Part shown: piece by piece, positions 1 through 64,000 of the stretch
Position numbering within the stretch: position 1 is the stretch's first letter
Layout: each line of letters begins with the position of its first letter
Assembly (NCBI GenBank): GCA_021841005.1
Contig: JAKBVZ010000010.1
Span: 6,302-70,301, forward strand
Origin: Actinomycetes bacterium
Lineage (GTDB): Bacteria; Actinomycetota; Acidimicrobiia; Acidimicrobiales; JAMCPL01
Length of the DNA: 64,000 nt
Reading direction: 5' to 3'
Notes under the pieces: generated by a model
Told to the model about the DNA's origin: nothing
Seen by the model: the letters and a program-made list of their open reading frames with translations, nothing else
Databases searched by the model: none
Made by a program: the position numbers and the translations under genes

Positions 1-1
1 T

Positions 2-781
2 GCCAAGCCCATCCTTCATGCGCTGGAGGCGGAACCTGATCGCTACGACATCACCAGCCTGTTGGCCATCATATCGTCGGGAGTGATGTGGAGCGAGCAC
101 ACCAAGGAGGGTCTACTAAAATACCATCCTAATATGATATTACTTGATACGTTCTCCTCCTCGGAAGCCATCGGGATGGGTGCGTCTATGTCAAGCGGGA
201 ACCAAACCGGCGATACAGCGAAGTTCATGTTGGGCGCAAATGTAAAGGTGCTCGATCCCGATACTCTCGATGAAGTCCAGCCCGGCTCGGGCAAGGCCGG
301 CATGGTGGCGCTCCCTGGAAGGAATCCTCTTGGCTACTACAAGGATGACATCAAGACTGATGCAACCTTCAAGGTCGTTAACGGAATACGTTATGTGATA
401 CCTGGAGATTTCGCCAGCGTAGAAGCGGATGGCACGATCCATTTGCTCGGCAGGGGCTCCATGTGCATAAATACTGCAGGTGAAAAAGTTTACCCCGAAG
501 AGGTCGAAGAGGTGATCAAGGACATCGACGGTGTGCAGGATTCGGTGGTGGTCGGCATACCTGACGACAAGTTTGGGGAGGCGATAACTGCCATAGTTGA
601 GCTACAGTCAGGGACGCTGATCACCGAGGAGGACATAATTTCCACCGTAAAGTCCCGGCTCGCAAGCTACAAAGCCCCTAAGAAGGTGCGCTTTGTGGAG
701 TCAATCGGTCGGGCGCCCAACGGCAAGGTAGATTACGCCCGCCACAAGAAGGAAACGATAGCCTGGGCTGCAAGCCTATAG
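2..781 (+). CDS. Acyl-CoA synthetase / AMP-dependent ligase, C-terminal part (5' end outside the window)
   Basis: The frame is open from the window edge to TAG at 779-781. C-terminal AMP-binding enzyme motifs are present (GRGSMCINTAGEKVYPEEVE, ASYKAPKKV, PNGKVDY). Confidence 0.8.
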   Translation, partial: AKPILHALEAEPDRYDITSLLAIISSGVMWSEHTKEGLLKYHPNMILLDTFSSSEAIGMGASMSSGNQTGDTAKFMLGANVKVLDPDTLDEVQPGSGKAGMVALPGRNPLGYYKDDIKTDATFKVVNGIRYVIPGDFASVEADGTIHLLGRGSMCINTAGEKVYPEEVEEVIKDIDGVQDSVVVGIPDDKFGEAITAIVELQSGTLITEEDIISTVKSRLASYKAPKKVRFVESIGRAPNGKVDYARHKKETIAWAASL

Positions 782-788
782 CAGTGTG

Positions 789-820
789 TGCACGGGCTGC
801 GGCATAGTGGCCGCAGCAGA
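789..820. repeat. Solo copy of the CACTAT-loop hairpin element, inverted orientation, no flanking duplication
   Basis: tgcacgg-GCTGCGGC-ATAGTG-GCCGCAGC-aga is the reverse complement of the cores at 33476-33510 and 36246-36280. It lies between convergent genes. Confidence 0.85.
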
Positions 821-830
821 GAAGGAGCGG

Positions 831-1574
831 TCAGCCCTTATTCGCGCCGTGTGTCCTCACAAAATCGTTAACTGCATAGTAAGCATCTATGGACTCCCCT
901 GCGTCACCCCAGAATCCCTCCAGGATGTCGTAGGCAGCCGTGCCTGCTTCTACATAGAAGTTGTTCACATCGGTAATCTCCAGCTCCCCTCTTGCCGAGG
1001 GTTCGAGATCGTGCACCATCCTGAAAACTTCAGGATCGTACAGGTAGATGCCCGTCACCGCCAATTTGCTCGGAGGATCACTTGGCTTTTCAATGATACG
1101 TATTATCTCCTCTTGATCCCCGAACTCCGCTACTCCAAGGCTCTGAAGATGGTTTACCTCATGTTCCTCCCACAACAAGAGTTGCGCACCGGATCCCTTG
1201 CCGGCAAACCTCTCTATGCTCGGTCGCAGAGACATCTCCAGTATGTTGTCAGCAAGCATCACAGCCACAAGATCATCTCCTACAAAGCGCTCTGCGAGGC
1301 CGAGTGCATCTGCAATACCGGCAGCCTGTTCCTGGTAAGCATAGGCAAGGCGATCTATGCCGTACTCGTGGCCATTGCCGAGCAACCGGAGGAACTCTCC
1401 GGCGTGGGTACCGCCGGTAACCAGCATCAGCTCGGTAATACCGGCCTTGACAAGCGCCTCTACGGCATAGGCAACCATGGGACGATCCCCGATGGGCAGG
1501 AGATGCTTGTTGGTGATCCGCGTCAACGGGTATAGCCTGGTACCGCTTCCACCTGCCAGGATTACGCCTTTCAT
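831..1574 (-). CDS. Sugar-phosphate nucleotidyltransferase (glucose-1-phosphate thymidylyltransferase-like)
   Basis: The ORF spans 831-1631. The ATG at 1572-1574 gives MKGVILAGGSGTRLYPLT, the RmlA-type GxGTRL motif. Confidence 0.8.
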   Translation of the reverse strand: MKGVILAGGSGTRLYPLTRITNKHLLPIGDRPMVAYAVEALVKAGITELMLVTGGTHAGEFLRLLGNGHEYGIDRLAYAYQEQAAGIADALGLAERFVGDDLVAVMLADNILEMSLRPSIERFAGKGSGAQLLLWEEHEVNHLQSLGVAEFGDQEEIIRIIEKPSDPPSKLAVTGIYLYDPEVFRMVHDLEPSARGELEITDVNNFYVEAGTAAYDILEGFWGDAGESIDAYYAVNDFVRTHGANKG

Positions 1575-1696
1575 AAATATGTCCTCCTTCCTTGAACGAT
1601 TACCTTTCGTGATATACTCGCTAACGACCACTCATGTAAACTGGCGGTGCCGGTCAGCGCAGGCATCCACTCCTCGAATACATATCTATAATCTAC

Positions 1697-2713
1697 ATGC
1701 CTCAGATAGTGCGTCTGGAGTACAGTACTGATAGTAACATGGAAACCACACCCGAACCGCACTTGCCCTTCTCCTCTCCCACTCCATCGGCTGCAACGCT
1801 GCACGTGCCACCTGTCCATGTGCGGGGACTCACCAAGAAGTTCCGTAACGGTGTCGTAGCGGTAAACGGTCTGGACCTGAAGGTCGAAGCAGGTCAGGTA
1901 TTCGGACTCCTCGGCCTCAACGGCGCAGGAAAGACCACTACCCTGAGGATACTCCTCGGCTTGGTACGCCCATCGAGCGGCACTGTGCACATTTTTGGCC
2001 ATCCGGTCACTCCCGGTTCCTCGGTCCTCGGTCGAGTGGGGTCTGTAGTGGATACCCCTGGATTCGTGCCACACCTCACAGGACTGCAAAATCTCAGGAC
2101 ATACTGGGAAGCGGTTGGGCAGGACCGCCGGTCGCAGGCAATTGATGATGCTGTGAAGATGGCCAACCTGGAAGGAGCCATCGATAGAGAGGTCCGTAGC
2201 TACTCATTTGGCATGCGCCAGCGACTCGGAATAGCCAGGGCGCTACTCGGCAACCCACCCTTGCTGATACTGGACGAGCCGACTACCGGACTCGATCCCA
2301 AGCAAGTACGAGAGGTGCGGTCGCTTATACGCATACTGTCCCAGCAGGGCAAGACCATCCTGCTCTCATCGCACCTCCTTGGCGAGGTGGAGCAGATCTG
2401 CTCGCACGCCGCCGTAATCCATCATGGCAAGCTAATGGCAAGCGGCTCACTGGCAGACCTCACCAAGGCAGGCACGGCGCTCTACCTCGAAGTCGACAAC
2501 ATCTCTGCAGCAATGACCGTACTCCGCTCTACGGTAGGCGTCACAGATGTGCGTCAGGAGAGCGATGGAATACTTTTGGAAGTGGCCGAGCGGATGGAGC
2601 GCGAAACCATACCCAGGGTCCTCGTCGCCGCCAATATAGGGATAAGGGCCATCCTGCCAAGAAGAAGGCTGGAGGATGCATTCCTTGGAATGATAGAGGA
2701 ACAGGACGTGTGA
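1697..2713 (+). CDS. ABC transporter ATP-binding protein
   Basis: Walker A GLNGAGKTT, signature SFGMRQRL and Walker B LLILDEPT are present. An alternative start lies at 1739. Confidence 0.9.
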   Translation: MPQIVRLEYSTDSNMETTPEPHLPFSSPTPSAATLHVPPVHVRGLTKKFRNGVVAVNGLDLKVEAGQVFGLLGLNGAGKTTTLRILLGLVRPSSGTVHIFGHPVTPGSSVLGRVGSVVDTPGFVPHLTGLQNLRTYWEAVGQDRRSQAIDDAVKMANLEGAIDREVRSYSFGMRQRLGIARALLGNPPLLILDEPTTGLDPKQVREVRSLIRILSQQGKTILLSSHLLGEVEQICSHAAVIHHGKLMASGSLADLTKAGTALYLEVDNISAAMTVLRSTVGVTDVRQESDGILLEVAERMERETIPRVLVAANIGIRAILPRRRLEDAFLGMIEEQDV

Positions 2714-2789
2714 CCGCGGGATCCGCTGCGGCCACTATGTCGCTGCCCGTGTTCCTAGGAATGGTAGAGGAGATGCACGCGTGACCCGC
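2681..2789 (+). repeat. Degenerate hairpin element (2716-2751) flanked by a diverged ~35-bp direct duplication of the ABC ATPase stop / permease start junction
   Basis: 2681-2715 and 2752-2786 match at 28/35 positions (period 71). The core GCTGCGGC-CACTAT-GTCGCTGC has two stem mismatches. Confidence 0.75.
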
Positions 2790-3863
2790 CAGAGTGGTAG
2801 TTCGCAGAATGGTCATCCGGATGATCCTTCACGTACGACCCCAAAGGTGGTACCCAGAGGATGCACGCCAGCGGGCAGTATGTCGCAGCCGGTACGGCAG
2901 AGGAAGCTTGCCACTCTCCGGAAGATTGCGAGCGGCTGGTCACGGATGACCACCTTGTGGAGAATATACACAGTTCCCTCCTCCATTCCGCGTGCTGCCT
3001 CCGGCGTGCCGGCTCACTTATCCAGAAGGGCATTCCTCCCTGAAACAGCAAGCCTTATCCGAACCGAAATTGAAAAGCAACTCCCAAGACCCCGCACCTG
3101 GCTTACCTTGGTATTTATGGCCTTTATTCCTTTCCTGATAACAGTTGCATTTGCCTTGGGAGGCACTGCGCATACGAGCCAGCCGTCAATCGCCGGTGAT
3201 TTCTTGCTCGTAGCAACCAGATCCGGGCTAGACATGCCGCTGGCAACTCTGGATGCGACAGCTCCTTTCCTACTGGTGGTGGCAGTTTCACTTTTCCTTG
3301 GCGAAGCCATCACCTCCGAAACGGGGTGGGGGTTTCTCAGGGCCCTCCTGTCGAAACCCGTATCCAGAAGTCGCCTATTGCTTTCCAAGGCCTTAACGGG
3401 AATAGCCCTGTCCGCCATCGCCTGCTTGGTGGTTGCGCTCTTCGGATTGATTGCGGGCGTAGTGGCATTCGGGTGGCATCCGGTCGTGACTCCCAGTGGT
3501 ATCACGTTCAGCCAAGGGGCCACCCTACTCAAGTTGTCCGTCGCCACCGTCTATACGATGTGGTCACTGGCATCCATCGGATCTTTCTCGCTGCTGGTTT
3601 CGACCGTAACGGACTCGACAATAGGAGCAGTAGCATCGGGAATCGGCTTGGCAATAGTCTCTGAGATCCTTGATGGGATACCAGCACTTGGGCAACTCAG
3701 GGTGGTGTTGCCCACTCACTACATGCTTGCCTGGGGAGAGCTGTTTCTCCAGCCGGCCAATTACAACCCCATGCTCATAGGTACCGGCGTCCAGTTGCCC
3801 TACGTCATCGTTTTCTGTACATTGGCATGGTGGTGGTTCACACGGAAGGACATCCTGAGCTGA
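2781..3863 (+). CDS. ABC-2 type transporter permease
   Basis: Multi-pass hydrophobic protein directly downstream of the ATPase. The start is uncertain: GTG 2781 sits in a GTGA stop/start motif that is duplicated from the ATPase 3' end. Confidence 0.7.
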   Translation: MTRQSGSSQNGHPDDPSRTTPKVVPRGCTPAGSMSQPVRQRKLATLRKIASGWSRMTTLWRIYTVPSSIPRAASGVPAHLSRRAFLPETASLIRTEIEKQLPRPRTWLTLVFMAFIPFLITVAFALGGTAHTSQPSIAGDFLLVATRSGLDMPLATLDATAPFLLVVAVSLFLGEAITSETGWGFLRALLSKPVSRSRLLLSKALTGIALSAIACLVVALFGLIAGVVAFGWHPVVTPSGITFSQGATLLKLSVATVYTMWSLASIGSFSLLVSTVTDSTIGAVASGIGLAIVSEILDGIPALGQLRVVLPTHYMLAWGELFLQPANYNPMLIGTGVQLPYVIVFCTLAWWWFTRKDILS

Positions 3864-4012
3864 CCAGTAAAGACAATATCGGTACTGGTGCAACTGGTGC
3901 CCCAGCGCGTGATCGGACCGGTTCGGGTGGTGTCGTGGTTCGAGCAGGTGCTGAAGATACCGAAGGTACCGGCGGTCAGGCCAGTACGAGTGGAGACGGT
4001 ACACTGTCCAGT

Positions 4013-4993
4013 TTGAAGATCACCGCGCTGGCAGGAGGTGTAGGAGCTGCGCGGCTGCTCAGAGGGATGGTGGAGGTAGTCAAACCGTCCAATGTGACCG
4101 CCATTGTCAACACTGCGGACGATACCGTGCTGCACGGATTACATATCAGCCCCGATCTGGATACGATCACTTATACCCTGGCAGGACTGGTTGACGTAGA
4201 AAGAGGGTGGGGACTCTCCGGCGAAAGCTGGACCGTGATGGAATCTCTCGCAAGCCTGGGAGGCGATACCTGGTTCCAGCTGGGCGACAGGGACATCGCT
4301 ACGCACATGCTGCGTACGGATATGCTCAACCGTGGCATGTCGCTGTCAGCCGTAACTGAAACCCTTCGTATGCGCCATGGCATCATGACACGCATCTTGC
4401 CCATGTCCGATGACAGGGTACAGACCAGGCTTACCCTGGCAGGAAGCGGTGAGGAGATTGGCTTCCAGGAATACTTCGTTAAACTCGCTCATTCAGTAGA
4501 GGTCGGCAAGATCGCATACCAGGGCGCAGGAAGCGCCGCTGCCGCGCCGGGAGTGATCGAAGCGCTAGAAGACGCAGACGTAATCGTCATATGTCCCTCT
4601 AACCCATTTCTCTCGATATTTCCAATCCTGGCCCTGAAAGACGTGAAGCAGGCGCTGCAGGGAAGGCAGGCAACCATGAAAGCCAAGACCGTAGCGATAT
4701 CGCCGATCATAGCCGGCAAAGCGCTGAAGGGACCTGCCGACAGGCTGCTCGTGGAAATGGGCGTTACGGCGAACGTCGCCGGGGTCGCAGGACTGTACAA
4801 AGACATCGCTTCTACGCTGGTTATGGATGACCAGGATGCAAGGTTGCAGGACGACATCGAGGCCATCGGAATGCGATGCGTAACGACTGATACGATCATG
4901 CGTGACATCAATGCATCGAGGGCCCTGGCCAGGGAGGCAATCGAAGCGGCACTGGAAACTGTATCACTAGCGCGGCGCGGCAATAATGGGTAG
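4013..4993 (+). CDS. cofD: 2-phospho-L-lactate transferase (F420 biosynthesis, CofD/FbiA)
   Basis: TTG 4013 gives the canonical N-terminus (L/M)KITALAGGVGAARLLRG. The ORF is open from 3827, but that stretch overlaps the permease and is low complexity. The gene is adjacent to cofE. Confidence 0.8.
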   Translation: MKITALAGGVGAARLLRGMVEVVKPSNVTAIVNTADDTVLHGLHISPDLDTITYTLAGLVDVERGWGLSGESWTVMESLASLGGDTWFQLGDRDIATHMLRTDMLNRGMSLSAVTETLRMRHGIMTRILPMSDDRVQTRLTLAGSGEEIGFQEYFVKLAHSVEVGKIAYQGAGSAAAAPGVIEALEDADVIVICPSNPFLSIFPILALKDVKQALQGRQATMKAKTVAISPIIAGKALKGPADRLLVEMGVTANVAGVAGLYKDIASTLVMDDQDARLQDDIEAIGMRCVTTDTIMRDINASRALAREAIEAALETVSLARRGNNG

Positions 4994-5714
4994 GGACGTC
5001 GCGAGAACGGACTCGCCTTCCTCCATCTCCATATTGCCGGTTACCGGAATCGGTGAGATCATAGCGGGATCTGATCTTGGCGGGATAATAGCCGAACACT
5101 CCCAGCTGCAGGATGGCGATGTGGTAGTGGTAACTCAAAAGGTGGTCTCCAAAGCGGAGGGCCGCGTAGTTCCACTGGATACATCCGATCCAGATGCCAA
5201 AAAGCGCCTGATCGAATCCGAAGCCCGCAGGATTCTTCGCCGTAGGGGCGATCTACTGATCACTGAAACGCATCACGGATTTATCTGTGCCAGTTCCGGC
5301 GTCGACCTTTCCAATGTCGAAGAGGGATATGCCGTGTTGCTCCCCGTTGACCCTGACAGATCGGCACGACGGATCCGCGATCGGATCAGAGCCGCTTGTG
5401 GCGCCGGTGTAGGAGTAGTCATCTCAGATACATTCGGCAGGCCGTGGAGAAACGGGTTGACAGACATCGCCATAGGATGCGCTGGTATATCTGCCATAGT
5501 TGATCTCAGAGGAACGCCAGACGCCAATGGTCGGGTACTGGCTGCCACCGAAGTATGCCTAGTGGATGAGTTGGCTTCTGCTGCGGAACTTGTAATGAGC
5601 AAGTCATCCGGTATCCCTGCGGCAATAGTAAGAGGCCTCAGGTCCGACCTGTTCCGTGATTCCTCCATAAAGGACGAGGTAATAAGGCATCCCCAAGCGG
5701 ACCTATTCCGGTAA
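4986..5714 (+). CDS. cofE: Coenzyme F420-0:L-glutamate ligase (CofE)
   Basis: 242 aa with CofE-family similarity (VVVTQKVVSKAEGR, ISDTFGRPWRNG). It overlaps the cofD stop. Confidence 0.8.
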   Translation: MGRDVARTDSPSSISILPVTGIGEIIAGSDLGGIIAEHSQLQDGDVVVVTQKVVSKAEGRVVPLDTSDPDAKKRLIESEARRILRRRGDLLITETHHGFICASSGVDLSNVEEGYAVLLPVDPDRSARRIRDRIRAACGAGVGVVISDTFGRPWRNGLTDIAIGCAGISAIVDLRGTPDANGRVLAATEVCLVDELASAAELVMSKSSGIPAAIVRGLRSDLFRDSSIKDEVIRHPQADLFR

Positions 5715-5774
5715 GAGGCAAGCAATGCCCAGTTGAAACCAGACCACGCATGAAGCACTACACTGAAGATAGAT

Positions 5775-7640
5775 ATGTCGGGCGAAAATACCACTTCACT
5801 GCTGACTGATCGCTACGAGCTGACGATGCTGGATGCAGCAATCAAGTCAGGCATAATCGGCAGGAAAGCGATATTCGAGGTGTTTGCCAGATCACTGCCT
5901 CCTGGAAGGCGTTTTGGCATCCTGTGTGGAACCGGACGCCTTATAAAGCTGCTCGAAAGATTCCGGTTTGTGGACGCTGATCTCAAGGCTATAGAGGGCA
6001 TCGTCTCTCAACAGACCATAGAGCATCTGAAAGGATGGCGGTTCTCTGGAACAGTGAGAGCTTATTCCGAAGGGGAGTGCTACTTCGCCGATTCACCGGT
6101 ACTTACCGTCGAGGCCACCTACGGTGATGCGCAACTGGTGGAAACTATAATCCTGTCGGTACTGAATCACGACTCAGCCATAGCCTCTACTGCAATTCGC
6201 ATGAGCCTGGCTGCAGGTAATCGCCGGCTCATAGAGATGGGCTCTAGGCGTACTCACGAATATGCTGCAGTTGCTGCCGCACGAGCCGCATATATCGGAG
6301 GGTTCCATGCTACGGCCAACCTCGAAGCCGGCCGTCGATACGGTATACCTACCGCAGGCACCTCAGCCCACTCCTTTACGCTAGCATTTCCTACCGAAAA
6401 AGAAGCATTCAAGGCGCAACTGGAAGCGACCAGCGGACCTATTACCGCTCTGGTGGACACATACGAAATGGAAGACGCCATCAGGACAGCAGCCGAAATA
6501 GCAGGAGATCGCCTGGGAGCCATAAGAATCGACTCGGGCGATCTCGTAAAACAGTCAAGACTGGCGCGCTTGATCCTTGACGGCCTGCACCTGCATAATA
6601 CCCAGATTATATGCACGGGAGACCTGGATGAGTACAAAATCGAGGAATTGAGCAATGCGCCGGTGGACACCCTGGGTATTGGCACAGCGCTTGTCACCGG
6701 CTCAGGATACCCCACGGCAAACTTCATCTACAAGCTCGTGGCCGTGGAGAACCCAAACGGGCAGATGATCCCGGTGGCAAAGCTCTCTCCGGGAGGAAAG
6801 GCCACTGTAGGCGGGCGCAAGCATCCAGCACGCATGTATGACGCTCGAGGAACGGCAATAGGGGAGTACATAGGTACCTCGCCACTAGACACTACACAAG
6901 CCGGCCCGTCCAGGCCGCTCCAAACCGAATTGATGGTACATGGCGAAGCCGTGCTCCAGGACGATATTGATCAGGCGCGTGCCAGATGCAGGCAATCGGT
7001 CGAAGAGCTTGGCTTAGCCGCTCGTGATATATCGCCTGGCCAAGCCGCCATAACAGTGCAAAGGTTGCCAAAAAGAGCGCTGCTCGTGATAGACGTACAG
7101 AACGATTTCTGCGAAGGTGGCTCCCTGGCCGTGGAAGGAGGCCATGGAGTCGCACAAAGACTCGCAGGCATCATTGGACAGGGTCACCGGACCACCACGG
7201 GAATATATGACTATGTCATAGCGACACGTGACTATCACGAGAATCCGGAAGGCCATTTCGCCTCCAACCCCGATTATCGTGATACCTGGCCTCCGCACTG
7301 TGTGATCGGGACATCCGGAGCAGAACTCGAATCCGCACTCACAGGAATTGTTTTCGACGCCATATTCGACAAAGGGCGTTTCCTGCCTGCCTACTCAGGC
7401 TTCGAAGGAGCAGAAACCACAACTGGCATGTCGCTGGAGCAATGGCTGGCGGACCATGAGATCGGTGCGGTGGATGTTGCCGGGATCGCCACGGACTACT
7501 GCGTCAGGGCCACGGTGCTCGACGCGCGAAAAGCGGGCATTGGAGTCAGGGTGCTTGCCGATCTCTGCGCGGGAGTAAATCCCGCAACTTCCGAGGAAGC
7601 TATGCATGAGATGAGCGATGCAGGAGCAGTGATCGCGTAA
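5775..7640 (+). CDS. pncB/pncA: Fusion protein: nicotinate phosphoribosyltransferase (N-terminal) plus nicotinamidase (C-terminal)
   Basis: Residues 1 to about 430 are NAPRTase-like (LTDRYELTMLDA). From about nt 7060 there is an isochorismatase/nicotinamidase domain with ALLVIDVQNDFC and the catalytic Cys motif IATDYCV. Confidence 0.85.
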   Translation: MSGENTTSLLTDRYELTMLDAAIKSGIIGRKAIFEVFARSLPPGRRFGILCGTGRLIKLLERFRFVDADLKAIEGIVSQQTIEHLKGWRFSGTVRAYSEGECYFADSPVLTVEATYGDAQLVETIILSVLNHDSAIASTAIRMSLAAGNRRLIEMGSRRTHEYAAVAAARAAYIGGFHATANLEAGRRYGIPTAGTSAHSFTLAFPTEKEAFKAQLEATSGPITALVDTYEMEDAIRTAAEIAGDRLGAIRIDSGDLVKQSRLARLILDGLHLHNTQIICTGDLDEYKIEELSNAPVDTLGIGTALVTGSGYPTANFIYKLVAVENPNGQMIPVAKLSPGGKATVGGRKHPARMYDARGTAIGEYIGTSPLDTTQAGPSRPLQTELMVHGEAVLQDDIDQARARCRQSVEELGLAARDISPGQAAITVQRLPKRALLVIDVQNDFCEGGSLAVEGGHGVAQRLAGIIGQGHRTTTGIYDYVIATRDYHENPEGHFASNPDYRDTWPPHCVIGTSGAELESALTGIVFDAIFDKGRFLPAYSGFEGAETTTGMSLEQWLADHEIGAVDVAGIATDYCVRATVLDARKAGIGVRVLADLCAGVNPATSEEAMHEMSDAGAVIA

Positions 7641-7864
7641 ACAGAGCAATTGTTACGTAAATATAGTATTCTTGTTTCAGTCAGGCAGGGGAACAATACC
7701 CGGTCGGCAGGAGGAGAGAGGAGATGAGCAACCACAAGCTAACATGGGCTGGAGTAGCCGTAAAACGTTTGTATACCGCCAGGTACGCTATCCTAGATGG
7801 CGCTCCAACCGAAAGGACAGAGTCTTCAATCTACCAAGGGAGATACATCCATCACACACCTTTG

Positions 7865-8668
7865 ATGCCGCGATCGGTATACTGCGCCATGGCCTTGGCC
7901 GCCGTAGCGCTGGCGGTATCGGCATGCAGTTCCACTACATCCACGCACCCACGGGTAGGGAACACCGGAACGGCCACCACATCATATGCGTCCTCACATA
8001 CTTCTTCGCATCCCAAGACTTCCTCCACGTCACACGGATTCCTGACGCCTCCATCGACATCAACGGGTGCAATATCCGGAGGCAGCACAATTTCGGGAAC
8101 CGTCCAGGGCAACCTACACTATTCGTTCCAGGTACTGAGGGTCGTTCGAGGCACGTCAGCACAGATCAAATTGGACACCCTGGGATGGCCCAGCGTAAGG
8201 GGGGTAGGAGAAGTCATGGCCGACCCCATACCGTCAGGATCAGTGTATTTAGTGGTCGATTTTGTCCAGACCACCTCATCGGGAAAAGCCGCCCTCCTGC
8301 CCGACAATCCCAACGTATCTACATTCCCGGTCGTACTGCTTGTTTCTCCATCGGTCATGCACGTAGGCGATACGGGACAACCTGGTCTATGGTGTAAAGC
8401 CACTGGCCCGGTAGGTGCGGGAATCGGCGTATTCTCCGAAAACATCACTGGCCATACCTGCGCTGAAGAGAACTTTCAGGCCGCCAACAGCACGTCCACC
8501 ACTACGCTATCCGGCGAAGCAAGCAACCACGTCGTGGTGGCATGGGCCGTACCCGAGGCCGTACCGACCAGCGCGTTGCGCCTTGGCTGGGATACGGGGA
8601 CCTTCCATCTCAACGCTCACTGGTCACAATCGGTCCCGCTCACCGGCCATGCGCACCTCACGATCTGA
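7865..8668 (+). CDS. Hypothetical lipoprotein
   Basis: ATG 7865 gives MPRSVYCAMALAAVALAVSAC, a signal peptide with a lipobox. An upstream ATG at 7724 has a strong GGAGG RBS, so the start is ambiguous. Confidence 0.55.
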   Translation: MPRSVYCAMALAAVALAVSACSSTTSTHPRVGNTGTATTSYASSHTSSHPKTSSTSHGFLTPPSTSTGAISGGSTISGTVQGNLHYSFQVLRVVRGTSAQIKLDTLGWPSVRGVGEVMADPIPSGSVYLVVDFVQTTSSGKAALLPDNPNVSTFPVVLLVSPSVMHVGDTGQPGLWCKATGPVGAGIGVFSENITGHTCAEENFQAANSTSTTTLSGEASNHVVVAWAVPEAVPTSALRLGWDTGTFHLNAHWSQSVPLTGHAHLTI

Positions 8669-8730
8669 CCGACTTGCACTCCCAGCTTGCATTCCCAGCT
8701 TTCACACCTCGCGGAAAGGCCACTTACCTG

Positions 8731-8770
8731 GATGAAATCGGCAGGATGAAGATGAAATCGGCAGGATGAA
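8731..8770. repeat. Tandem duplication, 20 bp x2
   Basis: GATGAAATCGGCAGGATGAA occurs twice, in the intergenic region. Confidence 0.9.
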
Positions 8771-8798
8771 CCAGTCTACCAATTGCGATCCAGTGGCT

Positions 8799-9557
8799 CT
8801 ATGCTGGACGGACAGTTATGCCACGCGCCGACAAGTAAGCTTTGACCTCGCCGATGCTTATCTCTTTACGATGGAATACCGAGGCAGCGAGCAATCCGTC
8901 TGCACCTCCCTCGAGCGCACCCTGAGCAAAGTGCTCCAGCGAACCGACACCACCTGAAGCTATGACAGGGATGTCCACGCGCGACGTGATCTCACTCGTC
9001 AACTCCAGGTCGAATCCTTCCTTGGTCCCATCTTTGTCCATAGAGGTCACGAGCAGCTCTCCTGCCCCAAGCTCTACGGCTCGGTCCACCCACTCGAGAA
9101 CATCCATCCCGGTAGGATTCCTACCGCCATGGGTATAGACCTCCCATCCCCATGGCGACCGCCTGGCATCCACTGCAACGACTACACACTGCGACCCTAG
9201 CTCGCCAGCGATCTCGCTGATCAATACGGGGCGTGAAATACCTGCAGTATTCACGGTAACCTTGTCGGCGCCAGCCCTCAGTATGCCTTTGGCATCTTCG
9301 AGCGTCCTTATCCCGCCTCCCACGGTAAGAGGGATAAACAGCATATCCGCCGCGCGAGCCACCACATCCACCATGATGGAACGCCTTTCCGAAGATGCCG
9401 TAATATCAAGAAACACGACCTCATCTGCACCTTCAGAATCGTAGCGCAGTGCAAGCTCCACCGGGTCTCCGGCATCCACCAGGTCGAGGAACTGCACGCC
9501 CTTTTTTACCCTGCCCTCGTCCACATCGAGACATGGGATGACCCGGACAGTTCTCAT
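8799..9557 (-). CDS. hisF: Imidazole glycerol phosphate synthase cyclase subunit HisF
   Basis: [21 protein letters not shown]-terminus, full-length HisF similarity and his operon context. Confidence 0.95.
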
Positions 9558-9564
9558 GCTATGG

Positions 9565-10320
9565 CTATTCCTCGCATATCTTCATTGCTTCCTCCAGCGG
9601 TAGAGATCTGTTTGCAATGGCTCTGCCCGAGATCACTCCCTCCACTCCTCTACCTCCCACCGAGAGCCCAGCCAGAGTGCCCAGATCGGACACATTCCTC
9701 ACTCCTCCTGCCACGATCACCGGATGGCTGGACATCTCCAGAACGTAGCGTAGCCCGACCGTATCAGGCCCCTCCATAGTGCCGTCCCTGTCGATGGCAG
9801 TTACCACCAGTGCCGCAAGCGGTACCTCGTTGTACGTCTCCACGGCCCCTCCCAGATCCATCGCGGCATCCTCCTCCCACCCCGATACACAGAGAGAAAG
9901 GGTACCGCCTTCGAGCCCGCCGGCAATTCCCTTGTAATCGAGACTGATTGCCACGCGACCCGGGAAGCCGCGGGCAATCTCAATCGTGGTACCAGGATCG
10001 AGAAGTGCGGTAGTACCGAGCACCGCTCTGGCAACTCCAACGGAAAGCATCCACTCCACGTCACCCGCCGTGCGGATGCCGCCACCCACCTGTACCGGCA
10101 CACCACATTTGCGGGTTATCTCGACCACTACATCCCTGTTGACAGGCAACCCCGTCCTTGCGCCATCCAGGTCGACAACATGCAGTCTTCGAGCACCCCT
10201 GCTCACGTATCCGAGCGCCAATTGCACTGGATCACCAAAGTCGGTCACATTGCCATACTCCCCCTTGAACAGGCGAACTGCTGTCCCGCCATGTATATCG
10301 ACAGCCGGATATAGCTTCAT
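9565..10320 (-). CDS. hisA: ProFAR isomerase HisA (PriA-type in actinobacteria)
   Basis: [12 protein letters not shown] start at 10320 (the ORF is open to 10374), (beta/alpha)8 HisA motifs and operon position. Confidence 0.9.
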
Positions 10321-10351
10321 GCCGCTAGATGCGATTGCAGTCGCATAGAGT

Positions 10352-10969
10352 CTATGCCCGGCATCTTTCGACAAACCGGGAAAGTACCGCTAGCCCGAAC
10401 GCTCCTGACTTCTCGGGATGGAACTGTGTCGCCCAGACGTTATCCTTCTCTATCGCTGCGGCCACTTCCTCTCCGTAGTCACACACCGCCACCACGTTGT
10501 CAAGATGAGGAACAGGGTCCGGCGCATACGAATGGACAAAGTATACCCAAGGCGACGCACCAATACCATCGAGCATTGCCGATTCCTTACCAGGGACTCT
10601 CCTCAACTCGTTCCACTGCATCTGTGGAAGTTTCACATCACCTGCAAGCTTTTTTACACGCCCACTCAGTATACCTAGTCCCTCGATGCCGGAGTCTTCC
10701 TCTGAATTCTCGTACAGTAGCTGGTAACCGACGCAGATACCCAGGAATGGAGTACCTGCTTCGATCACCTTCAGCACAGCATCTCGGAGTCCGCTCGCTT
10801 CCAGCGCCCGAGCGCACCCACCGAAAGCCCCAACACCTGGAAGCACCACTCCCTGGGCGGTCAGAATATCCTGTGGATTGGCCACAAGGCGTGCATCACC
10901 CCCTACCTTCACCAGTGCTTTTTCTGCTGACCGCAGATTCCCTATCCCATAGTCCACTACGGCTATCAC
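10352..10969 (-). CDS. hisH: Imidazole glycerol phosphate synthase glutaminase subunit HisH
   Basis: MIAVVDYGIGNLRS, the catalytic Cys context GICVGYQ and FHPEKS. Confidence 0.95.
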   Translation of the reverse strand: MIAVVDYGIGNLRSAEKALVKVGGDARLVANPQDILTAQGVVLPGVGAFGGCARALEASGLRDAVLKVIEAGTPFLGICVGYQLLYENSEEDSGIEGLGILSGRVKKLAGDVKLPQMQWNELRRVPGKESAMLDGIGASPWVYFVHSYAPDPVPHLDNVVAVCDYGEEVAAAIEKDNVWATQFHPEKSGAFGLAVLSRFVERCRA

Positions 10970-11580
10970 AGCACCCCTTTTGTGGATGGCACCATATCGC
11001 CTTCTACCTTCGTAGCATCATGCAGGCACCTCGCCAACGCCTTGAATGAAGCCTCTAGAACATGATGGGGGCTGTTCCATCGTTCTGCCCAGACATGAAC
11101 CGTAATCTTGGCAGCAGTCACAAACGCACGAAAGAACTCCTCGGCAAGCTGGGGGTAAAATGGTGGCTCCCCTATACCTGGAATGTCCACAGAGAATGAG
11201 ATACCCCACGCGAGATACGGCCTCCCCGACAAGTCCAGCGCCACTTCCACCAAGGCTTCGTCCAAAGGCAAAGCCAGTGAGGCAAACCTCCTCATGCCCG
11301 TTTTCTCTCCTACAGCCTGGGCGAAGGACTCCCCTAAGGCTATGCCCACATCCTCCACTGTGTGGTGTGTATCGACTGCGAGATCGCCCGATGCCGTGAC
11401 ATGAAGATCGAACGACGAATGCCGTCCCAGTTGTGCGAGCATATGATCAAAAAAAGGTATGCCGGTGGCCACTTCTGACCGGCCACTTCCGTCCAAATTG
11501 ATGGACACCGCCACCGCAGTCTCCGAAGTTTCCCGCTTAACGGTTGCTGTCCTGTCGTTTGTTGTTCTGTCACTTACCAT
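10966..11580 (-). CDS. hisB: Imidazoleglycerol-phosphate dehydratase HisB
   Basis: IGPD motifs (FFDHML, HHTVED, HH..EA.FKA) and operon position. Confidence 0.95.
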   Translation of the reverse strand: MVSDRTTNDRTATVKRETSETAVAVSINLDGSGRSEVATGIPFFDHMLAQLGRHSSFDLHVTASGDLAVDTHHTVEDVGIALGESFAQAVGEKTGMRRFASLALPLDEALVEVALDLSGRPYLAWGISFSVDIPGIGEPPFYPQLAEEFFRAFVTAAKITVHVWAERWNSPHHVLEASFKALARCLHDATKVEGDMVPSTKGVL

Positions 11581-14068
11581 TCAAAATCTCTCCCAGTGCG
11601 CCAAGAAATCGATCATTCTCCTCCCTGCTACCGACGGTCACTCTGAAACATCCCTCCAAACCGGGAGCTTCAGAGAAATCACGAATCAGGATGGAACGTG
11701 CCAGCAATGCATCCATCAGCTGCACCGACTCGGTGTCCAGGGGACGGAACAGCAGGAAATTGGCCTGCGATGGCCATACAGCTACCGGCAAATCCGCCAA
11801 CCTTGCAAACATTCTATCTCTCTCGCGCGTGATCGCACTCACACGATCCTGCAATTCACCAACGTGTTCGAGCGCCACTAGGCCAACCTCCTGCGAGATG
11901 GCGTCAATGTGGTACGGCAGGGCAACCAGATCGCATGCCTGCACTACGGAAGGATCTGCGATCATGTAGCCGATTCGCATGGAAGCAAGTGCCCACACCT
12001 TGGAGAAGGTCCGCACAACGACCAGTCTTTCCTGTCCCTTGCAATTGATCGCCGCCGGATCCAGAACAGCATCCGACGTAAACTCCCCATAGGCGGCATC
12101 CAGTATCACCAGTCCCGAAGAGAGCCGTAGCACCTCTTCTACGACCTCCATCGGCTCCAACATCCCAGTTGGGTTGTTGGGAGAGCAAAGGAATATCACA
12201 TTGGGATCGTAGCTCCTGATGGCATCACGCATACGGTCCATATCCATGTCAAAGTTGTCCCGCCGCATTATGGAATGCACCAATGTCTGAGTAATAGCGG
12301 CTATCCTACTGTGCATCTGGTAGGTAGGTTCGAAGACCAGCGCACCACGACCATGACCACCGTAGGCCAGCAGCAGGCATTGGAGCACCTCGTTGGAACC
12401 ACGCCCGACAAAGATGTTTTCCGGATCCGTACCTATCCAATCCGCCAAGCCGGCTCTCAGGCCGGCGGCACGGCGATCCGGATACCTGTTGGTCTCCAAC
12501 GATGCGATCCGGCTGGTGATCTCCTCCTTCCACCCGTCCGGAACCGTAAAGGGATACTCGTTTGCATTGATCTTCACCTCGACTCGAGGCTGCGGGGAGG
12601 AGTAACCGGAAAAGGAAAGCAGATCATCCCTTATGCGAACGCCGGCTACTGACGATGATTCGCTGCCTGGAATATGAGACGACGGGGTGCCATCGAGTCT
12701 CATCTGCACCGCAAGCGCATGGGTGGGAAGCCCTTCAAACCCCGCGATGGTGGCGACCGGGCCAGCAAACTTCCTCGCAGCACCCGCCGATACATGGACA
12801 GAGTGCATCACCTTGGAAAAGTCGCGAGCACCAAGCGCTGATGCAAACCGAGCCGTCCTTGCAGTAGGTAGAACATGGTTGGGCCCCGCAAGGTAGTCCC
12901 CGAAGGCTGCCGCCGAATACGGACCGGTGAATATCGCCCCCGCCGAGCGCAGCCGGGGCAACATTGCTTCCACGCTGCCAGCATCGTCGCTAAGGATTTC
13001 CAGGTGTTCCGGAGCGATCGTGTTCGACACTGCCACGGCCTCATCCAGGCCACTTACCAGTATCGAATAGCCATTACCTGAAAGGGTGGCCTCGATGTCA
13101 GCTCTCCGTGGCGAATCCGATACCAGCCTGCCAAGAGCTTCTTCGACTCTTTCCAGCAAAGGCAGCGACCACGATACAAGCCACGACATTCCATAAGGCC
13201 CGTGCTCTGCCTGGACCGCCAGATCGGCGGCCGCCCATTCCGGGTTGACTGATTCATCCGCGATAATGACTACCTCCGAGGGACCGGCAAAAGCACTGGG
13301 GATACCCGTGATACCGGCAACCTGGCGCTTGGCCTCCGACACATAGATGTTTCCCGGACCGGTTATCACGTCGACCGGCTGGATGGTTTCAGTACCGTAA
13401 GCCATGGCCGCAATCGCCTGCGCGCCACCCACTGCGTATATCTCTCCTATACCTGCAATAGCCGCTGCCGCCAAAGTCTCGGGCGCCGGCAACCCGTCAG
13501 GCCCAGGCGGAGAGCATAGTACGATATTTTCCACTCCTGCGCTCATGGCTGCTGCTGCGCACATGAGAACGCTGGAGGGGTAACGTGCCCTCCCACCCGG
13601 AGCATATATGCCGGCCCTCTCTACGGGGCTGCGCCAGGTACGCACCTCTATCCCCGCGTCCACGTACATATCACCAAGATGGACAGCGTTGCCGGGAGTG
13701 CCCGTATCCCGGCGTGAGTCCACTGGGTGGATGCCTTCCGCAGCTGCCTCATGGCGGTGGTAGTCGAGTAGGCGGCTATAGGCCAGGGTAAGTGCCTGCA
13801 CCAGTTCGGCCGGCGCTGCCACGAGCACATTACCTGCGATCTCGTGAGGAACTTCGAGTTGCGCCGGTACCACCCCGTCGAATTGCCCGGACAGTTCCAG
13901 AAGCGCCTTATCCCCCCCCTCTCGTACCCTGCTCAAGATTTCCGCCACCTTGCCTGCGGTATCGCCAATAGAACCGCCCGCTGGCAGTGACGTAAGAGAT
14001 GGAAGCACGCCAGGAATATCTCCGGCGCTGGTAGCGACAAGGTTCAGACGAGTAAGCAATGAGGGCAT
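11570..14068 (-). CDS. hisD/hisC: Fused histidinol dehydrogenase (N-terminal) and histidinol-phosphate aminotransferase (C-terminal)
   Basis: A single uninterrupted ORF. The HisD part starts at MPSLLTRL (ATG 14068), with a linker [18 protein letters not shown] near 12640-12700. The HisC part follows ([30 protein letters not shown]). The ORF is open up to 14203, but that extension is unlikely to be coding. Confidence 0.85.
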
Positions 14069-14162
14069 ATACAACAATGGTAGCCGGAACGCGATGGTGG
14101 CCGGAACAGGCAATGCCCGGAACGCTCCGGAACGCTCCGGAACAGGATGCCATCCCGAACGC

Positions 14163-14191
14163 GTGAAAGTGCCCACAAGGGGCACTTTCAC
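14163..14191. promoter_or_regulatory. Perfect 12-bp-stem palindrome in the his operon leader
   Basis: GTGAAAGTGCCC-acaag-GGGCACTTTCAC, about 95 nt upstream of the proposed hisD start. Confidence 0.3.
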
Positions 14192-14382
14192 TTGACGCGT
14201 CAACGGGCGGCGGTTCCCGTATGACGCTCACTTGGGAACCTGGTGGCGGGAACCGGTTCCAAAAGACATTATAGCATCCCCGCCAGCCGCTGTCGAACAA
14301 ATACGATCAACGATTACAAAATATTGACCTAATGGTCAGTTGCAGGCATGGCTTCTTATGCAATACTGGTAACCTGATGCCC

Positions 14383-14484
14383 GGAGACCGCCAACCGCGC
14401 TATCACTGCAATAGCCGGCAAAGGAAAGACAGTGCTCCTGCATCGGCCTGTGCAGGAGACCGCCAACCGCGCTATCACTGCAAT
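14383..14484 (+). repeat. Perfect 30-bp direct repeat pair separated by a 42-bp unique insert (period 72)
   Basis: GGAGACCGCCAACCGCGCTATCACTGCAAT occurs at 14383-14412 and 14455-14484. The insert ends in CCTGTGCA. Confidence 0.9.
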
Positions 14485-14555
14485 GCCGGTAGGCCATCTT
14501 GCCACACTTCCCGGCTGCAGGAATTATTCTGCCTCCAGATGCGTTGTACAGGTAC

Positions 14556-15161
14556 ATGAACGGACAATCATTTTCCATCACGTATGACTACCTGTGCCCT
14601 TTTGCCAGGAACGCCAACGAGCATGTAGTAACAGCTTTGAAGGATGGCGCCCCGTGGGATGTGCATTTCCAGCCTTTCTCGCTCCACCAGGCCCATCTGG
14701 AAGAAGGGGAAGCAGCCATCTGGGATACTCCATCACGACATAAAGATGTCCTCGCCCTCGAGGCAGGCCTCATGGTGCGGGAAAGATACCCGGACCGCTT
14801 CCTCGATGCCCATCTGGCACTCTTTGCGGCCCGGCATGATTCCGGCAGGGACATCACTGACGAAGCTGTTGTCCGGGAAGCGCTTACGCCCCTAGATGTG
14901 GACGTAGAAGCCCTGATGAAAGCCGTGACAGACGGGGAGGCTCACGGCATGCTCAAGAAGGAACACGTCGATGCAGTAGACACTTACGCGGTATTCGGCG
15001 TACCTACGTTTATCGTGGGAGATGTTGCTGCTTTTACCAGGATCATGACACGTCCCGGCAGAGATGCCAAGTTGGCTCGCGAGAGCATCCAGCGTATCCT
15101 TGACTTGCTTACCGATCACCCCGAACTCAACGAGATCAAGCAGACCAAAGTCCCGTTCTAG
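14556..15161 (+). CDS. DsbA-family thioredoxin-fold protein
   Basis: MNGQSFSITYDYLCPFARN N-terminus (DsbA/HCCA isomerase-like CPF motif) and VFGVPTF near the C-terminus. Confidence 0.7.
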   Translation: MNGQSFSITYDYLCPFARNANEHVVTALKDGAPWDVHFQPFSLHQAHLEEGEAAIWDTPSRHKDVLALEAGLMVRERYPDRFLDAHLALFAARHDSGRDITDEAVVREALTPLDVDVEALMKAVTDGEAHGMLKKEHVDAVDTYAVFGVPTFIVGDVAAFTRIMTRPGRDAKLARESIQRILDLLTDHPELNEIKQTKVPF

Positions 15162-15280
15162 GAGCGTGAGTCAGAATCCTAGGTCGCTAACCGGCAACTC
15201 CGTATCTTGTGGTGCCGACACATAGTAACCACAACATCTTGTGTTCAATTTATATCATAACAGGGTTATGACCCACGCTA

Positions 15281-15404
15281 CTAGGTGTCTGGTGTCAAGC
15301 CGTTCACAGCTCGAAAGAAGCGGCTGTACCCCCGTGATGGTGAGGTCAGGTGCTCGCGCGTTGTCGATTATGTGCGCAATCCCGTAAAAACACCAGACAC
15401 CTAG
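15281..15404. repeat. 124-bp segment bounded by perfect 15-bp inverted repeats
   Basis: CTAGGTGTCTGGTGT at 15281-15295 and its reverse complement at 15390-15404. The region is non-coding, between the dsbA-like gene and tRNA-Ser. Confidence 0.8.
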
Positions 15405-15480
15405 CCGGTTAGTGCTTGCCTACCAACGTTTCGGTATCCACCTGCAACGGTAACCCATAGTGGCTCTGCGACAGCTGGAG

Positions 15481-15567
15481 CGGAGGAGGTGGGATTCGAA
15501 CCCACGGTGGCCTTGCGACCACAACGGTTTTCGAGACCGTCCGATTCGTCCACTCTCGCACTCCTCC
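15481..15567 (-). tRNA. tRNA-Ser (anticodon CGA)
   Basis: Hand-folded cloverleaf: acceptor GGAGGAG/CTCCTCC, anticodon stem ACGGT/ACCGT with loop CTCGAAA, long variable arm, T arm GTGGG-TTCGAAT-CCCAC. 87 nt, with no encoded CCA. Confidence 0.9.
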
Positions 15568-15842
15568 AGGCAACACACGCAAGTATCTACTGGACCACCT
15601 GCCATCGGTGACGCAAGGTCGGCTGAGCCGTTGCTAACCGGTTGAGCCGTCGCCAATGGCTCAACCCAGTGGACATCCATGAAATCCTACCAGCAACGAC
15701 ACTGCAACCAGGTGCCGACAGCTGTCGCCCAAACCAGCCACCACCATATAGATGCGTACGGACGCTACAACCAAGTACCACCAACTGTAGCACGTGCGCA
15801 GGATGCACTGGTGCATTCGCCAAGCCAAGCGAGCGTTCTCGT

Positions 15843-16451
15843 CTATGCAGGCTTGCGCACCCTCACCAGTGTATCTATTGCCGTACGCTCGCCTTCATCC
15901 GTACTGACAATACGCTTAGCCCTTTCTGCTTTCTCTATCACCAATCCCTGGAAATCCTCGGCAATCCGCTCAGGCGTGAAAAGTACCTCGGGAAAGGGTG
16001 GCCCGCCGTAGCCGTCTGTCAAGTTGGTCAGGTCATGGCCGATCACCAGGATGGTCCCACCTGGCACCAGCGCCTTGACCGCATTCTTGTGTACATTGGT
16101 AAGATCCGACGGAGGCATATGCACATATAGTGACACGATAAGATCGTATGCCAGCTCAGGAGGCTGCCACTCACGCAAGTCGGCTGCAATCCAGTCTACC
16201 GGCAGCCCCTTCTCGATAGCCAGCTGCTTTCCCTTCTTCAGACCCTCCTGCGAAAAGTCAACCCCGGTAGATTGCCATCCCTGCGAAGCCAGCCAGATGG
16301 CATTCCTGCCCTCGCCGCAAGCCATATCCAAGGAACGACCAGGATCCATGCCTTCAACCTCCTGTACCAGCAACTGGTTGGGTTCCCATCCCCACACCAG
16401 ATCGTTGGCTCTGTATCGCTGATCCCACTCCGACTTTTCCATATATATCAC
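15843..16451 (-). CDS. Class I SAM-dependent methyltransferase
   Basis: Motif I LDMACGEGRNAIWLA and a size of about 200 aa. Confidence 0.8.
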   Translation of the reverse strand: MIYMEKSEWDQRYRANDLVWGWEPNQLLVQEVEGMDPGRSLDMACGEGRNAIWLASQGWQSTGVDFSQEGLKKGKQLAIEKGLPVDWIAADLREWQPPELAYDLIVSLYVHMPPSDLTNVHKNAVKALVPGGTILVIGHDLTNLTDGYGGPPFPEVLFTPERIAEDFQGLVIEKAERAKRIVSTDEGERTAIDTLVRVRKPA

Positions 16452-16747
16452 AGACCTCCAATCTGCCCACTATGTAGCAACCGGCATGGCACGCCTACAG
16501 GCCACGCATCATTGCTCGGCATAACCCACGATCCGGCAACATGCGCCATGGGAGCAAGCAACATCGTATCGCCATACCCGCAGCACCGCACCGGCGGCAC
16601 TTCTCAATACAGTTTATCGCCTGGTTCGCATCTCGAATCGGTTGGGCATGAAAATCCTGATACGGGTGAGCAGGCTGGCGACGTTGCGCCCAAAATAGCT
16701 ATGATATCTTATGGTTCTTCGGTATCCGGCCAGTGGGACGTGCCCTG

Positions 16748-18397
16748 TCATGTCGTAACGCGTCTCACTCCTGGGACTTTGTCCAATAGCTCACCCGGAA
16801 TGTCCTCCTTATCGAGTCCGTCCTCATCCAACCCCGCATCCTCGACGCCGGCACCTATCCTGGCAGGAACAGCAATGGGATCCAGATCGTCCGGTGCATC
16901 ACCAGGGCGTATGCTCGCTTCCTCCATCACGTACTCCCCCTCTTCGGTACGGCTTAGGATGACGCTTCGCTTAGGCTCATCCGTCACGGGCATCGCCGCC
17001 AGCTCCTTGCAAATACGGTACGTCACAATGCCCACCACTACTGGCACAGCTATGACGAGAAACCGGAAGGACCACAAAACGGTATTGAGCGACACCTGGA
17101 AGAAATTGGCAAGCACATCCGTAGCGCTTGCGCTGAACAAAGTAAAATAAAACGCGACTCCTGCAGCTCCGAGCGCGGTACGCTTCGGCCTGTATCTCGG
17201 AAAGTCCAGGATGTTGTGCACAGCACGATCACCCGTTATCCTCGCCTCTACAAACGGCCACGCGTAGAACAGCGTAAAGGTGAGGCCAGGGAAGAGCACC
17301 GCCGGAAGCAGAACTTCGAGTGGAATAGTATGGCCAAAGCCGGTGAACTCCCAAGATGGCATGATTCTCATCGCCCCATCCAGCCAACCCATGTACCAGT
17401 CCGGCTGGACCGCATATGTAACCTTGTAGGGTTGGTAGGGGCCGTACTGCCAGATCGGGTTGATCTGGACGAGGCCACCAAGCATCCATAGCACGCCCGT
17501 GACGATGAAGAAGAGTCCCAGAGTCTTTGCCATGAACGTCGGGTACAGAGGCGATCCGACCACATTGTGCTCGGTCCTGCCCTTACCAGGAAATTGGGCA
17601 TGCTTCTGGCGAACCAGCATGAAGAGATGCGCCCCTATAAGAGCGGCAATGATGATTGGAACGATCAGCACATGGAGGATGAACATCCTCGGCTCAATGA
17701 TGCCGTTGCCAGGGAACACTCCCCCAAACAGGAAGAATGCCAGATAGGATCCGACCAGAGGTATCGACAGGATGATCGAGTATGCAATCCGAAGGCCGGT
17801 ACCGGAAACAAGATCGTACGGAAGGGAATAGCCCAGGAAGCCATTGACAATAGCCAGCATGAGCAGGGTGACGCCTACCATCCAGTTGAGTTCGCGAGGC
17901 TTGCGGAACCCTCCTGTGAAAAATATCCTCATCATGTGTATCGCTATGGCACCGACAAAGACATCGGCGGCCCAGTGATGCATCTGGCGAATCACCATAC
18001 CACCTCTCACGCTGAACGATATCTTGAGGGTGGATGCATACGCCTCCGACACCAGCTTTCCCCTCAATGGAGCGTAAGCGCCGTGATAGATAATCTCCTT
18101 GGTGGATGGCACGAAGTACAGCGATAGGAATACACCTGTAAGAACCAGCACGACAAAAGAATAGAGAGCTATCTCCCCGAGTAGGAAAGACCAGTGATCG
18201 GGAAAGATCTTGTCAAGGAGCGATCTACCCTTGCCAACCCCGAGCCTGTCGTCCAGCCAGCCGAGCGCACGTTCGGTAGCACTATCGAAACGCCCTTGAT
18301 GGCGCGCTCCAGTACCGCTGCCACCCGATCCAATGCCGACACTACTTGACCCCTGACCAGTAGTCGTTGACTCCTTGGATGTTGCCGTCTCGCTCAC
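16748..18397 (-). CDS. qcrB: Cytochrome bc1 complex cytochrome b subunit QcrB
   Basis: 549 aa polytopic cytochrome b. It sits in the qcrC-qcrA-qcrB order typical of actinobacteria. Confidence 0.9.
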   Translation of the reverse strand: MSETATSKESTTTGQGSSSVGIGSGGSGTGARHQGRFDSATERALGWLDDRLGVGKGRSLLDKIFPDHWSFLLGEIALYSFVVLVLTGVFLSLYFVPSTKEIIYHGAYAPLRGKLVSEAYASTLKISFSVRGGMVIRQMHHWAADVFVGAIAIHMMRIFFTGGFRKPRELNWMVGVTLLMLAIVNGFLGYSLPYDLVSGTGLRIAYSIILSIPLVGSYLAFFLFGGVFPGNGIIEPRMFILHVLIVPIIIAALIGAHLFMLVRQKHAQFPGKGRTEHNVVGSPLYPTFMAKTLGLFFIVTGVLWMLGGLVQINPIWQYGPYQPYKVTYAVQPDWYMGWLDGAMRIMPSWEFTGFGHTIPLEVLLPAVLFPGLTFTLFYAWPFVEARITGDRAVHNILDFPRYRPKRTALGAAGVAFYFTLFSASATDVLANFFQVSLNTVLWSFRFLVIAVPVVVGIVTYRICKELAAMPVTDEPKRSVILSRTEEGEYVMEEASIRPGDAPDDLDPIAVPARIGAGVEDAGLDEDGLDKEDIPGELLDKVPGVRRVTT

Positions 18398-19428
18398 GAG
18401 CGCTCCCAGAATCCAGGGCCGACCGGCTGGTCATAAGGTTGCTGCGCCCTGAGATACCCCTCAGAATCGATCATCAGCGGCAGTTGCGGCAAGGGCCGCG
18501 GGGCTGGTCCGAACACCGGCTGGGCACCGTCCAGCACGTCGAACATAGACTGGTGGCAAGGGCAGAGCAACTGCTGGGTCTGCTCCTGGTAAAGACCCAC
18601 CGGGCATCCTGCATGTGTGCAGACTTTTGAATACGCCACATACCCCTTGGGGGTCCAGGTCTCTCGCCCAGCCTTCGTGGTGAACGGGCTGGTGGAGGCC
18701 CTGAGCAGTACCGTCTGGTCCATGGCATTGCCCTCGTATCCGGGCGGGAACACCGTAATGATTCCACCAACCTCGAGATCATCTTCCTTGATCTTCCTGC
18801 CATGAATCGTTACAAGATATGACCCCTTTCTCCAGTTGGTCTTGTCAAGGGCCAACTTGGGCAATGGACCCAACGATCTGATTACCGGGAACGCAATGAC
18901 TACGCCAAGAATGCCTGCAGCGCCAGCCAGCATCTTCCCGAGGAACCCCCTGCGGCGCATCACGAGCTTGCCCCGATCTATGACTGCGGCCGCCATCTGC
19001 TCACGCTCGACATCGCTGGAACGCATATCATGGCGCTCCTCTACAAACGGCCCTCGCGGCAATAAATACTTTCCCCATGCAGCCAGTGCCGCACCTATGG
19101 CCAGCAACCCTATGCCCAACGTCAGCCCCTCCAACTGGGGTTGCCCGCCCTGCCAGTAAACCGCACCATATCCCGCAAAGCCCAGTGCCGCCAGCGCAAT
19201 CAGGAATGCTATCCATCTCTCCGTATGCCTGACGTTCTTGGCCGCAGGCCTAAGATGCGGATCATCCAGGGCCACTAGAGGCAATGGCGAGTCCGACACC
19301 TCACCATGATTCTCCGGTATTGGCCTATCGCCGCTCGCATGGCCCGGTACGTGGACTGGCTCATGAATCCGGCCACCGTCCGATTGCACACCCGTTTCCC
19401 TGTTCATCTGCGACAATCTCCTATCCAA
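18394..19428 (-). CDS. qcrA: Cytochrome bc1 complex Rieske iron-sulfur subunit QcrA
   Basis: Rieske motifs CTHAGCP and CPCHQS. It overlaps the qcrB start. Confidence 0.9.
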   Translation of the reverse strand: MDRRLSQMNRETGVQSDGGRIHEPVHVPGHASGDRPIPENHGEVSDSPLPLVALDDPHLRPAAKNVRHTERWIAFLIALAALGFAGYGAVYWQGGQPQLEGLTLGIGLLAIGAALAAWGKYLLPRGPFVEERHDMRSSDVEREQMAAAVIDRGKLVMRRRGFLGKMLAGAAGILGVVIAFPVIRSLGPLPKLALDKTNWRKGSYLVTIHGRKIKEDDLEVGGIITVFPPGYEGNAMDQTVLLRASTSPFTTKAGRETWTPKGYVAYSKVCTHAGCPVGLYQEQTQQLLCPCHQSMFDVLDGAQPVFGPAPRPLPQLPLMIDSEGYLRAQQPYDQPVGPGFWERS

Positions 19429-19474
19429 GAGGCAGTTCCCACTATCGACAATCTTCCACTCCAGACATCGGCGT

Positions 19475-20482
19475 TCATCTGCGATGATCTCCTATCCAGA
19501 AGGCGGCCAGCATCAGCACGCCAACTCCCACCAGTAAGGCGATGAACCCTTCCGCCACTGGACCCACTCCGCCAAGCGCCAGCCCTCCCCTATTGACAGG
19601 ATGCTGTATGTAACGAGTCACGTATGCATCTATGTCAGCCAGTTCCTTATTCGACAACTGTTTCGGGCTGAACCTGGGCATATTGCCAGGCCCCGTACGT
19701 GCCGCCTCTGCGACCTGGGTCTTGGTCGCCAGATGCAGCGTGGGAGCGAAGTACCCTGATCCAAGCGCATCGCCGGATCCGGTAATTGTATGGCAAGCCG
19801 CGCAGTTGAGCGCAAACAGCGACATACCTTGGCTCACGCTGACGTTTTGAAGGTTCACCTTAGGTATGCCAGGACCATTGACCTTTGACAGCGATGCCAC
19901 GAAATCGGCTATCTCCTGGGACTGCTTCGTCGTATATCTCGAAGGCTTGACGGCAGGCTGAGACGTCAGGTTTTCCAGCGGCATCCAGCCATTGGACACC
20001 CATAGATCCACGGTACCGGCACCCAGCCCCACCAGACTCGGAGCCCTGGAAGTACCGTATGCGTTGGCCCCATGGCAAGATGAACAGGTCGCCTCGAAAA
20101 GAACCCTGCCGGCAGCTTCATAGGACTTTCTAATCGTCTGGTAGGTGATCGGGCTACTACCACCGCTCGAAGTCACGCCACCTGGATTTGAACCACCTGG
20201 AGTCGCACTGCTCGAAGTCGCACCCTTGCCACCTGCCGGTTTACCACCTGCAAGCCAACCTGCCCGCTGCTTATCGCTTGGGCGCGCCTGCACATTAGAA
20301 GTCTTAGAATCACCCAAGGCTGAACCTGGCTTGTTGTGCGATGCTACACCAGGCGATACGGCAGCCATCGACAGAAGACCCCAAAGCGCAACCCCCAGAA
20401 CCACCATAACCGGGATGATCTTATGTATATTGCGTGTTGCCAGGCTTCCAGCCCTATCGTGGTCTCTCCGGTCCTTCCGCAT
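19475..20482 (-). CDS. qcrC: Dihaem cytochrome c subunit QcrC
   Basis: Two CxxCH haem-binding motifs (CSSCH, CAACH) and a C-terminal TM anchor. Confidence 0.9.
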   Translation of the reverse strand: MRKDRRDHDRAGSLATRNIHKIIPVMVVLGVALWGLLSMAAVSPGVASHNKPGSALGDSKTSNVQARPSDKQRAGWLAGGKPAGGKGATSSSATPGGSNPGGVTSSGGSSPITYQTIRKSYEAAGRVLFEATCSSCHGANAYGTSRAPSLVGLGAGTVDLWVSNGWMPLENLTSQPAVKPSRYTTKQSQEIADFVASLSKVNGPGIPKVNLQNVSVSQGMSLFALNCAACHTITGSGDALGSGYFAPTLHLATKTQVAEAARTGPGNMPRFSPKQLSNKELADIDAYVTRYIQHPVNRGGLALGGVGPVAEGFIALLVGVGVLMLAAFWIGDHRR

Positions 20483-20485
20483 CGC

Positions 20486-21097
20486 CTATCCAGTCTTCAA
20501 CAGGAATAGACAGCTGAACAGCCCTATCCACATAATATCTACAAAATGCCAATAGTAGCTCACTCCTTGGAATACGCTCAGCTCTCCCGGATCTCCCGAC
20601 GCTCCACGCATCCTCATAAGCAGGAACAGCATCGCCACCAGCCCCAACAAGACATGCAGACCGTGCAGACCGGTCATCAGGAAGAACAATGATCCATACG
20701 CGTTGGTATTCGCACGCGTTGTCAATGTGACCCATTCCACACCTTGGTTGATCACGAAGGCAAGCCCCAAGATAAAGCTGATCACCACCCAACGGCGTGC
20801 CTTCGCCCGGTTGCCCTTTTCAATTTCCCATACAGCCTTTTGCATGGTAGGACTGGACGCCAGTAGAACAACCGTAAAGATGGATGCCTGCACCAGATCA
20901 AGCTTGGTCCCGGGCGGTGGCCATACAGCGGCATGAGCACGTATAGTAAAATAGGCAGCAAACAGCCCGCTGAAGAACATCATTTCGGACCCGAGCCAGA
21001 TCAGTATGCCGACACCCAGTAACGAGGGACGCTCGAATTTGCGCCTCACCCTGTCTCCATCGAGACCCACCGGCTCGAACGTCATTGTCTGGGCCAT
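20486..21097 (-). CDS. ctaE: Cytochrome c oxidase subunit III
   Basis: 203 aa polytopic protein with CtaE-like sequence (TGLHGLHVLLG), directly upstream of qcrC. Confidence 0.9.
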   Translation of the reverse strand: MAQTMTFEPVGLDGDRVRRKFERPSLLGVGILIWLGSEMMFFSGLFAAYFTIRAHAAVWPPPGTKLDLVQASIFTVVLLASSPTMQKAVWEIEKGNRAKARRWVVISFILGLAFVINQGVEWVTLTTRANTNAYGSLFFLMTGLHGLHVLLGLVAMLFLLMRMRGASGDPGELSVFQGVSYYWHFVDIMWIGLFSCLFLLKTG

Positions 21098-21411
21098 GTC
21101 AATTACCTCGCCTGCCAGTGAATACCATTGAAATCACCGGCCCACCACGGATGCCTAGTATAGTTGGTCCTGTTCCCATTTTTTCCCTGCTTCCAATCCC
21201 GTCGTCCGTTCCCATTCCATTCCCTGCTCCCACCACCTTCCCATGCAGTCCTTCCATACCGGCAGCCATCATTCAGGCTGCATGGCAATCAAACTGTGCC
21301 GGCACCCCTGTTCGCTGCAACCAAGGCCACCGCAAACCAGATTAGCTGAACGCCGACATCTTATCAAAATACCTGGTACATAGTCACATTACAAGTCATG
21401 TTGCAAGAGGC

Positions 21412-24051
21412 TCAGCCGCGCGTTTCCAGATGGCTCAGCAACTTCGGCAACGTACCTGAATACACTACATAAAGTGCCTTGGTAGGCCGCGTCATCGCTA
21501 CATACAAGCTGCGCAGTCCCATGGGGTACTCATCTATGACACCTGCTGGATCTACGACAACCACTGTATCGAATTCCAGACCATTGGCCATCGCTGCGGG
21601 CACCACACTCAGCCCGGATGCCACGCCGGTACCACCGCTAACTTGCGTGACATCCCTTCCTACATTGCGAAGCGCTCCGGCAAGATCCTCGCAGAGTGAG
21701 GCAGGCGCAATCAAGGCGCATGTGCCCGCCGACTCCGGAGTGTATATATCTCCGATAACGCCAGCCACGCCTATCCCTATCTCCCCCTCCACCCTGATTG
21801 CGGCAGGACGTACACCCGCCACGCGAAGCGTTCTCGGGACAGTGCGCTCCACCATATACGCAGCAAGGACGGGTTCGGCTGCTTCCAGTATCTCTCGCGG
21901 TGTACGGTAACTCACCGTCAGCTCAACGACATCAATGGTCCTCTTCAAATGCATGTGAGCAAGCACATCGTTCCACGATGAAGGAGGGTCGGGACCCACT
22001 GCCTGCGCTATGTCCCCGGCAAGCGTCATGTCCCCCGAGAGGGAGCGCCGCGCTATGACACGCAACTCCATCGCAGAAAGCCCTTGGGCCTCATCGACCA
22101 CTATATAGCCATACTTCCTGGCTCGATCGTAGTCAGGGTGGCCACTAGCTGTGTAATGACCTGCCGGGCCGTGACGGTCATATGCACCAGGTCCACCGAC
22201 ACCAGCATGGGGCTTCCTCCTGGCTGCATTGCCGTCGAGTGGACCAAGCAGCGTCCTAGCCTCATCCAGCAAGGCTACATCCTCCTGCGACCATCGTGTA
22301 CGCGAGGAACTCGTGTACCCCTCCGTGCCCGTGCTGGCGTCTCCACATCGTCGTCTCTCCAGCAGCGCCAGTTCCTCTGGATGGAAGATCCCTTTCCCAG
22401 CTGCAGTAATAAGGACACTGGAACTGAAGAGATCGTAGAGGAACTCTTCTGCTGCCAGCCGAGGCCACATCCTGTCAAGAGCTATCTGCAGTTCCGGCAC
22501 TCTGAGCAAGCGACGGATCGTCCTGGCATCCAGCTCTTCCTGCGACACCAGTCCCTCTTCTTCGATCTCGGCTGGGAACGCTGTATCCGTACCTTCCACC
22601 CAAAGCCCACCAGACGCCTGATCGTCAGACGCCTGATCGTCAGCGCCGTCACTGCTTGGAGCGCTTCGGGCATCCGGAAAACCTTGGGAACCTTGGGAAC
22701 CTTGGGAACCTTGGGAACCTTGGGAACCTTGGGAACCTTGGGAACCTTGGGAACCTTGGGAACCTTGGGAACCTTCCATCTGCATGAGCATCGGACCATC
22801 CGTCTCCTGCTCAATGCAGGGCTCGATCTGGTCGCTGGAGATCCACCCCTCCGCAGCCTTATCAGGACGGACTTGCCTGACCCGGCTTGCTCTTTCCTTG
22901 TACTGTTCGAGCAGGTACCTGCATACCAGTGTTTCCAGGTACCGCCTCTTCACGTTGTGCGTTCCCTTGCGTGCTTTCACCTCTGCCACGAATCCAGCGC
23001 TTTGCGCAGCAGGGAGAACAAGCATGGTGGAACCGAAGGGTATCTCGCAATCATGCCGGAGGGGGCGCTGCCGGGTCCTCACGGCCCTACGTAGCAAAAC
23101 CGCCATACGAGCATCACCCTTGACCTTGGCGGTCATAAAATTATCCTTGTAGCTTGCCCGTATACCCCGTACAAGCCCCTGAACCGACGAGAGTGTGACG
23201 CCGCTCTCCCCCAGAGAAGGTAGTACGTGCTCTATATACCTCAAGAACACCGGGTTTGGGCCAACCACCAGCACGCCCTGAGTTTCCAGAGGAAACCGAT
23301 GAGTATAAAGAAGGTAAGCAGCCCTGTGCAATGCTACAGCCGTTTTACCGGTACCCGGCCCTCCCTGAACAACCAGAACTCCGCGGATGGGAGCCCTGAT
23401 TATTTCGTCCTGCTCGCCCTGTATGGTGGAGATCATGTCGCTCATACGTGAATCCCTTGGTCGTTCCAGCGCCGCAAGCAGGGCCCCAGGTGGCCCTGGA
23501 TCCACAACCTCCTCGCCGGCTCCGTTACCACCTTGCAACTCTCCGGCATCCGTCTCGAGCGAAAATCTTTCATCCTCGATAGATAGAACCTTCCGAGAGG
23601 CTACTTCTACGTGACGCCTCAGCACCAGCCCCATGGGATCCCGTCCAGTGGCGCGATAGAACGGCTCAGCGACGGGGGCTCTCCAATCGACCACCAATGG
23701 GTCCAAATTCTCATCCAGTATGCCCAAACGTCCGATATGGTAGGTTGCCTTGCCATCCTGTTCGCCTGACACATCGATGCGACCGAACAGAAGTGGCCTG
23801 TTGCCCACATCCGTCCGGGACATGGTACGCAAAATAGACTCAACCGCAGCATCACGTTCGAAACGCCCCTGGTGGGTACCTCCTCTATCCTGGCGGTACA
23901 GCCCAACCAGGCGCGATCTGGCACCAGCCGTCAGCTCTGCAAGCCTACGGTAGGCATTATCCAGATGAGCCTGTTCCAGAGCTATTTCTTGCGCCAAGGA
24001 TAGTTGCCGTGAAGAACCAGGAATGGTTTCACCCGTGCCAACGCCCTCCAT
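21412..24051 (-). CDS. helD: HelD-like UvrD-family helicase (RNA polymerase-associated)
   Basis: HelD N-terminal signature VVDWRAPVAEPFYRAT, Walker A GGPGTGKT and a UvrD C-terminal domain. It contains a (GSQ)10 insertion. Confidence 0.8.
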   Translation of the reverse strand: MEGVGTGETIPGSSRQLSLAQEIALEQAHLDNAYRRLAELTAGARSRLVGLYRQDRGGTHQGRFERDAAVESILRTMSRTDVGNRPLLFGRIDVSGEQDGKATYHIGRLGILDENLDPLVVDWRAPVAEPFYRATGRDPMGLVLRRHVEVASRKVLSIEDERFSLETDAGELQGGNGAGEEVVDPGPPGALLAALERPRDSRMSDMISTIQGEQDEIIRAPIRGVLVVQGGPGTGKTAVALHRAAYLLYTHRFPLETQGVLVVGPNPVFLRYIEHVLPSLGESGVTLSSVQGLVRGIRASYKDNFMTAKVKGDARMAVLLRRAVRTRQRPLRHDCEIPFGSTMLVLPAAQSAGFVAEVKARKGTHNVKRRYLETLVCRYLLEQYKERASRVRQVRPDKAAEGWISSDQIEPCIEQETDGPMLMQMEGSQGSQGSQGSQGSQGSQGSQGSQGSQGSQGFPDARSAPSSDGADDQASDDQASGGLWVEGTDTAFPAEIEEEGLVSQEELDARTIRRLLRVPELQIALDRMWPRLAAEEFLYDLFSSSVLITAAGKGIFHPEELALLERRRCGDASTGTEGYTSSSRTRWSQEDVALLDEARTLLGPLDGNAARRKPHAGVGGPGAYDRHGPAGHYTASGHPDYDRARKYGYIVVDEAQGLSAMELRVIARRSLSGDMTLAGDIAQAVGPDPPSSWNDVLAHMHLKRTIDVVELTVSYRTPREILEAAEPVLAAYMVERTVPRTLRVAGVRPAAIRVEGEIGIGVAGVIGDIYTPESAGTCALIAPASLCEDLAGALRNVGRDVTQVSGGTGVASGLSVVPAAMANGLEFDTVVVVDPAGVIDEYPMGLRSLYVAMTRPTKALYVVYSGTLPKLLSHLETRG
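22611..22640. repeat. In-frame tandem duplication, 15 bp x2, in helD (DDQAS x2)
   Basis: CAGACGCCTGATCGT occurs twice. Confidence 0.9.
22681..22776. repeat. Perfect 9-bp microsatellite (GGAACCTTG, ~10 units) in frame in helD, encoding (GSQ)10
   Basis: Nine perfect units at 22687-22767 plus partial flanking units. Confidence 0.95.
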
Positions 24052-24400
24052 ATCTCAACTCCATCCTTTCATACTGCCGCCCAAAACGGATCAATCCGCC
24101 TCCACCAGGCTGACGTGTTCCTGAATCACCAGGCTCTGCGCTCGTAGGCGGCACATCAAGCGCATTTACCGTAACAATCGAGACATATTATTATAGTCTA
24201 AATCCTCCTTGGATAGCCGATCTGAGTGCCACTACGACCCACTGCAGCAGGTGATTCTGCCGATTCGCAGCCTGTAGTGGGTCGCTACATCCTGGTGCTG
24301 TTGCGACAACACCCCCCGGCAGGGATAATGTGCAATTATGTCCCCATCCAGAGACGCACGCCCGCAACCCCCCGTCCAGAAGGACGGAACAGCTCACAAC

Positions 24401-25483
24401 ATGCCACCTGAAGAGGCACCGGCCTTCCTGCTCGCCTCCGCTCATCGCCGCACCAGCCATGTGCCGGTATGGTTCATGCGCCAGGCCGGCCGGTCGTTGC
24501 CGGAATACAGGAAGCTTCGCGGCAATGGATCCATTCTCGATGTAATACGATCTCCTGAAATCGCGGCGGAAATGACCCTGCAACCCGTCAGGCGTTACGG
24601 TGTCGATGCCGCGATCCTCTACTCCGACATCATGGTTCCCCCGGCAGCAATCGGCTACGGAGTGGAAGTCACCCAGGGACGCGGCCCCTACGTGCCGTCG
24701 CCGTTCCGCTCACCGGCGGACCTAGGTAGGCTGCGAGCGCTGGAGCCGGAAGTGGATATACCATTTGTCATCGAGACCGTACAACACGTTGCCGGAGAGC
24801 TGTGCCACATAGGTGTCCCTCTCATAGGTTTTGCCGGAGGGCCATTCACGGTAGCCAGTTACCTGATAGAAGGAGGGAGCTCGAAGGACTACGTCAGGAC
24901 AAAGTCGCTAATGAGATCGGAACCTGTAGTCTTTGCAGAATTGCTGTCGAGGCTGGGCACCCTGGCTCTCGATTTTCTCAAAGCTCAAGTCAGCGCAGGT
25001 GCAAGTGCAGTACAGATCTTCGACTCCTGGGCAGGTACACTTTCTGCGAGCGAGTACAAGAGTTATGTGTTGCCATCGGTAACAGCGCTCATGGAAGGAC
25101 TTGCCCCGCTCCGGGTACCACGCATCTACTTCGCGGTATCGGCCTCTCACCTACTCGACCTGGTGGCGTCCAGCGGGTGCGACATCATAAGCATCGATTG
25201 GCGGATGTCGTTAAGGCTCGCGAGAAAGCAGCTCGAATCCCATGGGATGCATCAAGCATTGCAAGGCAACCTCGATCCGACCTGCTGCCTGGCTCCATGG
25301 GAGGTACTGGAGAAGGAGGCAATGGCAACTCTCGAAGCGGGACAGGGGATCGGCCACATCTTCAACCTTGGCCACGGAGTACTGCCCGATACTGACCCGG
25401 CGATGCTGGAACGGCTAGTGGAACTGATCCATTCGGTTCCGCTCGACACCCTGGTCGGCAGAACCTCGGATGACCCACGATGA
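24401..25483 (+). CDS. hemE: Uroporphyrinogen decarboxylase
   Basis: PVWFMRQAGR motif. ATG 24401 gives the canonical N-terminal length (the ORF is open from 24338). Confidence 0.9.
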   Translation: MPPEEAPAFLLASAHRRTSHVPVWFMRQAGRSLPEYRKLRGNGSILDVIRSPEIAAEMTLQPVRRYGVDAAILYSDIMVPPAAIGYGVEVTQGRGPYVPSPFRSPADLGRLRALEPEVDIPFVIETVQHVAGELCHIGVPLIGFAGGPFTVASYLIEGGSSKDYVRTKSLMRSEPVVFAELLSRLGTLALDFLKAQVSAGASAVQIFDSWAGTLSASEYKSYVLPSVTALMEGLAPLRVPRIYFAVSASHLLDLVASSGCDIISIDWRMSLRLARKQLESHGMHQALQGNLDPTCCLAPWEVLEKEAMATLEAGQGIGHIFNLGHGVLPDTDPAMLERLVELIHSVPLDTLVGRTSDDPR

Positions 25484-25553
25484 TTACTGGCAATAAAGAC
25501 ACCGCAGGGAGCACCAGTGATGTCACCGCTTACACCGTGGGTAGTCAGCCTGC

Positions 25554-26654
25554 ATGATCGGCATACTACTGATGGCGCACGGAACTCCAGCTGATTCTCA
25601 GGAAATACCGTCATTTCTCGAGTCCATACGCTCGCACAAGCCGTCGCAACCGGAACTGGACGACCTAGAGAAACGTTACCAAGCGATAGGCGGGATGTCT
25701 CCCCTGGCTCAGCTCACGGAAGTACACCGCGATAACCTCGTCCAAGTACTGGACGACAAGTATCCGGGCCGGTTTGCGGTAGCGGTAGGAATGAAGCATG
25801 CCAAGCCATCCATAGAAGACGGTCTGGCTTCACTGGAGCAGGCAGGTGCGGCAAGTATAATAGGATTGGCCCTTGCTCCCCACTACTCACGGGCTAGCAT
25901 AGGCGACTATGAGAACCGCGTACGTGCAGCAATGCGCCTTGACCTCAGCACCGACTCTCGTACAACTTTCCGCATGGTGAAGTCATGGCATCTCGCTCCA
26001 GGACTTATAGAACTCTGGTCTGAACGGATCAAAGATGCAATCGTCTCGCTGCAAAGTGTGATAGAGAAAGAAACGGGGGGCAAATCGGCAAGGCAGGAGG
26101 GGTCGGCAGGGCAAGAACAATTAGCGGAACAGGAGAAGCCGGCAGGCCAGGAAAGGCCAGAAAAGTCGGGTGCCGGTATGCCGGATGACCCTGGATCGGC
26201 TGGCAACGACTCCGCGATACATGTGATCTTTACTGCGCACAGCCTCCCGGCACGCTTGACCGACCAAGGCGATCCTTATGCTGGGCAGGTCAATGAAACT
26301 GCTGCCGCCATAGCCAAGCATGCCAGTCTCGAGCACTGGTCCGTAGCATGGCAAAGCGCCCCCATGCACATCAGAGAACCTTGGCTGGAGCCTGACGTGA
26401 AGGATGCTATAAGTGCTCTGGCAGATACCGGGTGCAAGGCCGTGGCCATCTGCCCGGTAGGGTTCGTATCAGATCATCTGGAGACTCTCTACGATCTCGA
26501 CATAGTCGCCCGAGAGTCGGCGAATCTCGGAGGTATCGCTTTCGACCGGTGCAAGTCTCTCGACCACGACATGCGACTGGCCGAAGTGCTGGCAAGCATC
26601 GTCTACATGGAAATGAATGGGAGTGAGGAGATGGGAATGAGGAGATGGGAATGA
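25554..26654 (+). CDS. hemH: Ferrochelatase (coproporphyrin ferrochelatase type)
   Basis: Ferrochelatase motifs (LLMAHGTP, FTAHSLP, CPVGFVSDHLETLYD). A low-complexity insert of about 40 aa is present. Confidence 0.9.
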   Translation: MIGILLMAHGTPADSQEIPSFLESIRSHKPSQPELDDLEKRYQAIGGMSPLAQLTEVHRDNLVQVLDDKYPGRFAVAVGMKHAKPSIEDGLASLEQAGAASIIGLALAPHYSRASIGDYENRVRAAMRLDLSTDSRTTFRMVKSWHLAPGLIELWSERIKDAIVSLQSVIEKETGGKSARQEGSAGQEQLAEQEKPAGQERPEKSGAGMPDDPGSAGNDSAIHVIFTAHSLPARLTDQGDPYAGQVNETAAAIAKHASLEHWSVAWQSAPMHIREPWLEPDVKDAISALADTGCKAVAICPVGFVSDHLETLYDLDIVARESANLGGIAFDRCKSLDHDMRLAEVLASIVYMEMNGSEEMGMRRWE

Positions 26655-26657
26655 GGA
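26625..26657. repeat. 14-bp tandem duplication (x2.4) spanning the hemH stop and the hemY RBS/start
   Basis: GAGGAGATGGGAAT at 26625-26638 and 26639-26652, then GAGGA. Confidence 0.9.
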
Positions 26658-28396
26658 TAGCCATCATAGGTGGGGGCATCTCCGGGCTGGTTGCCGCCAG
26701 ATCTCTGTCTATTGCCGCCCGCTCTGGCGAGTTTGGCGGAAATCTGGATGTCGATCTGTACGAAAGTACCGGTAGCCTTGGTGGCAAGCTCTCCAGCACC
26801 GATTTTGCGGGAGTAACCGTGGATACCGGACCTGAATCCTTCCTGGCTCGCCGTCCAGAGGCGGTAACGCTCTGCAGAGAACTCGGCCTCGAAGATCATC
26901 TTGCCCCCCCTGGAGCTTCTGGAGCATTCATAGCCATCGGCGACGATCTCAAGAGAATCCCATCCAATCTTGCCCTCGGAGTGCCAACACGCTTGGGACC
27001 GCTCGCACGGTCTGTATTGGAGCAACGTATATTGACTTTTCGTGGCATGTCCCGTTTTGCCGCTGGCTTCCTCTTACCCTCGCTACTTCCCGCGGACATC
27101 CACGTAGACGGACACCACTATCCAGCGTTCTCGCACACAGCCGCCGATGATGCAGATCTCGGGAGGCTGATCGAGCGGCATATGGGTCGCGAGGTCGCCA
27201 GGCACCTGGCTGATCCACTGATAGGGGGCATTCATGCCGGAAGCATCTATGGCATGAGCGCGGCAGCGGTGTTCCCTCCCATATTCGAAGCAAGCAAGGA
27301 ACGCGGCAGCTTGGCGGTCAATCTGGCTCGCAGGATGTCTGCCGGTGGACCTGCCAATAGCCGCAGCAAGCATCGCGACCATGACGCCGGTGACAACCAC
27401 CGTGCAAGCCCTGGTAGCAGTGGTGGCCCTAGTGTCAGCAACAGCTCTGGTAGTGCCGCGGCTCCTGTATTCTATGCCCTCGAGGGAGGCATGAGCACCC
27501 TGGTACGTGCGCTGGAGAATGACATAATCCACCGGGGAGTCACGATCCACAAAGATACACCTGTAGTTGCCGTGGACAGGCTCCGGGGCAAATGGCGTCT
27601 AGCTGTAAGTACACCCACGGGTACGGCTAAGCGAGCAGGCAGCAGTGGAAGTGGAAGTGGAAGTGGAAGTGGAAGTGGAAGTGGAAGTGGAACGGATGTC
27701 GGGGTAGTCACGGGGGCAACAGCAATGACGGGTGCAAGACAAGGTACAGACGCCAAGGAAAAAGGAGACGGCGGGAACAAGCCTGGCGGCGGCCAAGACA
27801 CCTACGACGGTATCGTACTTGCATTGCCGGCTGGTGCCGCAGGAAGGCTTATCCAGCCTATTGCTCCTGAGGTTGCCCGTATGCTGTCGAGAATACCTTA
27901 CGCCTCGGTATCCGTGGTCACCCTGCATGTCGAGCATCCGGCAGCGAACGACCTACCGGACGGCACAGGGTATGTCGTACCAGCAGACAGCGGGCAGATG
28001 GTAACGGCGTGTACGTTCCTCTCGAAAAAGTGGCCTCACCTCGCGACCGGTCGCGGGTCCCTCTTGCGAGTATCCCTCGGGCGCTACAGAGACAGCCGGC
28101 ATCTCTCCCTTGACAAGCAGGGCCTAGTCGAAACTGTGACTACCGAGTTGGAGCAGATGCTTCACCGGCATATCGATACCCGCGCTTCGCTCGTTACGCG
28201 TTGGATGGACGCTTTCCCACAATATCGTGTCGGGCACCTTGCCATGGTGGAGCAAATCCGCCGCACCCTTCCTGAGATCGGACCAGTCTCACTAGCTGGT
28301 GCAGCTTACGGAGGTGTAGGGATACCGGCATGCATCAAGAGCGGCCATGATGCCATGACATCCATCCTCGAACAGCTACGGAACGCCACATGGTAG
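26645..28396 (+). CDS. hemY: Protoporphyrinogen/coproporphyrinogen III oxidase (HemY/CgoX)
   Basis: FAD-binding N-terminus IAIIGGGISGL and HemY-family similarity. It follows hemE and hemH. Confidence 0.85.
   Translation: MGMRIAIIGGGISGLVAARSLSIAARSGEFGGNLDVDLYESTGSLGGKLSSTDFAGVTVDTGPESFLARRPEAVTLCRELGLEDHLAPPGASGAFIAIGDDLKRIPSNLALGVPTRLGPLARSVLEQRILTFRGMSRFAAGFLLPSLLPADIHVDGHHYPAFSHTAADDADLGRLIERHMGREVARHLADPLIGGIHAGSIYGMSAAAVFPPIFEASKERGSLAVNLARRMSAGGPANSRSKHRDHDAGDNHRASPGSSGGPSVSNSSGSAAAPVFYALEGGMSTLVRALENDIIHRGVTIHKDTPVVAVDRLRGKWRLAVSTPTGTAKRAGSSGSGSGSGSGSGSGSGTDVGVVTGATAMTGARQGTDAKEKGDGGNKPGGGQDTYDGIVLALPAGAAGRLIQPIAPEVARMLSRIPYASVSVVTLHVEHPAANDLPDGTGYVVPADSGQMVTACTFLSKKWPHLATGRGSLLRVSLGRYRDSRHLSLDKQGLVETVTTELEQMLHRHIDTRASLVTRWMDAFPQYRVGHLAMVEQIRRTLPEIGPVSLAGAAYGGVGIPACIKSGHDAMTSILEQLRNATW
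27647..27688. repeat. 6-bp microsatellite (GGAAGT x7) in frame in hemY, encoding (GS)n
   Basis: Seven perfect units. Confidence 0.95.
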
Positions 28397-30102
28397 CAGG
28401 TGACCGGAGTGTGTCCACGGTTCCGGACATTCAGGACTCCACGGTTGCACCTACTGACACCCGGCGCGCCAGGCCGGATCCCAGGCGCCCATCCAAGCGC
28501 CGCTACAGGGTCCTTGCCGCTCTCGCTGGCGGCGCGCTGGCGGCCCTGTCGCTCCCCCCATGGGGATGGTGGATACTTGCCTTCCCTGCCACGGGAATAG
28601 CCTATCTCGCTCTCGACGGGCTCCGGTGGAAAGCAAGGTTTACCGTTGGCTGGGCATTCGGACTAGGGATGCTGGTTCCAGGACTGTGGTGGTCGTTTAC
28701 GTTCAATGTGTACGGAGGCTGCGTGCTCATGGTAGCCGAGGCTCTCTTCCTGGCGGTTGCCGCTACGGCAGTACCTTCAAAAGGCGCAAGGATACTGGCC
28801 CTGCCAGCAGCCATGGTGTTGGCCGAGTACTTCCGGGAAAGATGGCCATTCGGTGGGCTGCCCGTAGGAGGGATAGAACTCGGGCAGGCGGCTTCTCCCC
28901 TGGGCGCGACATCCAGGGTTGGGGGACCCCTCCTGATCGTCTGGCTGGTATGGCTATCCGGCTGTGGACTGGCGATCCTGTGCCTATCTTTCTGGCCGCG
29001 CCTGCGACACCGATTCGAAAACGCTGAGCCGGCCGGCAGCACTCGCTCCACGATCACTCCCGCATCTTCTCTCCGCAGGGTGGCTCGATGTCCAGGAACT
29101 CTGCGAGAGCGCACTTGCAGGTCGATGGTTGTTGGATCAGCTGCACTCGCTGTTGTCGTCATAGTGAGCGTACTTGCAGCGGTGGCACCAGACGGGGGCC
29201 CGCCTACCGGGCATCTACGCGTAGCATCCGTTCAGGGTGGCGGACGCCGGGGGACGATCGCATTGCAAGTCAATCCGCTCACGGTATTTTACGCTGCCGT
29301 CGATGCCACGGAGGAGATACCGCACTTGGACAAGGGAAAGCCTCCCCAGCTCATAGTCTGGCCAGAGGACACCGTCGCGCTGTACGGGCATCTCCGGGGG
29401 TCCGAACACGAGCTGATACTCCAGAGTCTAGCGCGTTCACTTCATGCAACACTGGAAGCCGGGGTGACAGAACCGGTCGGCTCCACCCGGTTCGAGAACT
29501 TCTCCGTTGCCTTTTCCCCTACAGGCAAGATCGTTAGTCGATACGAGAAGATACATAGGGTTCCCTTCGGCGAATACGTTCCCTACAGGTCGTTCTTCAA
29601 GCACCTTGCCAACCTGAAGGACATCCCAAGAAACGCAATACCTGGACACGGACCTGCCATCCTCAATACGCCAGCCGGCAAGTTCGGTATCATGATATCT
29701 TTCGAAACCTTTTTTGCCCGCAGGGGAAGAGCAGCCACAAGAGAAGGCGGCAGGCTGCTACTCGTCCCCACCAATACCAACTCCTACGCGGCAAGCCAGA
29801 TGCCCAGCCAGGAAATAGCGGCTTCCCGGCTACGGGCAATCGAGGAGGGCCGCGATCTTGTACAGTCGGCACCGACAGGATACTCTGCCCTGATCAACAA
29901 CCAAGGCCAAGTCATGCAACTGAGCACCCTCGCCAAACGCCAAGTCCTCATAGGCGATGTCGCCCTCAGAAATGGTGCCACTTTGTACGAGCGCTTTGGC
30001 GACCTGCCCATTCTTATAATCGCCATCCTATCCCTACTGGTCGCGTGGGGACTCGAAGTTGACCGCAGGCTGCGAAAGAAACGTCGCAAAATCTCAAAGT
30101 GA
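28390..30102 (+). CDS. lnt: Apolipoprotein N-acyltransferase-like protein (Lnt family; catalytic Cys replaced by Ser)
   Basis: N-terminal polytopic domain plus a CN-hydrolase domain (IVWPED, KIHRVPFGEY). The expected ICxE is ISFE here. Confidence 0.8.
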   Translation: MVAGDRSVSTVPDIQDSTVAPTDTRRARPDPRRPSKRRYRVLAALAGGALAALSLPPWGWWILAFPATGIAYLALDGLRWKARFTVGWAFGLGMLVPGLWWSFTFNVYGGCVLMVAEALFLAVAATAVPSKGARILALPAAMVLAEYFRERWPFGGLPVGGIELGQAASPLGATSRVGGPLLIVWLVWLSGCGLAILCLSFWPRLRHRFENAEPAGSTRSTITPASSLRRVARCPGTLRERTCRSMVVGSAALAVVVIVSVLAAVAPDGGPPTGHLRVASVQGGGRRGTIALQVNPLTVFYAAVDATEEIPHLDKGKPPQLIVWPEDTVALYGHLRGSEHELILQSLARSLHATLEAGVTEPVGSTRFENFSVAFSPTGKIVSRYEKIHRVPFGEYVPYRSFFKHLANLKDIPRNAIPGHGPAILNTPAGKFGIMISFETFFARRGRAATREGGRLLLVPTNTNSYAASQMPSQEIAASRLRAIEEGRDLVQSAPTGYSALINNQGQVMQLSTLAKRQVLIGDVALRNGATLYERFGDLPILIIAILSLLVAWGLEVDRRLRKKRRKISK

Positions 30103-30124
30103 AAGCCTCAAAGTGAAAACCTCA
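30093..30124. repeat. 14-bp tandem duplication (x2.3) spanning the lnt stop codon
   Basis: CTCAAAGTGAAAGC / CTCAAAGTGAAAAC / CTCA; the stop TGA is at 30100-30102. Confidence 0.9.
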
Positions 30125-30271
30125 GAGCAGGTAGGATAGACAACCGAACACACCGTACTCAACGGCGCTTGCATCCTCAACGTGAACAGTCGAGCCCCAC
30201 ATCCAGCGTGCGCCGTTTGTGTTCGACAACACCTCGAGAAGCACCTGAGTGCCGTTAATGGTCAGGGTCGG

Positions 30272-30535
30272 TCAGGAGATTGCGGTCAGTATCTTCTTGC
30301 GCTCCGACTCGTTGGTACCACCCCAGATCCCATGCTGTTCCTTGATCCGGATAGCATAGTCGAGGCATTCCTGTCTCACCGAGCACTTGGCACAGATCGC
30401 TTTTGCGGCAGCCTCACGGTTATGCCTGTCATTCCTGCGTTCCCCCTGAAATGGAGCATAAAAAATCCTCGACTGAGGCCCCCTGCACAATGCCCTCTCC
30501 TGCCAACTCGATTCGTAACCGCTGTACAACATCAC
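30272..30535 (-). CDS. whiB: WhiB-family transcriptional regulator
   Basis: Four-Cys cluster (C..C.KC..R.EC) and the GIWGG turn motif; 87 aa. Confidence 0.9.
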   Translation of the reverse strand: MMLYSGYESSWQERALCRGPQSRIFYAPFQGERRNDRHNREAAAKAICAKCSVRQECLDYAIRIKEQHGIWGGTNESERKKILTAIS

Positions 30536-30742
30536 CCAACCCCTCTACTCTTCGACAACACGTCCCGCAAAGCACTGCCTGCACATTGACCGCCGGATCC
30601 ATGAAAGATATAAACACATCCCATTAATCTACGGTATCGTTCCTTATCTGACGCACCTTGGCAATACCAACCTCCACTACCAGAATAGCGGAAAACGCCA
30701 GAATATTCAATAGCTACGACAAGCCATTCTATAATGCTAACC

Positions 30743-30850
30743 ATGTCATACGCTCCAGTTACAGGTCGTTACAACGTTCTAGATACGCTACGGCCACTAT
30801 GCCGTAGCCCGGGGGAGATGCCATACGCTCCAGTTACAGGTCGTTACAAC
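30743..30850 (+). repeat. Variant hairpin element (30776-30817) flanked by a 33-bp direct duplication (32/33 identical, period 75)
   Basis: The duplicated sequence is ATG(T/C)CATACGCTCCAGTTACAGGTCGTTACAAC. The hairpin GCTACGGC-CACTAT-GCCGTAGC carries a compensatory stem pair. Confidence 0.9.
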
Positions 30851-30887
30851 ACTGACCTCCGCAGAGTTGCTACGCTCGGTTGGTAGT

Positions 30888-31955
30888 ATGGACCTTGTAA
30901 CGTTCTTCCGCCAGAATAAAGTTCTCATCGTCGCAGGCAAGGGGGGGGTAGGAAAGAGTACGGTGGCTGCCACCATGGCGCTTGCCAGTGCACGTGCTGG
31001 GATGTCAGCGCTGATAGTGGACCTTGAAGGCAAGACGGCCATCAAGACTGCATTTGGCATGGAAGGATCGCTTGACTATGAAGAAGTACTACTGTATTCA
31101 AGCGGAGCAGGGGCCGCCAGAGCAAGAAGGATCACTCCCGATGATGCACTGCTGGAATATTTGGCGGACCATAGCCTGAAAAGGATATCAAAACGACTGG
31201 TAAGTTCGGGTGCATTGGAAGTCGTTGCCACCGCCATACCAGGTATCAGAGACATTCTCGTACTCGGCAAGATAAAGCAGCTTGAACGACGTGAAATGGC
31301 TGACGTGATCATTGTGGATGCGCCAGCAACCGGCCATGCCATGACTTTTCTCACCTCTGCATCCGGACTCCTTGAAGCTGCACGATCAGGTCCTGTACGT
31401 ACTCAAGCACAAGAAGTGGTCGAGTTCCTATCCGATCCCTCACGCTGCCGGGTAGTGCTAGTGACACTCCCAGAAGAAATGCCTGTAGCAGAAAGTATCG
31501 AGACTGCCTACCAGCTGGAAGATAGAGCAGGCGTCACTCTAGGTCCAGTCATAGTCAACGGATGTCTTGAACCATTACCACCTGCCGACATCTTGAGTGA
31601 AGCCAATAAAAAGTCTTTTCTTGGCTCGCTCCATGGACCATTCAACTTCACTGGTTCGGAAACCATTAAAATTACTCCTTCGATCGACCTCTTGGAAGGC
31701 ATGGCTCAGGCGGCGACATTCCACGATCACCGCCGCATGCAACAGGCTGAGCAACGTCAACGCCTGGCAGAAGAGCTACCATTACCTCAGCTACACCTGC
31801 CATACCTGTTCAGACCATCCTCAGGATTGAACGAACTCCACGCCCTGTCAGAGTCCCTGTCAAGAGGCATTGCCGGTATACCTGATCCAGCTGGCGAGGA
31901 TGCTGATACGTCTGATATGCCCGGCGTACCTGGCAGGAAAGCAACCGAATTATGA
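30888..31955 (+). CDS. ArsA-family P-loop ATPase
   Basis: Deviant Walker A GKGGVGKST. It is the first of a conserved pair. The ORF track starts at TTG 30867. Confidence 0.8.
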   Translation: MDLVTFFRQNKVLIVAGKGGVGKSTVAATMALASARAGMSALIVDLEGKTAIKTAFGMEGSLDYEEVLLYSSGAGAARARRITPDDALLEYLADHSLKRISKRLVSSGALEVVATAIPGIRDILVLGKIKQLERREMADVIIVDAPATGHAMTFLTSASGLLEAARSGPVRTQAQEVVEFLSDPSRCRVVLVTLPEEMPVAESIETAYQLEDRAGVTLGPVIVNGCLEPLPPADILSEANKKSFLGSLHGPFNFTGSETIKITPSIDLLEGMAQAATFHDHRRMQQAEQRQRLAEELPLPQLHLPYLFRPSSGLNELHALSESLSRGIAGIPDPAGEDADTSDMPGVPGRKATEL

Positions 31956-33268
31956 CAGGAGGGCACACCGGGAACGTCCAGCATCCTAATACCCTGGATC
32001 ACCTGACGTCCGAGCATTCGGTCATAGTCTGCTGCGGCTCTGGTGGCGTAGGAAAGACCACCACATCGGCAGCCATAGCGCTGGCTGGCGCCATGTCAGG
32101 TCGCAGAACCTGCGTGGTAACCGTAGACCCGGCGAGAAGGCTGGCCACCGCCCTTGGGATAGAGCAGCTCACCAACACTCCCGTACCTATCTCCCCTGAG
32201 GCACTGGAGCTGCCGCAAGGAGGCGAACTCTGGGCAATGATGCTCGACCCGAAAGCAACCTTTGACGGCCTCATTGACCGGTACGCGCCCAGCAGGCAGC
32301 AGGCCGAGCGGATAATGGAAAATAGGATATACAAAGAGCTCACTTCCGCCCTATCAGGAACTCAGGAATACATGGCAATGGAGAAACTCTACGAACTCGT
32401 AGAGGAGGGAGGATACGACCTTGTCGTAGTGGACACTCCGCCTACACGTAATGCGATAGACTTCCTGGAAGCACCTTCGAGACTCGTGCACTTTCTAGAA
32501 CATCGTCTTTTCAGAATGCTGCTGGCGCCCACCCGCGTATACCTGAAAGCTGTATCTATCGCCACCCAGGCATTCCTTCGTACCATCTCGAAGGTGGCAG
32601 GCGCAGAAATCGTCGACGATGCAGTAGCATTTTTCCAGGCATTCGAAGGTATGGAAGAAGGCTTCCGCACTAGGGCCGAGAAAATGTCCGCCCTGGTCAA
32701 GGAGACCTCTACAGGATTTGTGCTCGTGACATCCCCCCGGCAGGATGCAGTTACCGAGGCGGACTGGTTCGCCAAGAGGTTGCACCAGATGGGTATTGAG
32801 GTAAAGGCCCTGGTGGTGAACCGGACACATCCTATGTTTGTCCAAGGTGAGGAATTGCTCCAGTCGCTTGTCACCACGCACTTGGCTGATGCTCCTACGC
32901 TGCCGGACGGTGGGGCCGGCACCGGCTCTGCAGAGGACTACCTCAAGTCTCTACTGTCGCTCATACCTCCACCAGTCCATACCGAAAATACAGCAATCGT
33001 TACCGACCCCGATACTATCTTCGAGCTACTCCTTGCGAATCTGCTAAGGTACCAGCTCATAGCATTGACCGAACAGCATACGTACTCCGATCTGGCTGCG
33101 CACTTGGCTACTGCCCATCGGCAAGACCCAGATATTGCCGCCGGCTCCACCGCCCCTGCACAGCGGCCCTTTGCCGTGATCAACGTGCCGTTGATGACTG
33201 AGGACGTGCATGATCTCGAAGGACTGAAAGCCATGGCAGGGGCGCTGGCGACTTCCGCGCGCGCTTAG
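31952..33268 (+). CDS. ArsA-family P-loop ATPase
   Basis: Walker A GSGGVGKTT and VVVDTPPT. It overlaps the upstream paralogue's stop. Confidence 0.8.
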   Translation: MTGGHTGNVQHPNTLDHLTSEHSVIVCCGSGGVGKTTTSAAIALAGAMSGRRTCVVTVDPARRLATALGIEQLTNTPVPISPEALELPQGGELWAMMLDPKATFDGLIDRYAPSRQQAERIMENRIYKELTSALSGTQEYMAMEKLYELVEEGGYDLVVVDTPPTRNAIDFLEAPSRLVHFLEHRLFRMLLAPTRVYLKAVSIATQAFLRTISKVAGAEIVDDAVAFFQAFEGMEEGFRTRAEKMSALVKETSTGFVLVTSPRQDAVTEADWFAKRLHQMGIEVKALVVNRTHPMFVQGEELLQSLVTTHLADAPTLPDGGAGTGSAEDYLKSLLSLIPPPVHTENTAIVTDPDTIFELLLANLLRYQLIALTEQHTYSDLAAHLATAHRQDPDIAAGSTAPAQRPFAVINVPLMTEDVHDLEGLKAMAGALATSARA

Positions 33269-33384
33269 AGACTTAAAGGCTCAGCGGGCAATGAAATTAA
33301 ATTCGAGGTTCACTTGCTGTATACTTATCTTGTATAGCTGAGTCGTGAAAATACCTGCAAGAGTTTAAAGCAGGGATGGCTCGC

Positions 33385-33459
33385 CGGGAAGTAGCGCAGT
33401 TTGGTCAGCGCGCAGCGTTTGGGACGCTGAGGCCGGGGGTTCGAATCCCCCCTTCCCGA
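33385..33459 (+). tRNA. tRNA-Pro (anticodon TGG)
   Basis: Hand-folded cloverleaf: acceptor CGGGAAG/CTTCCCG, anticodon stem CAGCG/CGCTG with loop TTTGGGA, T arm GGGGG-TTCGAAT-CCCCC; 75 nt. Confidence 0.9.
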
Positions 33460-33547
33460 CCGCTACATCATCGTCAGTCCGCTGCGGCCACTATGCCGCA
33501 GCTCGTGCATGTTCGAATCCCCCCTTCCCGACCGCTACATCATCGTC
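33439..33547 (+). repeat. 35-bp hairpin element (33476-33510) flanked by a perfect 37-bp duplication of the tRNA-Pro 3' end plus trailer
   Basis: GTTCGAATCCCCCCTTCCCGACCGCTACATCATCGTC occurs at 33439-33475 and 33511-33547. The insert is AGTCCGCTGCGGCCACTATGCCGCAGCTCGTGCAT. Confidence 0.95.
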
Positions 33548-33578
33548 CTACCCGAGCAACCGTTTCGCATCACCGGCT

Positions 33579-34148
33579 TCAGCCGCCGTATTCGAACCCA
33601 AGCTCAGGAGCGCTGAGCAAAGCCCGAAACTGCACACCTGCCGACCCGACCAGCTCACCAGCCACACCACCTCGATCCACGATGGCCAGCGCCAGCACCG
33701 GAACAGCGCCCACGGCCGACACGGCCTCGATGGCCTGCAGCAACGACGCCCCTCTGGTGGCCACATCCTCGACAATCACCACCTTATCATGTGCATCAAG
33801 AGCACCTGCGATGATGCCGCCGGGCCCATGATCCTTGGACTCCTTTCGCACGCTGAACACCTTAAGACCGATGCCGCGTACCGCGGCAACTCCGGCAGTG
33901 ATGAACGCCACTGGATCAGCCCCCATGGTGAGCCCTCCGATAGCATCTGGCAAGGCAGGCATATCCATCAGCACGTCCAGTACTGCGGTTGCTGCGATGA
34001 GCATGCCCGATGGCCTGCAAAGGGTCTGCTTGGCATCTATGAACCACCCGGAGCGCCGGCCAGACTTGAGAATAAAATCACCAGTTCTAACCGAATGCAG
34101 GAGAATGTCCTCTCGAAGAGCATCGACGGTCGGGCGTGTGTCAGCCAT
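33579..34148 (-). CDS. pyrE: Orotate phosphoribosyltransferase
   Basis: PRPP-binding motif KVVIVEDVATRGAS; 189 aa. Confidence 0.85.
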   Translation of the reverse strand: MADTRPTVDALREDILLHSVRTGDFILKSGRRSGWFIDAKQTLCRPSGMLIAATAVLDVLMDMPALPDAIGGLTMGADPVAFITAGVAAVRGIGLKVFSVRKESKDHGPGGIIAGALDAHDKVVIVEDVATRGASLLQAIEAVSAVGAVPVLALAIVDRGGVAGELVGSAGVQFRALLSAPELGFEYGG

Positions 34149-35268
34149 CCATCCCCTCGATGACGACCTTCCCGCTACCTTCCTTCACCCGTCCGATGGC
34201 GCAGACCTCCACCCCTGGTCTGTTCAGGGCATCCAATACGCTGTCCCGTTGCTCTACGCCGGCAATGACGATCATGCCTATCCCGAGATTGAATACCCTA
34301 AGCATCTCCTCTTCCTCCACATCACCCAAGCGCTGTATCTCAGAGAATATCCGGGGTATATCCCACGATGACATGTTGACGATACCGTCACAATCGGGAG
34401 GGAGGACACGCTTCAGATTGCCCGGTATGCCCCCGCCCGTGATATGAGCGATTGCATGAATACCTCCTGTGCTCAGGGCATCACGCACTACTGGCGTGTA
34501 TATGACCGAAGGCAGCAGCAACTCCTGGCCAAGACTGTTGCCGGCTCCCTGCCAGGCTGGATCCTCCAACGACATTCCCGCCCTTCCCAGCAGTACATGG
34601 CGCGCCAGCGTATAGCCGTTCGAACGCAGCCCCGGCGAATGAAGCCCTACCAGCACATCGCCAGGAACGACATTCTGGCTCCCGAGCATCCTGTCAATCT
34701 CCACTACACCGACCGCGAATCCGGCCAGATCGAGCACCCTGCACCGGCCATCGACAGTCGTATCGCTGGCACCACTACCCACATCAGTACCACTCCCGCC
34801 ACCCGCGCCATCTCCATCGCCTATGCCATGCTCGGCAGTTTCCCCTCCTATGAGAGAGCAACCGGCCAGCCGGCATCCTTGCGCTATGCCCGAAACGATC
34901 TCCTCGACAACATCTGGATCCAGCCTTGACACGGCCAGGTAGTCGAGCAAAAAAAGCGGTTCCGCTCCAGTGCATACCAGGTCATCCACGCACATGGCCA
35001 CCAGGTCAATGCCTATTCCACCAAAAGCCGACATCGCCTGTGCAACTTGCAGCTTGGTGCCTACGCCATCAGTGCTGGAAACAAGGACTGGCCGGTCGTA
35101 TGCACCCGGTGCCAGTGCAAAGCAGCCTGCAAAGCCCCCCAGTGATCCGAGGACTCCCGTACGCCTGGTCGACTCGGTTACCTTGCCTATGCGTTCCACG
35201 ATCATCTCGGCGGCATCCAGGCTGACGCCCGCCTGCTCGTAGGTGACCGGTCTGACATCGAGAGACAC
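34141..35268 (-). CDS. purM: Phosphoribosylformylglycinamidine cyclo-ligase (AIR synthetase)
   Basis: PurM motifs (YEQAGVSLD, STDGVGTK, AHITGGG) and a GTG start. Confidence 0.9.
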   Translation of the reverse strand: MSLDVRPVTYEQAGVSLDAAEMIVERIGKVTESTRRTGVLGSLGGFAGCFALAPGAYDRPVLVSSTDGVGTKLQVAQAMSAFGGIGIDLVAMCVDDLVCTGAEPLFLLDYLAVSRLDPDVVEEIVSGIAQGCRLAGCSLIGGETAEHGIGDGDGAGGGSGTDVGSGASDTTVDGRCRVLDLAGFAVGVVEIDRMLGSQNVVPGDVLVGLHSPGLRSNGYTLARHVLLGRAGMSLEDPAWQGAGNSLGQELLLPSVIYTPVVRDALSTGGIHAIAHITGGGIPGNLKRVLPPDCDGIVNMSSWDIPRIFSEIQRLGDVEEEEMLRVFNLGIGMIVIAGVEQRDSVLDALNRPGVEVCAIGRVKEGSGKVVIEGMDG

Positions 35269-35276
35269 GGCGCTTG

Positions 35277-36992
35277 CTATCTTACTCTTGCACGAAGGCG
35301 CACACCGGGAATCAGCCGCGGTATATCTTCATCTGCATCTGCAATGGCTGTGCCGGCATGCTCCGTACCGGTGTCATTTGTGCCGGCATGCTCAGTACCG
35401 CCGACACCCAGCCGGAGCGCCTTATCCCTTACCGGTACCGGATACTCTCCGGTCAGGCAGGCGGTACAGAAACCTCCACCGGGCACTCCAATGGCCTTGT
35501 AGAGGCCTTCAAGGCTCAAGTAAGCGAGCGAGTCGACTCCCAGGTATCCTTCTATTTCTCTGACCGTCCTGTTGGACGCCAGCAACTCTGATCTCTCAGG
35601 GGTATCTATGCCATAAAAGCACGGCCACCGGAAGGGTGGGGAAGAGATACGTAAGTGCACCTCCCTGGCTCCTGATTCCTTGAGCATCCTCACCATCTCC
35701 CGGGTAGTGGTCCCTCTCACGATCGAGTCATCCACTACGACGAGCCGCTTCCCTGAGATGGATTCCTTCAGCGGGTTGAGCTTGCGCCTTACGCCTCTAA
35801 CCCGGGCCATCTGGCCAGGAGTGATAAACGTACGCCCGATATAGCGGTTCTTTACAAGTCCTTGGCCGTAAGGGATGCCGCTTGCCTTGGAGTAGCCCTC
35901 TGCTGCGGGGACACCCGAATCTGGAACGCCCATCACCATATCTGCACGAACGGGTAACTCGGCTGCCAGGTACTCACCCATCCTCCTCCTCGCCCCATGC
36001 ACCTCGGTTCCGTAAAGATTGCTGTCAGGCCGCGCAAAGTAGACAAACTCGAATATGCACAGGTGCGGATCGCCGGCTCCCGCAGGCGACAGACGCAGCG
36101 ACCGCACCCCGCCCGCATCTATCACCACCAATTCACCCGGCTCGATCTCACGCAGGAACCTTGCTCCGATCACATCCAGAGCAGGCGTCTCAGAGGCAAG
36201 GACATAGCCTGGTTCCCCACCTGCTACACCTACTCCACCCTCCAGAGGTCTGCTGCGGCCACTATGCCGCAGCCCGTGCACTGGTTCCCCACCTGCTACA
36301 CCTACTCCACCCTCCAGTCCACCTGGTACGCCTGATCCCCGCTCACCATCTCTGGATACACCGTTCGATCCATTACCTGGCAGCACACCGAGGCACAGCG
36401 GCCGGAAGCCGTCCGGATCCCTCGCTCCGAAGATATGCTTGGCATCCATCGCTACAAACGAGTAGGCACCCTGCAGCCTGGGGAGCACTTCCACCATCGC
36501 CGCTTCCAACAACCCATCATTACCGGTACCGGCTCCTGTCCCAGCCCCCCTGGACGCCATTGCTCGCACTACAGCCTTGGAAAGCAGCTCCATCACAAAA
36601 TCGGAATCGGTGGTCAACACCTCCGGTATCATCCCAGCTTCCAGCCCAAGCTCCTCCACGTTGGTCAGGTTGCCATTGTGCGCAAGAGCCAGTGAAGCAC
36701 TCCCGACCGACCTGAATACCGGCTGGGCATTCCGCCACGTCGAATCGCCGGCAGTGGAATAGCGAGTATGGCCTATAGCAATACTTCCCGGCAGGCAACC
36801 GATGGTGCGCTCGTCGAAGACCGACGATACGAGGCCCATGTCTTTCACTACGGTTACAAGCTCGCCGTCACTCACGGCCATACCTGCTGATTCCTGGCCA
36901 CGGTGCTGCAGTGAATACAGGCCGTCAAAAGTAAGCTGTGCCGCTCGATAACCGGGGGCATACACCGCAAACACCCCGCAGGCCTCCTTCAT
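35277..36992 (-). CDS. purF: Amidophosphoribosyltransferase
   Basis: Propeptide plus N-terminal Cys (MKEACGVFAV), PRTase motif VVVDDSIVRGTT. It carries a 72-bp in-frame insertion at 36209-36317 and a long C-terminal tail. Confidence 0.9.
   Translation of the reverse strand: MKEACGVFAVYAPGYRAAQLTFDGLYSLQHRGQESAGMAVSDGELVTVVKDMGLVSSVFDERTIGCLPGSIAIGHTRYSTAGDSTWRNAQPVFRSVGSASLALAHNGNLTNVEELGLEAGMIPEVLTTDSDFVMELLSKAVVRAMASRGAGTGAGTGNDGLLEAAMVEVLPRLQGAYSFVAMDAKHIFGARDPDGFRPLCLGVLPGNGSNGVSRDGERGSGVPGGLEGGVGVAGGEPVHGLRHSGRSRPLEGGVGVAGGEPGYVLASETPALDVIGARFLREIEPGELVVIDAGGVRSLRLSPAGAGDPHLCIFEFVYFARPDSNLYGTEVHGARRRMGEYLAAELPVRADMVMGVPDSGVPAAEGYSKASGIPYGQGLVKNRYIGRTFITPGQMARVRGVRRKLNPLKESISGKRLVVVDDSIVRGTTTREMVRMLKESGAREVHLRISSPPFRWPCFYGIDTPERSELLASNRTVREIEGYLGVDSLAYLSLEGLYKAIGVPGGGFCTACLTGEYPVPVRDKALRLGVGGTEHAGTNDTGTEHAGTAIADADEDIPRLIPGVRLRARVR
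36209..36317 (+). repeat. 35-bp hairpin element (36246-36280) flanked by a perfect 37-bp duplication, in frame inside purF
   Basis: CTGGTTCCCCACCTGCTACACCTACTCCACCCTCCAG occurs at 36209-36245 and 36281-36317. The insert is AGGTCTGCTGCGGCCACTATGCCGCAGCCCGTGCA. The 72-bp total equals 24 codons. Confidence 0.95.
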
Positions 36993-37260
36993 CTTCCGAT
37001 CACCTCGACGCTGGCAACATACTCCATACGGTAGACCAGTGTACTAAGACCCCGAACTAGTGGAAACGCCATCGCCGGCACGTACAGCAGTGGACAAGTC
37101 AGAAGATTGCTCTCCTCTTCTGGCGATCCTGTACGGCTCTTATTCACCACCAATAGACTAGCCTCTCTTACGCCGCTCTGCACTACCGTGAGCCAATAAG
37201 TAAGCGTCAAGAGCTGAAAACCGGTTGCGGGCACCCACGGGTCCGGCGCTCGAAGATCAA

Positions 37261-37276
37261 AGACGGCATACCGTCT
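37261..37276 (-). terminator. Possible weak intrinsic terminator downstream of the mprF-like gene
   Basis: AGACGG-cata-CCGTCT hairpin, followed on the minus strand by TTGATCTT. The stem is short and the U tract is poor. Confidence 0.3.
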
Positions 37277-37290
37277 GTAGAAGCCCCGGA

Positions 37291-40200
37291 TTACCCATTC
37301 TGCCGGGATGGCCGCTGTGCTGACCGGTCAGTCGCAGAACGGTTGGCAACCGAGATCAGCTTACCGACCACTGGAAAATCCACCAGCGCCTCAGCCCTGA
37401 AACAGGCCAAGCCAATGGGGAGGGCATATTCAGGGGAATCAAACACGACGTAGCGAGGATACCACTCCGGTCTGTACTTAGCATTGAATTTGAGCAGGGA
37501 CTCCATCTGCATCACGTTGGACATCCTCTTGTAGGCCCAATGCTGGAAACGCTGCGTTGCTCCACTGCCTCTCTCCCGGTCAAAGACCGCCCGCATCGCC
37601 GCAAAATTCAAGCTGAGCTTTTCCTTTCCCATCTTAGCGAGATGAAAAATGGTAAAGCAGAGGGCGAAATCTATCAATCCATTGGGATGTCCACCTTCCT
37701 TGTCCCATCTCATGAGATCCAGAGAGAAGCCATTTACAGCTGGAGCAGGCACGAAATGGCACAGGGCAGCAATCTTCCCGCCAGGATCCCGCACGACGCA
37801 GATCAGGGTACCCTCGTCCCTGGCATCGCATATCCTGCCCAGCATCATGGAAAATCCGCGCTCCACGTTTCCCCTCCTGGCCGCTTCGAGCAGGGGCTGT
37901 ATCTCATCAAGGAACGTGGTGCACCGCACGGCTGCACCCTTCTCACCTGGTTCCTCACCGGCACCGCTCTTGGTGACAAACTCCCCCCCCGACAGCTCGA
38001 ACAGAGCTGCACTGTACCCTTTGTTCTGAACGCGGTTGTAGGCTTGGCGGAGCCCCTTCATTGAGTTGCCTTTCAACGAGAATTGCTGGACATCCACTAT
38101 ACCCTCGTCTCCAATATACATATATCGCATACCACTATGCTGGTAGATCGGCAACCACTCCTCAGAGGCACCGATAATGGCTATCACCCACCCCTGCCGA
38201 TCAGCCATCTGTTTGAATGCCTGCCACGCCAACTCCCTCTCGCTGTACGGCCCTATTGGATCCGGCGAGACAACGCATACGCCGCTGATTACGCCATAAG
38301 CAATCACGGAGTTCCTGAAGAAGAACCACGTCTTGTCGTCCCTGAGAGCGAAAAAGTCTAGAGTACCACCCCCGTAACGCTCTACGATATTCCTTGCCCT
38401 GATGGCATCCATCTCGGGATCACGATGCAGTAGATGCACTCCACCCGACAGCACAGGACGCGTAATGACCCAGGTGAGCACGGCAACAAGCACAAAACCC
38501 GTAGCCAGCAACGCCGGCGAAAGGAAGCTGTCCAGGCGGTGAGGCAACGTTATCTCGTGAACTCCCACCAATCTTGCAGCAACAGCTTCGAAGGCGGTAA
38601 CGATGCTCAAGCCATTACGTGATCCGTCGCTGTCCACGCGAGGCGCGTATACCACGACTGCCGTTGCGACAACCACAACGCTCAGACAACCTCCAAGGAT
38701 CCATAGCAGCGTATTCTGGATATACGCCAAGTCCATGGATGCCCTGAAATAGCTACGGTTCAAGACAAGGAAAACCAGAGCGGCAGCCGTGAGCAACATG
38801 GCAACAAGACTGCCGCCTCTTATAAGATGGAACGCCAGGGAAGCAGCAAGCACCATAACAGCAATCCGGTAGGCATTCTTCTGCCCTCTTCTGATTCCTC
38901 GTGCAAGAGCGAGTAGGGACAGGCCTGTCAGCACGATCAGCGCTCCGGCAGCCTGGGCAGCCACCAGTGGAAGCACCTGCAATACAATATGCATACGCTC
39001 CCTGAGCGGCGGAACCACGCCTGATATGAAATCAGTGAGACCCGCTATTCCTATGGCAACTGCGGCTACACGCCTTACCCGTGCGGCACTGCGGTGTGAC
39101 CTGAGTGCCTCCATGGCCTGCTCTCCACGGGGCCAAGTCATCCCCGGTTGCCCCGCCATCCCCGGTTGCCCCGCCATCCCTGACGACCATGTGGCAGCAA
39201 GCTCAGGATGCCGCGCGGGTTCGCAGCCATAATGTCGCTGTAGGATCCTCTCCAGCCAGTAAGGAGATCTTACCGGCTCCCTGCCCACGAAAAGCCTTAC
39301 CCTTAGCTCCGCTCCACCCTCCAACTCGATCCAGGATGCTTGTGCCGCATCGACAAAGATCGATGGAAGCCCGAAGTGGGCAGGATATTCATGCGTCACC
39401 GTACTGACACTTCCTGAACAGGCAAAGAACCGCTCGCCCTGCGAGGTGCTCGCCGATTCATCCCGAACGGCGCCTTGGTATGACAGCTCAGGTTCGAGGG
39501 AGGCACCCGTGATAAATCCTTCATAACCATCAGCCAGCACCCAGCGTGCATAGCTCCTGATTGGATCGTTGATTATGCCGGTACTGGGCAGCAGACCAGC
39601 AGATCTGCCAGCAAGCCCCGATCCATCTGTATCGCCGTTTGCCGCCACTGTGGCTTTCCATACCTTATGGGTAAGCCAGAGAACCGCAACGGCAAACAAC
39701 GCAACCTCCACCAGCAGGCCGCCTATTGCAGTTGCCAGTCTCACACCCCACTGGAATCTGTAGACATTCATCACCACTTTTCTCGGAGCCGGATGCGATC
39801 TTAGGGCATGGGAGAGCAAAACCACCACGACTGGTATCTTCAGCGCCACGACTATGAGAATCGGGAGGAGTAGCACCCACGCATACTTGCTGAGTCTCCT
39901 GTAGACAAGGCGGGACAGTACAAAGCGCTTGGTGGCAGTGAGGTCGGACAGCCTGGACACGCCTTTGTCCAACTTGCCGTGCCGTAAATCTGGGTCACTC
40001 TCACCCGGACGTTTCTCCATCATGCTAGAGAGTGCGGCTGAACCCGCCTCCACATGTACCACCCTGTCACCATTCGCAGTATGAAATATAAGATCAGCTA
40101 CGGGCATCACTTCGAGTCCCATGGAACGTAGACGTTCTGCAACTGGACCACCCTCGTAACTCTCATGGCCACCTGCGCGTTCTTGCCTGCCGGCCACTCC

Positions 40201-40770
40201 GGGCGTTGCCCCATTTGCCTGGCCTCCGGGCGTTGCCCCGCCTCCCGTAAGCCCTGAATCTTCAATCATGTCCCGTAAAATGATGACCCGCCTCTGATCG
40301 CCGGCGGCGAAACGGCTCAGCCTCTCGAAAAAGTCGCTATGAGATTCAATGGCATCCAACTCCGCCTCTGCCCTTATGTCACCCTTTGCGACAACCCCGC
40401 CCGCCCTCAAGGCTATAGCGGGCATCTCGACATTGTTCTGCTGCGCCCCATCATCCACGCGACGTAGATCACCGACCGCTTCTGGATGGGATGGCTGATA
40501 TTGCGACCGCAGTTTGCCTGGCGCACTCCCTGGGGAGCTGCATGCAGTATCAAAGAGTGCCCCCGCTATCAGAAGTATTCCTCCACCTACCCACTCATCA
40601 AGCTGCCGGCCCAGTAATCCTACGGCGCGGAGCGACTCTTCCGTCGTTTCCCTGGAAAGTAGCAGATTGGATACGACCATCACCCTGTCGCCGGTACGTA
40701 CCTCGACATTATTAGCTGCAATATTACGGGCACCGTGAAGCACCCTGGTCGAATCATCCACCAAGACCAA
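37291..40770 (-). CDS. MprF-like aminoacyl-phosphatidylglycerol synthase/flippase with an extra N-terminal domain
   Basis: C-terminal DUF2156/LPG-synthase-like domain (GGTLDFFALRDDK...), a central polytopic region and an unrelated N-terminal domain of about 300 aa. The start is uncertain (TTG 40770). Confidence 0.7.
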   Translation of the reverse strand: MVLVDDSTRVLHGARNIAANNVEVRTGDRVMVVSNLLLSRETTEESLRAVGLLGRQLDEWVGGGILLIAGALFDTACSSPGSAPGKLRSQYQPSHPEAVGDLRRVDDGAQQNNVEMPAIALRAGGVVAKGDIRAEAELDAIESHSDFFERLSRFAAGDQRRVIILRDMIEDSGLTGGGATPGGQANGATPGVAGRQERAGGHESYEGGPVAERLRSMGLEVMPVADLIFHTANGDRVVHVEAGSAALSSMMEKRPGESDPDLRHGKLDKGVSRLSDLTATKRFVLSRLVYRRLSKYAWVLLLPILIVVALKIPVVVVLLSHALRSHPAPRKVVMNVYRFQWGVRLATAIGGLLVEVALFAVAVLWLTHKVWKATVAANGDTDGSGLAGRSAGLLPSTGIINDPIRSYARWVLADGYEGFITGASLEPELSYQGAVRDESASTSQGERFFACSGSVSTVTHEYPAHFGLPSIFVDAAQASWIELEGGAELRVRLFVGREPVRSPYWLERILQRHYGCEPARHPELAATWSSGMAGQPGMAGQPGMTWPRGEQAMEALRSHRSAARVRRVAAVAIGIAGLTDFISGVVPPLRERMHIVLQVLPLVAAQAAGALIVLTGLSLLALARGIRRGQKNAYRIAVMVLAASLAFHLIRGGSLVAMLLTAAALVFLVLNRSYFRASMDLAYIQNTLLWILGGCLSVVVVATAVVVYAPRVDSDGSRNGLSIVTAFEAVAARLVGVHEITLPHRLDSFLSPALLATGFVLVAVLTWVITRPVLSGGVHLLHRDPEMDAIRARNIVERYGGGTLDFFALRDDKTWFFFRNSVIAYGVISGVCVVSPDPIGPYSERELAWQAFKQMADRQGWVIAIIGASEEWLPIYQHSGMRYMYIGDEGIVDVQQFSLKGNSMKGLRQAYNRVQNKGYSAALFELSGGEFVTKSGAGEEPGEKGAAVRCTTFLDEIQPLLEAARRGNVERGFSMMLGRICDARDEGTLICVVRDPGGKIAALCHFVPAPAVNGFSLDLMRWDKEGGHPNGLIDFALCFTIFHLAKMGKEKLSLNFAAMRAVFDRERGSGATQRFQHWAYKRMSNVMQMESLLKFNAKYRPEWYPRYVVFDSPEYALPIGLACFRAEALVDFPVVGKLISVANRSATDRSAQRPSRQNG
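39141..39180. repeat. 18-bp in-frame tandem repeat (x2.2) in the mprF-like gene (GMAGQP x2)
   Basis: TCCCCGGTTGCCCCGCCA at 39141-39158 and 39159-39176. Confidence 0.9.
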
Positions 40771-40986
40771 CTATACCGCATCCAATCACCGTCTCCAAGC
40801 ACCTTGAATGCAGGCATGAGTGGAAACGACCGTTGCTGATTTCCTCCCGTTCCCCGTAATCTCACCTGCCGAGCATGAGTGGAAACGACCATCCTCTGGA
40901 ATGGGTCTCCGGTAATTGAACACTATCCAACGAATACGTAAGCAATGTGGAACAGGCTCAGCACAAGTGATGTATCATATAATGCC

Positions 40987-41847
40987 ATGCAAATAAAACG
41001 AGTAGGAATCATAGGTTCGGGTATCATGGGCTCCGGCATTGCGGAATGCGCGGCCAGGAATGGATACGAGGTGGTCGTCAGGTCGCGGTCGCAGTCCACA
41101 GCTGACGCCTTACTGGCAGGGATAGAGAAGTCCCTGGGAAAACAGGTGGAAAAGGGCAAACTTGGCGCCGGCGAGGTGGATGCCATCCTTTCCAGGATGA
41201 CTGCCACATCAGACTTCTCGATACTGGCCGATTGCGATCTCGTCATAGAATCGGTGCTCGAAGACCTGCAGACCAAGAAGCATCTCTTTCTCGAGCTGGA
41301 TCGCATCTGCCCGGACAGTACGATTCTTGCCACCAACACCTCGACCCTGCCGGTGATCGAGTTGGCGATGGAAACGGGCAGGCCGGAAAAAGTTTGCGGT
41401 ATCCACTTCTTCAATCCGGCCACGGTAATGAAGCTGGTGGAAATCGTGAGACCGATCACTGTGTCCAGCGATACCATCGAGTCGGCAAAGGAGTTCGCCA
41501 GATCATGCGCCAAAACGCCCGTGGAGGTCCGCGATCAGGCCGGTTTCGTAGTGAATGCGCTGCTATTTCCTTATCTCAACAATGCCATCAGGCTGCTCGA
41601 ACAAGGAGTGGCTTCTCTCGAGGATATAGACACGTCCATGAAGGAAGGATGCGGTTTCCCCATGGGCCCGTTTGCGCTCCTGGATCTGATAGGTCTGGAT
41701 ACCTCACTTTCCATACTGGATGCGCTGTACGAAGAATACAAGGATCCGAACTATGCCGCAGTTCCCCTCTTGCGCAGGATGGTCTCCGCGGAGTTGCTTG
41801 GCAAGAAGTCTGGGAGGGGTTTCTATGACTACCACGATGGAAAGTGA
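40987..41847 (+). CDS. 3-hydroxybutyryl-CoA / 3-hydroxyacyl-CoA dehydrogenase
   Basis: Rossmann motif VGIIGSGIMGSGIA and HFFNPA. ATG 40987 gives MQIKRVGIIG. Confidence 0.9.
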   Translation: MQIKRVGIIGSGIMGSGIAECAARNGYEVVVRSRSQSTADALLAGIEKSLGKQVEKGKLGAGEVDAILSRMTATSDFSILADCDLVIESVLEDLQTKKHLFLELDRICPDSTILATNTSTLPVIELAMETGRPEKVCGIHFFNPATVMKLVEIVRPITVSSDTIESAKEFARSCAKTPVEVRDQAGFVVNALLFPYLNNAIRLLEQGVASLEDIDTSMKEGCGFPMGPFALLDLIGLDTSLSILDALYEEYKDPNYAAVPLLRRMVSAELLGKKSGRGFYDYHDGK

Positions 41848-41934
41848 CCCCAGCAAGCAAACAAACATCCAGCAAGCAACCTGCTCGGCCCCGGCATACG
41901 CACCAGTCGCAGTCGCACAGCGTATGAATTCCAT

Positions 41935-43932
41935 ATGACAAGCTCATTCTCTTGGAGGCTGCCCGAGAAGGACAAACCCTGGGTAATGAGAACCTACTCC
42001 GGGCATTCAAGCGCCGCCGCCTCCAACGAACTCTACCGTTCCAACCTCGCAAAAGGGCAGACGGGCCTTTCCGTGGCCTTTGACCTCCCGACACAGACCG
42101 GCTACGACCCGGATGAACCTGAGGCCAGGGGCGAGGTAGGCAAAGTCGGAGTTCCTGTTGTGCATCTTGGGCATATGCAGCAACTGATGGACTCCATACC
42201 TCTGGACAAGATGAACACATCCATGACCATCAATGCCACCGCACCATGGCTACTCAGCCTCTACATAGTACAAGCAGAGAACTCAGGCGTGGACCGGAGC
42301 CTGCTTACAGGAACCACGCAAAACGATATACTAAAAGAGTACCTGTCCAGAGGCGCATTCATATTCCCGCCGGCGCCGAGCCTGCGCCTTACCGTAGACC
42401 TGATCACCTACTCGGTGAAACACGTACCCAAGTGGAATCCCATGAACATTTGCGGGTACCACCTTCAGGAAGCCGGAGCAACCCCTTCTCAAGAAGTGGC
42501 TTACGCACTTGCCAATGCCATCGACGTGCTCGATGCCGTGAAGAGATCCGGGCAGGTGGATGACGACGACTTCCCTCGCGTCGTGGGTAGGATGTCATTC
42601 TTTGTCAACTCTGGGATAAGATTTGTGGAAGAAACCTGTAAGCTTAAGGCGTTTGCGGCCAATTGGGACAGGATATGCAGCGAACGTTACCACGTCACCG
42701 ATCCCAAGCTGAGACGCTTCCGCTATGGAGTGCAGGTAAACTCTCTTGGCCTCACCGAAGCACAGCCCGAGAACAACATCGCCAGAATCATCCTCGAAAT
42801 GCTGGGCGTAACCCTGTCGCGTTCTACAAGGGCGCGAGCAGTGCAACTCCCTGCATGGAACGAGGCACTGGGCTTGCCACGCAAGTGGGATCAGCAGTGG
42901 TCCTTGAGAATGCAGCAGGTCATGGCGCTGGAGACAGACCTACTTGAATACCCTGACATATTCGAAGGATCAAGAGTCATCGAGTCCGCGGCTGTGCACA
43001 TAGCAGAGGAAGCGTGGGCGGAGATGGAGGAGATCATCGCTCTGGGAGGCGCCTTCTCCGCAGTGGATGAGATGAAAATGCGCCTGGTTGCAAGCCAGCG
43101 CCGGCGGGTAAGCAGGATCGAATCGGGAGAGCTTCCGGTCGTGGGAGTCAACTGCCACCGCGAAACCGAGCCATCGCCCCTTGACAGCCGGGACGGCGCT
43201 GCAAACGTGCTCAAGGTAAATCCAGCCATGGAGAAGGAGTTGAGGGAAGAAGTGGAGAAATGGCGTTCCCGCAGGAACGCAAGAGATGTCACGCGAGCGA
43301 TCGATAGGTTGAAATATGCCTGCCAATCGGGAGAAAATATCATGGAAGCATCCATAGATCTCGCAAGAGCAGGTGGTACGACCGGCGAATGGGCAGGCAC
43401 GCTCCGGGACGTGTTCGGCGACTACAGAGCTCCTACTGGCGTCGGCGGCGCAAAGGTAAACGGCTCTCGTGAGGAACTCCGCACAGCGGCTGGTAAGGTA
43501 CGAGCACTATCCGCAGGCTCAGGATCCGCACCACGCATCCTGGTGGCAAAGCCAGGCCTGGATGGTCACTCCAACGGGTCCGAGCAGATAGCACTGGCCG
43601 CCAGGGATGCTGGCTTCGAGGTCATATATCAGGGGATCCGCACCACACCGGAACAGATAGCATCAGCCGCCAGGGATGAGGATGTCGACCTCGTCGGTAT
43701 ATCAATACTCTCAGGCAGCCACATGGAGCTCATACCGGAGATACTGGACCTGCTGGCCACCTCGGGCGTAAACGCCCCCGTAGTGGCCGGTGGGATCATC
43801 CCACCGGACGATGCCGCCATATTGATGCGTCAAGGTGTACGAGCCATATACACTCCCAAGGATTTCAAGCTTGGCGATATCATAAGCGATATGGCGGACT
43901 TGGTAAAGGAGTACCGTTCCATCCGGGCATAG
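41935..43932 (+). CDS. Fused acyl-CoA mutase (catalytic plus B12-binding domain; MeaA/ethylmalonyl-CoA mutase-like)
   Basis: PWVMRTYSGHSS and GTTQNDILKEYLSRG in the barrel, and a C-terminal B12 domain (KPGLDGHSNG); 665 aa. Confidence 0.75.
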   Translation: MTSSFSWRLPEKDKPWVMRTYSGHSSAAASNELYRSNLAKGQTGLSVAFDLPTQTGYDPDEPEARGEVGKVGVPVVHLGHMQQLMDSIPLDKMNTSMTINATAPWLLSLYIVQAENSGVDRSLLTGTTQNDILKEYLSRGAFIFPPAPSLRLTVDLITYSVKHVPKWNPMNICGYHLQEAGATPSQEVAYALANAIDVLDAVKRSGQVDDDDFPRVVGRMSFFVNSGIRFVEETCKLKAFAANWDRICSERYHVTDPKLRRFRYGVQVNSLGLTEAQPENNIARIILEMLGVTLSRSTRARAVQLPAWNEALGLPRKWDQQWSLRMQQVMALETDLLEYPDIFEGSRVIESAAVHIAEEAWAEMEEIIALGGAFSAVDEMKMRLVASQRRRVSRIESGELPVVGVNCHRETEPSPLDSRDGAANVLKVNPAMEKELREEVEKWRSRRNARDVTRAIDRLKYACQSGENIMEASIDLARAGGTTGEWAGTLRDVFGDYRAPTGVGGAKVNGSREELRTAAGKVRALSAGSGSAPRILVAKPGLDGHSNGSEQIALAARDAGFEVIYQGIRTTPEQIASAARDEDVDLVGISILSGSHMELIPEILDLLATSGVNAPVVAGGIIPPDDAAILMRQGVRAIYTPKDFKLGDIISDMADLVKEYRSIRA

Positions 43933-43983
43933 CCACCTCAATATTTCAGTGCTACGCGCCGAGTTGCAGTACTGCGTTCCGGA

Positions 43984-44343
43984 TCAGGAGAAGGAGGAGC
44001 CGCAACCGCAGGTGCGTGTCGCATTGGGGTTGACCAGGTGAAATCCTCCCTGGAGACCATCCTCGTATTCCAGTGTCGACCCGATGAGCATCTTCGCACT
44101 CTCAGGATCCACTGCAACCCGTACTCCGTCGAACTCCCTCACTATGTCTGCTTCGTCCAGCTCTGAATCGAAGAACATCTCATAAGAATATCCCGAGCAC
44201 CCGCCAGGAGCCACCGCCACCCTGAGAAAAAGATCACCATCTCCTTCCTGCGCAAGAAGGTCAGCCACCTTGGCGGCAGATTCGCTGGTAAGCTTAACAG
44301 GATCTGGTCGCTTGGCGATCTTTACTGGCGCTTCAACTGTCAT
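43984..44343 (-). CDS. erpA: HesB/IscA-family iron-sulfur cluster insertion protein
   Basis: C-terminal CGCGSSF signature; 119 aa. Confidence 0.9.
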   Translation of the reverse strand: MTVEAPVKIAKRPDPVKLTSESAAKVADLLAQEGDGDLFLRVAVAPGGCSGYSYEMFFDSELDEADIVREFDGVRVAVDPESAKMLIGSTLEYEDGLQGGFHLVNPNATRTCGCGSSFS

Positions 44344-44435
44344 ATCTCCATTCCTCCAATCATATTCCCGTCAACCTGCACTTGCATAGCCATCCATCAT
44401 CGTCGGCAAGCCCTTCCAATCATTGTAGCGCATAA

Positions 44436-44846
44436 TCATCGTTTTTGATGTTCAGCCGGGTCACGCCCGGGCCGCCTTGATTGACGGCTCCCCGAAGAGC
44501 GCTGTGGCCATATCATCAAGCCGAGAAGGTCACCTATACTGTGCGGCTGTTCAACGGGATGGCGCAACGGAAGCTCTGGATTGATATCGTAATGGTTCCT
44601 ACGTCCCACGCGAGTCTTTCTCACATAACCAGCCACCACCAGGTCATGTATAATAGCCTGAGCTGAACGTTCGGTAATGCCTACTCTCATTGCAATATCA
44701 CGCCCACGGATACCTGGATCGCTCGCTATGCAAACAAGTACATGCCCATGATTGGACAGGAATGTCCATCCTGCTCCTGCTGGATCTACATCTTGGTCTT
44801 GATCTTGATACGTATTCGCTTTCTCGTATGCGCTATCCGCCCTCAT
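44436..44846 (-). CDS. Winged helix-turn-helix transcriptional regulator
   Basis: HTH segment RDIAMRVGITERSAQAIIHDLVVAGYV; 136 aa. Confidence 0.65.
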   Translation of the reverse strand: MRADSAYEKANTYQDQDQDVDPAGAGWTFLSNHGHVLVCIASDPGIRGRDIAMRVGITERSAQAIIHDLVVAGYVRKTRVGRRNHYDINPELPLRHPVEQPHSIGDLLGLMIWPQRSSGSRQSRRPGRDPAEHQKR

Positions 44847-45238
44847 CGCTATACTGGCTGCTCCTATCTGCTGAATCGTATTTCACGAGGCACAGTACCA
44901 CTATATCCTTTTGTTCGGGTGTTGCCAGATAATACCAGCACCCGCGGTTTTACGCTCCTGGTCTCGGGCGTGCCATCTTCCCGTACCAGTGACACTCCAC
45001 ACTTCCTCACACCTCCCCCCAGCCCTCCACCACACATCACCCCACCCCCCTATAATATGTACTGTGATTCGTAATAATATATTCCATCGTTATGATCGTT
45101 GAAAGTGCCGTCAAGTGCACGAAGTGAAAATCATAGATACACAGCAACGGACGGCACTCAACAGTGCCCAACTACCGGCCAGCCGGTCCATTATCCAGTG
45201 TAACACGATATCATTCAACCGCAGGAAAAGATACTGCC

Positions 45239-46387
45239 ATGGATAAGGACAAACGCCATCGACCTCGCGTAGGGATGGTTGGAGCCGGGCAACTCGCGCG
45301 TATGACATACCAGGCAGCGGTGAGCCTTGACGTAGAGATGTCTGTACTGAGCAATTCTGCCAATGCACCGGCAGTACTGGCCGGAGCCCCTCGTGTCCCC
45401 GGAGCCGCCACTTCGATTGCAGCACTACGCCATCTGGCCGGCAGATCGGACGTAGTCACATTTGACCACGAAGGCGTACCTGCCGGTATCGTCTCAACCT
45501 TAGAACGCGAACGGACACTCGTCAGGCCATCCTCTGAGGCACTTTTACTGGCCCAAGACAAGCTGGCAGGCCGGCACAGGCTGGACCGAGCCGGCTTTCC
45601 CGTGCCACCCTATCGCGAACTGGACATTCACCATCCGGACATGCTTGATGCCCTGGGAGAGAAATGGGGATGGCCGCTGGTTCTCAAGGCACGCACCGGG
45701 GGATATGATGGCCGGGGAGTCGTGATCGTTGACCGCACCGATGCACGGCGGATCCTTGCAGGCGCAGGCCCGGAAACCTGGTTTGCAGAGGCAGCCGTGG
45801 ATATTGCCACAGAAGTTGCCGTGGTAGCTGCCCGCTCGCCGTCTGGAGCATGGGAACCTTATCCATTGGTGGAAACCACGCAGGAAGATGGTATTTGCCG
45901 GGAACTTGTGATGCCGGCACGTGTCCCCGAAGGAATCGCGAAACAAGCCTTGGATATGGCTGAAACGCTGGCAAGCAGGATCGGCGCCACAGGGATAATA
46001 GCCGTTGAGATGTTTGTCACTGGCCAGGGCGGCCTTGTGCTCAATGAGCTGGCGGTACGCCCTCACAATTCCGGGCATGCCACGATAGAAGGCGCTGTCA
46101 CCTCGCAGTTCGAAAACCACTTGCGAGCAATACTGGACTGGCCTTTGGGATCTGCCGCCATGGTCAGCCCTGCTGCCGCCATGGTCAATGTGCTCGGCTC
46201 TCCCGACGGCGCCGATCCACGAGACAATCTGGCAAAGGCGCTCTCCGTCCGGAATGCCCGGGTGCACCTTTACGGGAAGGAGCCGGCACCCGGACGCAAG
46301 CTGGGCCACGTAACCGCTCTCGCTCCCACACACGAAGAAGCACTCTCTACGGCACGTGCCTGCGCATCGCTCCTCAACGGCAATTGA
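45239..46387 (+). CDS. purK: N5-carboxyaminoimidazole ribonucleotide synthase
   Basis: VGMVGAGQLARM N-terminus, ATP-grasp GGYDGRGV. ATG 45239 (the ORF is open from 45164). Confidence 0.9.
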   Translation: MDKDKRHRPRVGMVGAGQLARMTYQAAVSLDVEMSVLSNSANAPAVLAGAPRVPGAATSIAALRHLAGRSDVVTFDHEGVPAGIVSTLERERTLVRPSSEALLLAQDKLAGRHRLDRAGFPVPPYRELDIHHPDMLDALGEKWGWPLVLKARTGGYDGRGVVIVDRTDARRILAGAGPETWFAEAAVDIATEVAVVAARSPSGAWEPYPLVETTQEDGICRELVMPARVPEGIAKQALDMAETLASRIGATGIIAVEMFVTGQGGLVLNELAVRPHNSGHATIEGAVTSQFENHLRAILDWPLGSAAMVSPAAAMVNVLGSPDGADPRDNLAKALSVRNARVHLYGKEPAPGRKLGHVTALAPTHEEALSTARACASLLNGN

Positions 46388-46420
46388 CATACGTACTGTA
46401 ATTCTGTTAATATATTTCGT

Positions 46421-46921
46421 ATGTCAATCTCTTACGCCCTTCCCCTGGAAGAAGAATTACAAGAAGATACAGGTAAATCCCGGCCGGCAACCACGATGCT
46501 GGGCCACCGCCGCCGCACTGTAGGGTTCGACCTGTGGATCGATCAGGCAAGTATGCGACAACTACCTGCACAGGATATACGGCATCTGATCGGCGATACC
46601 CACTTGAGCCTGTCCACTATCTACCGATCCGAACAAGCCACACAAGAACAAGCCACACAAGACGGAAGCACCACCGATCTGAAACCATGCCGGAAGGCGG
46701 CTCTTCGTAACCACACCGCCGGGTTGGCTTTCCTGGATGGAAGTCCCGCCGATATGCCGATCCGGGCCCGATTCCTGGCACGCGAGGAAGGGGTGCACAT
46801 CACCGATGCCGCCATTGCTGAGATGCTCATAGCTCTGTCCGACCGGCTTCATTGGTCAAAACTGGAAAAGCTCGAGGAAATCGACAACATACCCGCCTAC
46901 GTCCCGTTGCCGGAGTCTTGA
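46421..46921 (+). CDS. Hypothetical protein
   Basis: 166-aa ORF in a gap between purK and icd, with no recognisable motif. It contains a 15-bp x2 in-frame tandem repeat. Confidence 0.45.
   Translation: MSISYALPLEEELQEDTGKSRPATTMLGHRRRTVGFDLWIDQASMRQLPAQDIRHLIGDTHLSLSTIYRSEQATQEQATQDGSTTDLKPCRKAALRNHTAGLAFLDGSPADMPIRARFLAREEGVHITDAAIAEMLIALSDRLHWSKLEKLEEIDNIPAYVPLPES
46631..46660. repeat. 15-bp in-frame tandem duplication (EQATQ x2)
   Basis: GAACAAGCCACACAA occurs twice. Confidence 0.9.
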
Positions 46922-46923
46922 GC

Positions 46924-48441
46924 ATGGACACATCCATTACCTCCCGCACATCCACGCTGCACACCGGCAACCAGCCCCGGCCTGCGCACTCGATAACTGA
47001 CACTGTTGCCACACCCATTACGGTCGCCTACGGAGATGGCATCGGCCCGGAAATCATGGCGGCGACACTGCGCATACTAGAAGCGGCCGGCGCCAACTTA
47101 GATGTGGAGACCATAGAAATCGGCGAGTCGGTCTACCGCCGGGGTGTCACTGCCGGCATAGAACCTTCATCCTGGGACTCCATCCGGCGCACAAAGGTAT
47201 TCTTGAAAGCGCCCATCACCACACCTCAGGGCGGAGGATTCAAAAGCCTGAATGTAACGGTCCGCAAGACCCTTGGCCTGTTTGCAAACGTCCGCCCCTG
47301 CATAGCATACGACCCATTCGTCAGCACCAAACATCCCGGTATGAATGTAGTCATAGTAAGGGAAAACGAAGAGGATCTGTACGGCGGGATCGAGCACCGC
47401 CAGACCGAAGACGTATACCAGTGCCTCAAGCTCATAACGCGGCCGGGCACAGAGAGGCTGGTGCGGTATGCATTCGAGTACGCGCGCCGTTACGGGCGCC
47501 ACAAGCTTACCTGCTTCACCAAGGACAACATCATGAAGATGACCGATGGCTTGTTCCATCGCGTCTTTGACGAAGTGGCGGCAGACTACCCCGATCTCGA
47601 ATCCGAACACTGGATTGTCGACATCGGCGCTGCCAAGTTGGCCGATACGCCGGAAGCCTTCGATATGATAGTCTTGCCAAATCTCTATGGCGACATACTT
47701 TCCGACGTTGCAGCGCAGATAGCAGGCTCCGTCGGCTTGGCTCCGAGTGCCAACATCGGTGAAGAAGTGGCTATGTTCGAGGCCATACATGGTTCAGCTC
47801 CGCGGCGAGCCGGCCAGGATATGGCCAACCCGTCAGGGCTTCTGCTGGCCGCTGTGCAGATGATGGTGCACATAGGCCAGAGCGATGTGGCCGCACGCAT
47901 CCACAATGCATGGCTCCGCACCATTGAAGACGGTGTCCACACGTACGACATCTTCGATCCGCAAGTATCTACTGAAAAAGTCGGTACATCAGGCTTTGCC
48001 GATGCCGTGATCCAACGACTGGGTCAGCTGCCGCAGCAGCTTCCGGCTGCCGGCTATGCAGCCGAAGCCGGCCCCATAAGCATCCAGACACACCCAGGCA
48101 CTCGCGCCACCAAGGAGCAGGTAGGAATAGATGTATTCATAGATTGGATCGCATCCGTGGATGACCTTGCCGCCATCCTGGAGACACAAGCCAAGCCGGA
48201 TTTTCGGCTGCTGATGATCACCAACCGTGGCCAGAAGGTATATCCCGGCGGGTTGCCGGAAACTTTTTGCGTAGACCACTGGCGTTGTCGTTTCGAAGCC
48301 ATCGAAGGCGGTGCGGTCACCACCAAGCAAGTCATTGATCTGCTGGACAGGCTGAACAGTGCGGGGGCACCCTTTATAAAGACTGAAGGGCTATACAGTT
48401 TCGATGGAGTTCCAGGCTACTCATTGGGTCAGGGACAGTAA
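46924..48441 (+). CDS. icd: Isocitrate dehydrogenase (isocitrate/isopropylmalate dehydrogenase family, long form with C-terminal domain)
   Basis: Family motifs NLYGDILSD and IHGSAP. ATG 46924 lies directly after the upstream stop. Confidence 0.8.
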   Translation: MDTSITSRTSTLHTGNQPRPAHSITDTVATPITVAYGDGIGPEIMAATLRILEAAGANLDVETIEIGESVYRRGVTAGIEPSSWDSIRRTKVFLKAPITTPQGGGFKSLNVTVRKTLGLFANVRPCIAYDPFVSTKHPGMNVVIVRENEEDLYGGIEHRQTEDVYQCLKLITRPGTERLVRYAFEYARRYGRHKLTCFTKDNIMKMTDGLFHRVFDEVAADYPDLESEHWIVDIGAAKLADTPEAFDMIVLPNLYGDILSDVAAQIAGSVGLAPSANIGEEVAMFEAIHGSAPRRAGQDMANPSGLLLAAVQMMVHIGQSDVAARIHNAWLRTIEDGVHTYDIFDPQVSTEKVGTSGFADAVIQRLGQLPQQLPAAGYAAEAGPISIQTHPGTRATKEQVGIDVFIDWIASVDDLAAILETQAKPDFRLLMITNRGQKVYPGGLPETFCVDHWRCRFEAIEGGAVTTKQVIDLLDRLNSAGAPFIKTEGLYSFDGVPGYSLGQGQ

Positions 48442-48578
48442 CACATCAGCTGCACTGGCATCCGATGAATGGTGCGGAGAGGATAGCATAAGATTCCTCG
48501 CCGGCCAAGAACCAGCCACCGTTCATAAGATATTTCACCAGTATCAGGCCATGCCGTCAACCAGCAAAATCCATCCAG

Positions 48579-48651
48579 TGGCCAGGACCGGCGTCGATCC
48601 GGTGACCTCACGGTTTTCAGCCGCGCGCTCTGCCAACTGAGCTACCTGGCC
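48579..48651 (-). tRNA. tRNA-Phe (anticodon GAA)
   Basis: Hand-folded cloverleaf: acceptor GGCCAGG/CCTGGCC, D arm GCTC-AGTTGGCA-GAGC, anticodon loop CTGAAAA, T stem ACCGG/CCGGT; 73 nt. Confidence 0.9.
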
Positions 48652-48760
48652 AGGCCATCGTGGTGGGAAACCACTACCGCCCCACCCCCACCATACCATG
48701 ATGGTTGAGCTTCTTCGCTCTCGAGACCTCATAGCTGGCTATGGTATTATACCATCTCCA

Positions 48761-48871
48761 CGGTACAACCGCACCAGGCATTACGGGCAAGGCCACATAC
48801 CGATTGCAATTGGCTATGACGGCACGATAGAACTTCGGTACAACCGCACCAGGCATTACAGGCAAGGCCAC
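48761..48871 (+). repeat. 36-bp direct repeat pair (35/36 identical) separated by a 39-bp unique insert (period 75)
   Basis: CGGTACAACCGCACCAGGCATTAC(G/A)GGCAAGGCCAC occurs at 48761-48796 and 48836-48871. Confidence 0.9.
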
Positions 48872-48876
48872 CGCAC

Positions 48877-48910
48877 GACAGGACCTCATTGACAGGACCT
48901 CATTGACAGG
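48877..48910. repeat. 14-bp tandem duplication (x2.4) spanning the stop codon of the PHP-domain gene
   Basis: GACAGGACCTCATT at 48877-48890 and 48891-48904, then GACAGG. The minus-strand stop is at 48900-48902. Confidence 0.9.
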
Positions 48911-49772
48911 TCGGCAGGGCAACACCGCCATACGACTGGCATCGTTTCACAAGTTGCTCCAGTACCGAATCGGGCACATGGAGATCTCCCGTGCCGGTAC
49001 CCACCATGATGCCAGGCTTGTAAGTGCCATGAAAGTCCGAGCCACCGGTGGCAATCATGGAATGGGCATCCGCCAGATCTGCCAACCAAGCACGCTCTTC
49101 AGGTGAATAGGTGGAATAGTAGGCTTCGATCCCGTCAAATCCCTCACCTGCCAGTTGCTCGACAAGCGATCCCAGTTCCCGATCGCGCAAGCCGGTACGT
49201 AAAGGGTGTGCCAGCACAATTGCACTCCCCGATAGCCTGGAGAGCTCGACCAGCCTGTCAGTCCCCAGCAACTCCCTCGGCACGTAAGCCGGTCGGCCTG
49301 CGCCCAGCCATACCCCAAACGCCTCCTCAATGTTGCCGGCATACCCCTTCCGTACCATCACGGATGCCACATGAGGCCGTCCTGCGCTCTCCTCGTTACC
49401 CGCCTCATCAATCAGCTCGTCATAGGAGATATCCATCCCCAATCCCTGCAGCACGGCAACCATCTCGACGTTCCTGGCCACCCTGCTCCTACGCAACCTG
49501 GCCAATTCCATGGCAAGAGGCGCATCGGAAGGCAGGAAATATGCGAGAGCATGCGCACTCTGCACAGGTGATATCCTGAACGATACTTCACACCCGGGCA
49601 CAAGAGTGATCCCGAGGCGCTCTGCAGACGCCGTAGCGGCAGGAATCCCTTCAAGGGTGTCGTGATCGGTAAGCGAGAGGGCACTACATCCTGCTCGTGC
49701 CGCCAGCTCACACACCTGTTCCGGACTACTGGACCCGTCTGAACATACGGAGTGGGTATGGAGGTCGATCAC
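48900..49772 (-). CDS. PHP-domain phosphoesterase (TrpH/YciV-like)
   Basis: MIDLHTHSVCSDG metal-binding motif; 290 aa. Confidence 0.8.
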   Translation of the reverse strand: MIDLHTHSVCSDGSSSPEQVCELAARAGCSALSLTDHDTLEGIPAATASAERLGITLVPGCEVSFRISPVQSAHALAYFLPSDAPLAMELARLRRSRVARNVEMVAVLQGLGMDISYDELIDEAGNEESAGRPHVASVMVRKGYAGNIEEAFGVWLGAGRPAYVPRELLGTDRLVELSRLSGSAIVLAHPLRTGLRDRELGSLVEQLAGEGFDGIEAYYSTYSPEERAWLADLADAHSMIATGGSDFHGTYKPGIMVGTGTGDLHVPDSVLEQLVKRCQSYGGVALPTCQ

Positions 49773-52213
49773 GAGTGCCGGCCAACGACATCGACAATAT
49801 CCATCACACGAGGTATCTTACCTCTCCAGGTCCGATCGACATCGCTCATGTCGAGATCCACCAAACCGGCAATCACGACCCTCTCCCCGCCGGCAACTCC
49901 AAGCACAGCCGCAGGGATACCATTGCGTTCCGCCTCTCTTATAAGCGCTCTGGGATCATCCGTACAGGCGAGAACGCGCGAAGCCGATTCGCTGAAAAGC
50001 TCAGCATGATCCGAAACTCCCTCCACCGTCGCTCCTATGCCCGACCACAGGCAAAGCTCCGCCAGAGCTACGCCTATCCCACCCTCGGACACATCGTGAA
50101 CAGCGCTGACACTTCCTTCGCGTATACCCGACGCTGTCCCGGCCACTAGAGAGGCAATCCATCCCACAAGGCGACCATGAAATTCAAGATCCAGCTTGGG
50201 TGGAGCACCTCCTTTCCTGCCATACAAATCGACAGCCCACCTGGAACCTCCCAACCTGGTATCGGTGGTACCTAGCAGGACTATGTACCCGCCCTCGACA
50301 AGGCGAGGATGGGTAGGAACGCTGGACTTGCCTGCTTCCAATTTTCTCAGACCAAGCATTGTGACCACCGGCGTCGGATTTATGTCACGGCCGCCACTTT
50401 CGTTGTAAAGGCTTACATTGCCGCCCACCACGGGTACCGACAACGCCTTGCAGGCATCCGAAATGCCATCGACCGACCTTGACAGCTGCCACATGACTTC
50501 CTCGTGTTCCGGGTTGCCGAAGTTGAGGCAGTCGACCAGAGCGTAAGGCCGCGCACCCATACAGGCTACATTGATAGCGGACTCGGCCACTATATAAGCC
50601 GCACCGATATATGGATCGAGGGCGCACAGGCGCGGCGCGGAATCAGTGGAAAGCGCTATGGCCTTCGTACTTGCCGCCTCGGGCATACCCGGTACATCCA
50701 GCCTCAACAAGGCGGCATCTCCACCTGGACCTGCAATAGTCGCACACCAGAGCTGATGGTCATACTGCTCATATACCCATGCCGGATCTGCAAGCATACC
50801 CAGTATATCGTCACCTGCATCATCTGGAGGCGGGATTCCATCGGGATCATCCGCATCATGGTAATCATTGCGAGGCGGATACATTGGCCTGTCGTATATG
50901 ATGGCCCCATCAGCCAGGGAAGCAGCAGGCACATCGGCAACTACCTCACCCGTTTCACCATCTCTCACCACCAGCCTGCCGGTACCATCAGCTCCACCTG
51001 CAGACACTTTGCCGACAGCCACGGCCCTTACCTCGTGATGCCTGCAGACCTCCTCGACTATGAGCTGATCCTCTGGTGCCACTATGGCCAGCATCCTCTC
51101 CTGGCTCTCCGATGTCAGTATCTCCAGGGCGCTCATAGGAGTTTCCCTCAACGGAACCTTGGACACATCCACTTCCATGGATGTCCCCCCCCTCGCTGCA
51201 GTTTCACTGGTGGCACAGCTCAGACCGGCCCCGCCAAGGTCCTGCAGGCCCTGAAGAAGACCCCGACCGGCCAGGTCCAGGCAAGCTTCGATCAAGCGCT
51301 TCTCCTCAAAGGGATCTCCCACCTGTACGCTGGGCCGCTTGTCCTCGTCTCCTTCCCGGAAGCCGGAGGAAGCCAGTATGCTCACCCCTCCGATCCCGTC
51401 CCGCCCCGTGAGCGAACCGAGCAACACTGCAAGTCCTCCATCGTACGAAGCCTTGCCCAGGACTATGCGATCCTTGCGCACCACCCCCACGCATACCACG
51501 TTCACCAGAGGATTCTGCTCATAGCAGGGCAGGAACGTGAGTTCGCCGCCGACAGTAGGTACGCCCACAGAATTACCGTATGACGATATGCCGCTCACCA
51601 CTCCATCAAAGAGCATCTTCACGTGCGCGCCACCAAGATCCCCGAAGAACAACGGATCCATAAGGGCGATAGGCCGTGCTCCGACAGAGAGAATGTCTCG
51701 TATGATCCCACCGACTCCCGTTGCGGCGCCTTGCTTCGGCTCTACGGCGGATGGATGGTTGTGGCTCTCCATGCGGATGGCCACCGCCATTCCATCTCCC
51801 ACGTCCACCACCCCTGCATTCTCACCGGGACCAAGCAATACTTGAGGAGCATCTACAGGGAATCTCTTGAGGTGAATGCGGGAAGACTTGTAAGAACAGT
51901 GCTCGCTCCACATCACGCTGTACATAGCCAACTCAGCCGGTGAGGGCTCGCGCCCCAGTTCAGCAAGTAAGTGCTCATACTCCTCGCTGGTCATCCCCAG
52001 TTCTCTATAGAGGTTCGGCGGAATTGCCTCGCCGCGGAAGCCCGAGTATCCTGCTACCTCGGGTGAGACTACGGCCTGTTTCCCTCCTATCCGGGTAGGC
52101 GGCACACGCACACTCTCTGTGCTCTTCTCTACAGTTTCTATACGATCAGCCGTGGTTCGATCAGCCAGTATTTTAGCGGTCGGTATTCGGGTCTCCGATT
52201 CCATGCCTACCAT
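49769..52213 (-). CDS. purL: Phosphoribosylformylglycinamidine synthase subunit PurL
   Basis: PurL motifs (MWSEHCSYKSS, ESHNHPS, repeated AIR-synthase-like domains). The N-terminus is about 60 aa longer than usual. Confidence 0.9.
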   Translation of the reverse strand: MVGMESETRIPTAKILADRTTADRIETVEKSTESVRVPPTRIGGKQAVVSPEVAGYSGFRGEAIPPNLYRELGMTSEEYEHLLAELGREPSPAELAMYSVMWSEHCSYKSSRIHLKRFPVDAPQVLLGPGENAGVVDVGDGMAVAIRMESHNHPSAVEPKQGAATGVGGIIRDILSVGARPIALMDPLFFGDLGGAHVKMLFDGVVSGISSYGNSVGVPTVGGELTFLPCYEQNPLVNVVCVGVVRKDRIVLGKASYDGGLAVLLGSLTGRDGIGGVSILASSGFREGDEDKRPSVQVGDPFEEKRLIEACLDLAGRGLLQGLQDLGGAGLSCATSETAARGGTSMEVDVSKVPLRETPMSALEILTSESQERMLAIVAPEDQLIVEEVCRHHEVRAVAVGKVSAGGADGTGRLVVRDGETGEVVADVPAASLADGAIIYDRPMYPPRNDYHDADDPDGIPPPDDAGDDILGMLADPAWVYEQYDHQLWCATIAGPGGDAALLRLDVPGMPEAASTKAIALSTDSAPRLCALDPYIGAAYIVAESAINVACMGARPYALVDCLNFGNPEHEEVMWQLSRSVDGISDACKALSVPVVGGNVSLYNESGGRDINPTPVVTMLGLRKLEAGKSSVPTHPRLVEGGYIVLLGTTDTRLGGSRWAVDLYGRKGGAPPKLDLEFHGRLVGWIASLVAGTASGIREGSVSAVHDVSEGGIGVALAELCLWSGIGATVEGVSDHAELFSESASRVLACTDDPRALIREAERNGIPAAVLGVAGGERVVIAGLVDLDMSDVDRTWRGKIPRVMDIVDVVGRHS

Positions 52214-52331
52214 TATGGCCCAAAATCACCATTGGGGTACTAGGTGCCTGGCGTCGAACGACCGACGCCCCGAAAAAGGCAGCTGCTAACATGCTTGGTT
52301 CACCCAGCTATCTGATATTTGCAGGCTGGAA

Positions 52332-52360
52332 ACCGGCATGGCGGTATAGTGGTAATTTGC
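52332..52360 (+). promoter_or_regulatory. Conserved 29-mer with a -10-like TATAGT, upstream of nfo
   Basis: ACCGGCATGGCGGTATAGTGGTAATTTGC matches 56673-56701 at 27/29 positions. Confidence 0.4.
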
Positions 52361-52396
52361 TGACGGAGCAGGCGGGCAACGAAGTGAGATGGGCAG

Positions 52397-53350
52397 ATGA
52401 TTATCGGAGCACACGTAGGTACCAGTGGCGGGATTGCAAAGTCCGTGGAACGGGGAGCAGCAATGGGGGCGGGAGCGATACAGATATTCACCCACAACCC
52501 TCGTCAATGGCGGGGACCAGGGCTGGATGGTGTTGCCATAGAAGACCTGAAGAAGGCACTAGAAGCTGAACCTGCAATCGCCTCGATAGTCACCCATGTC
52601 ACCTACCTGGTCAATCTAGCCTCTCTGGACCCCGACATTTACGACCGCTCCAGGGTCAGCCTCGCATGCAATCTTGCGGCAGCTACGGCCATAGCCGCCT
52701 CCGGTGCGGTCCTGCATCCAGGCAGCCACAAGGGAGCAGGTTTCGAGAGTTGCAAGGCACGCATAGTGGATGGGATCTCCTGGGCCTTCGAGCATGCAGG
52801 CGACAGCCATATCGTTGGCGAGCAACTGGCCTACAGGGTAGCAGTGCAGGGTCAAGTCTCTACACTGCTACTGGAGAATACCGCTGGTGCCGGGGGAACG
52901 GTAGGCAGGAGCTTTGATGAATTGGCTACGCTGATCGAGATGCTCGATTCCAAGAGTCTATCTGGTCGCATTGGGGTATGCCTGGATACGCAGCACTTGT
53001 GGGCTTCGGGGAAGGACTACACATCAGTACCATCCGCTGACCACGTAATCGATGAATTCGACCAGGCCATCGGGCTGGACAAGCTGGAGTGCCTACACCT
53101 GAACGATTCCAAGGTTCCATGCGGAGCCATGCGCGATCGGCATGCCAATATCGGAGAAGGCATGATCGGAAAGCAGGGCTTGGCCGCCCTGCTGGGCCAT
53201 CCTCGCCTTGGTAGTCTCACTGCAATCCTTGAGGTGCCCGGTGACGGGCATGGACCCGACCGCAATCAGGTGGATATAGCAAGGGAAACCCTGGAACAAG
53301 GGATCGCAATGCGCGCTGGTTTGGCCAATGACGTCCAGCCAGGAGTATGA
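52397..53350 (+). CDS. nfo: Deoxyribonuclease IV (endonuclease IV)
   Basis: MIIGAHVGTSGG start and Nfo metal-ligand motifs (LHPGSH, LENTAG, CLDTQH, LHLNDS). Confidence 0.9.
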   Translation: MIIGAHVGTSGGIAKSVERGAAMGAGAIQIFTHNPRQWRGPGLDGVAIEDLKKALEAEPAIASIVTHVTYLVNLASLDPDIYDRSRVSLACNLAAATAIAASGAVLHPGSHKGAGFESCKARIVDGISWAFEHAGDSHIVGEQLAYRVAVQGQVSTLLLENTAGAGGTVGRSFDELATLIEMLDSKSLSGRIGVCLDTQHLWASGKDYTSVPSADHVIDEFDQAIGLDKLECLHLNDSKVPCGAMRDRHANIGEGMIGKQGLAALLGHPRLGSLTAILEVPGDGHGPDRNQVDIARETLEQGIAMRAGLANDVQPGV

Positions 53351-53500
53351 CAAGAGAAGGAACTGCGGATAATGGCGGTTAGGGCGCGTCGAAGGTCTTC
53401 TATTTGCCAGCGGCAGCATTATATTTGGGCTTCTGGTCGTACTGGCAATCGTGGCATTCGGGAGGTTGTTCTGACGGGGAATCCGTAGACGTCAGATATA

Positions 53501-53836
53501 TCAGATATAGGGGAACGCCAACAGCGGATTGACCGTACAGGTAACCTTCTGCGCTTCCTCGCAGCCAACTGGCGAGAAACTGCACCAGGCAAGCCTCAGT
53601 GGATCGGTGAGACTAATGGGATCACCGCCCATATGCAGGTAGGGCTAGTCTGTGATGCCTACGAGGGCATCTACGGAGGTGAACTGACCGGTAGCCGGGC
53701 CATACCAGTGAGCACGGAGGTGGTAGATCCCGGAAATGCTGTCTAGATACTGTCCGTCGTCGAGGAACCGGTTGGCCTGGACCGCACAGGAAGGACATAG
53801 GGACGGGCCGGAGGGAGAGTGGCTCGAGGGCTGCAT
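53501..53836 (-). pseudogene. Orphan Rhs/YD-repeat core C-terminal remnant, interrupted by an in-frame TAG (53645-53647)
   Basis: Translation GQYLDSISGIYHLRAHWYGPATGQFTSVDALVGITD*PYLHMGGDPISLTDPLRL matches the Rhs core end pattern (LYYYRARYYDP..GRF.S.DP....LY.Y....P....DP.GL). A stop lies immediately upstream (53840-53842), so no Rhs body is attached. Confidence 0.65.
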
Positions 53837-53893
53837 ATGTCATCACAGGAAGCAGCTAGATGGCCCTCTACCAGCGTGGCCATCTATGGACAG

Positions 53894-54439
53894 TTATAGA
53901 TGGTGGCCCTGCTGTATCGTTACACCATGCTGCGGATTTACAACGAAGCTGACCTCATATACCAGTCCACTGCGCACATGAACGGGGTATCCGTATTTGG
54001 CTAGAAGATTCGGATTGTCCACGGCGACCTCGAACATCTCGCGCCTTTGACGTATGTAGTGGTCTGCAAGTACCTGTGCGCCATTCACTTTCCTGCCTGT
54101 CGGGATCCATTGCCATCCATCGGTCAGGAGCGTCTTACGGTACCACGACAGTAGCTGTCTCCATGTGGCTTTACATTCAAGTACCGTACTTGCATAGGCT
54201 GGTTGCATCCCATGCGGACCGAGTGAGGTACCTGACGCTATCCAGTAAAGTGCTTTAGACCCCGGATGATACAAATGGGAAAACCGGGAGGAGATTACAA
54301 ACACTTGGGATGGGACAGGCGGTACTGTTTCAGCCGTAGCAGATGCACACCCGCTCGACAGCAGGCTCAATGAAGCCAGTAGAGCAAGGCAGGCCAGTAT
54401 GCGCAGGATTTGGCTCGACGTAACCGTAGATCGCGTCAT
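53894..54439 (-). CDS. Hypothetical lipoprotein
   Basis: Signal peptide with lipobox LLSSGC; 181 aa. Confidence 0.6.
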   Translation of the reverse strand: MTRSTVTSSQILRILACLALLASLSLLSSGCASATAETVPPVPSQVFVISSRFSHLYHPGSKALYWIASGTSLGPHGMQPAYASTVLECKATWRQLLSWYRKTLLTDGWQWIPTGRKVNGAQVLADHYIRQRREMFEVAVDNPNLLAKYGYPVHVRSGLVYEVSFVVNPQHGVTIQQGHHL

Positions 54440-54467
54440 TGTTATGCCACGTTATACTGGAATAGCA

Positions 54468-55250
54468 CTATCCAGGCTGTTTCCCCGGCACGAATGACAT
54501 CTTCATGTAGTCGATCTGCCATATCCCGCTCGTGCCGTTGAACCTGAGTGACCAGTTGTATATCCTCGAGTGATCGCTTGGCGACCACTGGCACTTGAAC
54601 GCATAGGCGCCGTTGCTTGCGGCGGTCTTGGCAGCAACACACTGCGAGAAGGAGCCTCCGAGTATCGCACTGGCGGTGGCTTCATTGCCCGAGACATTGA
54701 CGTAGTTCCACTGGTAGATCGACACTACGGCGGGGCCGGCAATCCACGGGGTGACTGACTTGCTGCAGGGAGCTACCTTGGTAGGTTGATTCAGGCTTTG
54801 GCCGGAAATCTCTTGAGGCAGAGCAACCCCGGTGAAGTACTTCTTCACCTCGGCGATATAGTAGGTATTTGCCAAATCGGCTGCCTGCTGGGTGATGTTG
54901 ACTCCCCCGCCAAGCGAAGCCGGGCAGAGATACCACGGGGAACTGGTGGCCGTAATCTCCTTCTGGAGCGCTCCACGGAAATCGGGTAATACAAGACCAT
55001 GCGACATGCGTATTGGGCTGACCATCGTGTTCGCATCGACACTCATCGCTTGGATGAGGTCGTATTTGACCTGGTTCACCGCAGCGGTACTGGAGGGAGT
55101 CGTGGCCACTGCAGCGGCCAACTCGTAACCACCGCCACCTGCCGCCAGGAATGCGGCGGCTATGGCCAACATCCCCTTGCGCGGACCTCGTGCCCGCTTC
55201 TCTTTGCCTGCCTCCTGCACTCCGTATTCCCCGGTCACACCTGTATACAT
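54468..55250 (-). CDS. Hypothetical secreted or membrane-anchored protein
   Basis: N-terminal hydrophobic anchor MLAIAAAFLAAGGGG; 260 aa, no known motif. Confidence 0.55.
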   Translation of the reverse strand: MYTGVTGEYGVQEAGKEKRARGPRKGMLAIAAAFLAAGGGGYELAAAVATTPSSTAAVNQVKYDLIQAMSVDANTMVSPIRMSHGLVLPDFRGALQKEITATSSPWYLCPASLGGGVNITQQAADLANTYYIAEVKKYFTGVALPQEISGQSLNQPTKVAPCSKSVTPWIAGPAVVSIYQWNYVNVSGNEATASAILGGSFSQCVAAKTAASNGAYAFKCQWSPSDHSRIYNWSLRFNGTSGIWQIDYMKMSFVPGKQPG

Positions 55251-55272
55251 TGAGTCGGCCTCCTTTGCTGGG

Positions 55273-56121
55273 TCAATCCGCGGGATTGATATGGATCATG
55301 TAGATATGCATATGGTAGAACTCGGTCCTGCTTAGATACGGCTTGAGGGTCCAGAAAACGAGCAACCTGTTGTTGGTGTGAGTATCGACCAGATCGCCAT
55401 GCCAGGCGGGGTGCGGCTTGTAGGTCGCGGGCTGGCCTGGCCTGCCGGCGGCCTGGATGCTCAGATGCGATGCTCCGGAAATACCAGAGCCGCTCCAGTT
55501 GTACGCGTAGACGTCTCCTGGCTGCATCTGCGCAGGAGTCGACGGAGCCATATTCCTTTCACCTCTGCTGTTGAAATAGTTGAACTCGCCTACCACCGTG
55601 GCACGTGGCTGCCCCTGGCTGTTCTTCGTGTGGAGATAGTGATTGAGGAATGCCTGCACATTCACCCATGATACGCTGTCGTAACCATTTACGGCTGGAG
55701 TCCACGAAGACATATAAATATACTCGTCTATTGACTCTTTTACCAGTGCAGTCTTGTTGTTCTTCGGGATGCCCCACCATGACGAACCGCTAGCGGCATT
55801 GCCCGGGAAATTGGACCATTTCATTCGCCCGCCAGCACTCGTGTTGTCCCCAAGGTTCATGGCTTGGGACACGAAGTTTGTACAGTCCGAGTTGAACGAT
55901 ACGTAGTTGCTGTCATACTTGTACACATGCGCATCAGCCCAGAGTGCAGCCTTCGTGCCGTCGTAGCAACCGCTCAGCAGCACTGTGAACAGCAAGAGAA
56001 CACCTATCGATCTCGATGTTGCCGAGGAACGCAACCTGCTTGCTGTACGCACCGGCTTGCCGCACGCTTCTGCAGCGAAATCCTTCATACACCCCATAGA
56101 GGCCCCCATCACCCTTCGCAT
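55273..56121 (-). CDS. Secreted putative amidase-domain protein (lipoprotein)
   Basis: Lipobox LLSGC. The Cys motif DCTNFVSQAM and a downstream His (ASHLSI) are typical of the putative amidase domain family. Confidence 0.65.
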   Translation of the reverse strand: MRRVMGASMGCMKDFAAEACGKPVRTASRLRSSATSRSIGVLLLFTVLLSGCYDGTKAALWADAHVYKYDSNYVSFNSDCTNFVSQAMNLGDNTSAGGRMKWSNFPGNAASGSSWWGIPKNNKTALVKESIDEYIYMSSWTPAVNGYDSVSWVNVQAFLNHYLHTKNSQGQPRATVVGEFNYFNSRGERNMAPSTPAQMQPGDVYAYNWSGSGISGASHLSIQAAGRPGQPATYKPHPAWHGDLVDTHTNNRLLVFWTLKPYLSRTEFYHMHIYMIHINPAD

Positions 56122-56137
56122 TATGATGTAATCATAT

Positions 56138-56155
56138 TCTCTCTCTCTCTCTCTC
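56138..56155. repeat. (TC)9 dinucleotide microsatellite upstream of the amidase-domain lipoprotein gene
   Basis: Eighteen nucleotides of perfect TC repeat, 17-34 nt upstream of the ORF start at 56121 (minus strand). Confidence 0.9.
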
Positions 56156-56672
56156 GATAGGGCCTTTTGTCACAACATACTTTATCTTATATTTATGTTA
56201 GAGCAGATAGATACACGTGGTGTGCCTGATACCTGGCAAGGACATACCTGTGATCACACAGTACGATTCCACGATATAACAGATAATGAACACACCAAAA
56301 CGATCGTTATCAGATATGGCGAATACGCTTGTGTTGACAGTGGGCATCGTCACTCGTAGTCGTGCGGGCAGTATATACAAGGTCATGGCCGCGAGTCACG
56401 GCCATGACCTGTGTTTTAGGATACAAATAATCTTGGACAGAGAGGCACTGGTCAGGAGTTCTGATTATCCCAACTAAGCCTGCCAGTGCCTCTGACTGGC
56501 CATGTGAGACGCGAGGAAGCTGAGCATCCCCGCTGGGTCGCTTCCCCGGCGGAAGCTCTCCAGTCGGTTCATCATCCATCATAGGATCCCCACAATCAGC
56601 AGATTGCGCCTATCAACCACGGATATGATTCTACAGCGATACTTGCCACGCAGGATTGCATTCCCTGTACAG

Positions 56673-56701
56673 ACCGGTATGGCGGTATAATGGTAATTTG
56701 C
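56673..56701 (+). promoter_or_regulatory. Conserved 29-mer with a -10-like TATAAT, upstream of fumC
   Basis: ACCGGTATGGCGGTATAATGGTAATTTGC. It is the partner of 52332-52360 and lies 95 nt upstream of the fumC ATG. Confidence 0.4.
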
Positions 56702-56795
56702 CGGTAGCATCAGCTTTTGCCCGGAACGGCAAACCCGCCTTACCATATGAGTGCCGGGCATTTGCAGCCTGGCCGGCAAACATATAGGAGGTAAC

Positions 56796-58211
56796 ATGGA
56801 AAGTTTCAGCGATCCGTCTGGTTCCCAGGATGCCCGTATTGAATCGGACTCTATGGGGACCATCGAAGTACCCAAGATACGCTACTGGGGGGCACAGACG
56901 CAGCGGTCACTTATACATTTTTCAATCGGCGATGACACGATGCCGCGATCTGTCATAAGGGCGATCGGAGTCCTCAAGGAAGCGGCGGCCGCTACCAACC
57001 GGGACCTCGGCAAGCTCGATAACCATATTGCGGATCTGATCATCCAGGCATCTGGGGAAGTACGCAACGGCATCCTCGATGACCATTTCCCTCTGCATAT
57101 ATGGCAAACCGGAAGCGGTACCCAGACCAACATGAACGCCAACGAGGTGATATCCAATCGGGCCATAGAGCTTGCCGGCGGAGTGCTCGGCTCCAAGGCG
57201 CCGATCCACCCGAATGATCACGTAAACATGTCTCAATCCTCTAACGATACATTCCCGACAGCCATGCATATCGCTGCGGCTGAAGAGATTGTGCACAAGC
57301 TGCTGCCCAGCGTAGCTGCGCTGAAAGACGCACTTGCGGCCAAATCCGAGATGTGGATGGATATCGTCAAGATAGGGCGTACCCACCTGATGGATGCGGT
57401 ACCTCTTACGCTGGGCCAGGAGATCTCTGGATATGCCGCACAACTCGTAGCCAGCATCGATCGTGTACGCGGTAGCCTGGATGGCCTCTACGAACTCGCC
57501 ATCGGCGGGACCGCTGTCGGCACTGGACTCAATACTCACCCGGAATTTGGAGAGAGGGTTGCAAGCCACATAGCTCGCATTACTGGATTACCATTCGTGA
57601 GCGCTCCCAACAAGTTCGCATCCCTTGCAGCTCATGATGCCCTGGTGCATACCAGCTCCACCCTGCGGACGCTTGCGGTGTCGCTCATGAAGATAGCAGA
57701 TGACATCAGGTGGCTCGCATCGGGTCCTCGCTGCGGCATAGGCGAACTCCGCCTACCCCCGAACGAACCTGGTTCATCCATCATGCCAGGCAAGGTCAAC
57801 CCTACCCAATGCGAGGCAATGATCATGGTCTGCATACAAGTCATGGGCAACGACACGGCAGTGGCAGTGGCGGGCAGCAGGGGTAATCTGGAGCTGAACG
57901 TCTGCAAACCAGTCATGATACATAACGTGATCCACTCCATCACAATCCTCTCAGATGCCTGCGACACTTTCAGACGTTTCGCAGTAGAGGGGATGGAGCC
58001 CAATCTGGACAGGATACAGCAACATCTCACCCATTCGCTTATGCTGGTTACTGCACTGAACCCGTATATCGGCTACGACAAGGCAGCAGAGGTCGCCAAG
58101 AAGGCCGACCGGGAGGGAATCACGCTAAGGGAATCATGCACTGCATTGGGATATATGTCGCCGGAAGAATTTGACAGGGCGGTACGTCCCGAAGAAATGG
58201 TGCATCCATAG
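56796..58211 (+). CDS. fumC: Class II fumarate hydratase
   Basis: Signature [14 protein letters not shown] 56796 is preceded by AGGAGG. Confidence 0.95.
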
Positions 58212-58462
58212 CGTAGGATAGTACTGTACTACGATATAAAGTAAACTTGAGATATTGTGATTGCCTTACAGCGGGGCCGCAAGATATCGCAAGATATAGG
58301 TTGACCGGGTTAACGGCCGGGGGTTCCGACCGACGCTCCTGGATGCTGCTGACAATACCCGCAACTGATCCGATACGGATTGGCTGCTCCGCTCGTCGCG
58401 GATCATTGAATGCATGAGAACGCAAGCCCCGCCTGTAAGGGCGGTGAGGCTCACCGGTCGCA

Positions 58463-61400
58463 CTAGCCCTGCTTGCACTTACCGGAAGGCGGGGCAGGAG
58501 TACCCGTGGTCTGCAGATTGTTGGTATTGTACAAATCGTGGTGCGACATTGGCCAAGGACCGTTGCTCGCGCAGCTACTGGTGGAGGACTTCCACACAAA
58601 CAGATAACCCTCTCTGGTACCCGCTGCAAGGACTTTATATCCAAGGTCACCGAAGGATCCGAATGTGGGGCTGTTCACCATCCAGCCACCGGTGAACTTG
58701 GGATAACCAGGTGCCGCCTCGCCCTTGACATTCACAGCCCTCACGTCATACAGGCTAGATCCCTCCACGATATATGGTCCTGAATGTCCAGGCACCAGAT
58801 TGGCGACTACCGGCTGATCAAAGAACTCCATGTCGTTGACAGTGGCAGGAAATCCGTGCAGCATCTGTCCAGTACCGGCGTTCCAGCCATCAAGCTGAGA
58901 TACATGAGGTGACTGGTTCGCCGGCAGTGCCTCATCGAGACCCCTGCCCAGGCTGAGCGCAGGAGCAAACATGTCTAACCCGCTTGATCGACCCTTGCTA
59001 CCGGTACTCTCTCCCAGGTCAGCAAAGGATGGTGACCCCAAGGCTGGGAGGCTCAAGGAAAGCATCGCCTGGATACTTGCGCCCTTTGCGGCAGCGCTGC
59101 CCGGTGTCGCAAAACCCATGACATTGGGCTGACCCGATGTCGTACCAAGCGCTGAAGTGCCATTGGACCTGAGCAAGTATGCCGGGCCCGTAGTTGCAAT
59201 CACACCAACATCCAGGGGAGGGTCCGGCGCGGTACCATTTGTAGGTGCTATCGAACCGGATGGAGCAGTCGACCCGGAAGTGCCGGGCAGAACGTTGGAT
59301 GCAGCGGCAAGGGCCGGACTGCCGACGATCCCGTCTCCGACATCCGGAAGTACTCCAGGCGTCAGATCGGCTACAGCCACCGGCCACCCGGGCAGGAATG
59401 CCCCCGGGTTGGGAAATCCTGGCGGGTCCGGGCTAGTGCGGGAAGCAGGATGAAGTGACCCATTGGGATACACTGCATAGACCATAGAGTTGCCGGCATC
59501 CGAGAGCAGCCCAGTAAGCTTCAGCAGTCCATCCAGAGTACCAAGATTAGCATCCGGCAATCCCCTGTACTGCTCGTTGGAACCCAGAACCAAGTCGGGC
59601 GGTCCCGATCCGCCATCGAGATTGCCTACAGCAGGCGTATCCATGAGCTTGGTACCCTGCATCACATTGGAGGAAGCCAGAAAAGTGATCTGGTTGCTTA
59701 CCGGATTGACACTGGCCACCTTGGCAGCGTCGACCACCAGCACCGGAAATCCCGGAGCTGGGCTACCGTCAGGCTGCCATGCATAGAGGTGGCGATCCAT
59801 GCCTGATGCAACGATGTCGAGCTGACCGTTGCCTTGCAGGTCGGCCAGTGCCGCGGCCGAGAAAATCCCCCGCTGAACCCTATTGCTCGGGTTGGCAACC
59901 CCTGGTGCCGAAAAAGCAGGGTCGGTCTTGACCGGAAAATGTGGAAGCAACTTACCCTGCGCATTCCAAGCATAGACACCACCTGCCCAGGTAGTGGCCA
60001 CAATGTCCAGGCAGCTGCCATTTGGACTCGCCTCATGAAGGCACGGAGCGGAGGCATCGGCAAGATCGCCAACCCCAAGACCTCCGCCCAGGTCAAGTAA
60101 TTCGCTATGTGGTGGTGCAACGGCTCCAGAACTGTATGCAGCCTCCTGAAGATGCACTCCCCTATCCAGACCAGTTGCAACCGGCCACCCCGGAAGTTCC
60201 TTCCCGTCGGGTAGGAGTGCGTGGATATTGCCGTCGGCAGTAGCCACCAGCAGCACGTTCTCAGCGTTAGGCCCTATGGGCGCAAGTGTAGGCGATGTGA
60301 TGATGGAGCTATTGAAATGCACCGGCTTGCCGTAGAGGAGGCTGGAAGTCGAATGTAGGTATGCCGCCCGGCGCGCCATGCCTACCAGGGGGATATTTGA
60401 ATGGTCTTCGACCACTATCCGTACGGTAAAGGTGAACTTATTTGGATCCGACGATCCGTTGCCATTGACTGGACCGCCCTTGAAGCCATCGTGCCTCAGG
60501 GAAGACGGGAAAAGTTTGGCCACCCTATCGAGCGGTATGCGGGCCAACACCCCCTTCCTGATTCCCTTGCCAGAGCCTCCCGTAACCGTGTACCAGCTTG
60601 ACGGTTCAGGCTGCGCACCAATACCCACCTGCACCTGGTAGCTCCAGGGGCACGGAGCGGACGACTGCGACTGACCAGGGCACGCCCTGGTGGTTCCCAT
60701 GAGCCCATGCAGAGTGAGCGTACCTGCTGGCTTGTACAATCCAAACCACGGCATGCCGGTGATCTCCGCTTGGGGTGGTATCCACCCCTTGCTTACCCAG
60801 CGGACCGCCTGGGCCGCATCTATACGACCATAGCCTGTGTAAATATTGAATCCTGGCTGGGTGTGGTACCTGCTGGTTGGAACCGGAGCTGTTACTTTAT
60901 AGTTGTTAGCGGGCCCATACGGAGGAGCGGCTGTCTGGAAGTTCACGCTGCTTGCCGTCATAGTCACAATCTGTTTCACCTCATTTGCCGATAGGGCCAC
61001 TGGATTACCAGTTACGGTCGTGAGACCGGGATAAGGCGATAACTTGTGACGGGCCATTGCGGCATTGGCGGCTGATTCTATTAGCCCAGTAATCCCGGCG
61101 GCTTTTCCAGTGGCTTCCGAGGAGCAAGATTGGCTCTCAACTGCAACCGCGATGTTCGCTCCATAATTGGTACACCCATTCAGATAAAGGTAACTGTCCG
61201 GTGAGAACTTTGTGACAGCGCCGCCCAGCCCAGACTTGGTGACGCTATTCACCACTATCATGTGAGCAAGCGTCGAAGGCTGGTTGTGGTGCTGCGACTC
61301 CTCATCGGCTGCAGAGGCAATCACCGGAACGCCGTGGGCTTGTGCATAATCTACTGCCTGGTGCGCAGTACTTGTCACATCGATGGCGCCCAGTGCCTCC

Positions 61401-62596
61401 TGTACGATGGATGCCCCTGAGTCCACGGCAAAAAGCACTCCCTCCGCGAAGGTATTCCCCGACACTATGAAGGAATCTCCCACCCGGACCGGCAGGATCA
61501 TGCAGTTCGGACACGCGCCGACCTCATGGGAAAGGGAGTTCGCCACACCACTCGAATCTTCAGCCTCGCCGGTGCCATGGTCGTAGTGCACCACGTCATA
61601 AGGGTTGTTGTTGTTGTCAATGAAGTTCCATCCCGAAATGGCTTCGGTAAAACCGGCAGGTCCCGTATGGCCATAGTAGTAGGGGTTCGGGCCACCATCA
61701 GGGAGGGTCGGAGTACCGAATGTCCTAATGAGATCCATGGGTGATATGCCAGTGTATCCATAGTGATCGTATGTATGGCTGGCGCAGAAGTAGCCTCCGT
61801 AATCCTTGGTGATCGCAGCCACCCGGGGATCGTTTGCATACTGGAATACATTGACTATACCTGAGCTGTTCAGATCGTAGGGGTTACTTCCAGCGAACTT
61901 GGCGCCTTCCGCCTGGAGCTGAGCCTTGGTCTTCCCTGCCGCATTCTCCGGTGGCGGCAGGGCCGCTGGATTGATATAGATCTTGCCCACTATGGCAGGA
62001 TCGCACCACTCGATGCCGGAATCCGTAATCCCTATGAGTGTGTAAGGAGAACCGGTGGTAACCTGCCATGCCGTATCCACGCTGTTACCTTTTACCCCAC
62101 AGAGTTCCTGGGGATTGCGATTGATGCGCCCATCCGTCGTACGTGCACTGGACAGCATCCAGCTGCCGCCACTGTCATACCAGTTGGACGGCCTGACCGG
62201 CGGAGACTGCGTAGGCGTATGATCAAACTTGACGGCAGTGGACGGGCTCGTAGCGCCTGCCGGCAGCGGGGGCCACGGGACAGTTCCTGTGAGGCTCCCA
62301 GTCTGGCCGGGTGTAGGAGAATCCGCCGTCTGTGCAGCAGTAGGGACCGGACATGATGATGGGCGATGAGGCATATACCCGGCAGAAGCGGCATCCGGCA
62401 AGGTGGCTTTCGAAAAGCCTGATGCCGATACTGGAGATGTCGAGCAGGCAGCCAGAAGCGTACCCAGTAACGTCATCGACAGCAATGAGGTCAGGGTTGC
62501 GCGCCGCAGCCTGCCGCCGGTGTGAACCGGTTGTGCGCTCAGGCGTGCCCAACCTCTGTGACGCAGCAACGGAACATAAAGCTTCGCTCGTCGCAT
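58463..62596 (-). CDS. Secreted S8 (subtilisin-like) peptidase lipoprotein with C-terminal FG-GAP/VCBS-type repeats
   Basis: ATG 62596 gives a signal peptide with lipobox LLAACS (the ORF is open to 62773). Asp (GITDSGIE), His (YDHGTGE) and Ser (CSSEATGKAAGITGLI) regions are present, with repeated ..GDLxGxGxxDIV.. FG-GAP-like units in the C-terminal half. Confidence 0.75.
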   Translation of the reverse strand: MRRAKLYVPLLRHRGWARLSAQPVHTGGRLRRATLTSLLSMTLLGTLLAACSTSPVSASGFSKATLPDAASAGYMPHRPSSCPVPTAAQTADSPTPGQTGSLTGTVPWPPLPAGATSPSTAVKFDHTPTQSPPVRPSNWYDSGGSWMLSSARTTDGRINRNPQELCGVKGNSVDTAWQVTTGSPYTLIGITDSGIEWCDPAIVGKIYINPAALPPPENAAGKTKAQLQAEGAKFAGSNPYDLNSSGIVNVFQYANDPRVAAITKDYGGYFCASHTYDHYGYTGISPMDLIRTFGTPTLPDGGPNPYYYGHTGPAGFTEAISGWNFIDNNNNPYDVVHYDHGTGEAEDSSGVANSLSHEVGACPNCMILPVRVGDSFIVSGNTFAEGVLFAVDSGASIVQEALGAIDVTSTAHQAVDYAQAHGVPVIASAADEESQHHNQPSTLAHMIVVNSVTKSGLGGAVTKFSPDSYLYLNGCTNYGANIAVAVESQSCSSEATGKAAGITGLIESAANAAMARHKLSPYPGLTTVTGNPVALSANEVKQIVTMTASSVNFQTAAPPYGPANNYKVTAPVPTSRYHTQPGFNIYTGYGRIDAAQAVRWVSKGWIPPQAEITGMPWFGLYKPAGTLTLHGLMGTTRACPGQSQSSAPCPWSYQVQVGIGAQPEPSSWYTVTGGSGKGIRKGVLARIPLDRVAKLFPSSLRHDGFKGGPVNGNGSSDPNKFTFTVRIVVEDHSNIPLVGMARRAAYLHSTSSLLYGKPVHFNSSIITSPTLAPIGPNAENVLLVATADGNIHALLPDGKELPGWPVATGLDRGVHLQEAAYSSGAVAPPHSELLDLGGGLGVGDLADASAPCLHEASPNGSCLDIVATTWAGGVYAWNAQGKLLPHFPVKTDPAFSAPGVANPSNRVQRGIFSAAALADLQGNGQLDIVASGMDRHLYAWQPDGSPAPGFPVLVVDAAKVASVNPVSNQITFLASSNVMQGTKLMDTPAVGNLDGGSGPPDLVLGSNEQYRGLPDANLGTLDGLLKLTGLLSDAGNSMVYAVYPNGSLHPASRTSPDPPGFPNPGAFLPGWPVAVADLTPGVLPDVGDGIVGSPALAAASNVLPGTSGSTAPSGSIAPTNGTAPDPPLDVGVIATTGPAYLLRSNGTSALGTTSGQPNVMGFATPGSAAAKGASIQAMLSLSLPALGSPSFADLGESTGSKGRSSGLDMFAPALSLGRGLDEALPANQSPHVSQLDGWNAGTGQMLHGFPATVNDMEFFDQPVVANLVPGHSGPYIVEGSSLYDVRAVNVKGEAAPGYPKFTGGWMVNSPTFGSFGDLGYKVLAAGTREGYLFVWKSSTSSCASNGPWPMSHHDLYNTNNLQTTGTPAPPSGKCKQG

Positions 62597-62868
62597 GTGC
62601 CAGTGCCAGGATGTAATAGGACACAGACATGCATCGAACGAGTATGGATGCGAGCATAGCCTACCACCCTTACCGACGATCTCACCCCCTGCAATGCCGG
62701 AAGAGCAATTGCAGCCCCGGTAACCCTGCAAACAATGATTATCACCATCTATCGCATGGCCTGCGCTACCCATATGTCAATATCCCTTCTGCCACCAAAG
62801 ACCCCACTCCCACCTATTGGTCATCCTGGAAAACCAGATTTGATTTTATAATTAAATTAAACTACCTG

Positions 62869-63999
62869 TCAACAGCGTGTCCATGATCCAGCCTGCTCTC
62901 TCGCCAACCCCTCGTCAGCAAGGAGCTCCAGGCATAGCGATACCTTGCCAACCGGCCGCCCGGACAGAACAACTACCTCCTCAAGCGTAAGCGGCTGGAA
63001 ACCCAGCTGACCCAGAACGATGAACCGCAAGTCCTGGTCACCACCGTGGCAGCTCGCCTCACCTGCAGCACCCCCTGACTGTACCACCACAATCTTCTTC
63101 TTCTTCTTCGATTTGTCCCGGGAGCCTGACACACTAGGATCTGCCTCCAGGAGGGAAACGACATCAGCAGTTCCACGCACCAGCCTTGCCTTTCCACTTT
63201 GTATCAGCTCATTGCAACCACTCGATGCCGACGAATTGATCGGGCCAGGAACCGCTCCCACTGGCTTGCCTTGACGCAGTGCGTATCCTGCAGTGTGCAG
63301 GGATCCCCCACTGGTATGACTTTCCACTACGATCACAATATCCGACAATGCCGCCATAATCCTGTTTCTCGCTACAAACCGCCACCTCTGTGCCTTGACT
63401 CCAGGCGGGACTTCCGAGATGATCACTCCAGCGTCCCACACGGCATCGAATAGGTCACCGCTTCCCCTGGGGTAGGCAACATCAGGTCCACCGGCTACAA
63501 CAGCCACTGGAAATGCTGTGTGAAAGATATGCCCGGTATGCGCAGAGATACCAGTGGCGGGTGATGGCATGTCTGGGAAAGGTGCAAGAAAGCCCCTATG
63601 CGCAGCAGAATCGATGCCATCCGCAAGTCCTGATACGACTGATATGCCGGCAGTTGCAAGCTCTTTGCCTAACTCGTAGGCAACCTTCATGCCATAAGGG
63701 CTCGCAGCCCTAGTACCCACAGTGCACACCATGGAGGCATTGGCTAGATCTCCGAGACGCTCCTTCCTCCCTCCAACAAATATCACAGCAGGGGCCATCG
63801 GGTCATTTGAAAGCGAAGGTGGATAGCCATCCATGCCAAGCACCTGGACATCCACCGCACTCTCCAAACAACGCTCGCCCAATACCGCCATGCGATCCCG
63901 CCCGCACAATCCTATCCATCGTCCTTGTGGATCAGCCGGATGCCGCCCACCATTTACGCGTTCTGCCGCTTCCTCAGGATCAAAGCCCCCCATGAGCAT
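62869..63999 (-). CDS. dprA: DNA processing protein DprA (may extend beyond the window edge)
   Basis: DprA Rossmann-like core (GLADGIDSAAHRG, VIVVESHTSGGSLHTA) and a C-terminal winged-helix domain. Confidence 0.85.
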   Translation of the reverse strand: MLMGGFDPEEAAERVNGGRHPADPQGRWIGLCGRDRMAVLGERCLESAVDVQVLGMDGYPPSLSNDPMAPAVIFVGGRKERLGDLANASMVCTVGTRAASPYGMKVAYELGKELATAGISVVSGLADGIDSAAHRGFLAPFPDMPSPATGISAHTGHIFHTAFPVAVVAGGPDVAYPRGSGDLFDAVWDAGVIISEVPPGVKAQRWRFVARNRIMAALSDIVIVVESHTSGGSLHTAGYALRQGKPVGAVPGPINSSASSGCNELIQSGKARLVRGTADVVSLLEADPSVSGSRDKSKKKKKIVVVQSGGAAGEASCHGGDQDLRFIVLGQLGFQPLTLEEVVVLSGRPVGKVSLCLELLADEGLAREQAGSWTRC

Positions 64000-64000
64000 C

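Follow-up and report, generated by a model that had tools for sequence, protein, structure and literature searches.

The window, by which we mean the whole 64,000-nucleotide stretch of DNA from an uncultured acidimicrobial bacterium (Actinomycetes) that was analyzed, contains seven loci in which a short insert lies between two direct copies of a locus-specific segment (A1 and A2), together with one copy of a hairpin-type element that lacks such a duplication. This solitary copy (789-820, minus strand, core 796-817) occupies the 49 bp that separate two convergent genes and was found in every assembly seen; its flanks form no recognizable duplication, as an ungapped comparison by eye gives a weak identity of about 15/36. 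The seven duplicated loci all lie on the plus strand. An old event at 2681-2787 combines A1 (2681-2715), an insert of the hairpin type at about 2716-2751 (register 8/5), and A2 (2752-2786), with a repeat of 35-36 nt at roughly 78% identity and a period of 71; the duplication covers the stop/start boundary between the ABC ATPase and permease genes. The locus at 19402-19504, which is absent from an earlier note on the same DNA, duplicates the junction at which the stop and start codons of the cytochrome c and Rieske (qcrA) genes overlap; A1 (19402-19433) and A2 (19473-19504) form a 32-nt repeat (88% identity, period 71) around an insert (19434-19472) that holds AGTTCC-CACTAT-CG. Divergent intergenic regions hold the events at 14383-14484 (hisD and DsbA-like genes) and 30743-30850 (whiB and arsA-like genes). 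In the first of these, a perfect 30-nt repeat encloses a 42-bp insert (14413-14454) with the 3' end GCCTGTGCA; the locus approaches 36+36 when one 1-nt indel is allowed, and the insert, at 15/25 identity to the hairpin type when right-justified by eye, may be a degenerate example of it. In the second, A1 (30743-30775) and A2 (30818-30850) are 33 bp long and identical at 32/33 positions, and the 42-bp hairpin-type insert (30776-30817) carries the stem variant GCTACGGC/GCCGTAGC.

Perfect duplications of 37 bp surround 35-bp hairpin inserts at a tRNA-Pro gene (33439-33547; A1 33439-33475, insert 33476-33510, A2 33511-33547) and in purF (36209-36317; A1 36209-36245, insert 36246-36280, A2 36281-36317). 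The former duplication runs from the T-arm to the 3' end of the tRNA plus 14 nt, and the tRNA remains intact by way of A1; the latter event adds 24 codons in-frame to purF, encoded on the minus strand, within a Gly-rich loop. Between a tRNA-Phe gene and the end of a PHP-domain gene, a 36-bp repeat identical at 35/36 positions (48761-48871; A1 48761-48796, A2 48836-48871) flanks a 39-bp non-hairpin insert (48797-48835) that showed no structure on folding and for which the searches made returned no donor. A further repeat pair at 43582/43651 (period 69) was set outside the class, because it lies within a methylmalonyl-CoA mutase B12-binding domain and is conserved in distant relatives.

A scan of every offset from 20 to 400 bp, at an identity of at least 22/30 and with two microsatellite arrays left out, returned 12 direct-repeat pairs in the window, nine of which fall at offsets of 69-76 bp; 20 Markov shuffles of the window produced 0-2 pairs each (mean 0.5) across all offsets. 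All six loci that the earlier note had described were recovered at the same coordinates. The regularity that it called a "fixed 71-75 period" is better expressed as a duplication of 33-37 bp plus an insert of 35-42 bp, with a mode of 36-37 plus 35. Unworn events have a duplication of 35-37 bp and an insert of 35 bp. Inserts of 35 bp occur at 33439 and 36209 in the window and at L019:1339, L019:2494, L019:11609, L031:10290 and L031:3295 elsewhere, and the event at 2681 (35-36 bp) is the eighth of this class, across which the duplication measures 35-37 bp. The length of the insert is nearly constant whatever its sequence, as the 35-bp class includes both hairpin and non-hairpin inserts, and the other events measure 39-42 bp. 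These eight events bear out the ruler-like reaction that the earlier note had proposed. The same signature was found beyond the window, at three further loci in an extra 36 kb of the window species, at four in sister species and at one in another genus, where the lengths (39+40 bp) again bring duplication and insert close to each other. In the window species there are about 10 loci per 100 kb, and the original observation is confirmed and is larger in extent than had been noted. Related genomes also hold repeat-insert-repeat structures at other spacings (66, 77 and 87 bp), and these genomes carry many small slippage polymorphisms, both variable-number repeats and tandem duplications of 9, 6, 15, 21 and 31 bp.

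Empty sites, with a single A and no insert, were identified for five events, four in near-identical strains and one in a sister species. In GCA_027390695.1 the tRNA-Pro site is empty: this allele has a single A and is exactly 72 bp shorter, within 21 kb that otherwise differs at two microsatellites only. The empty purF allele, in a Logan contig 100% identical over 13.4 kb, is likewise 72 bp shorter with one A, and the purF orthologues of sister species are without the insertion. At the end of a YkuD gene, an allele in a MEGAHIT k141 contig is 71 bp shorter, and the JAMCPL01 species is empty at this site as well. At the 30743 locus the sister species (L031, L032) holds A exactly once and is 75 bp shorter, and the other-genus locus (L028) has an empty allele in L027 that is 79 bp shorter. 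Among genomes with no other difference over 13-21 kb, the two microsatellites aside, the events at tRNA-Pro and in purF segregate independently of each other. The earlier note had read these loci as insertions with a long target-site duplication rather than as tandem duplications, and had suggested looking in orthologous loci for alleles shorter by one unit; the exact single-A alleles (71, 72, 72 and 75 bp, plus 79 bp in the other genus) agree with it on both points. They therefore identify one-step insertions with target-site duplication that are still happening, and the process is recent and active. Ordinary minisatellites, that is, tandem duplications of 71-75 bp with a diverged junction, or regulatory duplications kept by selection, could be argued from the several duplicated segments that are promoters or gene junctions and from JAMCPL01 locus L002, where A seems to be present three times around two inserts of the hairpin type, which suggests that unit amplification can occur. 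Strains, however, vary by the presence or absence of the unit and never by its copy number, the sequence before A1 and after A2 is unlike the insert, the same hairpin sits between unrelated duplications, and the polymorphic events lie within sequence of 99.3-100% identity, which rules out a diverged copy as the origin of the insert. These results go most of the way to refuting the minisatellite reading, and we regard it as highly improbable.

About half of the inserts carry GCTGCGGC-CACTAT-GCCGCAGC, within the small palindromic sequence GTCY-GCTGCGGC-CACTAT-GCCGCAGC-YCGTGCAC. The core GCTRCGGCCACTATGCCGYAGC has five matches in the window at three or fewer mismatches, against 0.01 expected, and the copy at 796-817, which the earlier note had correctly reported as inverted and without a duplication, is among them. 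The hairpin is present in at least eight copies across two species, in which about 33 nt are conserved as a block, its conservation ends at the insert borders, and a long duplication surrounds seven of the eight hairpin copies examined. Within the 35-mer it occupies differing registers (5/8, 6/7, 8/5 and 2/11), which fits the capture of a fixed length out of existing copies rather than fixed transposon ends. Eight non-hairpin inserts, mutually unrelated and unlike the hairpin, share the geometry of 35 plus 35-37 bp; the five that were folded are all unstructured, and inverted repeats are lacking in the non-hairpin inserts. The uncharacterized miniature palindromic element that the earlier note offered as its alternative is disfavored on these grounds, since several events with the same geometry, two of them recent and polymorphic, have unrelated and unstructured inserts, and the register varies. 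Variable register and sequence-diverse inserts of fixed length together argue for a length-measuring integrase, as opposed to a fixed-end transposon or a minisatellite.

With respect to the origin of the inserts, no protospacer or donor was found for any of them in viral, metagenome, phage and plasmid collections, which barely cover this community, or in the 622 kb of loci examined. None of the inserts resembles its flanks significantly, and over all loci the similarity of insert to flank is not above chance. Isolated hints of likeness between the 3' end of an insert and its 5' flank were seen at L019:2494 (GGAGAACTCAAG versus GGAGAGCTTAAG) and at 48761, where GGCTATG is shared in register. 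Such likenesses, the structures at 66, 77 and 87 bp and the abundance of slippage polymorphism would all be in keeping with template switching during replication or repair (FoSTeS/MMBIR type), which involves no integrase; a nascent strand would copy A, jump to a foreign template, possibly an abundant hairpin-forming single-stranded DNA, return upstream of A and copy it again. A fixed 35-bp insert with a fixed 36-37 bp duplication in at least eight independent events is not what template switching predicts, however, nor is the mechanism favored by the chance level of insert-to-flank similarity or by junctions that show no visible microhomology, and we consider it improbable. Among the duplications that were compared, no target motif resembling a leader or a repeat stood out clearly; several begin with GTT(C/G), and position 2 is T in 6/8 hairpin-type events, a bias that is not significant after multiple testing.

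We tentatively propose, with a probability of about 0.45, that a Cas1-Cas2-type integrase working outside any CRISPR array makes these insertions. To our knowledge, the Cas1-Cas2 spacer integrase is the only characterized machine with this geometry, in which insert length approximates target stagger because the same complex spans both. Each locus would be the scar of a single integration event, in which each 3' end of a short linear fragment (35 bp in unworn events) would be joined to a different chromosomal strand, with 36-37 bp of target between the two points of joining; filling of the two single-stranded gaps would then duplicate 36-37 bp of target on both sides of the insert. The architecture, the lengths, the empty sites, the diversity of the inserts, the shifting register and the continuing activity are observed, whereas the staggered strand transfer, the identity of the enzyme and the reason for the hairpin preference are inferred. 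The enzyme would gauge length and ignore the ends of the insert, such that any 35-mer could be inserted, and the palindromic hairpin sequence would be taken up by preference at slightly shifted registers, which would let it spread through the genome as mobile elements do. The long duplication would also restore the feature that the insertion splits, whether a promoter, a stop codon, a stop/start junction or the 3' end of a tRNA, and this would account for the position of the surviving events at gene boundaries. Several points count against Cas1-Cas2, among them the failure to find protospacers or a clear target motif. Some older events depart from the modal lengths (33+42 and 36+39 for duplication and insert), and one hairpin makes up about half of the inserts, whereas ordinary adaptation, so far as we are aware, does not reuse one sequence. 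The density of loci implies a few hundred ectopic events per genome, far above anything that we know to have been reported for Cas1-Cas2. The earlier note described the window as free of cas genes, transposases and integrases, and precomputed Pfam lists for the gene calls of the window agree with this; neither cas1/cas2 (in such lists) nor a CRISPR array was found in about 200 kb of non-redundant sequence drawn from the window species and its relatives, a share of their genomes too small to argue either way. If the Cas1-Cas2 reading is true, a CRISPR spacer integrase apparently acts all over the chromosome.

A dedicated transposase or integrase of a new kind, unrelated to Cas1, might instead move very short non-autonomous elements by a 36-37 bp staggered cut, with the hairpin as its preferred substrate and the other inserts as small element families or mis-captured DNA. 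The conserved hairpin block in its many copies, the high copy number in a lineage-specific burst and the compensatory nature of the stem variant at 30787 are all what such an enzyme might leave behind, and transposases with long duplications do exist (IS1549/IS1634; PMC2266710). This remains an unlikely account, as the inserts share no common ends, the hairpin shifts its register, the unrelated non-hairpin inserts have an identical geometry, two transposase-binding ends do not fit in 35 bp, and duplication length varies widely in IS1549/IS1634 and is nearly fixed here.

Several known systems resemble these loci in part. Like REP/REPIN sequences (RAYT), the hairpin is short, GC-rich and scattered through intergenic regions and operon junctions; like Rickettsia palindromic elements, one copy is in-frame inside a protein (purF); and like mycobacterial MIRUs, some copies lie at stop/start junctions. 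We know of no long target duplication in REP or Rickettsia palindromic elements, and MIRUs consist of a single family-wide unit in tandem arrays of variable copy number, whereas in these loci the duplicated sequence is specific to each site and one geometry is common to unrelated inserts. A REP/RAYT origin was accordingly rejected on the long duplications around the hairpin copies, and a MIRU-type minisatellite on presence/absence variation among strains and inserts unrelated to their flanks. A MITE/DDE derivative was also rejected, given the four hairpin registers, the non-hairpin inserts without inverted repeats and duplications of 33-37 bp where 2-14 bp would be expected. IS1549 and IS1634 likewise are bacterial insertions flanked by direct repeats of unusual length, and one of the two is an actinobacterial case, but they measure 1.5-2 kb and carry a transposase gene, and their duplications vary from copy to copy between 8 and 514 bp (PMC2266710), in contrast to the 35-bp insert and near-fixed duplication length seen here.

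The casposase, a Cas1-family integrase, makes staggered target cuts followed by fill-in, much as we propose here, and some casposons target tRNA 3' ends. Casposons nevertheless span multiple kilobases and have terminal inverted repeats, Cas1 and PolB, whereas the cargo here is 35-42 bp, non-coding and without terminal inverted repeats. Their target-site duplications are 1-27 bp (median 15; PMC4046053), and a casposon was rejected on the size and non-coding nature of the insert and the 33-37 bp duplication. In E. coli, Cas1-Cas2 has been shown to integrate off target, with duplication of a pseudo-repeat and the founding of new arrays (Nivala et al., 2018, as summarized in 10.1101/148544 and PMC6698737); the former source treats natural off-target cases as circumstantial only and describes E. 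coli as needing artificially up-regulated acquisition machinery. Like the neo-CRISPR loci of that type I-E system (Nivala, Shipman & Church, 2018), the loci here consist of a pseudo-repeat from local DNA on either side of a spacer-sized insert, with a ruler-set duplication length, heterogeneous inserts and possible second use of a site (L002). Unlike off-target integration in E. coli, the events described here are natural, frequent and ongoing, and have one palindrome as the source of about half of the inserts. The E. coli type I-E dimensions are about 28 + 33 bp, as against 36-37 + 35 bp here. Two hallmarks of Cas1-Cas2 integration are nonetheless found in these genomes, namely a one-step target duplication of repeat length (33-37 bp, and 39 bp in another genus) and a fixed, spacer-like insert length whatever the sequence.

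The loci described here share one layout, in which copies of a target segment (A) stand to the left (A1) and right (A2) of a short insert; sizes are given as duplication plus insert length, and loci are named by their start coordinates. All six that an earlier note had reported in the window were recovered where it placed them. Two of these, 33439 and 36209, consist of perfect 37-nt repeats flanking a 35-bp insert, and at 14383 a perfect 30-nt repeat extends to approximately 36 nt with one 1-nt indel. Divergence between the copies is slight at 30743 (33 + 42 bp; repeat 32/33 identical) and 48761 (36 + 39 bp; 35/36 identical), while 2681 is an older copy (35-36 + 35-36 bp) with a repeat identity of about 78%. 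A seventh locus at 19402-19504, overlooked previously, has a 32-nt repeat of 88% identity and a period of 71. About half of the inserts are of a palindromic type with a CACTAT loop (hereafter the hairpin), whose core, GCTRCGGCCACTATGCCGYAGC, occurs five times in the window against an expectation of 0.01, counting an inverted copy at 796-817 that has no visible duplication. A scan for repeat pairs at all offsets of 20-400 bp (at least 22/30 identity, two microsatellite arrays excluded) returned 12 pairs, nine of them at offsets of 69-76; 20 Markov shuffles of the window yielded 0-2 pairs each, all offsets taken together. One pair, 43582/43651 (window 43582-43678), is a 28-nt direct repeat of 86% identity and 69-bp spacing in a methylmalonyl-CoA mutase B12-binding domain. 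It was rejected as an eighth locus, being a similarity within the protein that is conserved in distant relatives (L004, L024). Simple tandem duplications are also seen in the window, namely one of 14 bp at 48879-48906 (ACAGGACCTCATTG x2), a few bp downstream of locus 48761, and a perfect one of 20 bp at 8731-8770 (GATGAAATCGGCAGGATGAA x2).

The host is an uncultured acidimicrobial actinobacterium, with its closest named PurF and YkuD homologues in Acidimicrobiales MAGs and Ferrimicrobium. The species has been assembled many times (NCBI MAGs, JGI 3300033990, ENA MEGAHIT contigs and Logan contigs), and these assemblies are mostly 99-100% identical to the window. Its NCBI assemblies include GCA_027390695.1, GCA_027390585.1, GCA_021828485.1 and GCA_023489365.1; sister species are represented by GCA_027387385.1, GCA_027387335.1 and JAMCPL01, and the other genus mentioned below by GCA_027388135.1. 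An additional 36 kb from the same species contained three further loci, all on one sequence (L019): a 36 + 35 bp event with an inverted hairpin at 1339, a 37 + 35 bp non-hairpin event at 2494, and a 36 + 35 bp non-hairpin event at 11609, on the stop codon of a YkuD gene. The density of events in this species is about 10 per 100 kb. A sister species carries events of its own, at L031:10290 (36 + 35 bp) and L031:3295 (35 + 35 bp); the former has no clean empty site, the window and L031 being too diverged downstream of whiB. Within a species-representative collection the hairpin pattern was present in a single genome, from a related species labelled JAMCPL01, and searches of viral and metagenome collections gave no match. 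Two hairpins in JAMCPL01 lie inside diverged duplications with periods of 71 and 72, and one of these loci has the appearance of a triplicated A interleaved with two inserts of the hairpin type. In another genus (L026:11667-11790 and L028:3900-4020), a duplication with 87-bp spacing and a nested 14-bp duplication likewise affects the 3' end of the YkuD gene, the gene end hit by the 71-bp event in the window's own species.

The earlier note had interpreted the loci as insertions with target duplication, and this is borne out by empty sites, alleles with a single A and no insert, at five loci. Over 21.4 kb, GCA_027390695.1 differs from the window only by two microsatellites and by the lack of exactly 72 bp at tRNA-Pro, where a single 37-mer is left. 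Similarly, over 13.4 kb a Logan contig matches the window at 100% identity, minus exactly 72 bp in purF, again with one 37-mer left; the PurF protein measures 547 residues in this empty allele vs. 571 in the filled one. Logan assemblies use k=31, which is shorter than the 37-nt repeat, so the assembly graph contains an "empty" path even when the allele is filled. The contig breaks at the tRNA-Pro repeat and continues unbroken through purF, which argues that the graph had no loop at purF, and the insertion is missing also from the sister-species orthologues. For the YkuD stop-codon event (36 + 35 bp), a MEGAHIT k141 contig without the event is exactly 71 bp shorter, and JAMCPL01 lacks the event as well. 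At the older locus 30743, the sister species has A as an exact single copy and is 75 bp shorter; an event of 39 + 40 bp in L028, from another genus (GC 50%), is missing in L027, whose sequence is shorter by exactly 79 bp. Genomes otherwise free of substitutions carry the tRNA-Pro and purF events in differing combinations, and both events are therefore very recent and independent. L011 (GCA_027387335.1) was dropped as a means of dating loci 14383 and 19402: it is identical to the window across both and, being a recombination mosaic, is uninformative. It matches window 13783-20100 at 100% from at least 13783 to approximately 19627 and then diverges sharply (94.5% identity over the full aligned stretch), a pattern that suggests recent recombination between sister species.

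Other differences among these strains are of a different scale. A 9-bp tandem array, (AACCTTGGG)n, at 22653-22787 lies in an ORF of 879 aa without a Pfam match (21412-24051, minus strand), and varies by 1-5 units among otherwise identical strains. Copy number is also strain-variable for a hexamer array, (AGTGGA)n, at 27632-27691 in a 583-aa HemY-like ORF, near which the sister species has an array of 14-nt units in its place. Comparison of L019 with L020-L023 revealed tandem-duplication polymorphisms of 21, 31 and 15 bp at L019 positions 4801, 19529 and 20631. Small-scale slippage is frequent in this lineage. In L013, what looked like a 114-bp deletion (window 12679-12795) that would split a hisD-hisC fusion was a run of N in the scaffold.

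Pristine events combine an insert of 35 bp with a duplication of 35-37 bp. A block of some 33 nt, (G)TCY-GCTGCGGCCACTATGCCGCAGC-YCGTGCAC, is common to the hairpin-type inserts; it occupies differing registers in the 35-mer (5/8, 6/7, 8/5 and 2/11 nt on either side), and conservation ends at the insert borders. The copy at 30787-30808 carries a compensatory change in its stem, GCTACGGC/GCCGTAGC replacing GCTGCGGC/GCCGCAGC, of which a copy in L001 has one side only. An Rfam search with the hairpin returned no family, the 12-bit match to CRISPR-DR16 being noise. Peptides that the hairpin would encode were tried as probes in local tests; the composite profile matched nothing, and single profiles of 10-11 residues gave E-values of 2.8 to 7000 at database size. 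As a sequence pattern, the loci fit none of the repeat families described. Among the inserts, eight have no relation to the hairpin or to one another, and folding of five of the eight revealed no structure. A search for donors of all eight in 622 kb of collected loci, and of six in INPHARED phages and PLSDB plasmids, found none, and protospacers of hairpin and non-hairpin inserts were absent from viral and metagenome contigs, INPHARED phages and PLSDB plasmids.

Were the loci minisatellites, each insert would be a noisy copy of its flank within a diverged tandem duplication. Local and end-anchored alignments of insert and flank were compared with shuffled or random controls at 10 loci, and the similarity was significant at none. 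The inserts are no more flank-like than chance, which removes the tandem-duplication model and leaves a minisatellite very improbable. Isolated resemblances remain at L019:2494, L019:11609 and window 48761. At L019:2494-2602, the resemblance is between the insert's 3' part and A1's 5' flank (GGAGAACTCAAG vs. GGAGAGCTTAAG), and at window 48761-48871 the same two parts have GGCTATG in common, in the same register; neither is significant across loci. Template switching in replication or repair, a further conceivable origin of the duplications, is judged unlikely.

Surviving events sit where the duplication repairs the damage done. Where the 3' end of tRNA-Pro was hit, A1 completes the tRNA; stop/start junctions are hit at 2681 and 19402, a stop codon at L019:11609, divergent promoter regions at 14383 and 30743, and L019:1339 lies just upstream of alaS. 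In PurF the result is an in-frame insertion of 24 codons within a Gly-rich loop. No target-site motif survives multiple testing. Synteny with the sister species (L031:7100-7170 vs. window 33461 onwards) stops exactly at the tRNA-Pro 3' end, beyond which the genes are different and include a DUF4232 gene and a toxin-antitoxin pair (PIN/PhdYeFM), a pattern suggestive of a site where islands integrate.

The earlier proposal of ruler-like integration is supported by the 35-bp inserts and 35-37 bp duplications. The activity required would insert short fragments of one set length irrespective of sequence, attacking the two target strands 36-37 bp apart, with the resulting gaps filled in later. The stagger is close to the insert length (36-37 vs. 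35 bp, and 39 vs. 40 bp in L028), as would be expected if a single complex gripped a straight duplex by both 3' ends and the target had to span the same distance. Cas1-Cas2 works in this way. We rank first a Cas1-Cas2-type integrase acting outside arrays, a plausible reading to which we assign a probability of roughly 0.45, on account of the stagger geometry, the duplication lengths of other enzymes and the reports of off-target integration in E. coli. The preference for the hairpin could, speculatively, arise if two same-strand copies pair via the palindrome into a duplex of about 22 bp with splayed ends of 6-7 nt, which would resemble the preferred prespacer shape. Against Cas1-Cas2 stand the deviations from the modal lengths (the 33 + 42 and 36 + 39 events); neither so high a frequency nor such reuse of a single sequence has, to our knowledge, been described for CRISPR adaptation. 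No cas genes or CRISPR arrays were seen in the DNA examined, a small part of the genomes. A dedicated integrase of a new type, with small element families, is a rather doubtful alternative. In L024, whose PurF is 75% identical, an IscB-like gene (Cas9_a + HNH_4, 641 aa) and TnpB and ISL3 zinc-ribbon fragments lie near the purF region (L024:302-2227 and 16604-16912), and no Cas1 was seen there.

It is possible, if tentative, that the 35-bp palindrome is a selfish "spacer" that spreads by repeated capture and insertion via a length-measuring integrase with a 36-37 bp duplication; this would be a promiscuously acting CRISPR adaptation module or else an uncharacterised enzyme with the longest fixed stagger known. 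If so, it would represent a new class of minimal mobile element without ends of its own, and also a case in nature of CRISPR-type integration remodelling genes, tRNA ends and operon junctions faster than point mutation. Should the enzyme be Cas1-Cas2, this would be the first natural population with common, ongoing ectopic spacer integration, visible as strain polymorphisms. It would bear on the birth of new CRISPR arrays, on the cost of adaptation to the host through damage to its own genome, and on the forms of DNA that serve well as prespacers, the case in point being a palindrome that might pair with itself to give a duplex whose ends are splayed. Any other enzyme would be an integrase that takes whatever 35-mer it is offered and keeps its stagger at 36-37 bp, which would be of mechanistic interest and perhaps of use as a tool. 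With either, the long duplication allows insertions to survive at tRNA ends, at stop/start junctions and inside proteins, and thus provides a distinct route of genome and protein-loop evolution; the insertion sites would also serve as sensitive strain markers.

We regard the phenomenon as an altered form of a reaction already known; the chance that it is something new instead is considerable. Known transposases generate target duplications of 2-14 bp. Those of casposases are 1-27 bp, with a median of 15 (PMC4046053), in contrast to 33-37 bp here, and those of IS1549 and IS1634 are long but highly variable, at 8-514 bp (PMC2266710), whereas the present ones are nearly constant in length. Off-target integration by Cas1-Cas2 is reported to produce, in E. 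coli, repeat-spacer-repeat units from ordinary DNA, like the loci described here, and its natural cases are circumstantial (10.1101/148544, PMC6698737).

Follow-up and report, generated by a model that had tools for sequence, protein, structure and literature searches.

How can a short mobile sequence insert at the exact point where the stop codon of one gene overlaps the start codon of the next and leave neither gene broken? The question is raised by an ABC transporter operon in the window, that is, the whole stretch of 64,000 nucleotides of Acidimicrobiales DNA analysed here. The ATPase gene (1697-2713, + strand, from the list of open reading frames) was identified by the Pfam ABC_tran match on the same gene in L009, L010 and L022 and by alignment with its orthologues. 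Its C-terminus, FLGMIEEQDV, and its TGA stop (2711-2713) lie inside the upstream copy of a 35-nt direct repeat. This copy (X1, 2681-2715, + strand; TTCCTTGGAATGATAGAGGAACAGGACGTGTGACC) and the downstream one (X2, 2752-2786, + strand; TTCCTAGGAATGGTAGAGGAGATGCACGCGTGACC) are identical at 28 of 35 positions, with a start-to-start offset of 71 nt, and each contains one GTGA motif, at 2710-2713 and 2781-2784 respectively. X2 reads FLGMVEEMHA followed by a stop when translated, and carries a Shine-Dalgarno-like AGAGGAG and the GTG at 2781 that opens the open reading frame of an ABC-2 permease (2781-3863, + strand). An initial annotation, made from sequence alone, had assigned these peptides with their stops to the two repeats, placed the permease GTG within the second and aligned GTGA in both, and each of these claims held against the sequence and the reading frame list. 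Chance does not produce such repeats readily: in 20 Markov-1 shuffles of the 64-kb window no repeat of at least 28/35 arose at offsets of 40-150, and in the real window all non-tandem repeat matches occur at offsets of 71, 72 or 75 only.

The DNA separating the two copies (2716-2751, + strand; core TCCGCTGCGGCCACTATGTCGCTGCCCGTG) is a decayed copy of a hairpin element, recognised by nhmmer with E = 1.3e-8. The element has a 32-35-nt core with an internal 8-bp stem, GCTGCGGC/GCCGCAGC, and five clear copies are present in the window. The interior of the ABC locus departs from the hairpin consensus CTGCGGCCACTATGCCGCAGCCCGTG by 2 mismatches in 26, and its local alignment to the hairpin scores 50 versus a null of 11.9 +/- 2.3. 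The two stem mismatches reported initially were thus confirmed, and both substitutions fall in the 3' arm, where GCCGCAGC has become GTCGCTGC. The copy folds no better than its shuffled versions (z = -0.07), whereas intact hairpin copies reach z of about -2 to -3. Together with TCCGC, its 5' filler, GCGGGA, makes up a near-palindrome. No terminator-like site (a GC-rich stem-loop followed by a T run) was found in 2550-3100, the element being followed by variable target sequence.

The state of the junction before the insertion can be read from orthologous operons. In L006/L007, the closest different species (about 80% nucleotide identity, syntenic), the ATPase (8106-9080) and permease (9077-9934) genes share a 4-nt ATGA overlap and the junction reads ...GGAATGATAGAGGAACAGGACACATGACCAGCCAAACT..., with neither hairpin nor duplication. 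The orthologous junction has a 1-nt overlap (TAGTG) in L008 and a 10-nt gap in L032, and a spacer of about 70 nt was seen in no orthologue compared (L006/L007, L008, L032). The initial annotation had proposed that the ancestral genes overlapped by 4 nt, that hairpin-free orthologues should show a direct overlap and that a spacer of about 70 bp in them would refute the idea; the L006/L007 orthologue supports the first proposal and meets the second, with ATGA rather than GTGA, and the refuting spacer was not seen. Since element and duplication are absent from L006/L007, where the 4-nt overlap is present, an ancestral GTGA overlap has been split by insertion. Past X2, the window sequence GTGACCCGCCAGAGT (MTRQS) is homologous to ATGACCAGCCAAACT (MTSQT) of L006; hence GTG 2781 occupies the ancestral start position. 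Compared with L006, X1 and X2 have three derived bases in common, one of them the G of GTG. Against the L006 junction X1, which still encodes protein, shows 5 differences in 35 positions, at least one of them private, and X2, no longer coding, shows 9 in 35, at least five of them private; X2 is decaying in its former coding part, and its homology runs on into MTRQS. A target segment of about 35 nt was therefore copied on insertion: X1, upstream, still encodes the C-terminus of the ATPase and its stop, and X2, downstream and otherwise decaying, retains the ancestral start position with its ribosome-binding region. In this way the target duplication preserved one stop and one start when the overlap was split. 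As to age, the initial annotation had called this copy older, which is supported by a repeat identity of 80%, versus 97-100% at the other hairpin loci, and by the presence of the 2681-2789 insertion in all three same-species assemblies and its absence from the sister species. Most probably, then, a lineage-specific hairpin mini-element, about 35 nt long, inserted long ago on the 4-nt GTGA overlap of an Acidimicrobiales ABC-2 operon, and the insertion is now fixed.

The claim that an intact stop and an intact start were left has to be qualified, as both are kept in the sequence but the present use of GTG 2781 is unproven. The conserved permease core begins at about 3022 (RRAFLPE), so that some 225 extra nucleotides lie between it and GTG 2781; permease homologues have 266-285 amino acids versus 360 in the window. 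The GC content of this extension by codon position is 0.54/0.65/0.61, versus approximately 0.62/0.47/0.61 for genes here, and gene callers give the permease 360, 305 or 209 amino acids depending on the assembly; the composition, unlike that of genes, and the disagreement among callers both leave the start in use in doubt. No further 72-nt units could be made out in the extension. One strongly degenerate hairpin-like stretch (2871-2893, + strand; 19/23 match) was detectable in it, with an alignment score of 26 versus a null 99th percentile of 22 and an nhmmer E of only 0.42.

The ABC junction is one of seven loci in the window with repeat-insert-repeat architecture, all at offsets of 71, 72 or 75. 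Inserts measure 33-42 nt, target duplications 30-39 nt and the total added 71-75 nt, the sum of duplication and insert being far more constant than either part. Insertions of this family thus bring in about 33-42 nt and duplicate about 32-39 nt of target. Duplications of 33-37 nt flank four of the five clear hairpin copies. The remaining one, an intact copy between two convergent genes (789-820, - strand), has no detectable target duplication (flank similarity p = 0.31). The copy at 30743-30850 (+ strand; 33-nt repeats, 32/33 identical; 42-nt insert) has a compensating change in both stem arms (G:C to A:T). Perfect 37-nt repeats surround 35-nt inserts both at 33439-33547 (+ strand), where the 3' end of a tRNA-Pro is duplicated, and at 36209-36317 (+ strand) in purF, a gene on the minus strand; the purF insertion is in frame (72 nt = 24 codons) in a loop of PurF, and the stretch is absent from the PurF of a relative. 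Variable filler of 2-8 bases separates the upstream repeat from the hairpin core, and at two loci filler and element end form near-palindromes, GCGG(G)ATCCGC at 2716-2751 and TCTAGA at 30776.

Inserts at three of the seven window loci are unrelated to the hairpin. At the qcrC/qcrA junction (19402-19504, - strand) 32-nt repeats (28/32) enclose a 39-nt insert at offset 71, and in the relatives L018-L021 these genes share a 4-nt ATGA overlap, making this a second overlap junction split likewise. At 48761-48871 (+ strand) 36-nt repeats (35/36) enclose a unique 39-nt insert, and the relatives L025 and L026 have the precise empty site, with one copy. The third locus is intergenic (14383-14484, + strand; offset 72), with perfect 30-nt repeats (35 nt with one indel) and a unique 42-nt insert (14413-14454) that ends in CCTGTGCA. 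These inserts, like a unique repeat-flanked one in L018 (AGGTCT...GGTGCA), are heterogeneous and do not fold; when compared with the hairpin or with one another they gave p = 0.03-0.19 uncorrected, and relatedness is unconvincing. Elsewhere, a hairpin insertion lies inside a transpeptidase-like gene of L001, another Actinomycetota MAG, and L019 has a hairpin copy without duplication. Two candidates were rejected as insertions: the repeat pair 43582/43651, with its offset of 69, comes from a motif native to the B12-binding domain of methylmalonyl-CoA mutase (EQIALAARD / EQIASAARD), and a 114-nt strain difference at hisD/hisC is a run of N in L024. As a separate observation, 18-nt repeats lie at 40814/40873 (offset 59), in a region where the intergenic DNA of the relative is too diverged for polarisation.

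The tRNA-Pro site differs between strains. L013 has a single 37-mer, an exact empty site, and L014, L015 and L017, three same-species assemblies, have repeat-element-repeat with a 35-nt insert and a 37-nt duplication. Assembly collapse is disfavoured as the source of the empty site, because L013 retains the purF insertion with its equally perfect 37-nt repeats. One insertion is therefore polymorphic within the species, without it being decided whether gain or repeat-mediated loss separates the alleles, and the hairpin family appears to have been mobile recently, with the same reservation on direction.

At the two overlap junctions the insertion has a further consequence. An offset of 71 at such a junction yields a 24-codon reading frame bridging the upstream stop and the downstream start. 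At the ABC locus this relay frame (2710-2784, + strand; VTAGSAAATMSLPVFLGMVEEMHA followed by a stop) has a GTG that overlaps the ATPase stop and a TGA that overlaps the permease GTG, and a parallel 24-codon frame runs from 19478 to 19404 at qcrC/qcrA. The offset of 71 occurs at both junction loci and nowhere else, the five other window loci and those of L018 and L001 being at 72 or 75, so that at these two alone the offset leaves a remainder of 2 on division by 3. Ribosomes terminating at the ATPase stop could pass through the 2710-2784 frame to GTG 2781, and translational coupling of ATPase and permease could thus be kept. This is an inference, which we see slightly more reason to doubt than to accept; only two loci support it, and 24 codons without a stop are not unusual at such GC content. 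The arrangement resembles that of MIRU, GC-rich repeats of 40-100 bp found in actinobacteria between operon genes, whose small ORFs overlap the flanking stop and start (PMC3184786, Delihas 2011, citing Supply et al. 1997), with the limitation that only two of the seven loci here show it. In MIRU, however, the overlapping ends are supplied by the repeat itself and not by local target duplication. Moreover, MIRU is a conserved unit of 46-101 nt in variable tandem arrays in Mycobacterium, whereas the Acidimicrobiales insertions are single, with a conserved part of 32-35 nt, and most copies lie outside operon junctions.

Other known families fit in part. REP/REPIN sequences are palindromes, about 35 nt long (from 21 to 65), that are scattered in many copies and are for the most part extragenic (PMC3184786); the 32-35-nt core, the 8-bp stem, five clear copies in 64 kb and the REP-like position of 789-820 between convergent genes are comparable. 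REPs lack target duplications, are mobilised by RAYT (Y1) transposases and often form doublets; here, in contrast, 33-37-nt duplications accompany four of five copies, a precise empty site exists, and copies lie in purF and at a tRNA 3' end. MITEs are small non-autonomous mobile repeats with target duplications, and RPE, the Rickettsia palindromic elements, are in-frame insertions tolerated in protein genes (PMC3184786). The in-frame 72-nt insertion in purF and that in the transpeptidase-like gene of L001 recall RPEs, which measure 100-150 nt. MITEs have terminal inverted repeats and fixed duplications of 2-10 nt; unlike them, the hairpin has its internal 8-bp stem as sole inverted repeat, its ends AGKTC... 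and ...GTGCA not being complementary, its duplications are 30-39 nt, the element does not exceed its own duplication in length, and no parent insertion sequence is present in the window. Casposons, mobile elements with a Cas1-family integrase (PMC7786333), duplicate an unusually long stretch of target, which in some cases is a tRNA 3' end, and both a long duplication and a tRNA 3' end among the sites are found here. At several kb in length, casposons carry genes for a casposase and a polymerase of their own; they are bounded by terminal inverted repeats and duplicate about 14-15 nt.

Ectopic 'neo-CRISPR' loci offer a further comparison. Off-target integration by Cas1-Cas2 with repeat-length duplication has been described in E. 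coli (Nivala et al. 2018, as summarised in bioRxiv 10.1101/148544 and PMC7054753). As there, a spacer-sized insert and a repeat-length duplication of non-CRISPR target form repeat-spacer-repeat; the inserts found here are heterogeneous in part. Arrays of the M. tuberculosis type have 36-nt repeats and 35-41-nt spacers, and the unit of about 72 nt found here has the unit size of such actinobacterial arrays. The E. coli case differs in depending on over-expression and in its 28-nt duplications, whereas the present insertions are natural, seven in 64 kb of housekeeping DNA, mostly of the same hairpin, with a constrained total length and with no cas gene or array in the DNA examined.

Searches for a source and an enzyme were largely negative. 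A scan of GTDB genomes with a 22-mer of the hairpin core returned one locus only, that of L001, the species of the window being evidently not in the collection. Four matches from a metagenome scan, whose collection evidently also lacks the species, were dismissed as chance because the 20-mer alone matched. IMG/VR scans with two unique inserts and the hairpin gave no match, and no source of the unique inserts was found in the window, the relatives' DNA examined or IMG/VR. No cas gene, CRISPR array or transposase was found in the window and about 40 kb of further same-species DNA, nor any insertion sequence in the window. In Rfam only tRNAs reached the gathering score, the best match to CRISPR-DR16 being 12.3 bits versus a threshold of 35. 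No description of such elements was found in the literature searched, and the hairpin family is apparently undescribed.

The mechanism we prefer is integration of the Cas1-Cas2 type, although the integrating enzyme is unidentified and the inference remains tentative enough that we would not call it probable. A spacer-sized duplex would be linked to the target at two phosphodiesters, one on each strand and about 36 bp from each other, and gap filling would then yield the target duplication; this is the type of reaction seen in CRISPR adaptation, supposed here to take place away from any array. The hairpin would be a substrate used again and again, perhaps a selfish one, and the long perfect repeats should permit precise loss through slippage. 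In favour of this reading are the spacer-length inserts (33-42 nt) flanked by repeat-length duplications (30-39 nt). Insert diversity is mixed: three of seven window inserts and that of L018 are unique, four of seven and that of L001 are the same hairpin, and no source was found. Against it stand the repeated insertion of the same sequence, the lack of any cas gene or array in the DNA examined, the two hairpin copies without duplication (789-820 and L019), the sourceless unique inserts and the absence of a significant Rfam CRISPR-repeat match. To our knowledge no integrase predicts a sum of duplication and insert steadier than either part.

Another possibility is a dedicated enzyme, a transposase or an integrase of a type not yet identified, that makes staggered cuts of about 36 nt and mobilises the non-hairpin inserts as other low-copy members. 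It would account for the conservation of hairpin core and ends across species (L001, L019), the compensating stem change at 30743-30850, the hairpin-like ends of some non-hairpin inserts (CCTGTGCA in 14413-14454, AGGTCT...GGTGCA in L018) and the constant total added length. However, there are no terminal inverted repeats and no candidate gene in the DNA examined, and the uncorrected values given above do not establish kinship of the unique inserts with the hairpin or with one another. No transposase family is known to give a tight 32-39-nt duplication; those of the IS1634/IS1549 type are long but very variable. Less well supported, and unlikely, is that the loci are repair products, in which staggered nicks leave long overhangs that are filled in and end-joining captures short filler DNA, often an abundant hairpin oligonucleotide. 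The 2-8 variable filler bases, the near-palindromes recalling hairpin-opening footprints and the heterogeneous inserts speak for it; yet it needs a nuclease that always staggers its cuts by about 36 nt and leaves the constant total of 72 or 75 nt unexplained, and the palindromic fillers, at two loci, may be chance. Very unlikely is that the hairpin spacer is ancestral and that the sister species lost it by precise repeat-to-repeat deletion, restoring the 4-nt overlap. Perfect 37-nt repeats 72 nt apart should indeed delete readily, and the tRNA-Pro polymorphism could as well be loss, but three independent orthologous operons (L006/L007, L008, L032) lack the spacer, the hairpin family was undetected in 37.6 kb of L006 and L011 and in 12 kb of L008, and X1 and X2 have common derived bases relative to L006. 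Local duplication or triplication of the junction by slippage, with later divergence of the middle and no mobile element, is all but excluded: the qcrC/qcrA middle weakly resembles its flanking repeat (score 19, p = 0.011), but 2716-2751 is a clear hairpin member (score 50 versus 11.9) unlike its own flanks (p > 0.9), and the empty and filled tRNA-Pro alleles show a foreign 35-mer between the copies.

The ABC operon offers a clean natural case in which a 4-nt stop/start overlap was parted with neither gene broken, and a MIRU-like relay frame can arise automatically once such an overlap is duplicated. No bacterial element is known to us with a target duplication (32-39 nt) as long as the element itself (33-42 nt), nor any whose insertions lengthen the DNA by a nearly constant 72 or 75 nt, nor any that is polymorphic in a wild population. 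For annotation, such units resemble two-repeat "questionable CRISPRs", and gene calls are lengthened or split by them, as with the permease of 360, 305 or 209 amino acids in three assemblies. Should a Cas1-type integrase, as preferred here, be responsible, the loci would be natural evidence of frequent ectopic spacer integration and a direct route to study the birth of CRISPR arrays; should some other enzyme carry out the insertion, this would amount to a novel type of integrase equipped with a long molecular ruler. A bolder reading, conceivable at present, is that this free-living Acidimicrobiales lineage has an active integration system, either an ectopic CRISPR adaptation module or an unidentified integrase whose cuts lie about 36 bp apart, scattering spacer-sized DNA in housekeeping regions, always in steps of 72 or 75 bp, with one hairpin as a self-propagating 'selfish spacer'. 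If so, each repeat-insert-repeat unit would be a natural seed of a CRISPR-like array, and the long duplications would spare gene overlaps and tRNA ends, the in-frame totals would be tolerated within genes and the long repeats would give reversibility.

The junction between the ABC ATPase gene (1697-2713) and the ABC-2 permease ORF (2781-3863) carries two direct repeats, at 2681-2715 and 2752-2786, exactly where the initial annotation had placed them from sequence alone; they are identical at 28 of 35 positions with a start-to-start offset of 71 nt. Its reading of the two copies also held: the upstream one encodes the ATPase C-terminus FLGMIEEQDV and the TGA (2711-2713) closing that ORF, the downstream one reads FLGMVEEMHA followed by a stop and includes the GTG at 2781 that opens the permease ORF, and a GTGA motif is aligned between both. 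Shuffling the entire window 20 times yielded no comparable repeat. The 36-nt interior fits the consensus ..TCYGCTGCGGCCACTATGCCGCAGCCCGTGCA (8-bp stem, 6-nt loop) of a hairpin family, and the two stem mismatches claimed for it are present as two substitutions, both in the 3' arm. This hairpin folds no better than shuffled sequence; the intact copies at 789-820 (minus strand), 30776-30817, 33476-33510 and 36246-36280 do fold better. An additional degenerate hairpin-like stretch lies at 2871-2893. The element at the junction does not qualify as a canonical terminator.

It had been predicted that hairpin-free orthologues should overlap directly. In L006 and L007, the closest different species, syntenic with the window at ~80% nucleotide identity, the ATPase (8106-9080) and permease (9077-9934) genes overlap by ATGA, without hairpin or duplication; the junctions of two further orthologous operons are a 1-nt overlap (L008) and a 10-nt gap (L032). 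The window sequence 3' of the second copy (MTRQS) is homologous to the N-terminus of the L006 permease (MTSQT). Relative to L006, three derived bases are common to both repeat copies, and private changes number at least five in the non-coding copy and at least one in the coding copy. The orthologue overlap, the N-terminal homology and the shared derived bases therefore indicate that a GTGA overlap was split by insertion with target duplication once the L006 lineage had branched off, which supports the interpretation given with the confirmed observation, an ancestral 4-nt overlap split with stop and start kept. The insertion is old, as had been claimed: it has become fixed across all three of the species' assemblies, and the repeat copies are 20% diverged. 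GTG 2781 marks the ancestral permease start position, its present-day use being unproven: gene callers disagree on the start, and the ~225 extra in-frame nucleotides 3' of the GTG are absent from homologues and atypical in composition.

The window lies on JGI metagenome contig Ga0373184_0000175, whose coordinates less 6077 give the window positions, and the names of homologues put the organism in the Acidimicrobiales. Near-identical MAG contigs are known for the window, and the surrounding gene content is housekeeping (fadD-like, rmlA-like, ABC-2 transporter, his genes, qcrCAB, pur genes, fbiA/fbiB-like genes for CofD and F420 ligase, and others); the window region showed neither a transposase nor a cas gene. 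Two apparent gene fusions occur there, histidinol dehydrogenase with histidinol-phosphate aminotransferase (11570-14203, minus strand, 877-aa ORF) and nicotinate phosphoribosyltransferase with isochorismatase/nicotinamidase (5775-7640, plus strand, 621-aa ORF).

When non-tandem direct repeats at offsets of 30-300 were surveyed across the whole window, all fell at 69-75. The single case at 69, a 28-nt repeat at 43582-43678, was rejected as an insertion, since it is an internal motif native to the B12-binding domain of methylmalonyl-CoA mutase (EQIALAARD ... EQIASAARD). Seven loci remain. Four enclose the hairpin: tRNA-Pro (33439) and purF (36209), each with a 37-nt duplication, 35-nt insert and offset 72; 30743 (33, 42 and 75 nt); and 2681 (35, 36 and 71 nt). 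The other three, 48761 (36, 39 and 75 nt), qcrC/qcrA (19402; 32, 39 and 71 nt) and 14383 (30-35, 42-36 and 72 nt), hold unique inserts that are unrelated to the hairpin and non-folding, and whose source was not found in the DNA compared. The family inserts 33-42 nt along with a 30-39-nt duplication, the duplicated target matching the element in length. No explanation was found for the constancy of the total, 72 or 75 nt, or for its being a multiple of three even at intergenic sites. Equally unexplained are the 2-8 filler bases separating the upstream repeat from the hairpin core, which at two loci form near-palindromes with the end of the element, and a compensating stem change in the 30776 copy.

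Apart from 2681, precise empty sites are available at three loci. At tRNA-Pro a same-species strain, GCA_027390695.1, has a single 37-mer where three other assemblies have repeat-element-repeat; assembly collapse is unlikely because that strain retains the purF insertion, whose repeats are just as perfect. At 48761 only a single copy is present in relatives L025/L026, and relatives L018-L021 show an ATGA overlap at qcrC/qcrA. A relative's PurF lacks the 24-residue insert. Beyond the species, L018/L020 carry a 39-nt duplication with a 33-nt insert (offset 72), L019/L021 a diverged hairpin copy without duplication, and L001, another Actinomycetota MAG, an insertion at offset 72 that keeps the frame of a transpeptidase-like gene and adjoins an older degenerate copy. 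The 2681 locus belongs, as an old copy, to a small mobile family that is seemingly undescribed and recently active.

In L001 (3560-3710) the in-frame hairpin element lies towards the N-terminus of the 668-aa transpeptidase-like protein and is part of a 2.5-unit mini-array with a period of 72 (repeat, old element, repeat, element, repeat), so such units can multiply locally. Perfect 18-nt repeats (GCATGAGTGGAAACGACC) around a 41-nt insert (40814-40890, offset 59), between a 1159-aa ORF and a 3-hydroxyacyl-CoA dehydrogenase gene, might stem from a related event in which less target was duplicated; the polarity of change is not determinable. In the sister species L011 a short TnpB-like (Cas12f1-like_TNB) gene fragment (8627-8935) lies between whiB and ArsA-like genes, corresponding to the intergenic ~30.1-30.9 kb of the window, site of the hairpin insertion 30743-30850. 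Other local repeats are perfect tandem arrays of AACCTTGGG (x10.7; 22680-22775, in the large minus-strand ORF 21412-24051) and AGTGGA (x8.2; 27644-27692, in ORF 26645-28396), around which same-species assemblies vary in length, with alignment breaks; a 14-nt tandem duplication (GACAGGACCTCATT x2.4; 48877-48910) over the stop codon of the minus-strand PHP-domain gene 48900-49772, its motif single and diverged in L025/L026; and a 30-nt tandem duplication near the purF 3' end (35349-35400; GTEHAGTNDT GTEHAGT), which a relative's PurF lacks.

Insertion would involve two strand joinings staggered ~36 bp apart, and to our knowledge no enzyme class other than Cas1-Cas2 has a ruler of that length. Previous work has described ectopic Cas1-Cas2 integration accompanied by a duplication of repeat length. 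Actinobacterial CRISPR arrays with 36-nt repeats have a unit of ~72 nt, as this family does, and heterogeneous inserts would also fit. However, ~100 kb of sequence showed no cas genes, one and the same hairpin was inserted repeatedly, some hairpin copies lack a duplication, and the sum of duplication and insert is, oddly, far more constant than either part. A Cas1-type mechanism is the leading candidate, though one we doubt more than we credit. That an unknown dedicated integrase moves the family is possible, and rated just below it. A repair-based origin of the insertions is unlikely and ranks last.

Offset 71 occurs at both junction loci, against 72 or 75 at the five other window loci and the two in other species (2/2 versus 0/7, p ~0.03, a Fisher-type value from our own arithmetic). 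Where genes overlap by 4 nt, any offset congruent to 2 modulo 3 brings the first-copy start codon into frame with the second-copy stop codon. The resulting 24-codon relay ORFs, at 2710-2784 (encoding VTAGSAAATMSLPVFLGMVEEMHA, then a stop) and, at qcrC/qcrA, 19478-19404 on the minus strand (encoding MNADVWSGRLSIVGTASWIGDCRR, then a stop), both have a start overlapping the upstream stop and a stop overlapping the downstream start, as has been described for MIRUs within operons of mycobacteria (PMC3184786). Such an ORF would allow termination-reinitiation to cross the insert. The relay ORF might in this manner carry translation across the split junction, a possibility inferred from two loci, in which both translation of the relay ORFs and coupling are themselves inferred.

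Follow-up and report, generated by a model that had tools for sequence, protein, structure and literature searches.

The stretch of DNA analysed, referred to here as the window, is 64,000 nucleotides long and comes from an assembly of 2.45 Mb in 36 contigs, with 56% G+C, that is 94% complete. Near the middle of the window, a whiB-family gene (Pfam PF02467, E = 5e-21) lies divergently from two consecutive ArsA-type ATPase genes, the first of which matches Pfam PF02374 (E = 5e-21). These assignments bear out the whiB / arsA-like divergent setting given in a preliminary description of this DNA. The region between the genes holds a compact unit, in which a 33-bp sequence occurs twice with a 42-nt fragment between the two copies. 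The copies match at 32 of 33 positions and start 75 nt apart, exactly as had been described. The features of the locus are as follows.

30272-30535, minus strand: whiB-family gene, the divergent neighbour
30730-30735, plus strand: TATAAT, candidate -10 box for the arsA-like operon
30743-30775, no strand: left copy of the 33-bp target-site duplication, ATGTCATACGCTCCAGTTACAGGTCGTTACAAC
30776-30817, plus strand: 42-nt inserted fragment, a spacer-sized cargo with the H hairpin, GTTCTAGATAC GCTACGGC CACTAT GCCGTAGC CCGGGGGAG
30787-30808, plus strand: hairpin core, A4:T19 variant, GCTACGGC-CACTAT-GCCGTAGC, with an 8-bp stem and a 6-nt loop
30787-30794 and 30801-30808, plus strand: stem arms of this core, with the loop at 30795-30800
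30818-30850, no strand: right copy of the 33-bp target-site duplication, ATGCCATACG..., with T changed to C at the fourth base
30885-31955, plus strand: first ArsA-type ATPase gene (alternative TTG start at 30867)
31952-33268, plus strand: second ArsA-type ATPase gene

The unit ends 17-35 nt upstream of the first ArsA-type ATPase gene, depending on which start is used. The TATAAT was read from the sequence and is conserved in the sister genome described below; a consensus promoter scan called no promoter at 30730-30735, and the box has no good -35 box to go with it. If this candidate is real, the arsA-like 5' leader probably opens with the unit. Taken alone, the locus is a modest matter, namely, an arsA-like leader lengthened by 75 bp and supplied with a stable hairpin.

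What kind of hairpin is it? The core belongs to a family, designated H, whose consensus in the window, GCTGCGGC-CACTAT-GCCGCAGC, is found at 33481, at 36252, and, on the other strand, at 796. Relative to this consensus, stem position 4 and its partner at position 19 are both altered, from G:C to A:T. The preliminary description had stated that pairing and loop survive this change, and they do: the variant, taken as single-stranded DNA, keeps the 8-bp fold, at -8.7 kcal/mol versus -10.6 kcal/mol for the consensus. The core scores 42.8 bits with the covariance model of the H family (R1), and the H pattern is matched 6 times in the window versus 0.10 times expected from shuffles. The 42-mer as a whole has no other copy with two or fewer mismatches in the genome, and no parent for it was found.

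Empty sites in a sister genome

The polarity of the event can be read from G050, a sister genome of the same genus that is about 93% identical across this intergenic region. At the orthologous site, G050 has the 33-nt target once and lacks 75 bp, corresponding to the insert plus one repeat, while the alignment is colinear on both sides. The G050 target begins with ATGT, like the left copy of the unit, which means that it is the right copy that changed T to C in the genome studied here. The empty site identifies the unit as a genuine insertion that duplicated 33 bp of its target after the two genomes had split; insertion and duplication at this locus are proven. The 33-plus-42 layout in the preliminary description holds; it represents a target-site duplication and not a local 75-bp repeat.

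Other units tell the same story. About six further units of the sampled regions are also empty in G050, and three or four are common to both genomes, so the process ran both before and after the split. At six H units, target duplication is confirmed directly by the empty sites. Recent activity appears lower in G050, where only 2 exact units were found in 391 kb versus about 16 expected at the density of the genome studied here (about 8-fold fewer recent units) and where 1 of 13 near-consensus H cores is perfect versus 51 of 79. Cas1 was not detected in G050, in whose 91%-complete assembly gene loss and incomplete binning are indistinguishable.

One of the shared units deserves a separate mention. 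The H unit at C2:23030-23137 is common with G050 (C8:97924-98060) and hence old, yet the two copies of its 37-nt duplication are identical here at 37 of 37 positions. In the G050 orthologue, the two duplication copies have come to differ. The contrast points to gene conversion between the copies, or to contraction and expansion, and the identity of a duplication is therefore not a reliable clock.

The H family and a wider class of units

How common is the hairpin? A search that tolerated mismatches gave 87 real H cores in this genome, and a covariance model built from these 87 cores found 88 there and 21 in G050. With the same model, H was absent from three other genomes of the genus and from one of the sister genus. 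A pattern search of 201 genomes of the order placed H in this genome and in G050 and elsewhere returned only three matches with 1-2 mismatches, all in one unrelated genome (G057). The exact core had no match in viral contigs and none in metagenome contigs, and among genome contigs it matched only G050. BLAST with a 48-nt extended consensus gave only chance-level matches in phages and plasmids.

Nearly every H copy is flanked by a direct repeat that is specific to its locus, and repeat and insert together span 70-73 bp, usually 72. What is conserved in H is a stretch of about 4 nt (GTCC or GTCT), followed by the 22-nt core and then by CCGTG. Outside this part, the insert ends vary from copy to copy, by 0-11 nt on the left and 1-14 nt on the right, with the inverted repeat internal to the insert. 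H is thus an element without defined termini. Copies are located within coding regions, behind tRNAs, and in a MITE. Two sister units lie in the window.

33439-33547, plus strand: 37-bp duplication of the 3' end of tRNA-Pro around a 35-nt consensus H insert
36209-36317, plus strand: 37-bp duplication around a 35-nt consensus H insert

A further perfect consensus core, at 796-817 on the minus strand, has canonical flanks, but no duplicated target can be recognised around it; this core may be old, may have been converted, or may have served as a source. At some loci, two to four identical units stand in tandem with the same insert repeated. Most simply, these are later expansions by unequal recombination.

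The copies fall into variants, with a CGCTAT loop at 14 loci and a mismatched C2.A21 pair at at least 5 loci. How such variants travel can be glimpsed from two inserts. At C25:71920, where G050 has an empty site, the 35-nt insert reproduces exactly a segment of the older copy at C5:39726. At C31:134434, the insert runs across the junction between duplication and insert of C17:51828, so that two duplication bases stand beside its H. Both fit a re-capture of resident units with a sliding window, which would explain the sub-family structure of the flanks. H has also been spread by a family of MITEs, about 240 bp in length, whose terminal inverted repeats read TAGAGGCTCAGCGGATAGGCA and which have an H unit near the right end; the composite of MITE and H has spread to six sites (C14:46532, C15:16867, C25:66920, C25:97574, C28:12746, and C36:5650). 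The MITE copy at C25:66920 holds the only other A4:T19 hairpin, and the MITE is absent from the G050 site.

Is the hairpin itself essential to the geometry? A census blind to it was made from exact direct repeats of at least 24 nt at spacings of 40-120 nt, with true CRISPR arrays excluded. It yielded a sharp peak at periods of 70-76 (98 loci, with the maximum at 72) over a background near zero. The wider 64-82 band comprises 106 loci, 43 of them with H and the rest mostly with unique inserts of about 31-44 nt; more than 50 inserts of the class are unique sequences. Duplication length peaks at 36-37 nt for H and non-H units alike, and inserts are mostly 33-40 nt long. The 33-bp duplication upstream of the ArsA-type ATPase genes lies at the short edge of this distribution. 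H is simply the commonest cargo of a wider insertion class, three members of which, without a hairpin, lie in the window.

14383-14484, no strand: non-hairpin unit of the same geometry, 30-bp duplication, 42-nt insert, period 72
19402-19504: third non-hairpin unit of the window
48761-48871, no strand: non-hairpin unit of the same geometry, 36-bp duplication (35/36), 39-nt insert, period 75

Where does the other cargo come from? Five non-H inserts are 100% copies, 31-37 nt long, of unique segments elsewhere in the genome, and two further ones are 91-94% identical to a genomic source. The insert of the unit at 14383-14484 is 91% identical over 33 nt to C34:37572-37604. In base composition, the non-H inserts are host-like, with 56% G+C, versus 49.5% in real spacers. 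Tandem arrays are found here too: at C30:85180, C32:16141, C17:78520, and C31:83203, units with non-hairpin inserts and a period of 70-74 are repeated as a whole three to four times. Units thus expand whatever their cargo. The window also contains two perfect short tandem repeats, of AACCTTGGG (about 10.7 times) at 22680-22775 and of AGTGGA (about 8 times) at 27644-27692.

Compensation and decay in the stem

The double change at this locus had been read, in the preliminary description, as covariation, and hence as a sign that the structure is selected or needed for propagation. To what extent do the collected copies agree? At the level of copies, 87 distinct 38-nt sequences from both genomes were compared with column shuffles, which ignore relatedness. 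Stem cells are paired in 97% of cases, and there are 8 double-changed cells versus 1.3 ± 1.0 expected (0/500 shuffles), at three of the eight stem pairs (21/500 shuffles). Since H variants propagate and the shuffles ignore relatedness, the test was repeated with one row per distinct core. Among these 35 haplotypes, the excess of double cells is marginal (6 versus 2.9 ± 1.5; 21/500), and the number of pairs with doubles is 3 versus 2.1 expected (163/500).

One-sided changes dominate in the stem, with 18 wobble and 21 unpaired cells versus 8 compensated ones, so that most substitutions in the larger alignment are non-compensatory, the outcome that the preliminary description had itself named as one against its reading. 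By a count from the sequences, G.T (18 cells) is about as frequent as A.C (about 16 cells), and all but a few changes are transitions. With G.T and A.C equally common, there is no strand signal and hence no RNA signal. Copies common with G050 show uncompensated decay in both lineages. The orthologous pair at C2:23030, for example, differs at stem positions 4, 6, and 19 without compensation, and the G050 orthologue of C25:45701 has both A7.C16 and G6.T17. Resident H copies are therefore without purifying selection for pairing and decay neutrally. What stands of the earlier claim is that the double change is real and that doubles are in excess at the level of copies. Its wider reading is undercut by the marginal excess among haplotypes, the one-sided majority, and the decay of old copies, so that covariation is weak evidence that the hairpin is under selection. 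At most, pairing plays a part when copies are made, or repair templated by the hairpin restores it.

How, then, did the A4:T19 pair come about? It may be a product of two independent transitions at mutational hot spots of a GC-rich palindrome (C to T on either strand), unrelated to pairing, and the preponderance of transitions among the stem variants is in keeping with this, as are the marginal haplotype-level excess and the repeated one-sided alteration of positions 19, 17, 21, 4, and 6. Pair 4/19 itself has 6 G.T and 2 A.C cells, and pair 2/21 has undergone 8 one-sided changes and no double. Set against these points is the youth of the unit. An insertion younger than the G050 split caps divergence at about 3.5% per lineage, and the two copies of the duplication have a single difference in 33 positions; about 0.3-0.8 changes would be expected in 22 nt, and two in-situ changes in one pair would be unlikely, at an estimated 1-5% by our own reckoning. 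The same double change is also present at a second locus, C25:66920, with different flanks, and a stepwise series from T3:A20 through T3.G20 to C3:G20, on an A6:T17 background, extends over three different loci. With the copy-level excess of doubles added, a coincidence of two hits seems rather unlikely.

Most likely, the source that was copied already had A4:T19, or else hairpin-templated repair produced the pair; fixation by selection at this locus is improbable. The C25:66920 copy was considered as the parent and rejected, as its flanks do not match. As for repair, hairpin-templated correction by quasipalindrome template switching is a mutation process known from E. coli genetics, and it yields exactly such a complementary double change in an inverted repeat without selection. 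It is a mutational route, whereas H is an element.

Could the hairpin act as RNA, for instance in a stabilising or regulatory role within the arsA-like 5' leader, with the compensatory change reflecting selection on RNA structure? The unit is probably in a transcribed leader, directly 3' of the candidate TATAAT box, and the stem is kept in the variant. These points are outweighed by the behaviour of the family, which has no Rfam match and is oriented relative to long open reading frames in the same direction 27 times and in the opposite direction 24 times, by a crude count based on the frames. The parity of one-sided G.T and A.C changes, the positions of copies within coding regions, behind tRNAs, and in a MITE, and the uncompensated decay of orthologous copies speak against the idea as well. 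There is no sign of an RNA function for H, and we regard such a role as very improbable.

Adaptation genes and the origin of the units

Which enzyme could make a unit of this geometry? The genome has two CRISPR adaptation modules. (i) A Cas4-Cas1 fusion and Cas2 are encoded beside Cas3, Cas8u, and Cas7-type genes (type I-G-like). (ii) A second Cas1 and Cas2 are encoded beside a type III effector operon. Both Cas1 genes (279 and 251 bits) are intact, without internal stops, and each has a Cas2 gene adjacent to it. The contigs with cas genes also carry H units and so belong to the same organism. The arrays of the two systems, type I-G and type III, are located at C19:151-1455, C24:242226-242739, and C33:2776-7130; in the type III array, spacers 9 and 10 are identical.

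The dimensions of these arrays correspond to those of the units. In both systems the repeats are 36 nt long, and the spacers measure 33-39 nt (mode 34-35) in one and 35-42 nt (mode 38-40) in the other. A 36-nt repeat plus a spacer of 33-42 nt places the arrays in the same 70-76-bp range as the ectopic units. From these enzymes, an integration at a non-CRISPR site would be expected to produce a duplication of 36-37 bp and an insert of 35-40 bp. Taken separately, the target duplications match the length of the resident repeat (a peak at 36-37 versus 36 nt), and the insert of the locus, at 42 nt, lies within the spacer range and equals the longest real spacer. The units do not form a CRISPR array proper, in that the duplicated "repeat" differs at every locus and multi-unit arrays repeat the same insert.

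There is also a connection by sequence. The ectopic insert at C4:15933, CCTAAACTCCCTCCACCGCCTAAAACGAACGAGGGAT, overlaps the type III spacer C33_sp45 (ACCGCCTAAAACAAACGAGGGATTAAAG...) at 24 of 25 nt. Its unit was cleanly inserted, with 37 bp of target duplicated, and the corresponding site in G050 is empty. The overlap means that an ectopic unit and a true array sampled the same foreign sequence, and it is the strongest single item for a CRISPR link. No phage behind this common protospacer was found in viral contigs. Similar overlaps join spacers of the type I-G and type III arrays (20 nt between C19_sp6 and C33_sp53, and 23 of 25 nt between C19_sp7 and C33_sp39) and are thus typical of the adaptation pool. 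Finally, 44% of duplication ends have G as their first base, versus about 28% for G in the genome, taken as half of the 56% G+C (P of about 1e-4, normal approximation), and both real CRISPR repeats begin with G. Apart from this first base, information content at the duplication borders is near zero, and no leader-like or repeat-like motif was found at the target sites.

From these correspondences a mechanism can be proposed. A 42-bp fragment with the lineage-specific palindrome H would have been joined into the arsA-like leader region through two nicks, one in each strand and 33 bp from each other; filling of the gaps would then have duplicated the 33 bp. The enzyme would be one of the two Cas1-Cas2 adaptation modules, acting outside a CRISPR array in the ectopic, "neo-CRISPR" manner, with the target duplication in place of the repeat and the insert in place of the spacer. 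H would be the commonest cargo, spreading as copies of copies between chromosomal sites. Two variants of the scheme were dropped. H cannot be a pseudo-repeat, that is, the target rather than the cargo, because the empty sites are without H altogether. A self-dimer prespacer of two annealed H strands predicts symmetric flanks, TGCACGG...CCGTGCA, and the left flank actually seen is GTCC or GTCT.

Several observations count against ectopic integration by Cas1-Cas2. H makes up about 45% of inserts, and no feature was found that accounts for this dominance: the stability of H falls in the top 1% of random 35-mers, and the non-H inserts are not enriched in hairpin potential relative to random genome 36-mers (P = 0.8). 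The duplications range from about 30 to 41 nt, more loosely than a real 36-nt repeat. Just 7 of 56 non-H inserts have a source in the 94%-complete assembly, and the seven sources have no PAM or other common flank. A PAM would be expected if the Cas4-Cas1 module were used; its absence is nonetheless compatible with the PAM-less type III-associated module. H is found in 0 of 83 real spacers, an absence that selection against self-targeting (autoimmunity) would explain. Lastly, some old units are common to G050 although no Cas1 was detected there.

How do other origins compare? One candidate is a tiny, non-autonomous, MITE-like transposon moved by a dedicated transposase or integrase with a stagger of about 36 bp, in which case the CRISPR-like sizes would be coincidental. 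It would account naturally for a single 22-nt palindrome with conserved short flanks at 88 sites, for insertions recent enough to be polymorphic between sister genomes, and for real CRISPR arrays without H. It has no place for the more than 50 units of identical geometry whose inserts are unrelated and unique, some of them exact genome copies and one overlapping a spacer's protospacer, and it is at odds with an inverted repeat that is internal, with insert ends that vary, and with the lack of defined termini. No longer element with H ends was found, and the one Y1 (HUH) transposase of the genome is a TnpA of the ordinary IS200/IS605 kind without H in its vicinity. Overall, a transposon of this kind is improbable. 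Replication slippage, or nonhomologous end joining (NHEJ) that captures filler DNA, would dispense with an integrase altogether. The arrays of two to four identical units are best explained by slippage or unequal recombination, albeit after a first event; for that first event itself, the tight lengths of insert and duplication and the period peak at 72 over a background of about zero imply a molecular ruler, and the inserts are non-local sequences. We know of no NHEJ filler that comes with a fixed duplication of about 36 bp, and we give this origin almost no credence, the least of all those considered.

On balance, ectopic integration by Cas1-Cas2 is probably the best explanation of the units, judging from their geometry and cargo. 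We infer the catalyst from links that are circumstantial; the only indirect sign of catalysis is the contrast with G050, where Cas1 was not detected and recent units are about 8-fold fewer. A more far-reaching proposal concerns H itself and is put forward only tentatively. H may be a new kind of selfish element, a palindromic "super-spacer" without an enzyme or defined ends of its own, that is re-inserted by the host's CRISPR integrase at non-CRISPR sites (genes, tRNA trailers, promoters, and mobile elements). Its palindrome, kept by compensatory or templated changes, would make it a prespacer thousands of times better than average DNA.

A RAYT/IS200 link to H was also considered and rejected, given a single Y1 transposase gene without H nearby. 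This gene, of the IS200/IS605 type, is located at C16:55045-55407, at a contig end; a degraded second copy is found at C31:72151, and neither is related to H.

Comparison with known systems

Off-target integration by Cas1-Cas2, giving rise to 'neo-CRISPR' loci, is reported by Nivala, Shipman and Church (2018, Nat Microbiol 3:310; cited through bioRxiv 10.1101/148544 and PMC7054753) for E. coli over-producing Cas1-Cas2, with natural cases that are circumstantial only. The points in common are these: a fragment the size of a spacer is integrated outside an array, with duplication of a repeat-length piece of the target; the cargo may have any sequence; the cell's own genome may be the source; and active adaptation genes are required. 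Unlike those neo-CRISPR loci, the units described here amount to about 100 events fixed in the 2.45-Mb genome of a wild organism, with the interior of genes and promoters among their sites, and include one palindromic 35-nt cargo that has been re-inserted 88 times, with sub-families, in the manner of a mobile element.

Other systems share some of the properties. In casposons, as proposed here, a Cas1-type enzyme carries out the integration, and the target duplication is set by the geometry of the enzyme. Casposons are large, encode their own enzyme, and have terminal inverted repeats and duplications of 14-15 bp. The units differ in their duplications of 33-39 bp and their cargo of 35-42 bp without termini, and both Cas1 genes lie in ordinary cas operons. 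Like MITEs and REP elements, H is short, dispersed, palindromic, non-coding, and lineage-specific. However, MITEs have terminal inverted repeats and short, fixed duplications, whereas H has an internal inverted repeat, variable ends, and a 30-41-bp duplication; REPs make no duplication and accompany RAYT genes, whereas the duplication around H is as long as H itself. Unlike either, H has sister units with unrelated cargo. The mycobacterial MIRU-type VNTRs are similar in their units of about 50-100 bp, sometimes in tandem, at gene junctions of an actinobacterial host. In MIRU the whole unit is conserved between loci, whereas half of each unit described here is locus-specific target DNA.

The most fitting reading of the unit upstream of the ArsA-type ATPase genes is that it belongs to a set of about 100 ectopic integrations resembling spacer uptake, which together make a natural and large-scale variant, with palindromic and mobile-like cargo, of what is known from laboratory work. 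Should Cas1-Cas2 be the maker of these units, the genome would be a natural record of large-scale ectopic spacer integration, so far shown mainly in over-producing E. coli. CRISPR adaptation could then be a real mutagenic force, one that remodels promoters (as here), introduces 24-residue in-frame insertions into proteins, and duplicates the ends of tRNAs. It would also follow that a short palindrome can hijack the integrase and behave as a mobile element, and the organism would offer a testable system for prespacer efficiency and for the leaderless choice of integration sites.

Follow-up and report, generated by a model that had tools for sequence, protein, structure and literature searches.

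The feature described here adjoins an intact tRNA-Pro(TGG) gene on the plus strand (33385–33461 by ARAGORN, 33385–33459 by Rfam RF00005, 70 bits) of the window, which is the whole stretch of 64,000 nt that was analysed. The 37-mer GTTCGAATCCCCCCTTCCCGACCGCTACATCATCGTC was found exactly twice in the window, as target copy X1 at 33439–33475 and as target copy X2 at 33511–33547, and had no match in 100 shuffles. A check of the edges showed that the bases adjoining either copy differ and that the repeat is exactly 37 bp long. The duplicated segment takes in the 3'-terminal 21 nt of the tRNA, ending with A33459 as the discriminator, and 16 nt of trailer, and between the two copies lies an insert of 35 bp (33476–33510, plus strand) made up of AG, a 32-nt core TCCGCTGCGGCCACTATGCCGCAGCTCGTGCA and a terminal T. 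An earlier note on this DNA had given the repeat, the letters of the insert and the extent of the duplication in the same way, and its claim that the tRNA stays intact with a 3' pseudo-fragment left downstream also holds: ARAGORN and Rfam both call a full gene, whose 3' end is held by X1, and the pseudo-fragment is contained in X2. As a single DNA strand, the insert folds into a stem-loop with 8 bp in the stem and 6 nt in the loop (33481–33502, dG -10.5 kcal/mol, z = -3.1). The earlier note had raised the possibility that this hairpin serves the tRNA as terminator or processing site; a simple scan identified no canonical intrinsic terminator there. In a 93 % identical relative (L018, reverse complement 1–2999) synteny with the window stops 28 bp past the tRNA-Pro repeat; at that breakpoint L018 lacks tRNA-Pro and has a PIN gene and a fragment of an ISL3 transposase. 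The locus appears to be a rearrangement hotspot.

A second event lies in purF (36209–36317, plus strand), with X1 at 36209–36245, a hairpin insert at 36246–36280 and X2 at 36281–36317; its geometry of 37 + 35 + 37 with a period of 72 bp is the same as at tRNA-Pro, as had been noted before. The DNA belongs to an uncultured actinobacterium of the Acidimicrobiales, as judged from its WhiB, QcrABC and F420 genes and from the names under which homologues are recorded. At 100 % identity, several public assemblies cover tens of kilobases of the window, which allowed both sites to be compared in filled and empty form. The tRNA-Pro site is filled in L003, L004 and L006 and empty in L002 (GCA_027390695.1, contig DAHYFH010000048.1), which carries a single 37-mer and no hairpin. 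Over about 21 kb around the site there are no substitutions among these assemblies, and the only other differences are microsatellite copy numbers. The absence in L002 is not an assembly collapse, because L002 retains the purF insertion. The earlier note had read the feature as a 35-bp insertion with a 37-bp target duplication, to be given up if related genomes proved to have a large integrated element between the repeats; L002 supplies the empty site, and no such element is present at any of the five loci found for the gene neighbouring tRNA-Pro. The purF site is empty in L017/P0001, with 100 % identity on both sides of a precise 72-bp gap and no substitutions over 13.4 kb; P0001 (547 aa) differs from the PurF of the window only in lacking exactly 24 residues. 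L017 is a Logan contig (k=31), for which loop collapse is not fully excluded; it breaks at the tRNA-Pro repeat instead of collapsing. The purF block is also absent in L018. Judged from the assemblies alone, the tRNA-Pro and purF events are so recent that their alleles still segregate among near-identical strains. Precise loss between the 37-bp repeats could also produce a filled/empty polymorphism, but the outgroups described below still show the filled state to be derived. The evidence for polymorphism rests on metagenome assemblies; one of them, L009 (GCA_023486005.1), contains window positions 51699–54374 twice in tandem, probably a misassembly.

A profile search yielded five copies of the hairpin in the window, starting at 33476, 36246, 30780 and 2719 and, on the minus strand, spanning 789–821. 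The first four are bracketed by local direct repeats unrelated between loci, which match at 37/37, 37/37, 32/33 and 28/35 positions, respectively. The conserved part of the insert is a 32-nt core, TCYGCTGCGGCCACTATGCCGCAGCYCGTGCA, which is open in five of the six reading frames. Both of the youngest inserts consist of the core plus 3 nt (AG...T and AGG...) and reach 35 bp. Their ends, AGTCC.../...GTGCAT and AGGTCT.../...GTGCA, are not reverse complements of each other, and the palindrome lies 5–8 nt inside them. The copy at 789–821 has no flanking repeat and fills a 49-nt gap between two convergent genes, an acyl-CoA synthetase (62–781, plus strand) and an NTP-transferase (831–1631, minus strand). 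It shares its 32-nt core without mismatch with the purF insert, and it is orthologous, though partly decayed, in the sister species. This is the oldest, ancestral copy and a possible source of the hairpin. The extra nucleotides of the young inserts have no counterpart in its flanks, and two bases separate the core at tRNA-Pro from that at purF, so that further source copies must exist elsewhere. Regarding conservation of the stem, there is one compensatory pair, but 66 of 500 shuffles equalled that value, and seven sequences are too few for such a test.

In a survey independent of the hairpin, all offsets between 20 and 1000 bp were scanned for self-similarity of the window (threshold 23 of 30 positions identical), with block-shuffled sequence as control. 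Outside two microsatellites, eight of nine local direct repeats had offsets of 69–75 bp, as against none or one in the shuffles. Seven of these eight are sharp-edged X-Y-X arrangements, in which a target X of 32–37 bp flanks an insert Y of 35–42 bp with a period of 71, 72 or 75 bp; in all seven, identity at the event offset falls to about 25 % directly outside X. The insert contains the hairpin core in four of the seven and is a unique sequence in the other three. A repeat in the B12-binding domain of methylmalonyl-CoA mutase (43582–43609 and 43651–43678, 24/28 nt, offset 69) was rejected as an insertion: it is colinear with PDB 2yxb and kept in the 93 % and 77 % relatives, an ordinary protein feature whose spacing is coincidental.

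Besides those at tRNA-Pro (X 37, Y 35, period 72) and purF, two events carry the hairpin. One lies between whiB and a parA/arsA-like gene (30743–30850, plus strand; X1 30743–30775, insert 30776–30817, X2 30818–30850; X 33, Y 42, period 75, repeats matching at 32/33), and its stem shows a compensatory change from G:C to A:T. The other is at an ABC ATPase/permease junction (2681–2786, plus strand; X1 2681–2715, decayed hairpin 2716–2751, X2 2752–2786; X 35, Y 36, period 71, repeats matching at 28/35), where X1 holds the stop codon of the first gene and X2 the GTG start of the second. The three events without a hairpin were found in the dsbA-hisD spacer (14383–14489; X1 14383–14418, unique insert 14419–14454 ending in CCTGTGCA, X2 14455–14489; X 36, Y 36, period 72), at the qcrC/qcrA junction (19402–19504; X1 19402–19433, unique insert 19434–19472, X2 19473–19504; X 32, Y 39, period 71, repeats matching at 28/32) and between a PHP-domain gene and tRNA-Phe (48761–48871; X1 48761–48796, unique insert 48797–48835, X2 48836–48871; X 36, Y 39, period 75, repeats matching at 35/36). 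At the qcrC/qcrA junction the stop codon of qcrC is retained in one target copy, and the ATG of qcrA comes from the other. The event at 48761 is also present in the 99 % identical strain L008. Target copies decay asymmetrically after insertion, as seen at 2681 and 19402.

Three of these older sites can be polarised by relatives with an unfilled site. A single target copy is found for the 30776 site in the 77 % relative L019 and for the 14383 site in the sister species (L022), and for the 19402 site the outgroup L026 has a single qcrC/qcrA junction with ATGA overlap, the ancestral state. This comparative evidence shows five of the seven events to be derived insertions; for the other two, 48761 and 2681, insertion is inferred from the shared geometry alone, the genes around the latter being absent from the relatives. 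The anatomy of the tRNA-Pro feature, the occurrence of multiple independent events, the direction of insertion and its recency are thus matters of observation.

The period is exactly 72 bp in the five youngest events (37+35, 37+35, 36+36, 39+33 in L026 and about 33+39 in L001), X and Y trading off against each other. Two explanations fit: an underlying geometry of 36+36 in which boundary bases match by chance, or a ruler that sets X and Y together. No conserved tetranucleotide is present at the left junctions of the seven events, which end in CGTC, CCAG, GACC, CAAC, CCGG, AGGC and CCAC, and no shared motif among the seven targets was obvious by inspection. Four of the seven inserts start with AG. 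A decayed 72-bp tandem duplication was rejected because the repeat edges are sharp, and a tandem duplication or minisatellite of the MIRU type because similarity does not extend over the whole unit and the empty alleles lack Y altogether.

The non-hairpin inserts contain no palindrome. As cryptic copies of the hairpin they can be dismissed, their overall similarity to it not being significant (p = 0.09–0.27) and only short end motifs being common to both. Among the four such inserts (14419–14454, 19434–19472, 48797–48835 and 15869–15901 of L026), three have AG(G/T)TC(C/T) close to one end and two have (C/G)GTGCA close to the 3' end; the sharing of these motifs with the hairpin, at an anchored p of about 0.015, is suggestive only. 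The insert at 19434–19472 is similar to the target in which it lies (CGACAATC-TCC..TCCA; p = 0.005 in a series of 28 tests), and the adjoining target copy carries the same ACA variant; this likeness may represent a short conversion tract. As a general rule such a resemblance was rejected, since it is true for 19434 only. A viral origin of the unique inserts was likewise not supported: four 20-mer scans of a viral collection gave three null results and one match, which is 21 nt long, lies in an AT-rich contig and is explained by chance. As for the hairpin itself, no Rfam family and no source in known phages or plasmids were found, a 20-mer from it had no match in metagenome or viral contigs, and a degenerate 21-mer had two matches, both chance hits lacking the 5' arm.

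Within purF, which lies on the minus strand, the event adds 24 codons in frame, encoding VHGLRHSGRSRP and a second LEGGVGVAGGEP in a surface loop, 24 codons being the equivalent of one 72-bp period. B. subtilis PurF (PDB 1ao0) has 2 residues where the PurF of the window has 57. The loop (36246–36330) is a lineage-specific expansion, L018 lacking a further 51 bp including the 37-bp target. At its 3' end (35349–35400) purF also carries a 30-nt tandem duplication, by which a GT.D/EHAGT peptide is repeated and which is present in the 93 % relative as well. Because the whole target is duplicated, its function survives in one copy, and this explains how the insertions could survive at two gene junctions, in the PurF loop and in the 3' end of the tRNA. 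Two further repeats in coding sequence are in-frame microsatellites, one of them, (AACCTTGGG)n, in the gene for a UvrD-like helicase that has a collagen-like stretch (22680–22778), the other, (GTGGAA)n, in an amino-oxidase gene (27644–27691); these and the 72-bp insertion are the only differences between the otherwise identical assemblies. The region 11570–14203 holds a hisD-hisC fusion, an 877-aa ORF combining histidinol dehydrogenase and aminotransferase, which was also found in the 77 % relative L025.

Beyond the window, a period-72 hairpin event is present in the sister species GCA_023379675.1 (L001), in frame within a gene for a YkuD-type transpeptidase. A lineage about 76 % identical carries a young 39 + 33 event with a period of 72 (L026/L028) and a decayed hairpin (L027), and no events were seen in 37 kb of the relatives L018 and L019. 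An exact hairpin 22-mer occurs in one of 185,579 species-representative genomes, that of L001. No gene for a mobile-element enzyme was found in the window or the sister contigs, where the genes are of housekeeping type; the window contains no Y1 transposase, no integrase lies near the tRNA-Pro event, and neither a cas1/cas2 gene nor a CRISPR array was detected in the roughly 150 kb examined (window and related contigs). L019 carries a genuine Cas9 N-terminal fragment on its minus strand (TIGR01865, E = 1e-137), truncated in the HNH motif, from which it follows that CRISPR systems exist in the clade. This fragment adjoins an ISL3 fragment and has a tracrRNA-like region upstream, and a TnpB C-terminal fragment lies in the intergenic region orthologous to the 30776 site of the window; the L019 coordinates for these Cas9, ISL3, tracrRNA-like and TnpB features are 302–2227, 2228–2720 and 16604–16912. 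Literature searches found no published description of an element of this kind.

Taken together, the tRNA-Pro feature is probably a recent insertion of a non-autonomous cassette of about 35–36 bp, here with a conserved hairpin of 8-bp stem, that was mobilised in trans. Integration by staggered nicks and the trans-acting enzyme are inferences, and no enzyme has been identified. The reading also rests on few events, seven within the window and two outside it. Machinery encoded elsewhere in the genome would attach a short duplex by both ends, one to each target strand, at sites separated by about 36–37 bp, in a concerted reaction linking both 3' ends of the duplex to target phosphates. Repair of the two single-stranded gaps would then copy the target on both sides and leave X-insert-X with a period of 72 bp. 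With the whole target of about 37 bp duplicated, the encoded function, be it a tRNA 3' end, a stop/start pair or a protein loop, would be kept in one copy, and insertions inside genes would be tolerable, 72 being a multiple of 3 and the core being open in most frames. Since the persistence length of DNA far exceeds 35 bp, a duplex of this size is too stiff for its ends to meet; a stagger of about one insert length is therefore to be expected. The events need no local gene and lack terminal inverted repeats, a target tetranucleotide and junction microhomology; that the geometry is nevertheless fixed across different inserts and lineages argues for a protein ruler acting in trans. Against a simple stagger-plus-insert scheme speaks that the period of 72 is more constant than either X or Y, so that such a scheme needs chance boundary matches. 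It is also unclear whether one element family or one process indifferent to the insert is at work, as three inserts in the window and that of L026 are not hairpins. A Cas1-like enzyme is a possible engine, for which we would claim no more than tentative support, and an undescribed enzyme is about equally plausible.

The rival that survives best, which is a more specific form of the cassette reading and which on balance we doubt, is off-target integration of spacers outside arrays by the Cas1-Cas2 of the host, the X-Y-X units being natural 'neo-CRISPR' units and the hairpin a recurrently captured prespacer. CRISPR repeats are commonly 36–37 bp and spacers commonly 35–36 bp long, which corresponds to the 36–37 bp of the duplications and the 35–36 bp of the inserts seen here. 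To our knowledge, no described reaction other than spacer integration by Cas1-Cas2 has this geometry: it inserts a short duplex (about 30–40 bp), duplicates about 28–37 bp of target through staggered nicking and gap repair, accepts varying insert sequences and does without terminal inverted repeats. The unrelated inserts of common geometry agree with this, as do the values of 37+35, 37+35 and 36+36 in the window and 39+33 in L026 at a period of 72; the AG at the start of four of the seven inserts could be derived from a PAM, and a relative within the clade has a true, albeit truncated, Cas9 gene. Off-target Cas1-Cas2 integration with duplication of a repeat-length target is documented (Nivala 2018, as cited in PMC6698737 and in bioRxiv 10.1101/148544). 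What the off-target reading does not account for is that the same hairpin was inserted repeatedly, in four of the seven inserts and once in the sister species, rather than diverse foreign DNA, and at sites scattered in core genes instead of beside a leader. Seven events in 64 kb would moreover be an extraordinary off-target load, and no cas genes or arrays were seen in the DNA examined. Type II arrays usually have spacers of about 30 nt, which would give a period of 66 and not 72. Nor is there a convincing viral match for the unique inserts or a junction motif common to the targets. By analogy the hairpin cassette thus matches Cas1-Cas2 integration in its geometry; that it belongs to that system has not been demonstrated.

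Improbable, in our judgement, is template switching of the FoSTeS/MMBIR kind at a stalled fork or break without a dedicated enzyme, by which about 35 nt would be copied from a hairpin donor before about 37 nt of the original template are copied a second time. Forks could stall at the hairpin, or nascent ends could be drawn to it; the ancestral unflanked copy could act as donor, and the likeness of the 19434 insert to its own target would be in keeping with such copying. The young events, however, have no microhomology at their junctions (GCAT|GTTC and GTGCA|CTGG versus GGGG and TAGC upstream), and the 2–3 nt at the insert ends do not match the candidate donor at 789–821. Nor would template switching predict a fixed period of 72 bp across nine events in three lineages.

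Still less support remains for the hairpin as a minimal MITE moved by a DDE transposase of the IS1634/IS1549 type, an explanation that we regard as very unlikely. This is the only transposon group known to us for long target duplications, and ISL3 and TnpB fragments show IS activity in the clade. IS1549, from an actinobacterium, and IS1634 make direct repeats of 8–514 bp, but they are autonomous elements of kilobase size and their duplications vary between copies (PMC2266710), whereas the element here measures 35 bp and its duplication is fixed at about 36–37 bp with a period of 71–75 bp. The insert ends are not inverted repeats, the palindrome being internal, the non-hairpin inserts have no palindrome at all, and no transposase of the IS1634 family was seen.

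Other families of small dispersed elements share individual traits with the cassette. MITEs are likewise small, non-autonomous, flanked by target-site duplications and polymorphic between strains; they measure roughly 50–500 bp, with terminal inverted repeats at their very ends and duplications of 2–10 bp, in contrast to a 35-bp insert without terminal inverted repeats and a duplication as long as the element (32–37 bp, 39 bp in L026), and a MITE was rejected on these grounds. REP/REPIN sequences (moved by RAYT transposases of the HUH Y1 kind) and PATEs (derived from IS200/IS605) are short, GC-rich, dispersed hairpins, non-autonomous and acted on in trans, and the position of the oldest copy (789–821) between convergent genes is reminiscent of REPs. 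Neither kind duplicates its target on insertion, and PATEs enter 3' of a fixed tetranucleotide. The present events differ in their 36–37-bp duplication, the lack of a conserved target tetranucleotide and insertion inside genes. A REP/REPIN-RAYT system was rejected since four of the five copies have long duplications, one of them lies inside purF, no inverted pairs occur and the window lacks a Y1 transposase; PATEs were rejected since the left junctions vary and a duplication accompanies each event. Rickettsia palindromic elements and the small dispersed repeats of Nostoc are tiny and palindromic and sometimes sit in frame in coding genes. Their sequences are unrelated to the hairpin, and we know of no long target duplication described for them.

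The weakest alternative, that the repeats are attL/attR remnants of an element later deleted to 35 bp, draws on the facts that tRNA 3' ends are classical att sites and that synteny with L018 breaks 28 bp past the repeat beside the ISL3 fragment and the PIN gene, but it can be excluded, because the same core recurs at four other window loci and one sister-species locus, in all but one case with unrelated repeats of about 33–37 bp (the same 35-bp insert and geometry in purF and at non-tRNA loci each having different repeats), an exact empty allele exists on identical DNA in L002 and there is no integrase nearby.

We know of no mobile element or repair process described as making such insertions. 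Returning to the cassette mobilised in trans, it is conceivable, at rather less than even confidence, that it represents a previously undescribed class of mobile DNA, a unit of about 36 bp that has no terminal inverted repeats, encodes nothing, duplicates as much of its target as it is long itself and is active now. Its mobiliser might be an unknown integrase of the ruler type, or the unit might be a 'selfish spacer' hijacking CRISPR adaptation proteins; in the latter version repeat-spacer-repeat units, i.e. seeds of proto-CRISPRs, would be scattered through core genes. If Cas1-Cas2 is the engine, this would be the first natural, high-frequency integration of the spacer type outside arrays, and the origin of new CRISPR arrays would become directly testable; if it is not, an integrase with a ruler of about 36 bp is still to be found. 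CRISPR finders likely file such X-Y-X units as 'questionable' arrays of two repeats.

If confirmed, the cassette would be among the smallest mobile DNA units known and the first with a target duplication equal to its own length, a geometry that explains its harmless landing in a tRNA gene, in an overlapping stop/start pair and in an essential enzyme. It would also constitute a mutational process by which proteins gain blocks of 24 codons and translationally coupled genes are split apart. Among these near-identical assemblies insertion polymorphisms outnumber point substitutions, and on the same tentative reading of an undescribed class the cassette would be active at present in a natural population of Acidimicrobiales.
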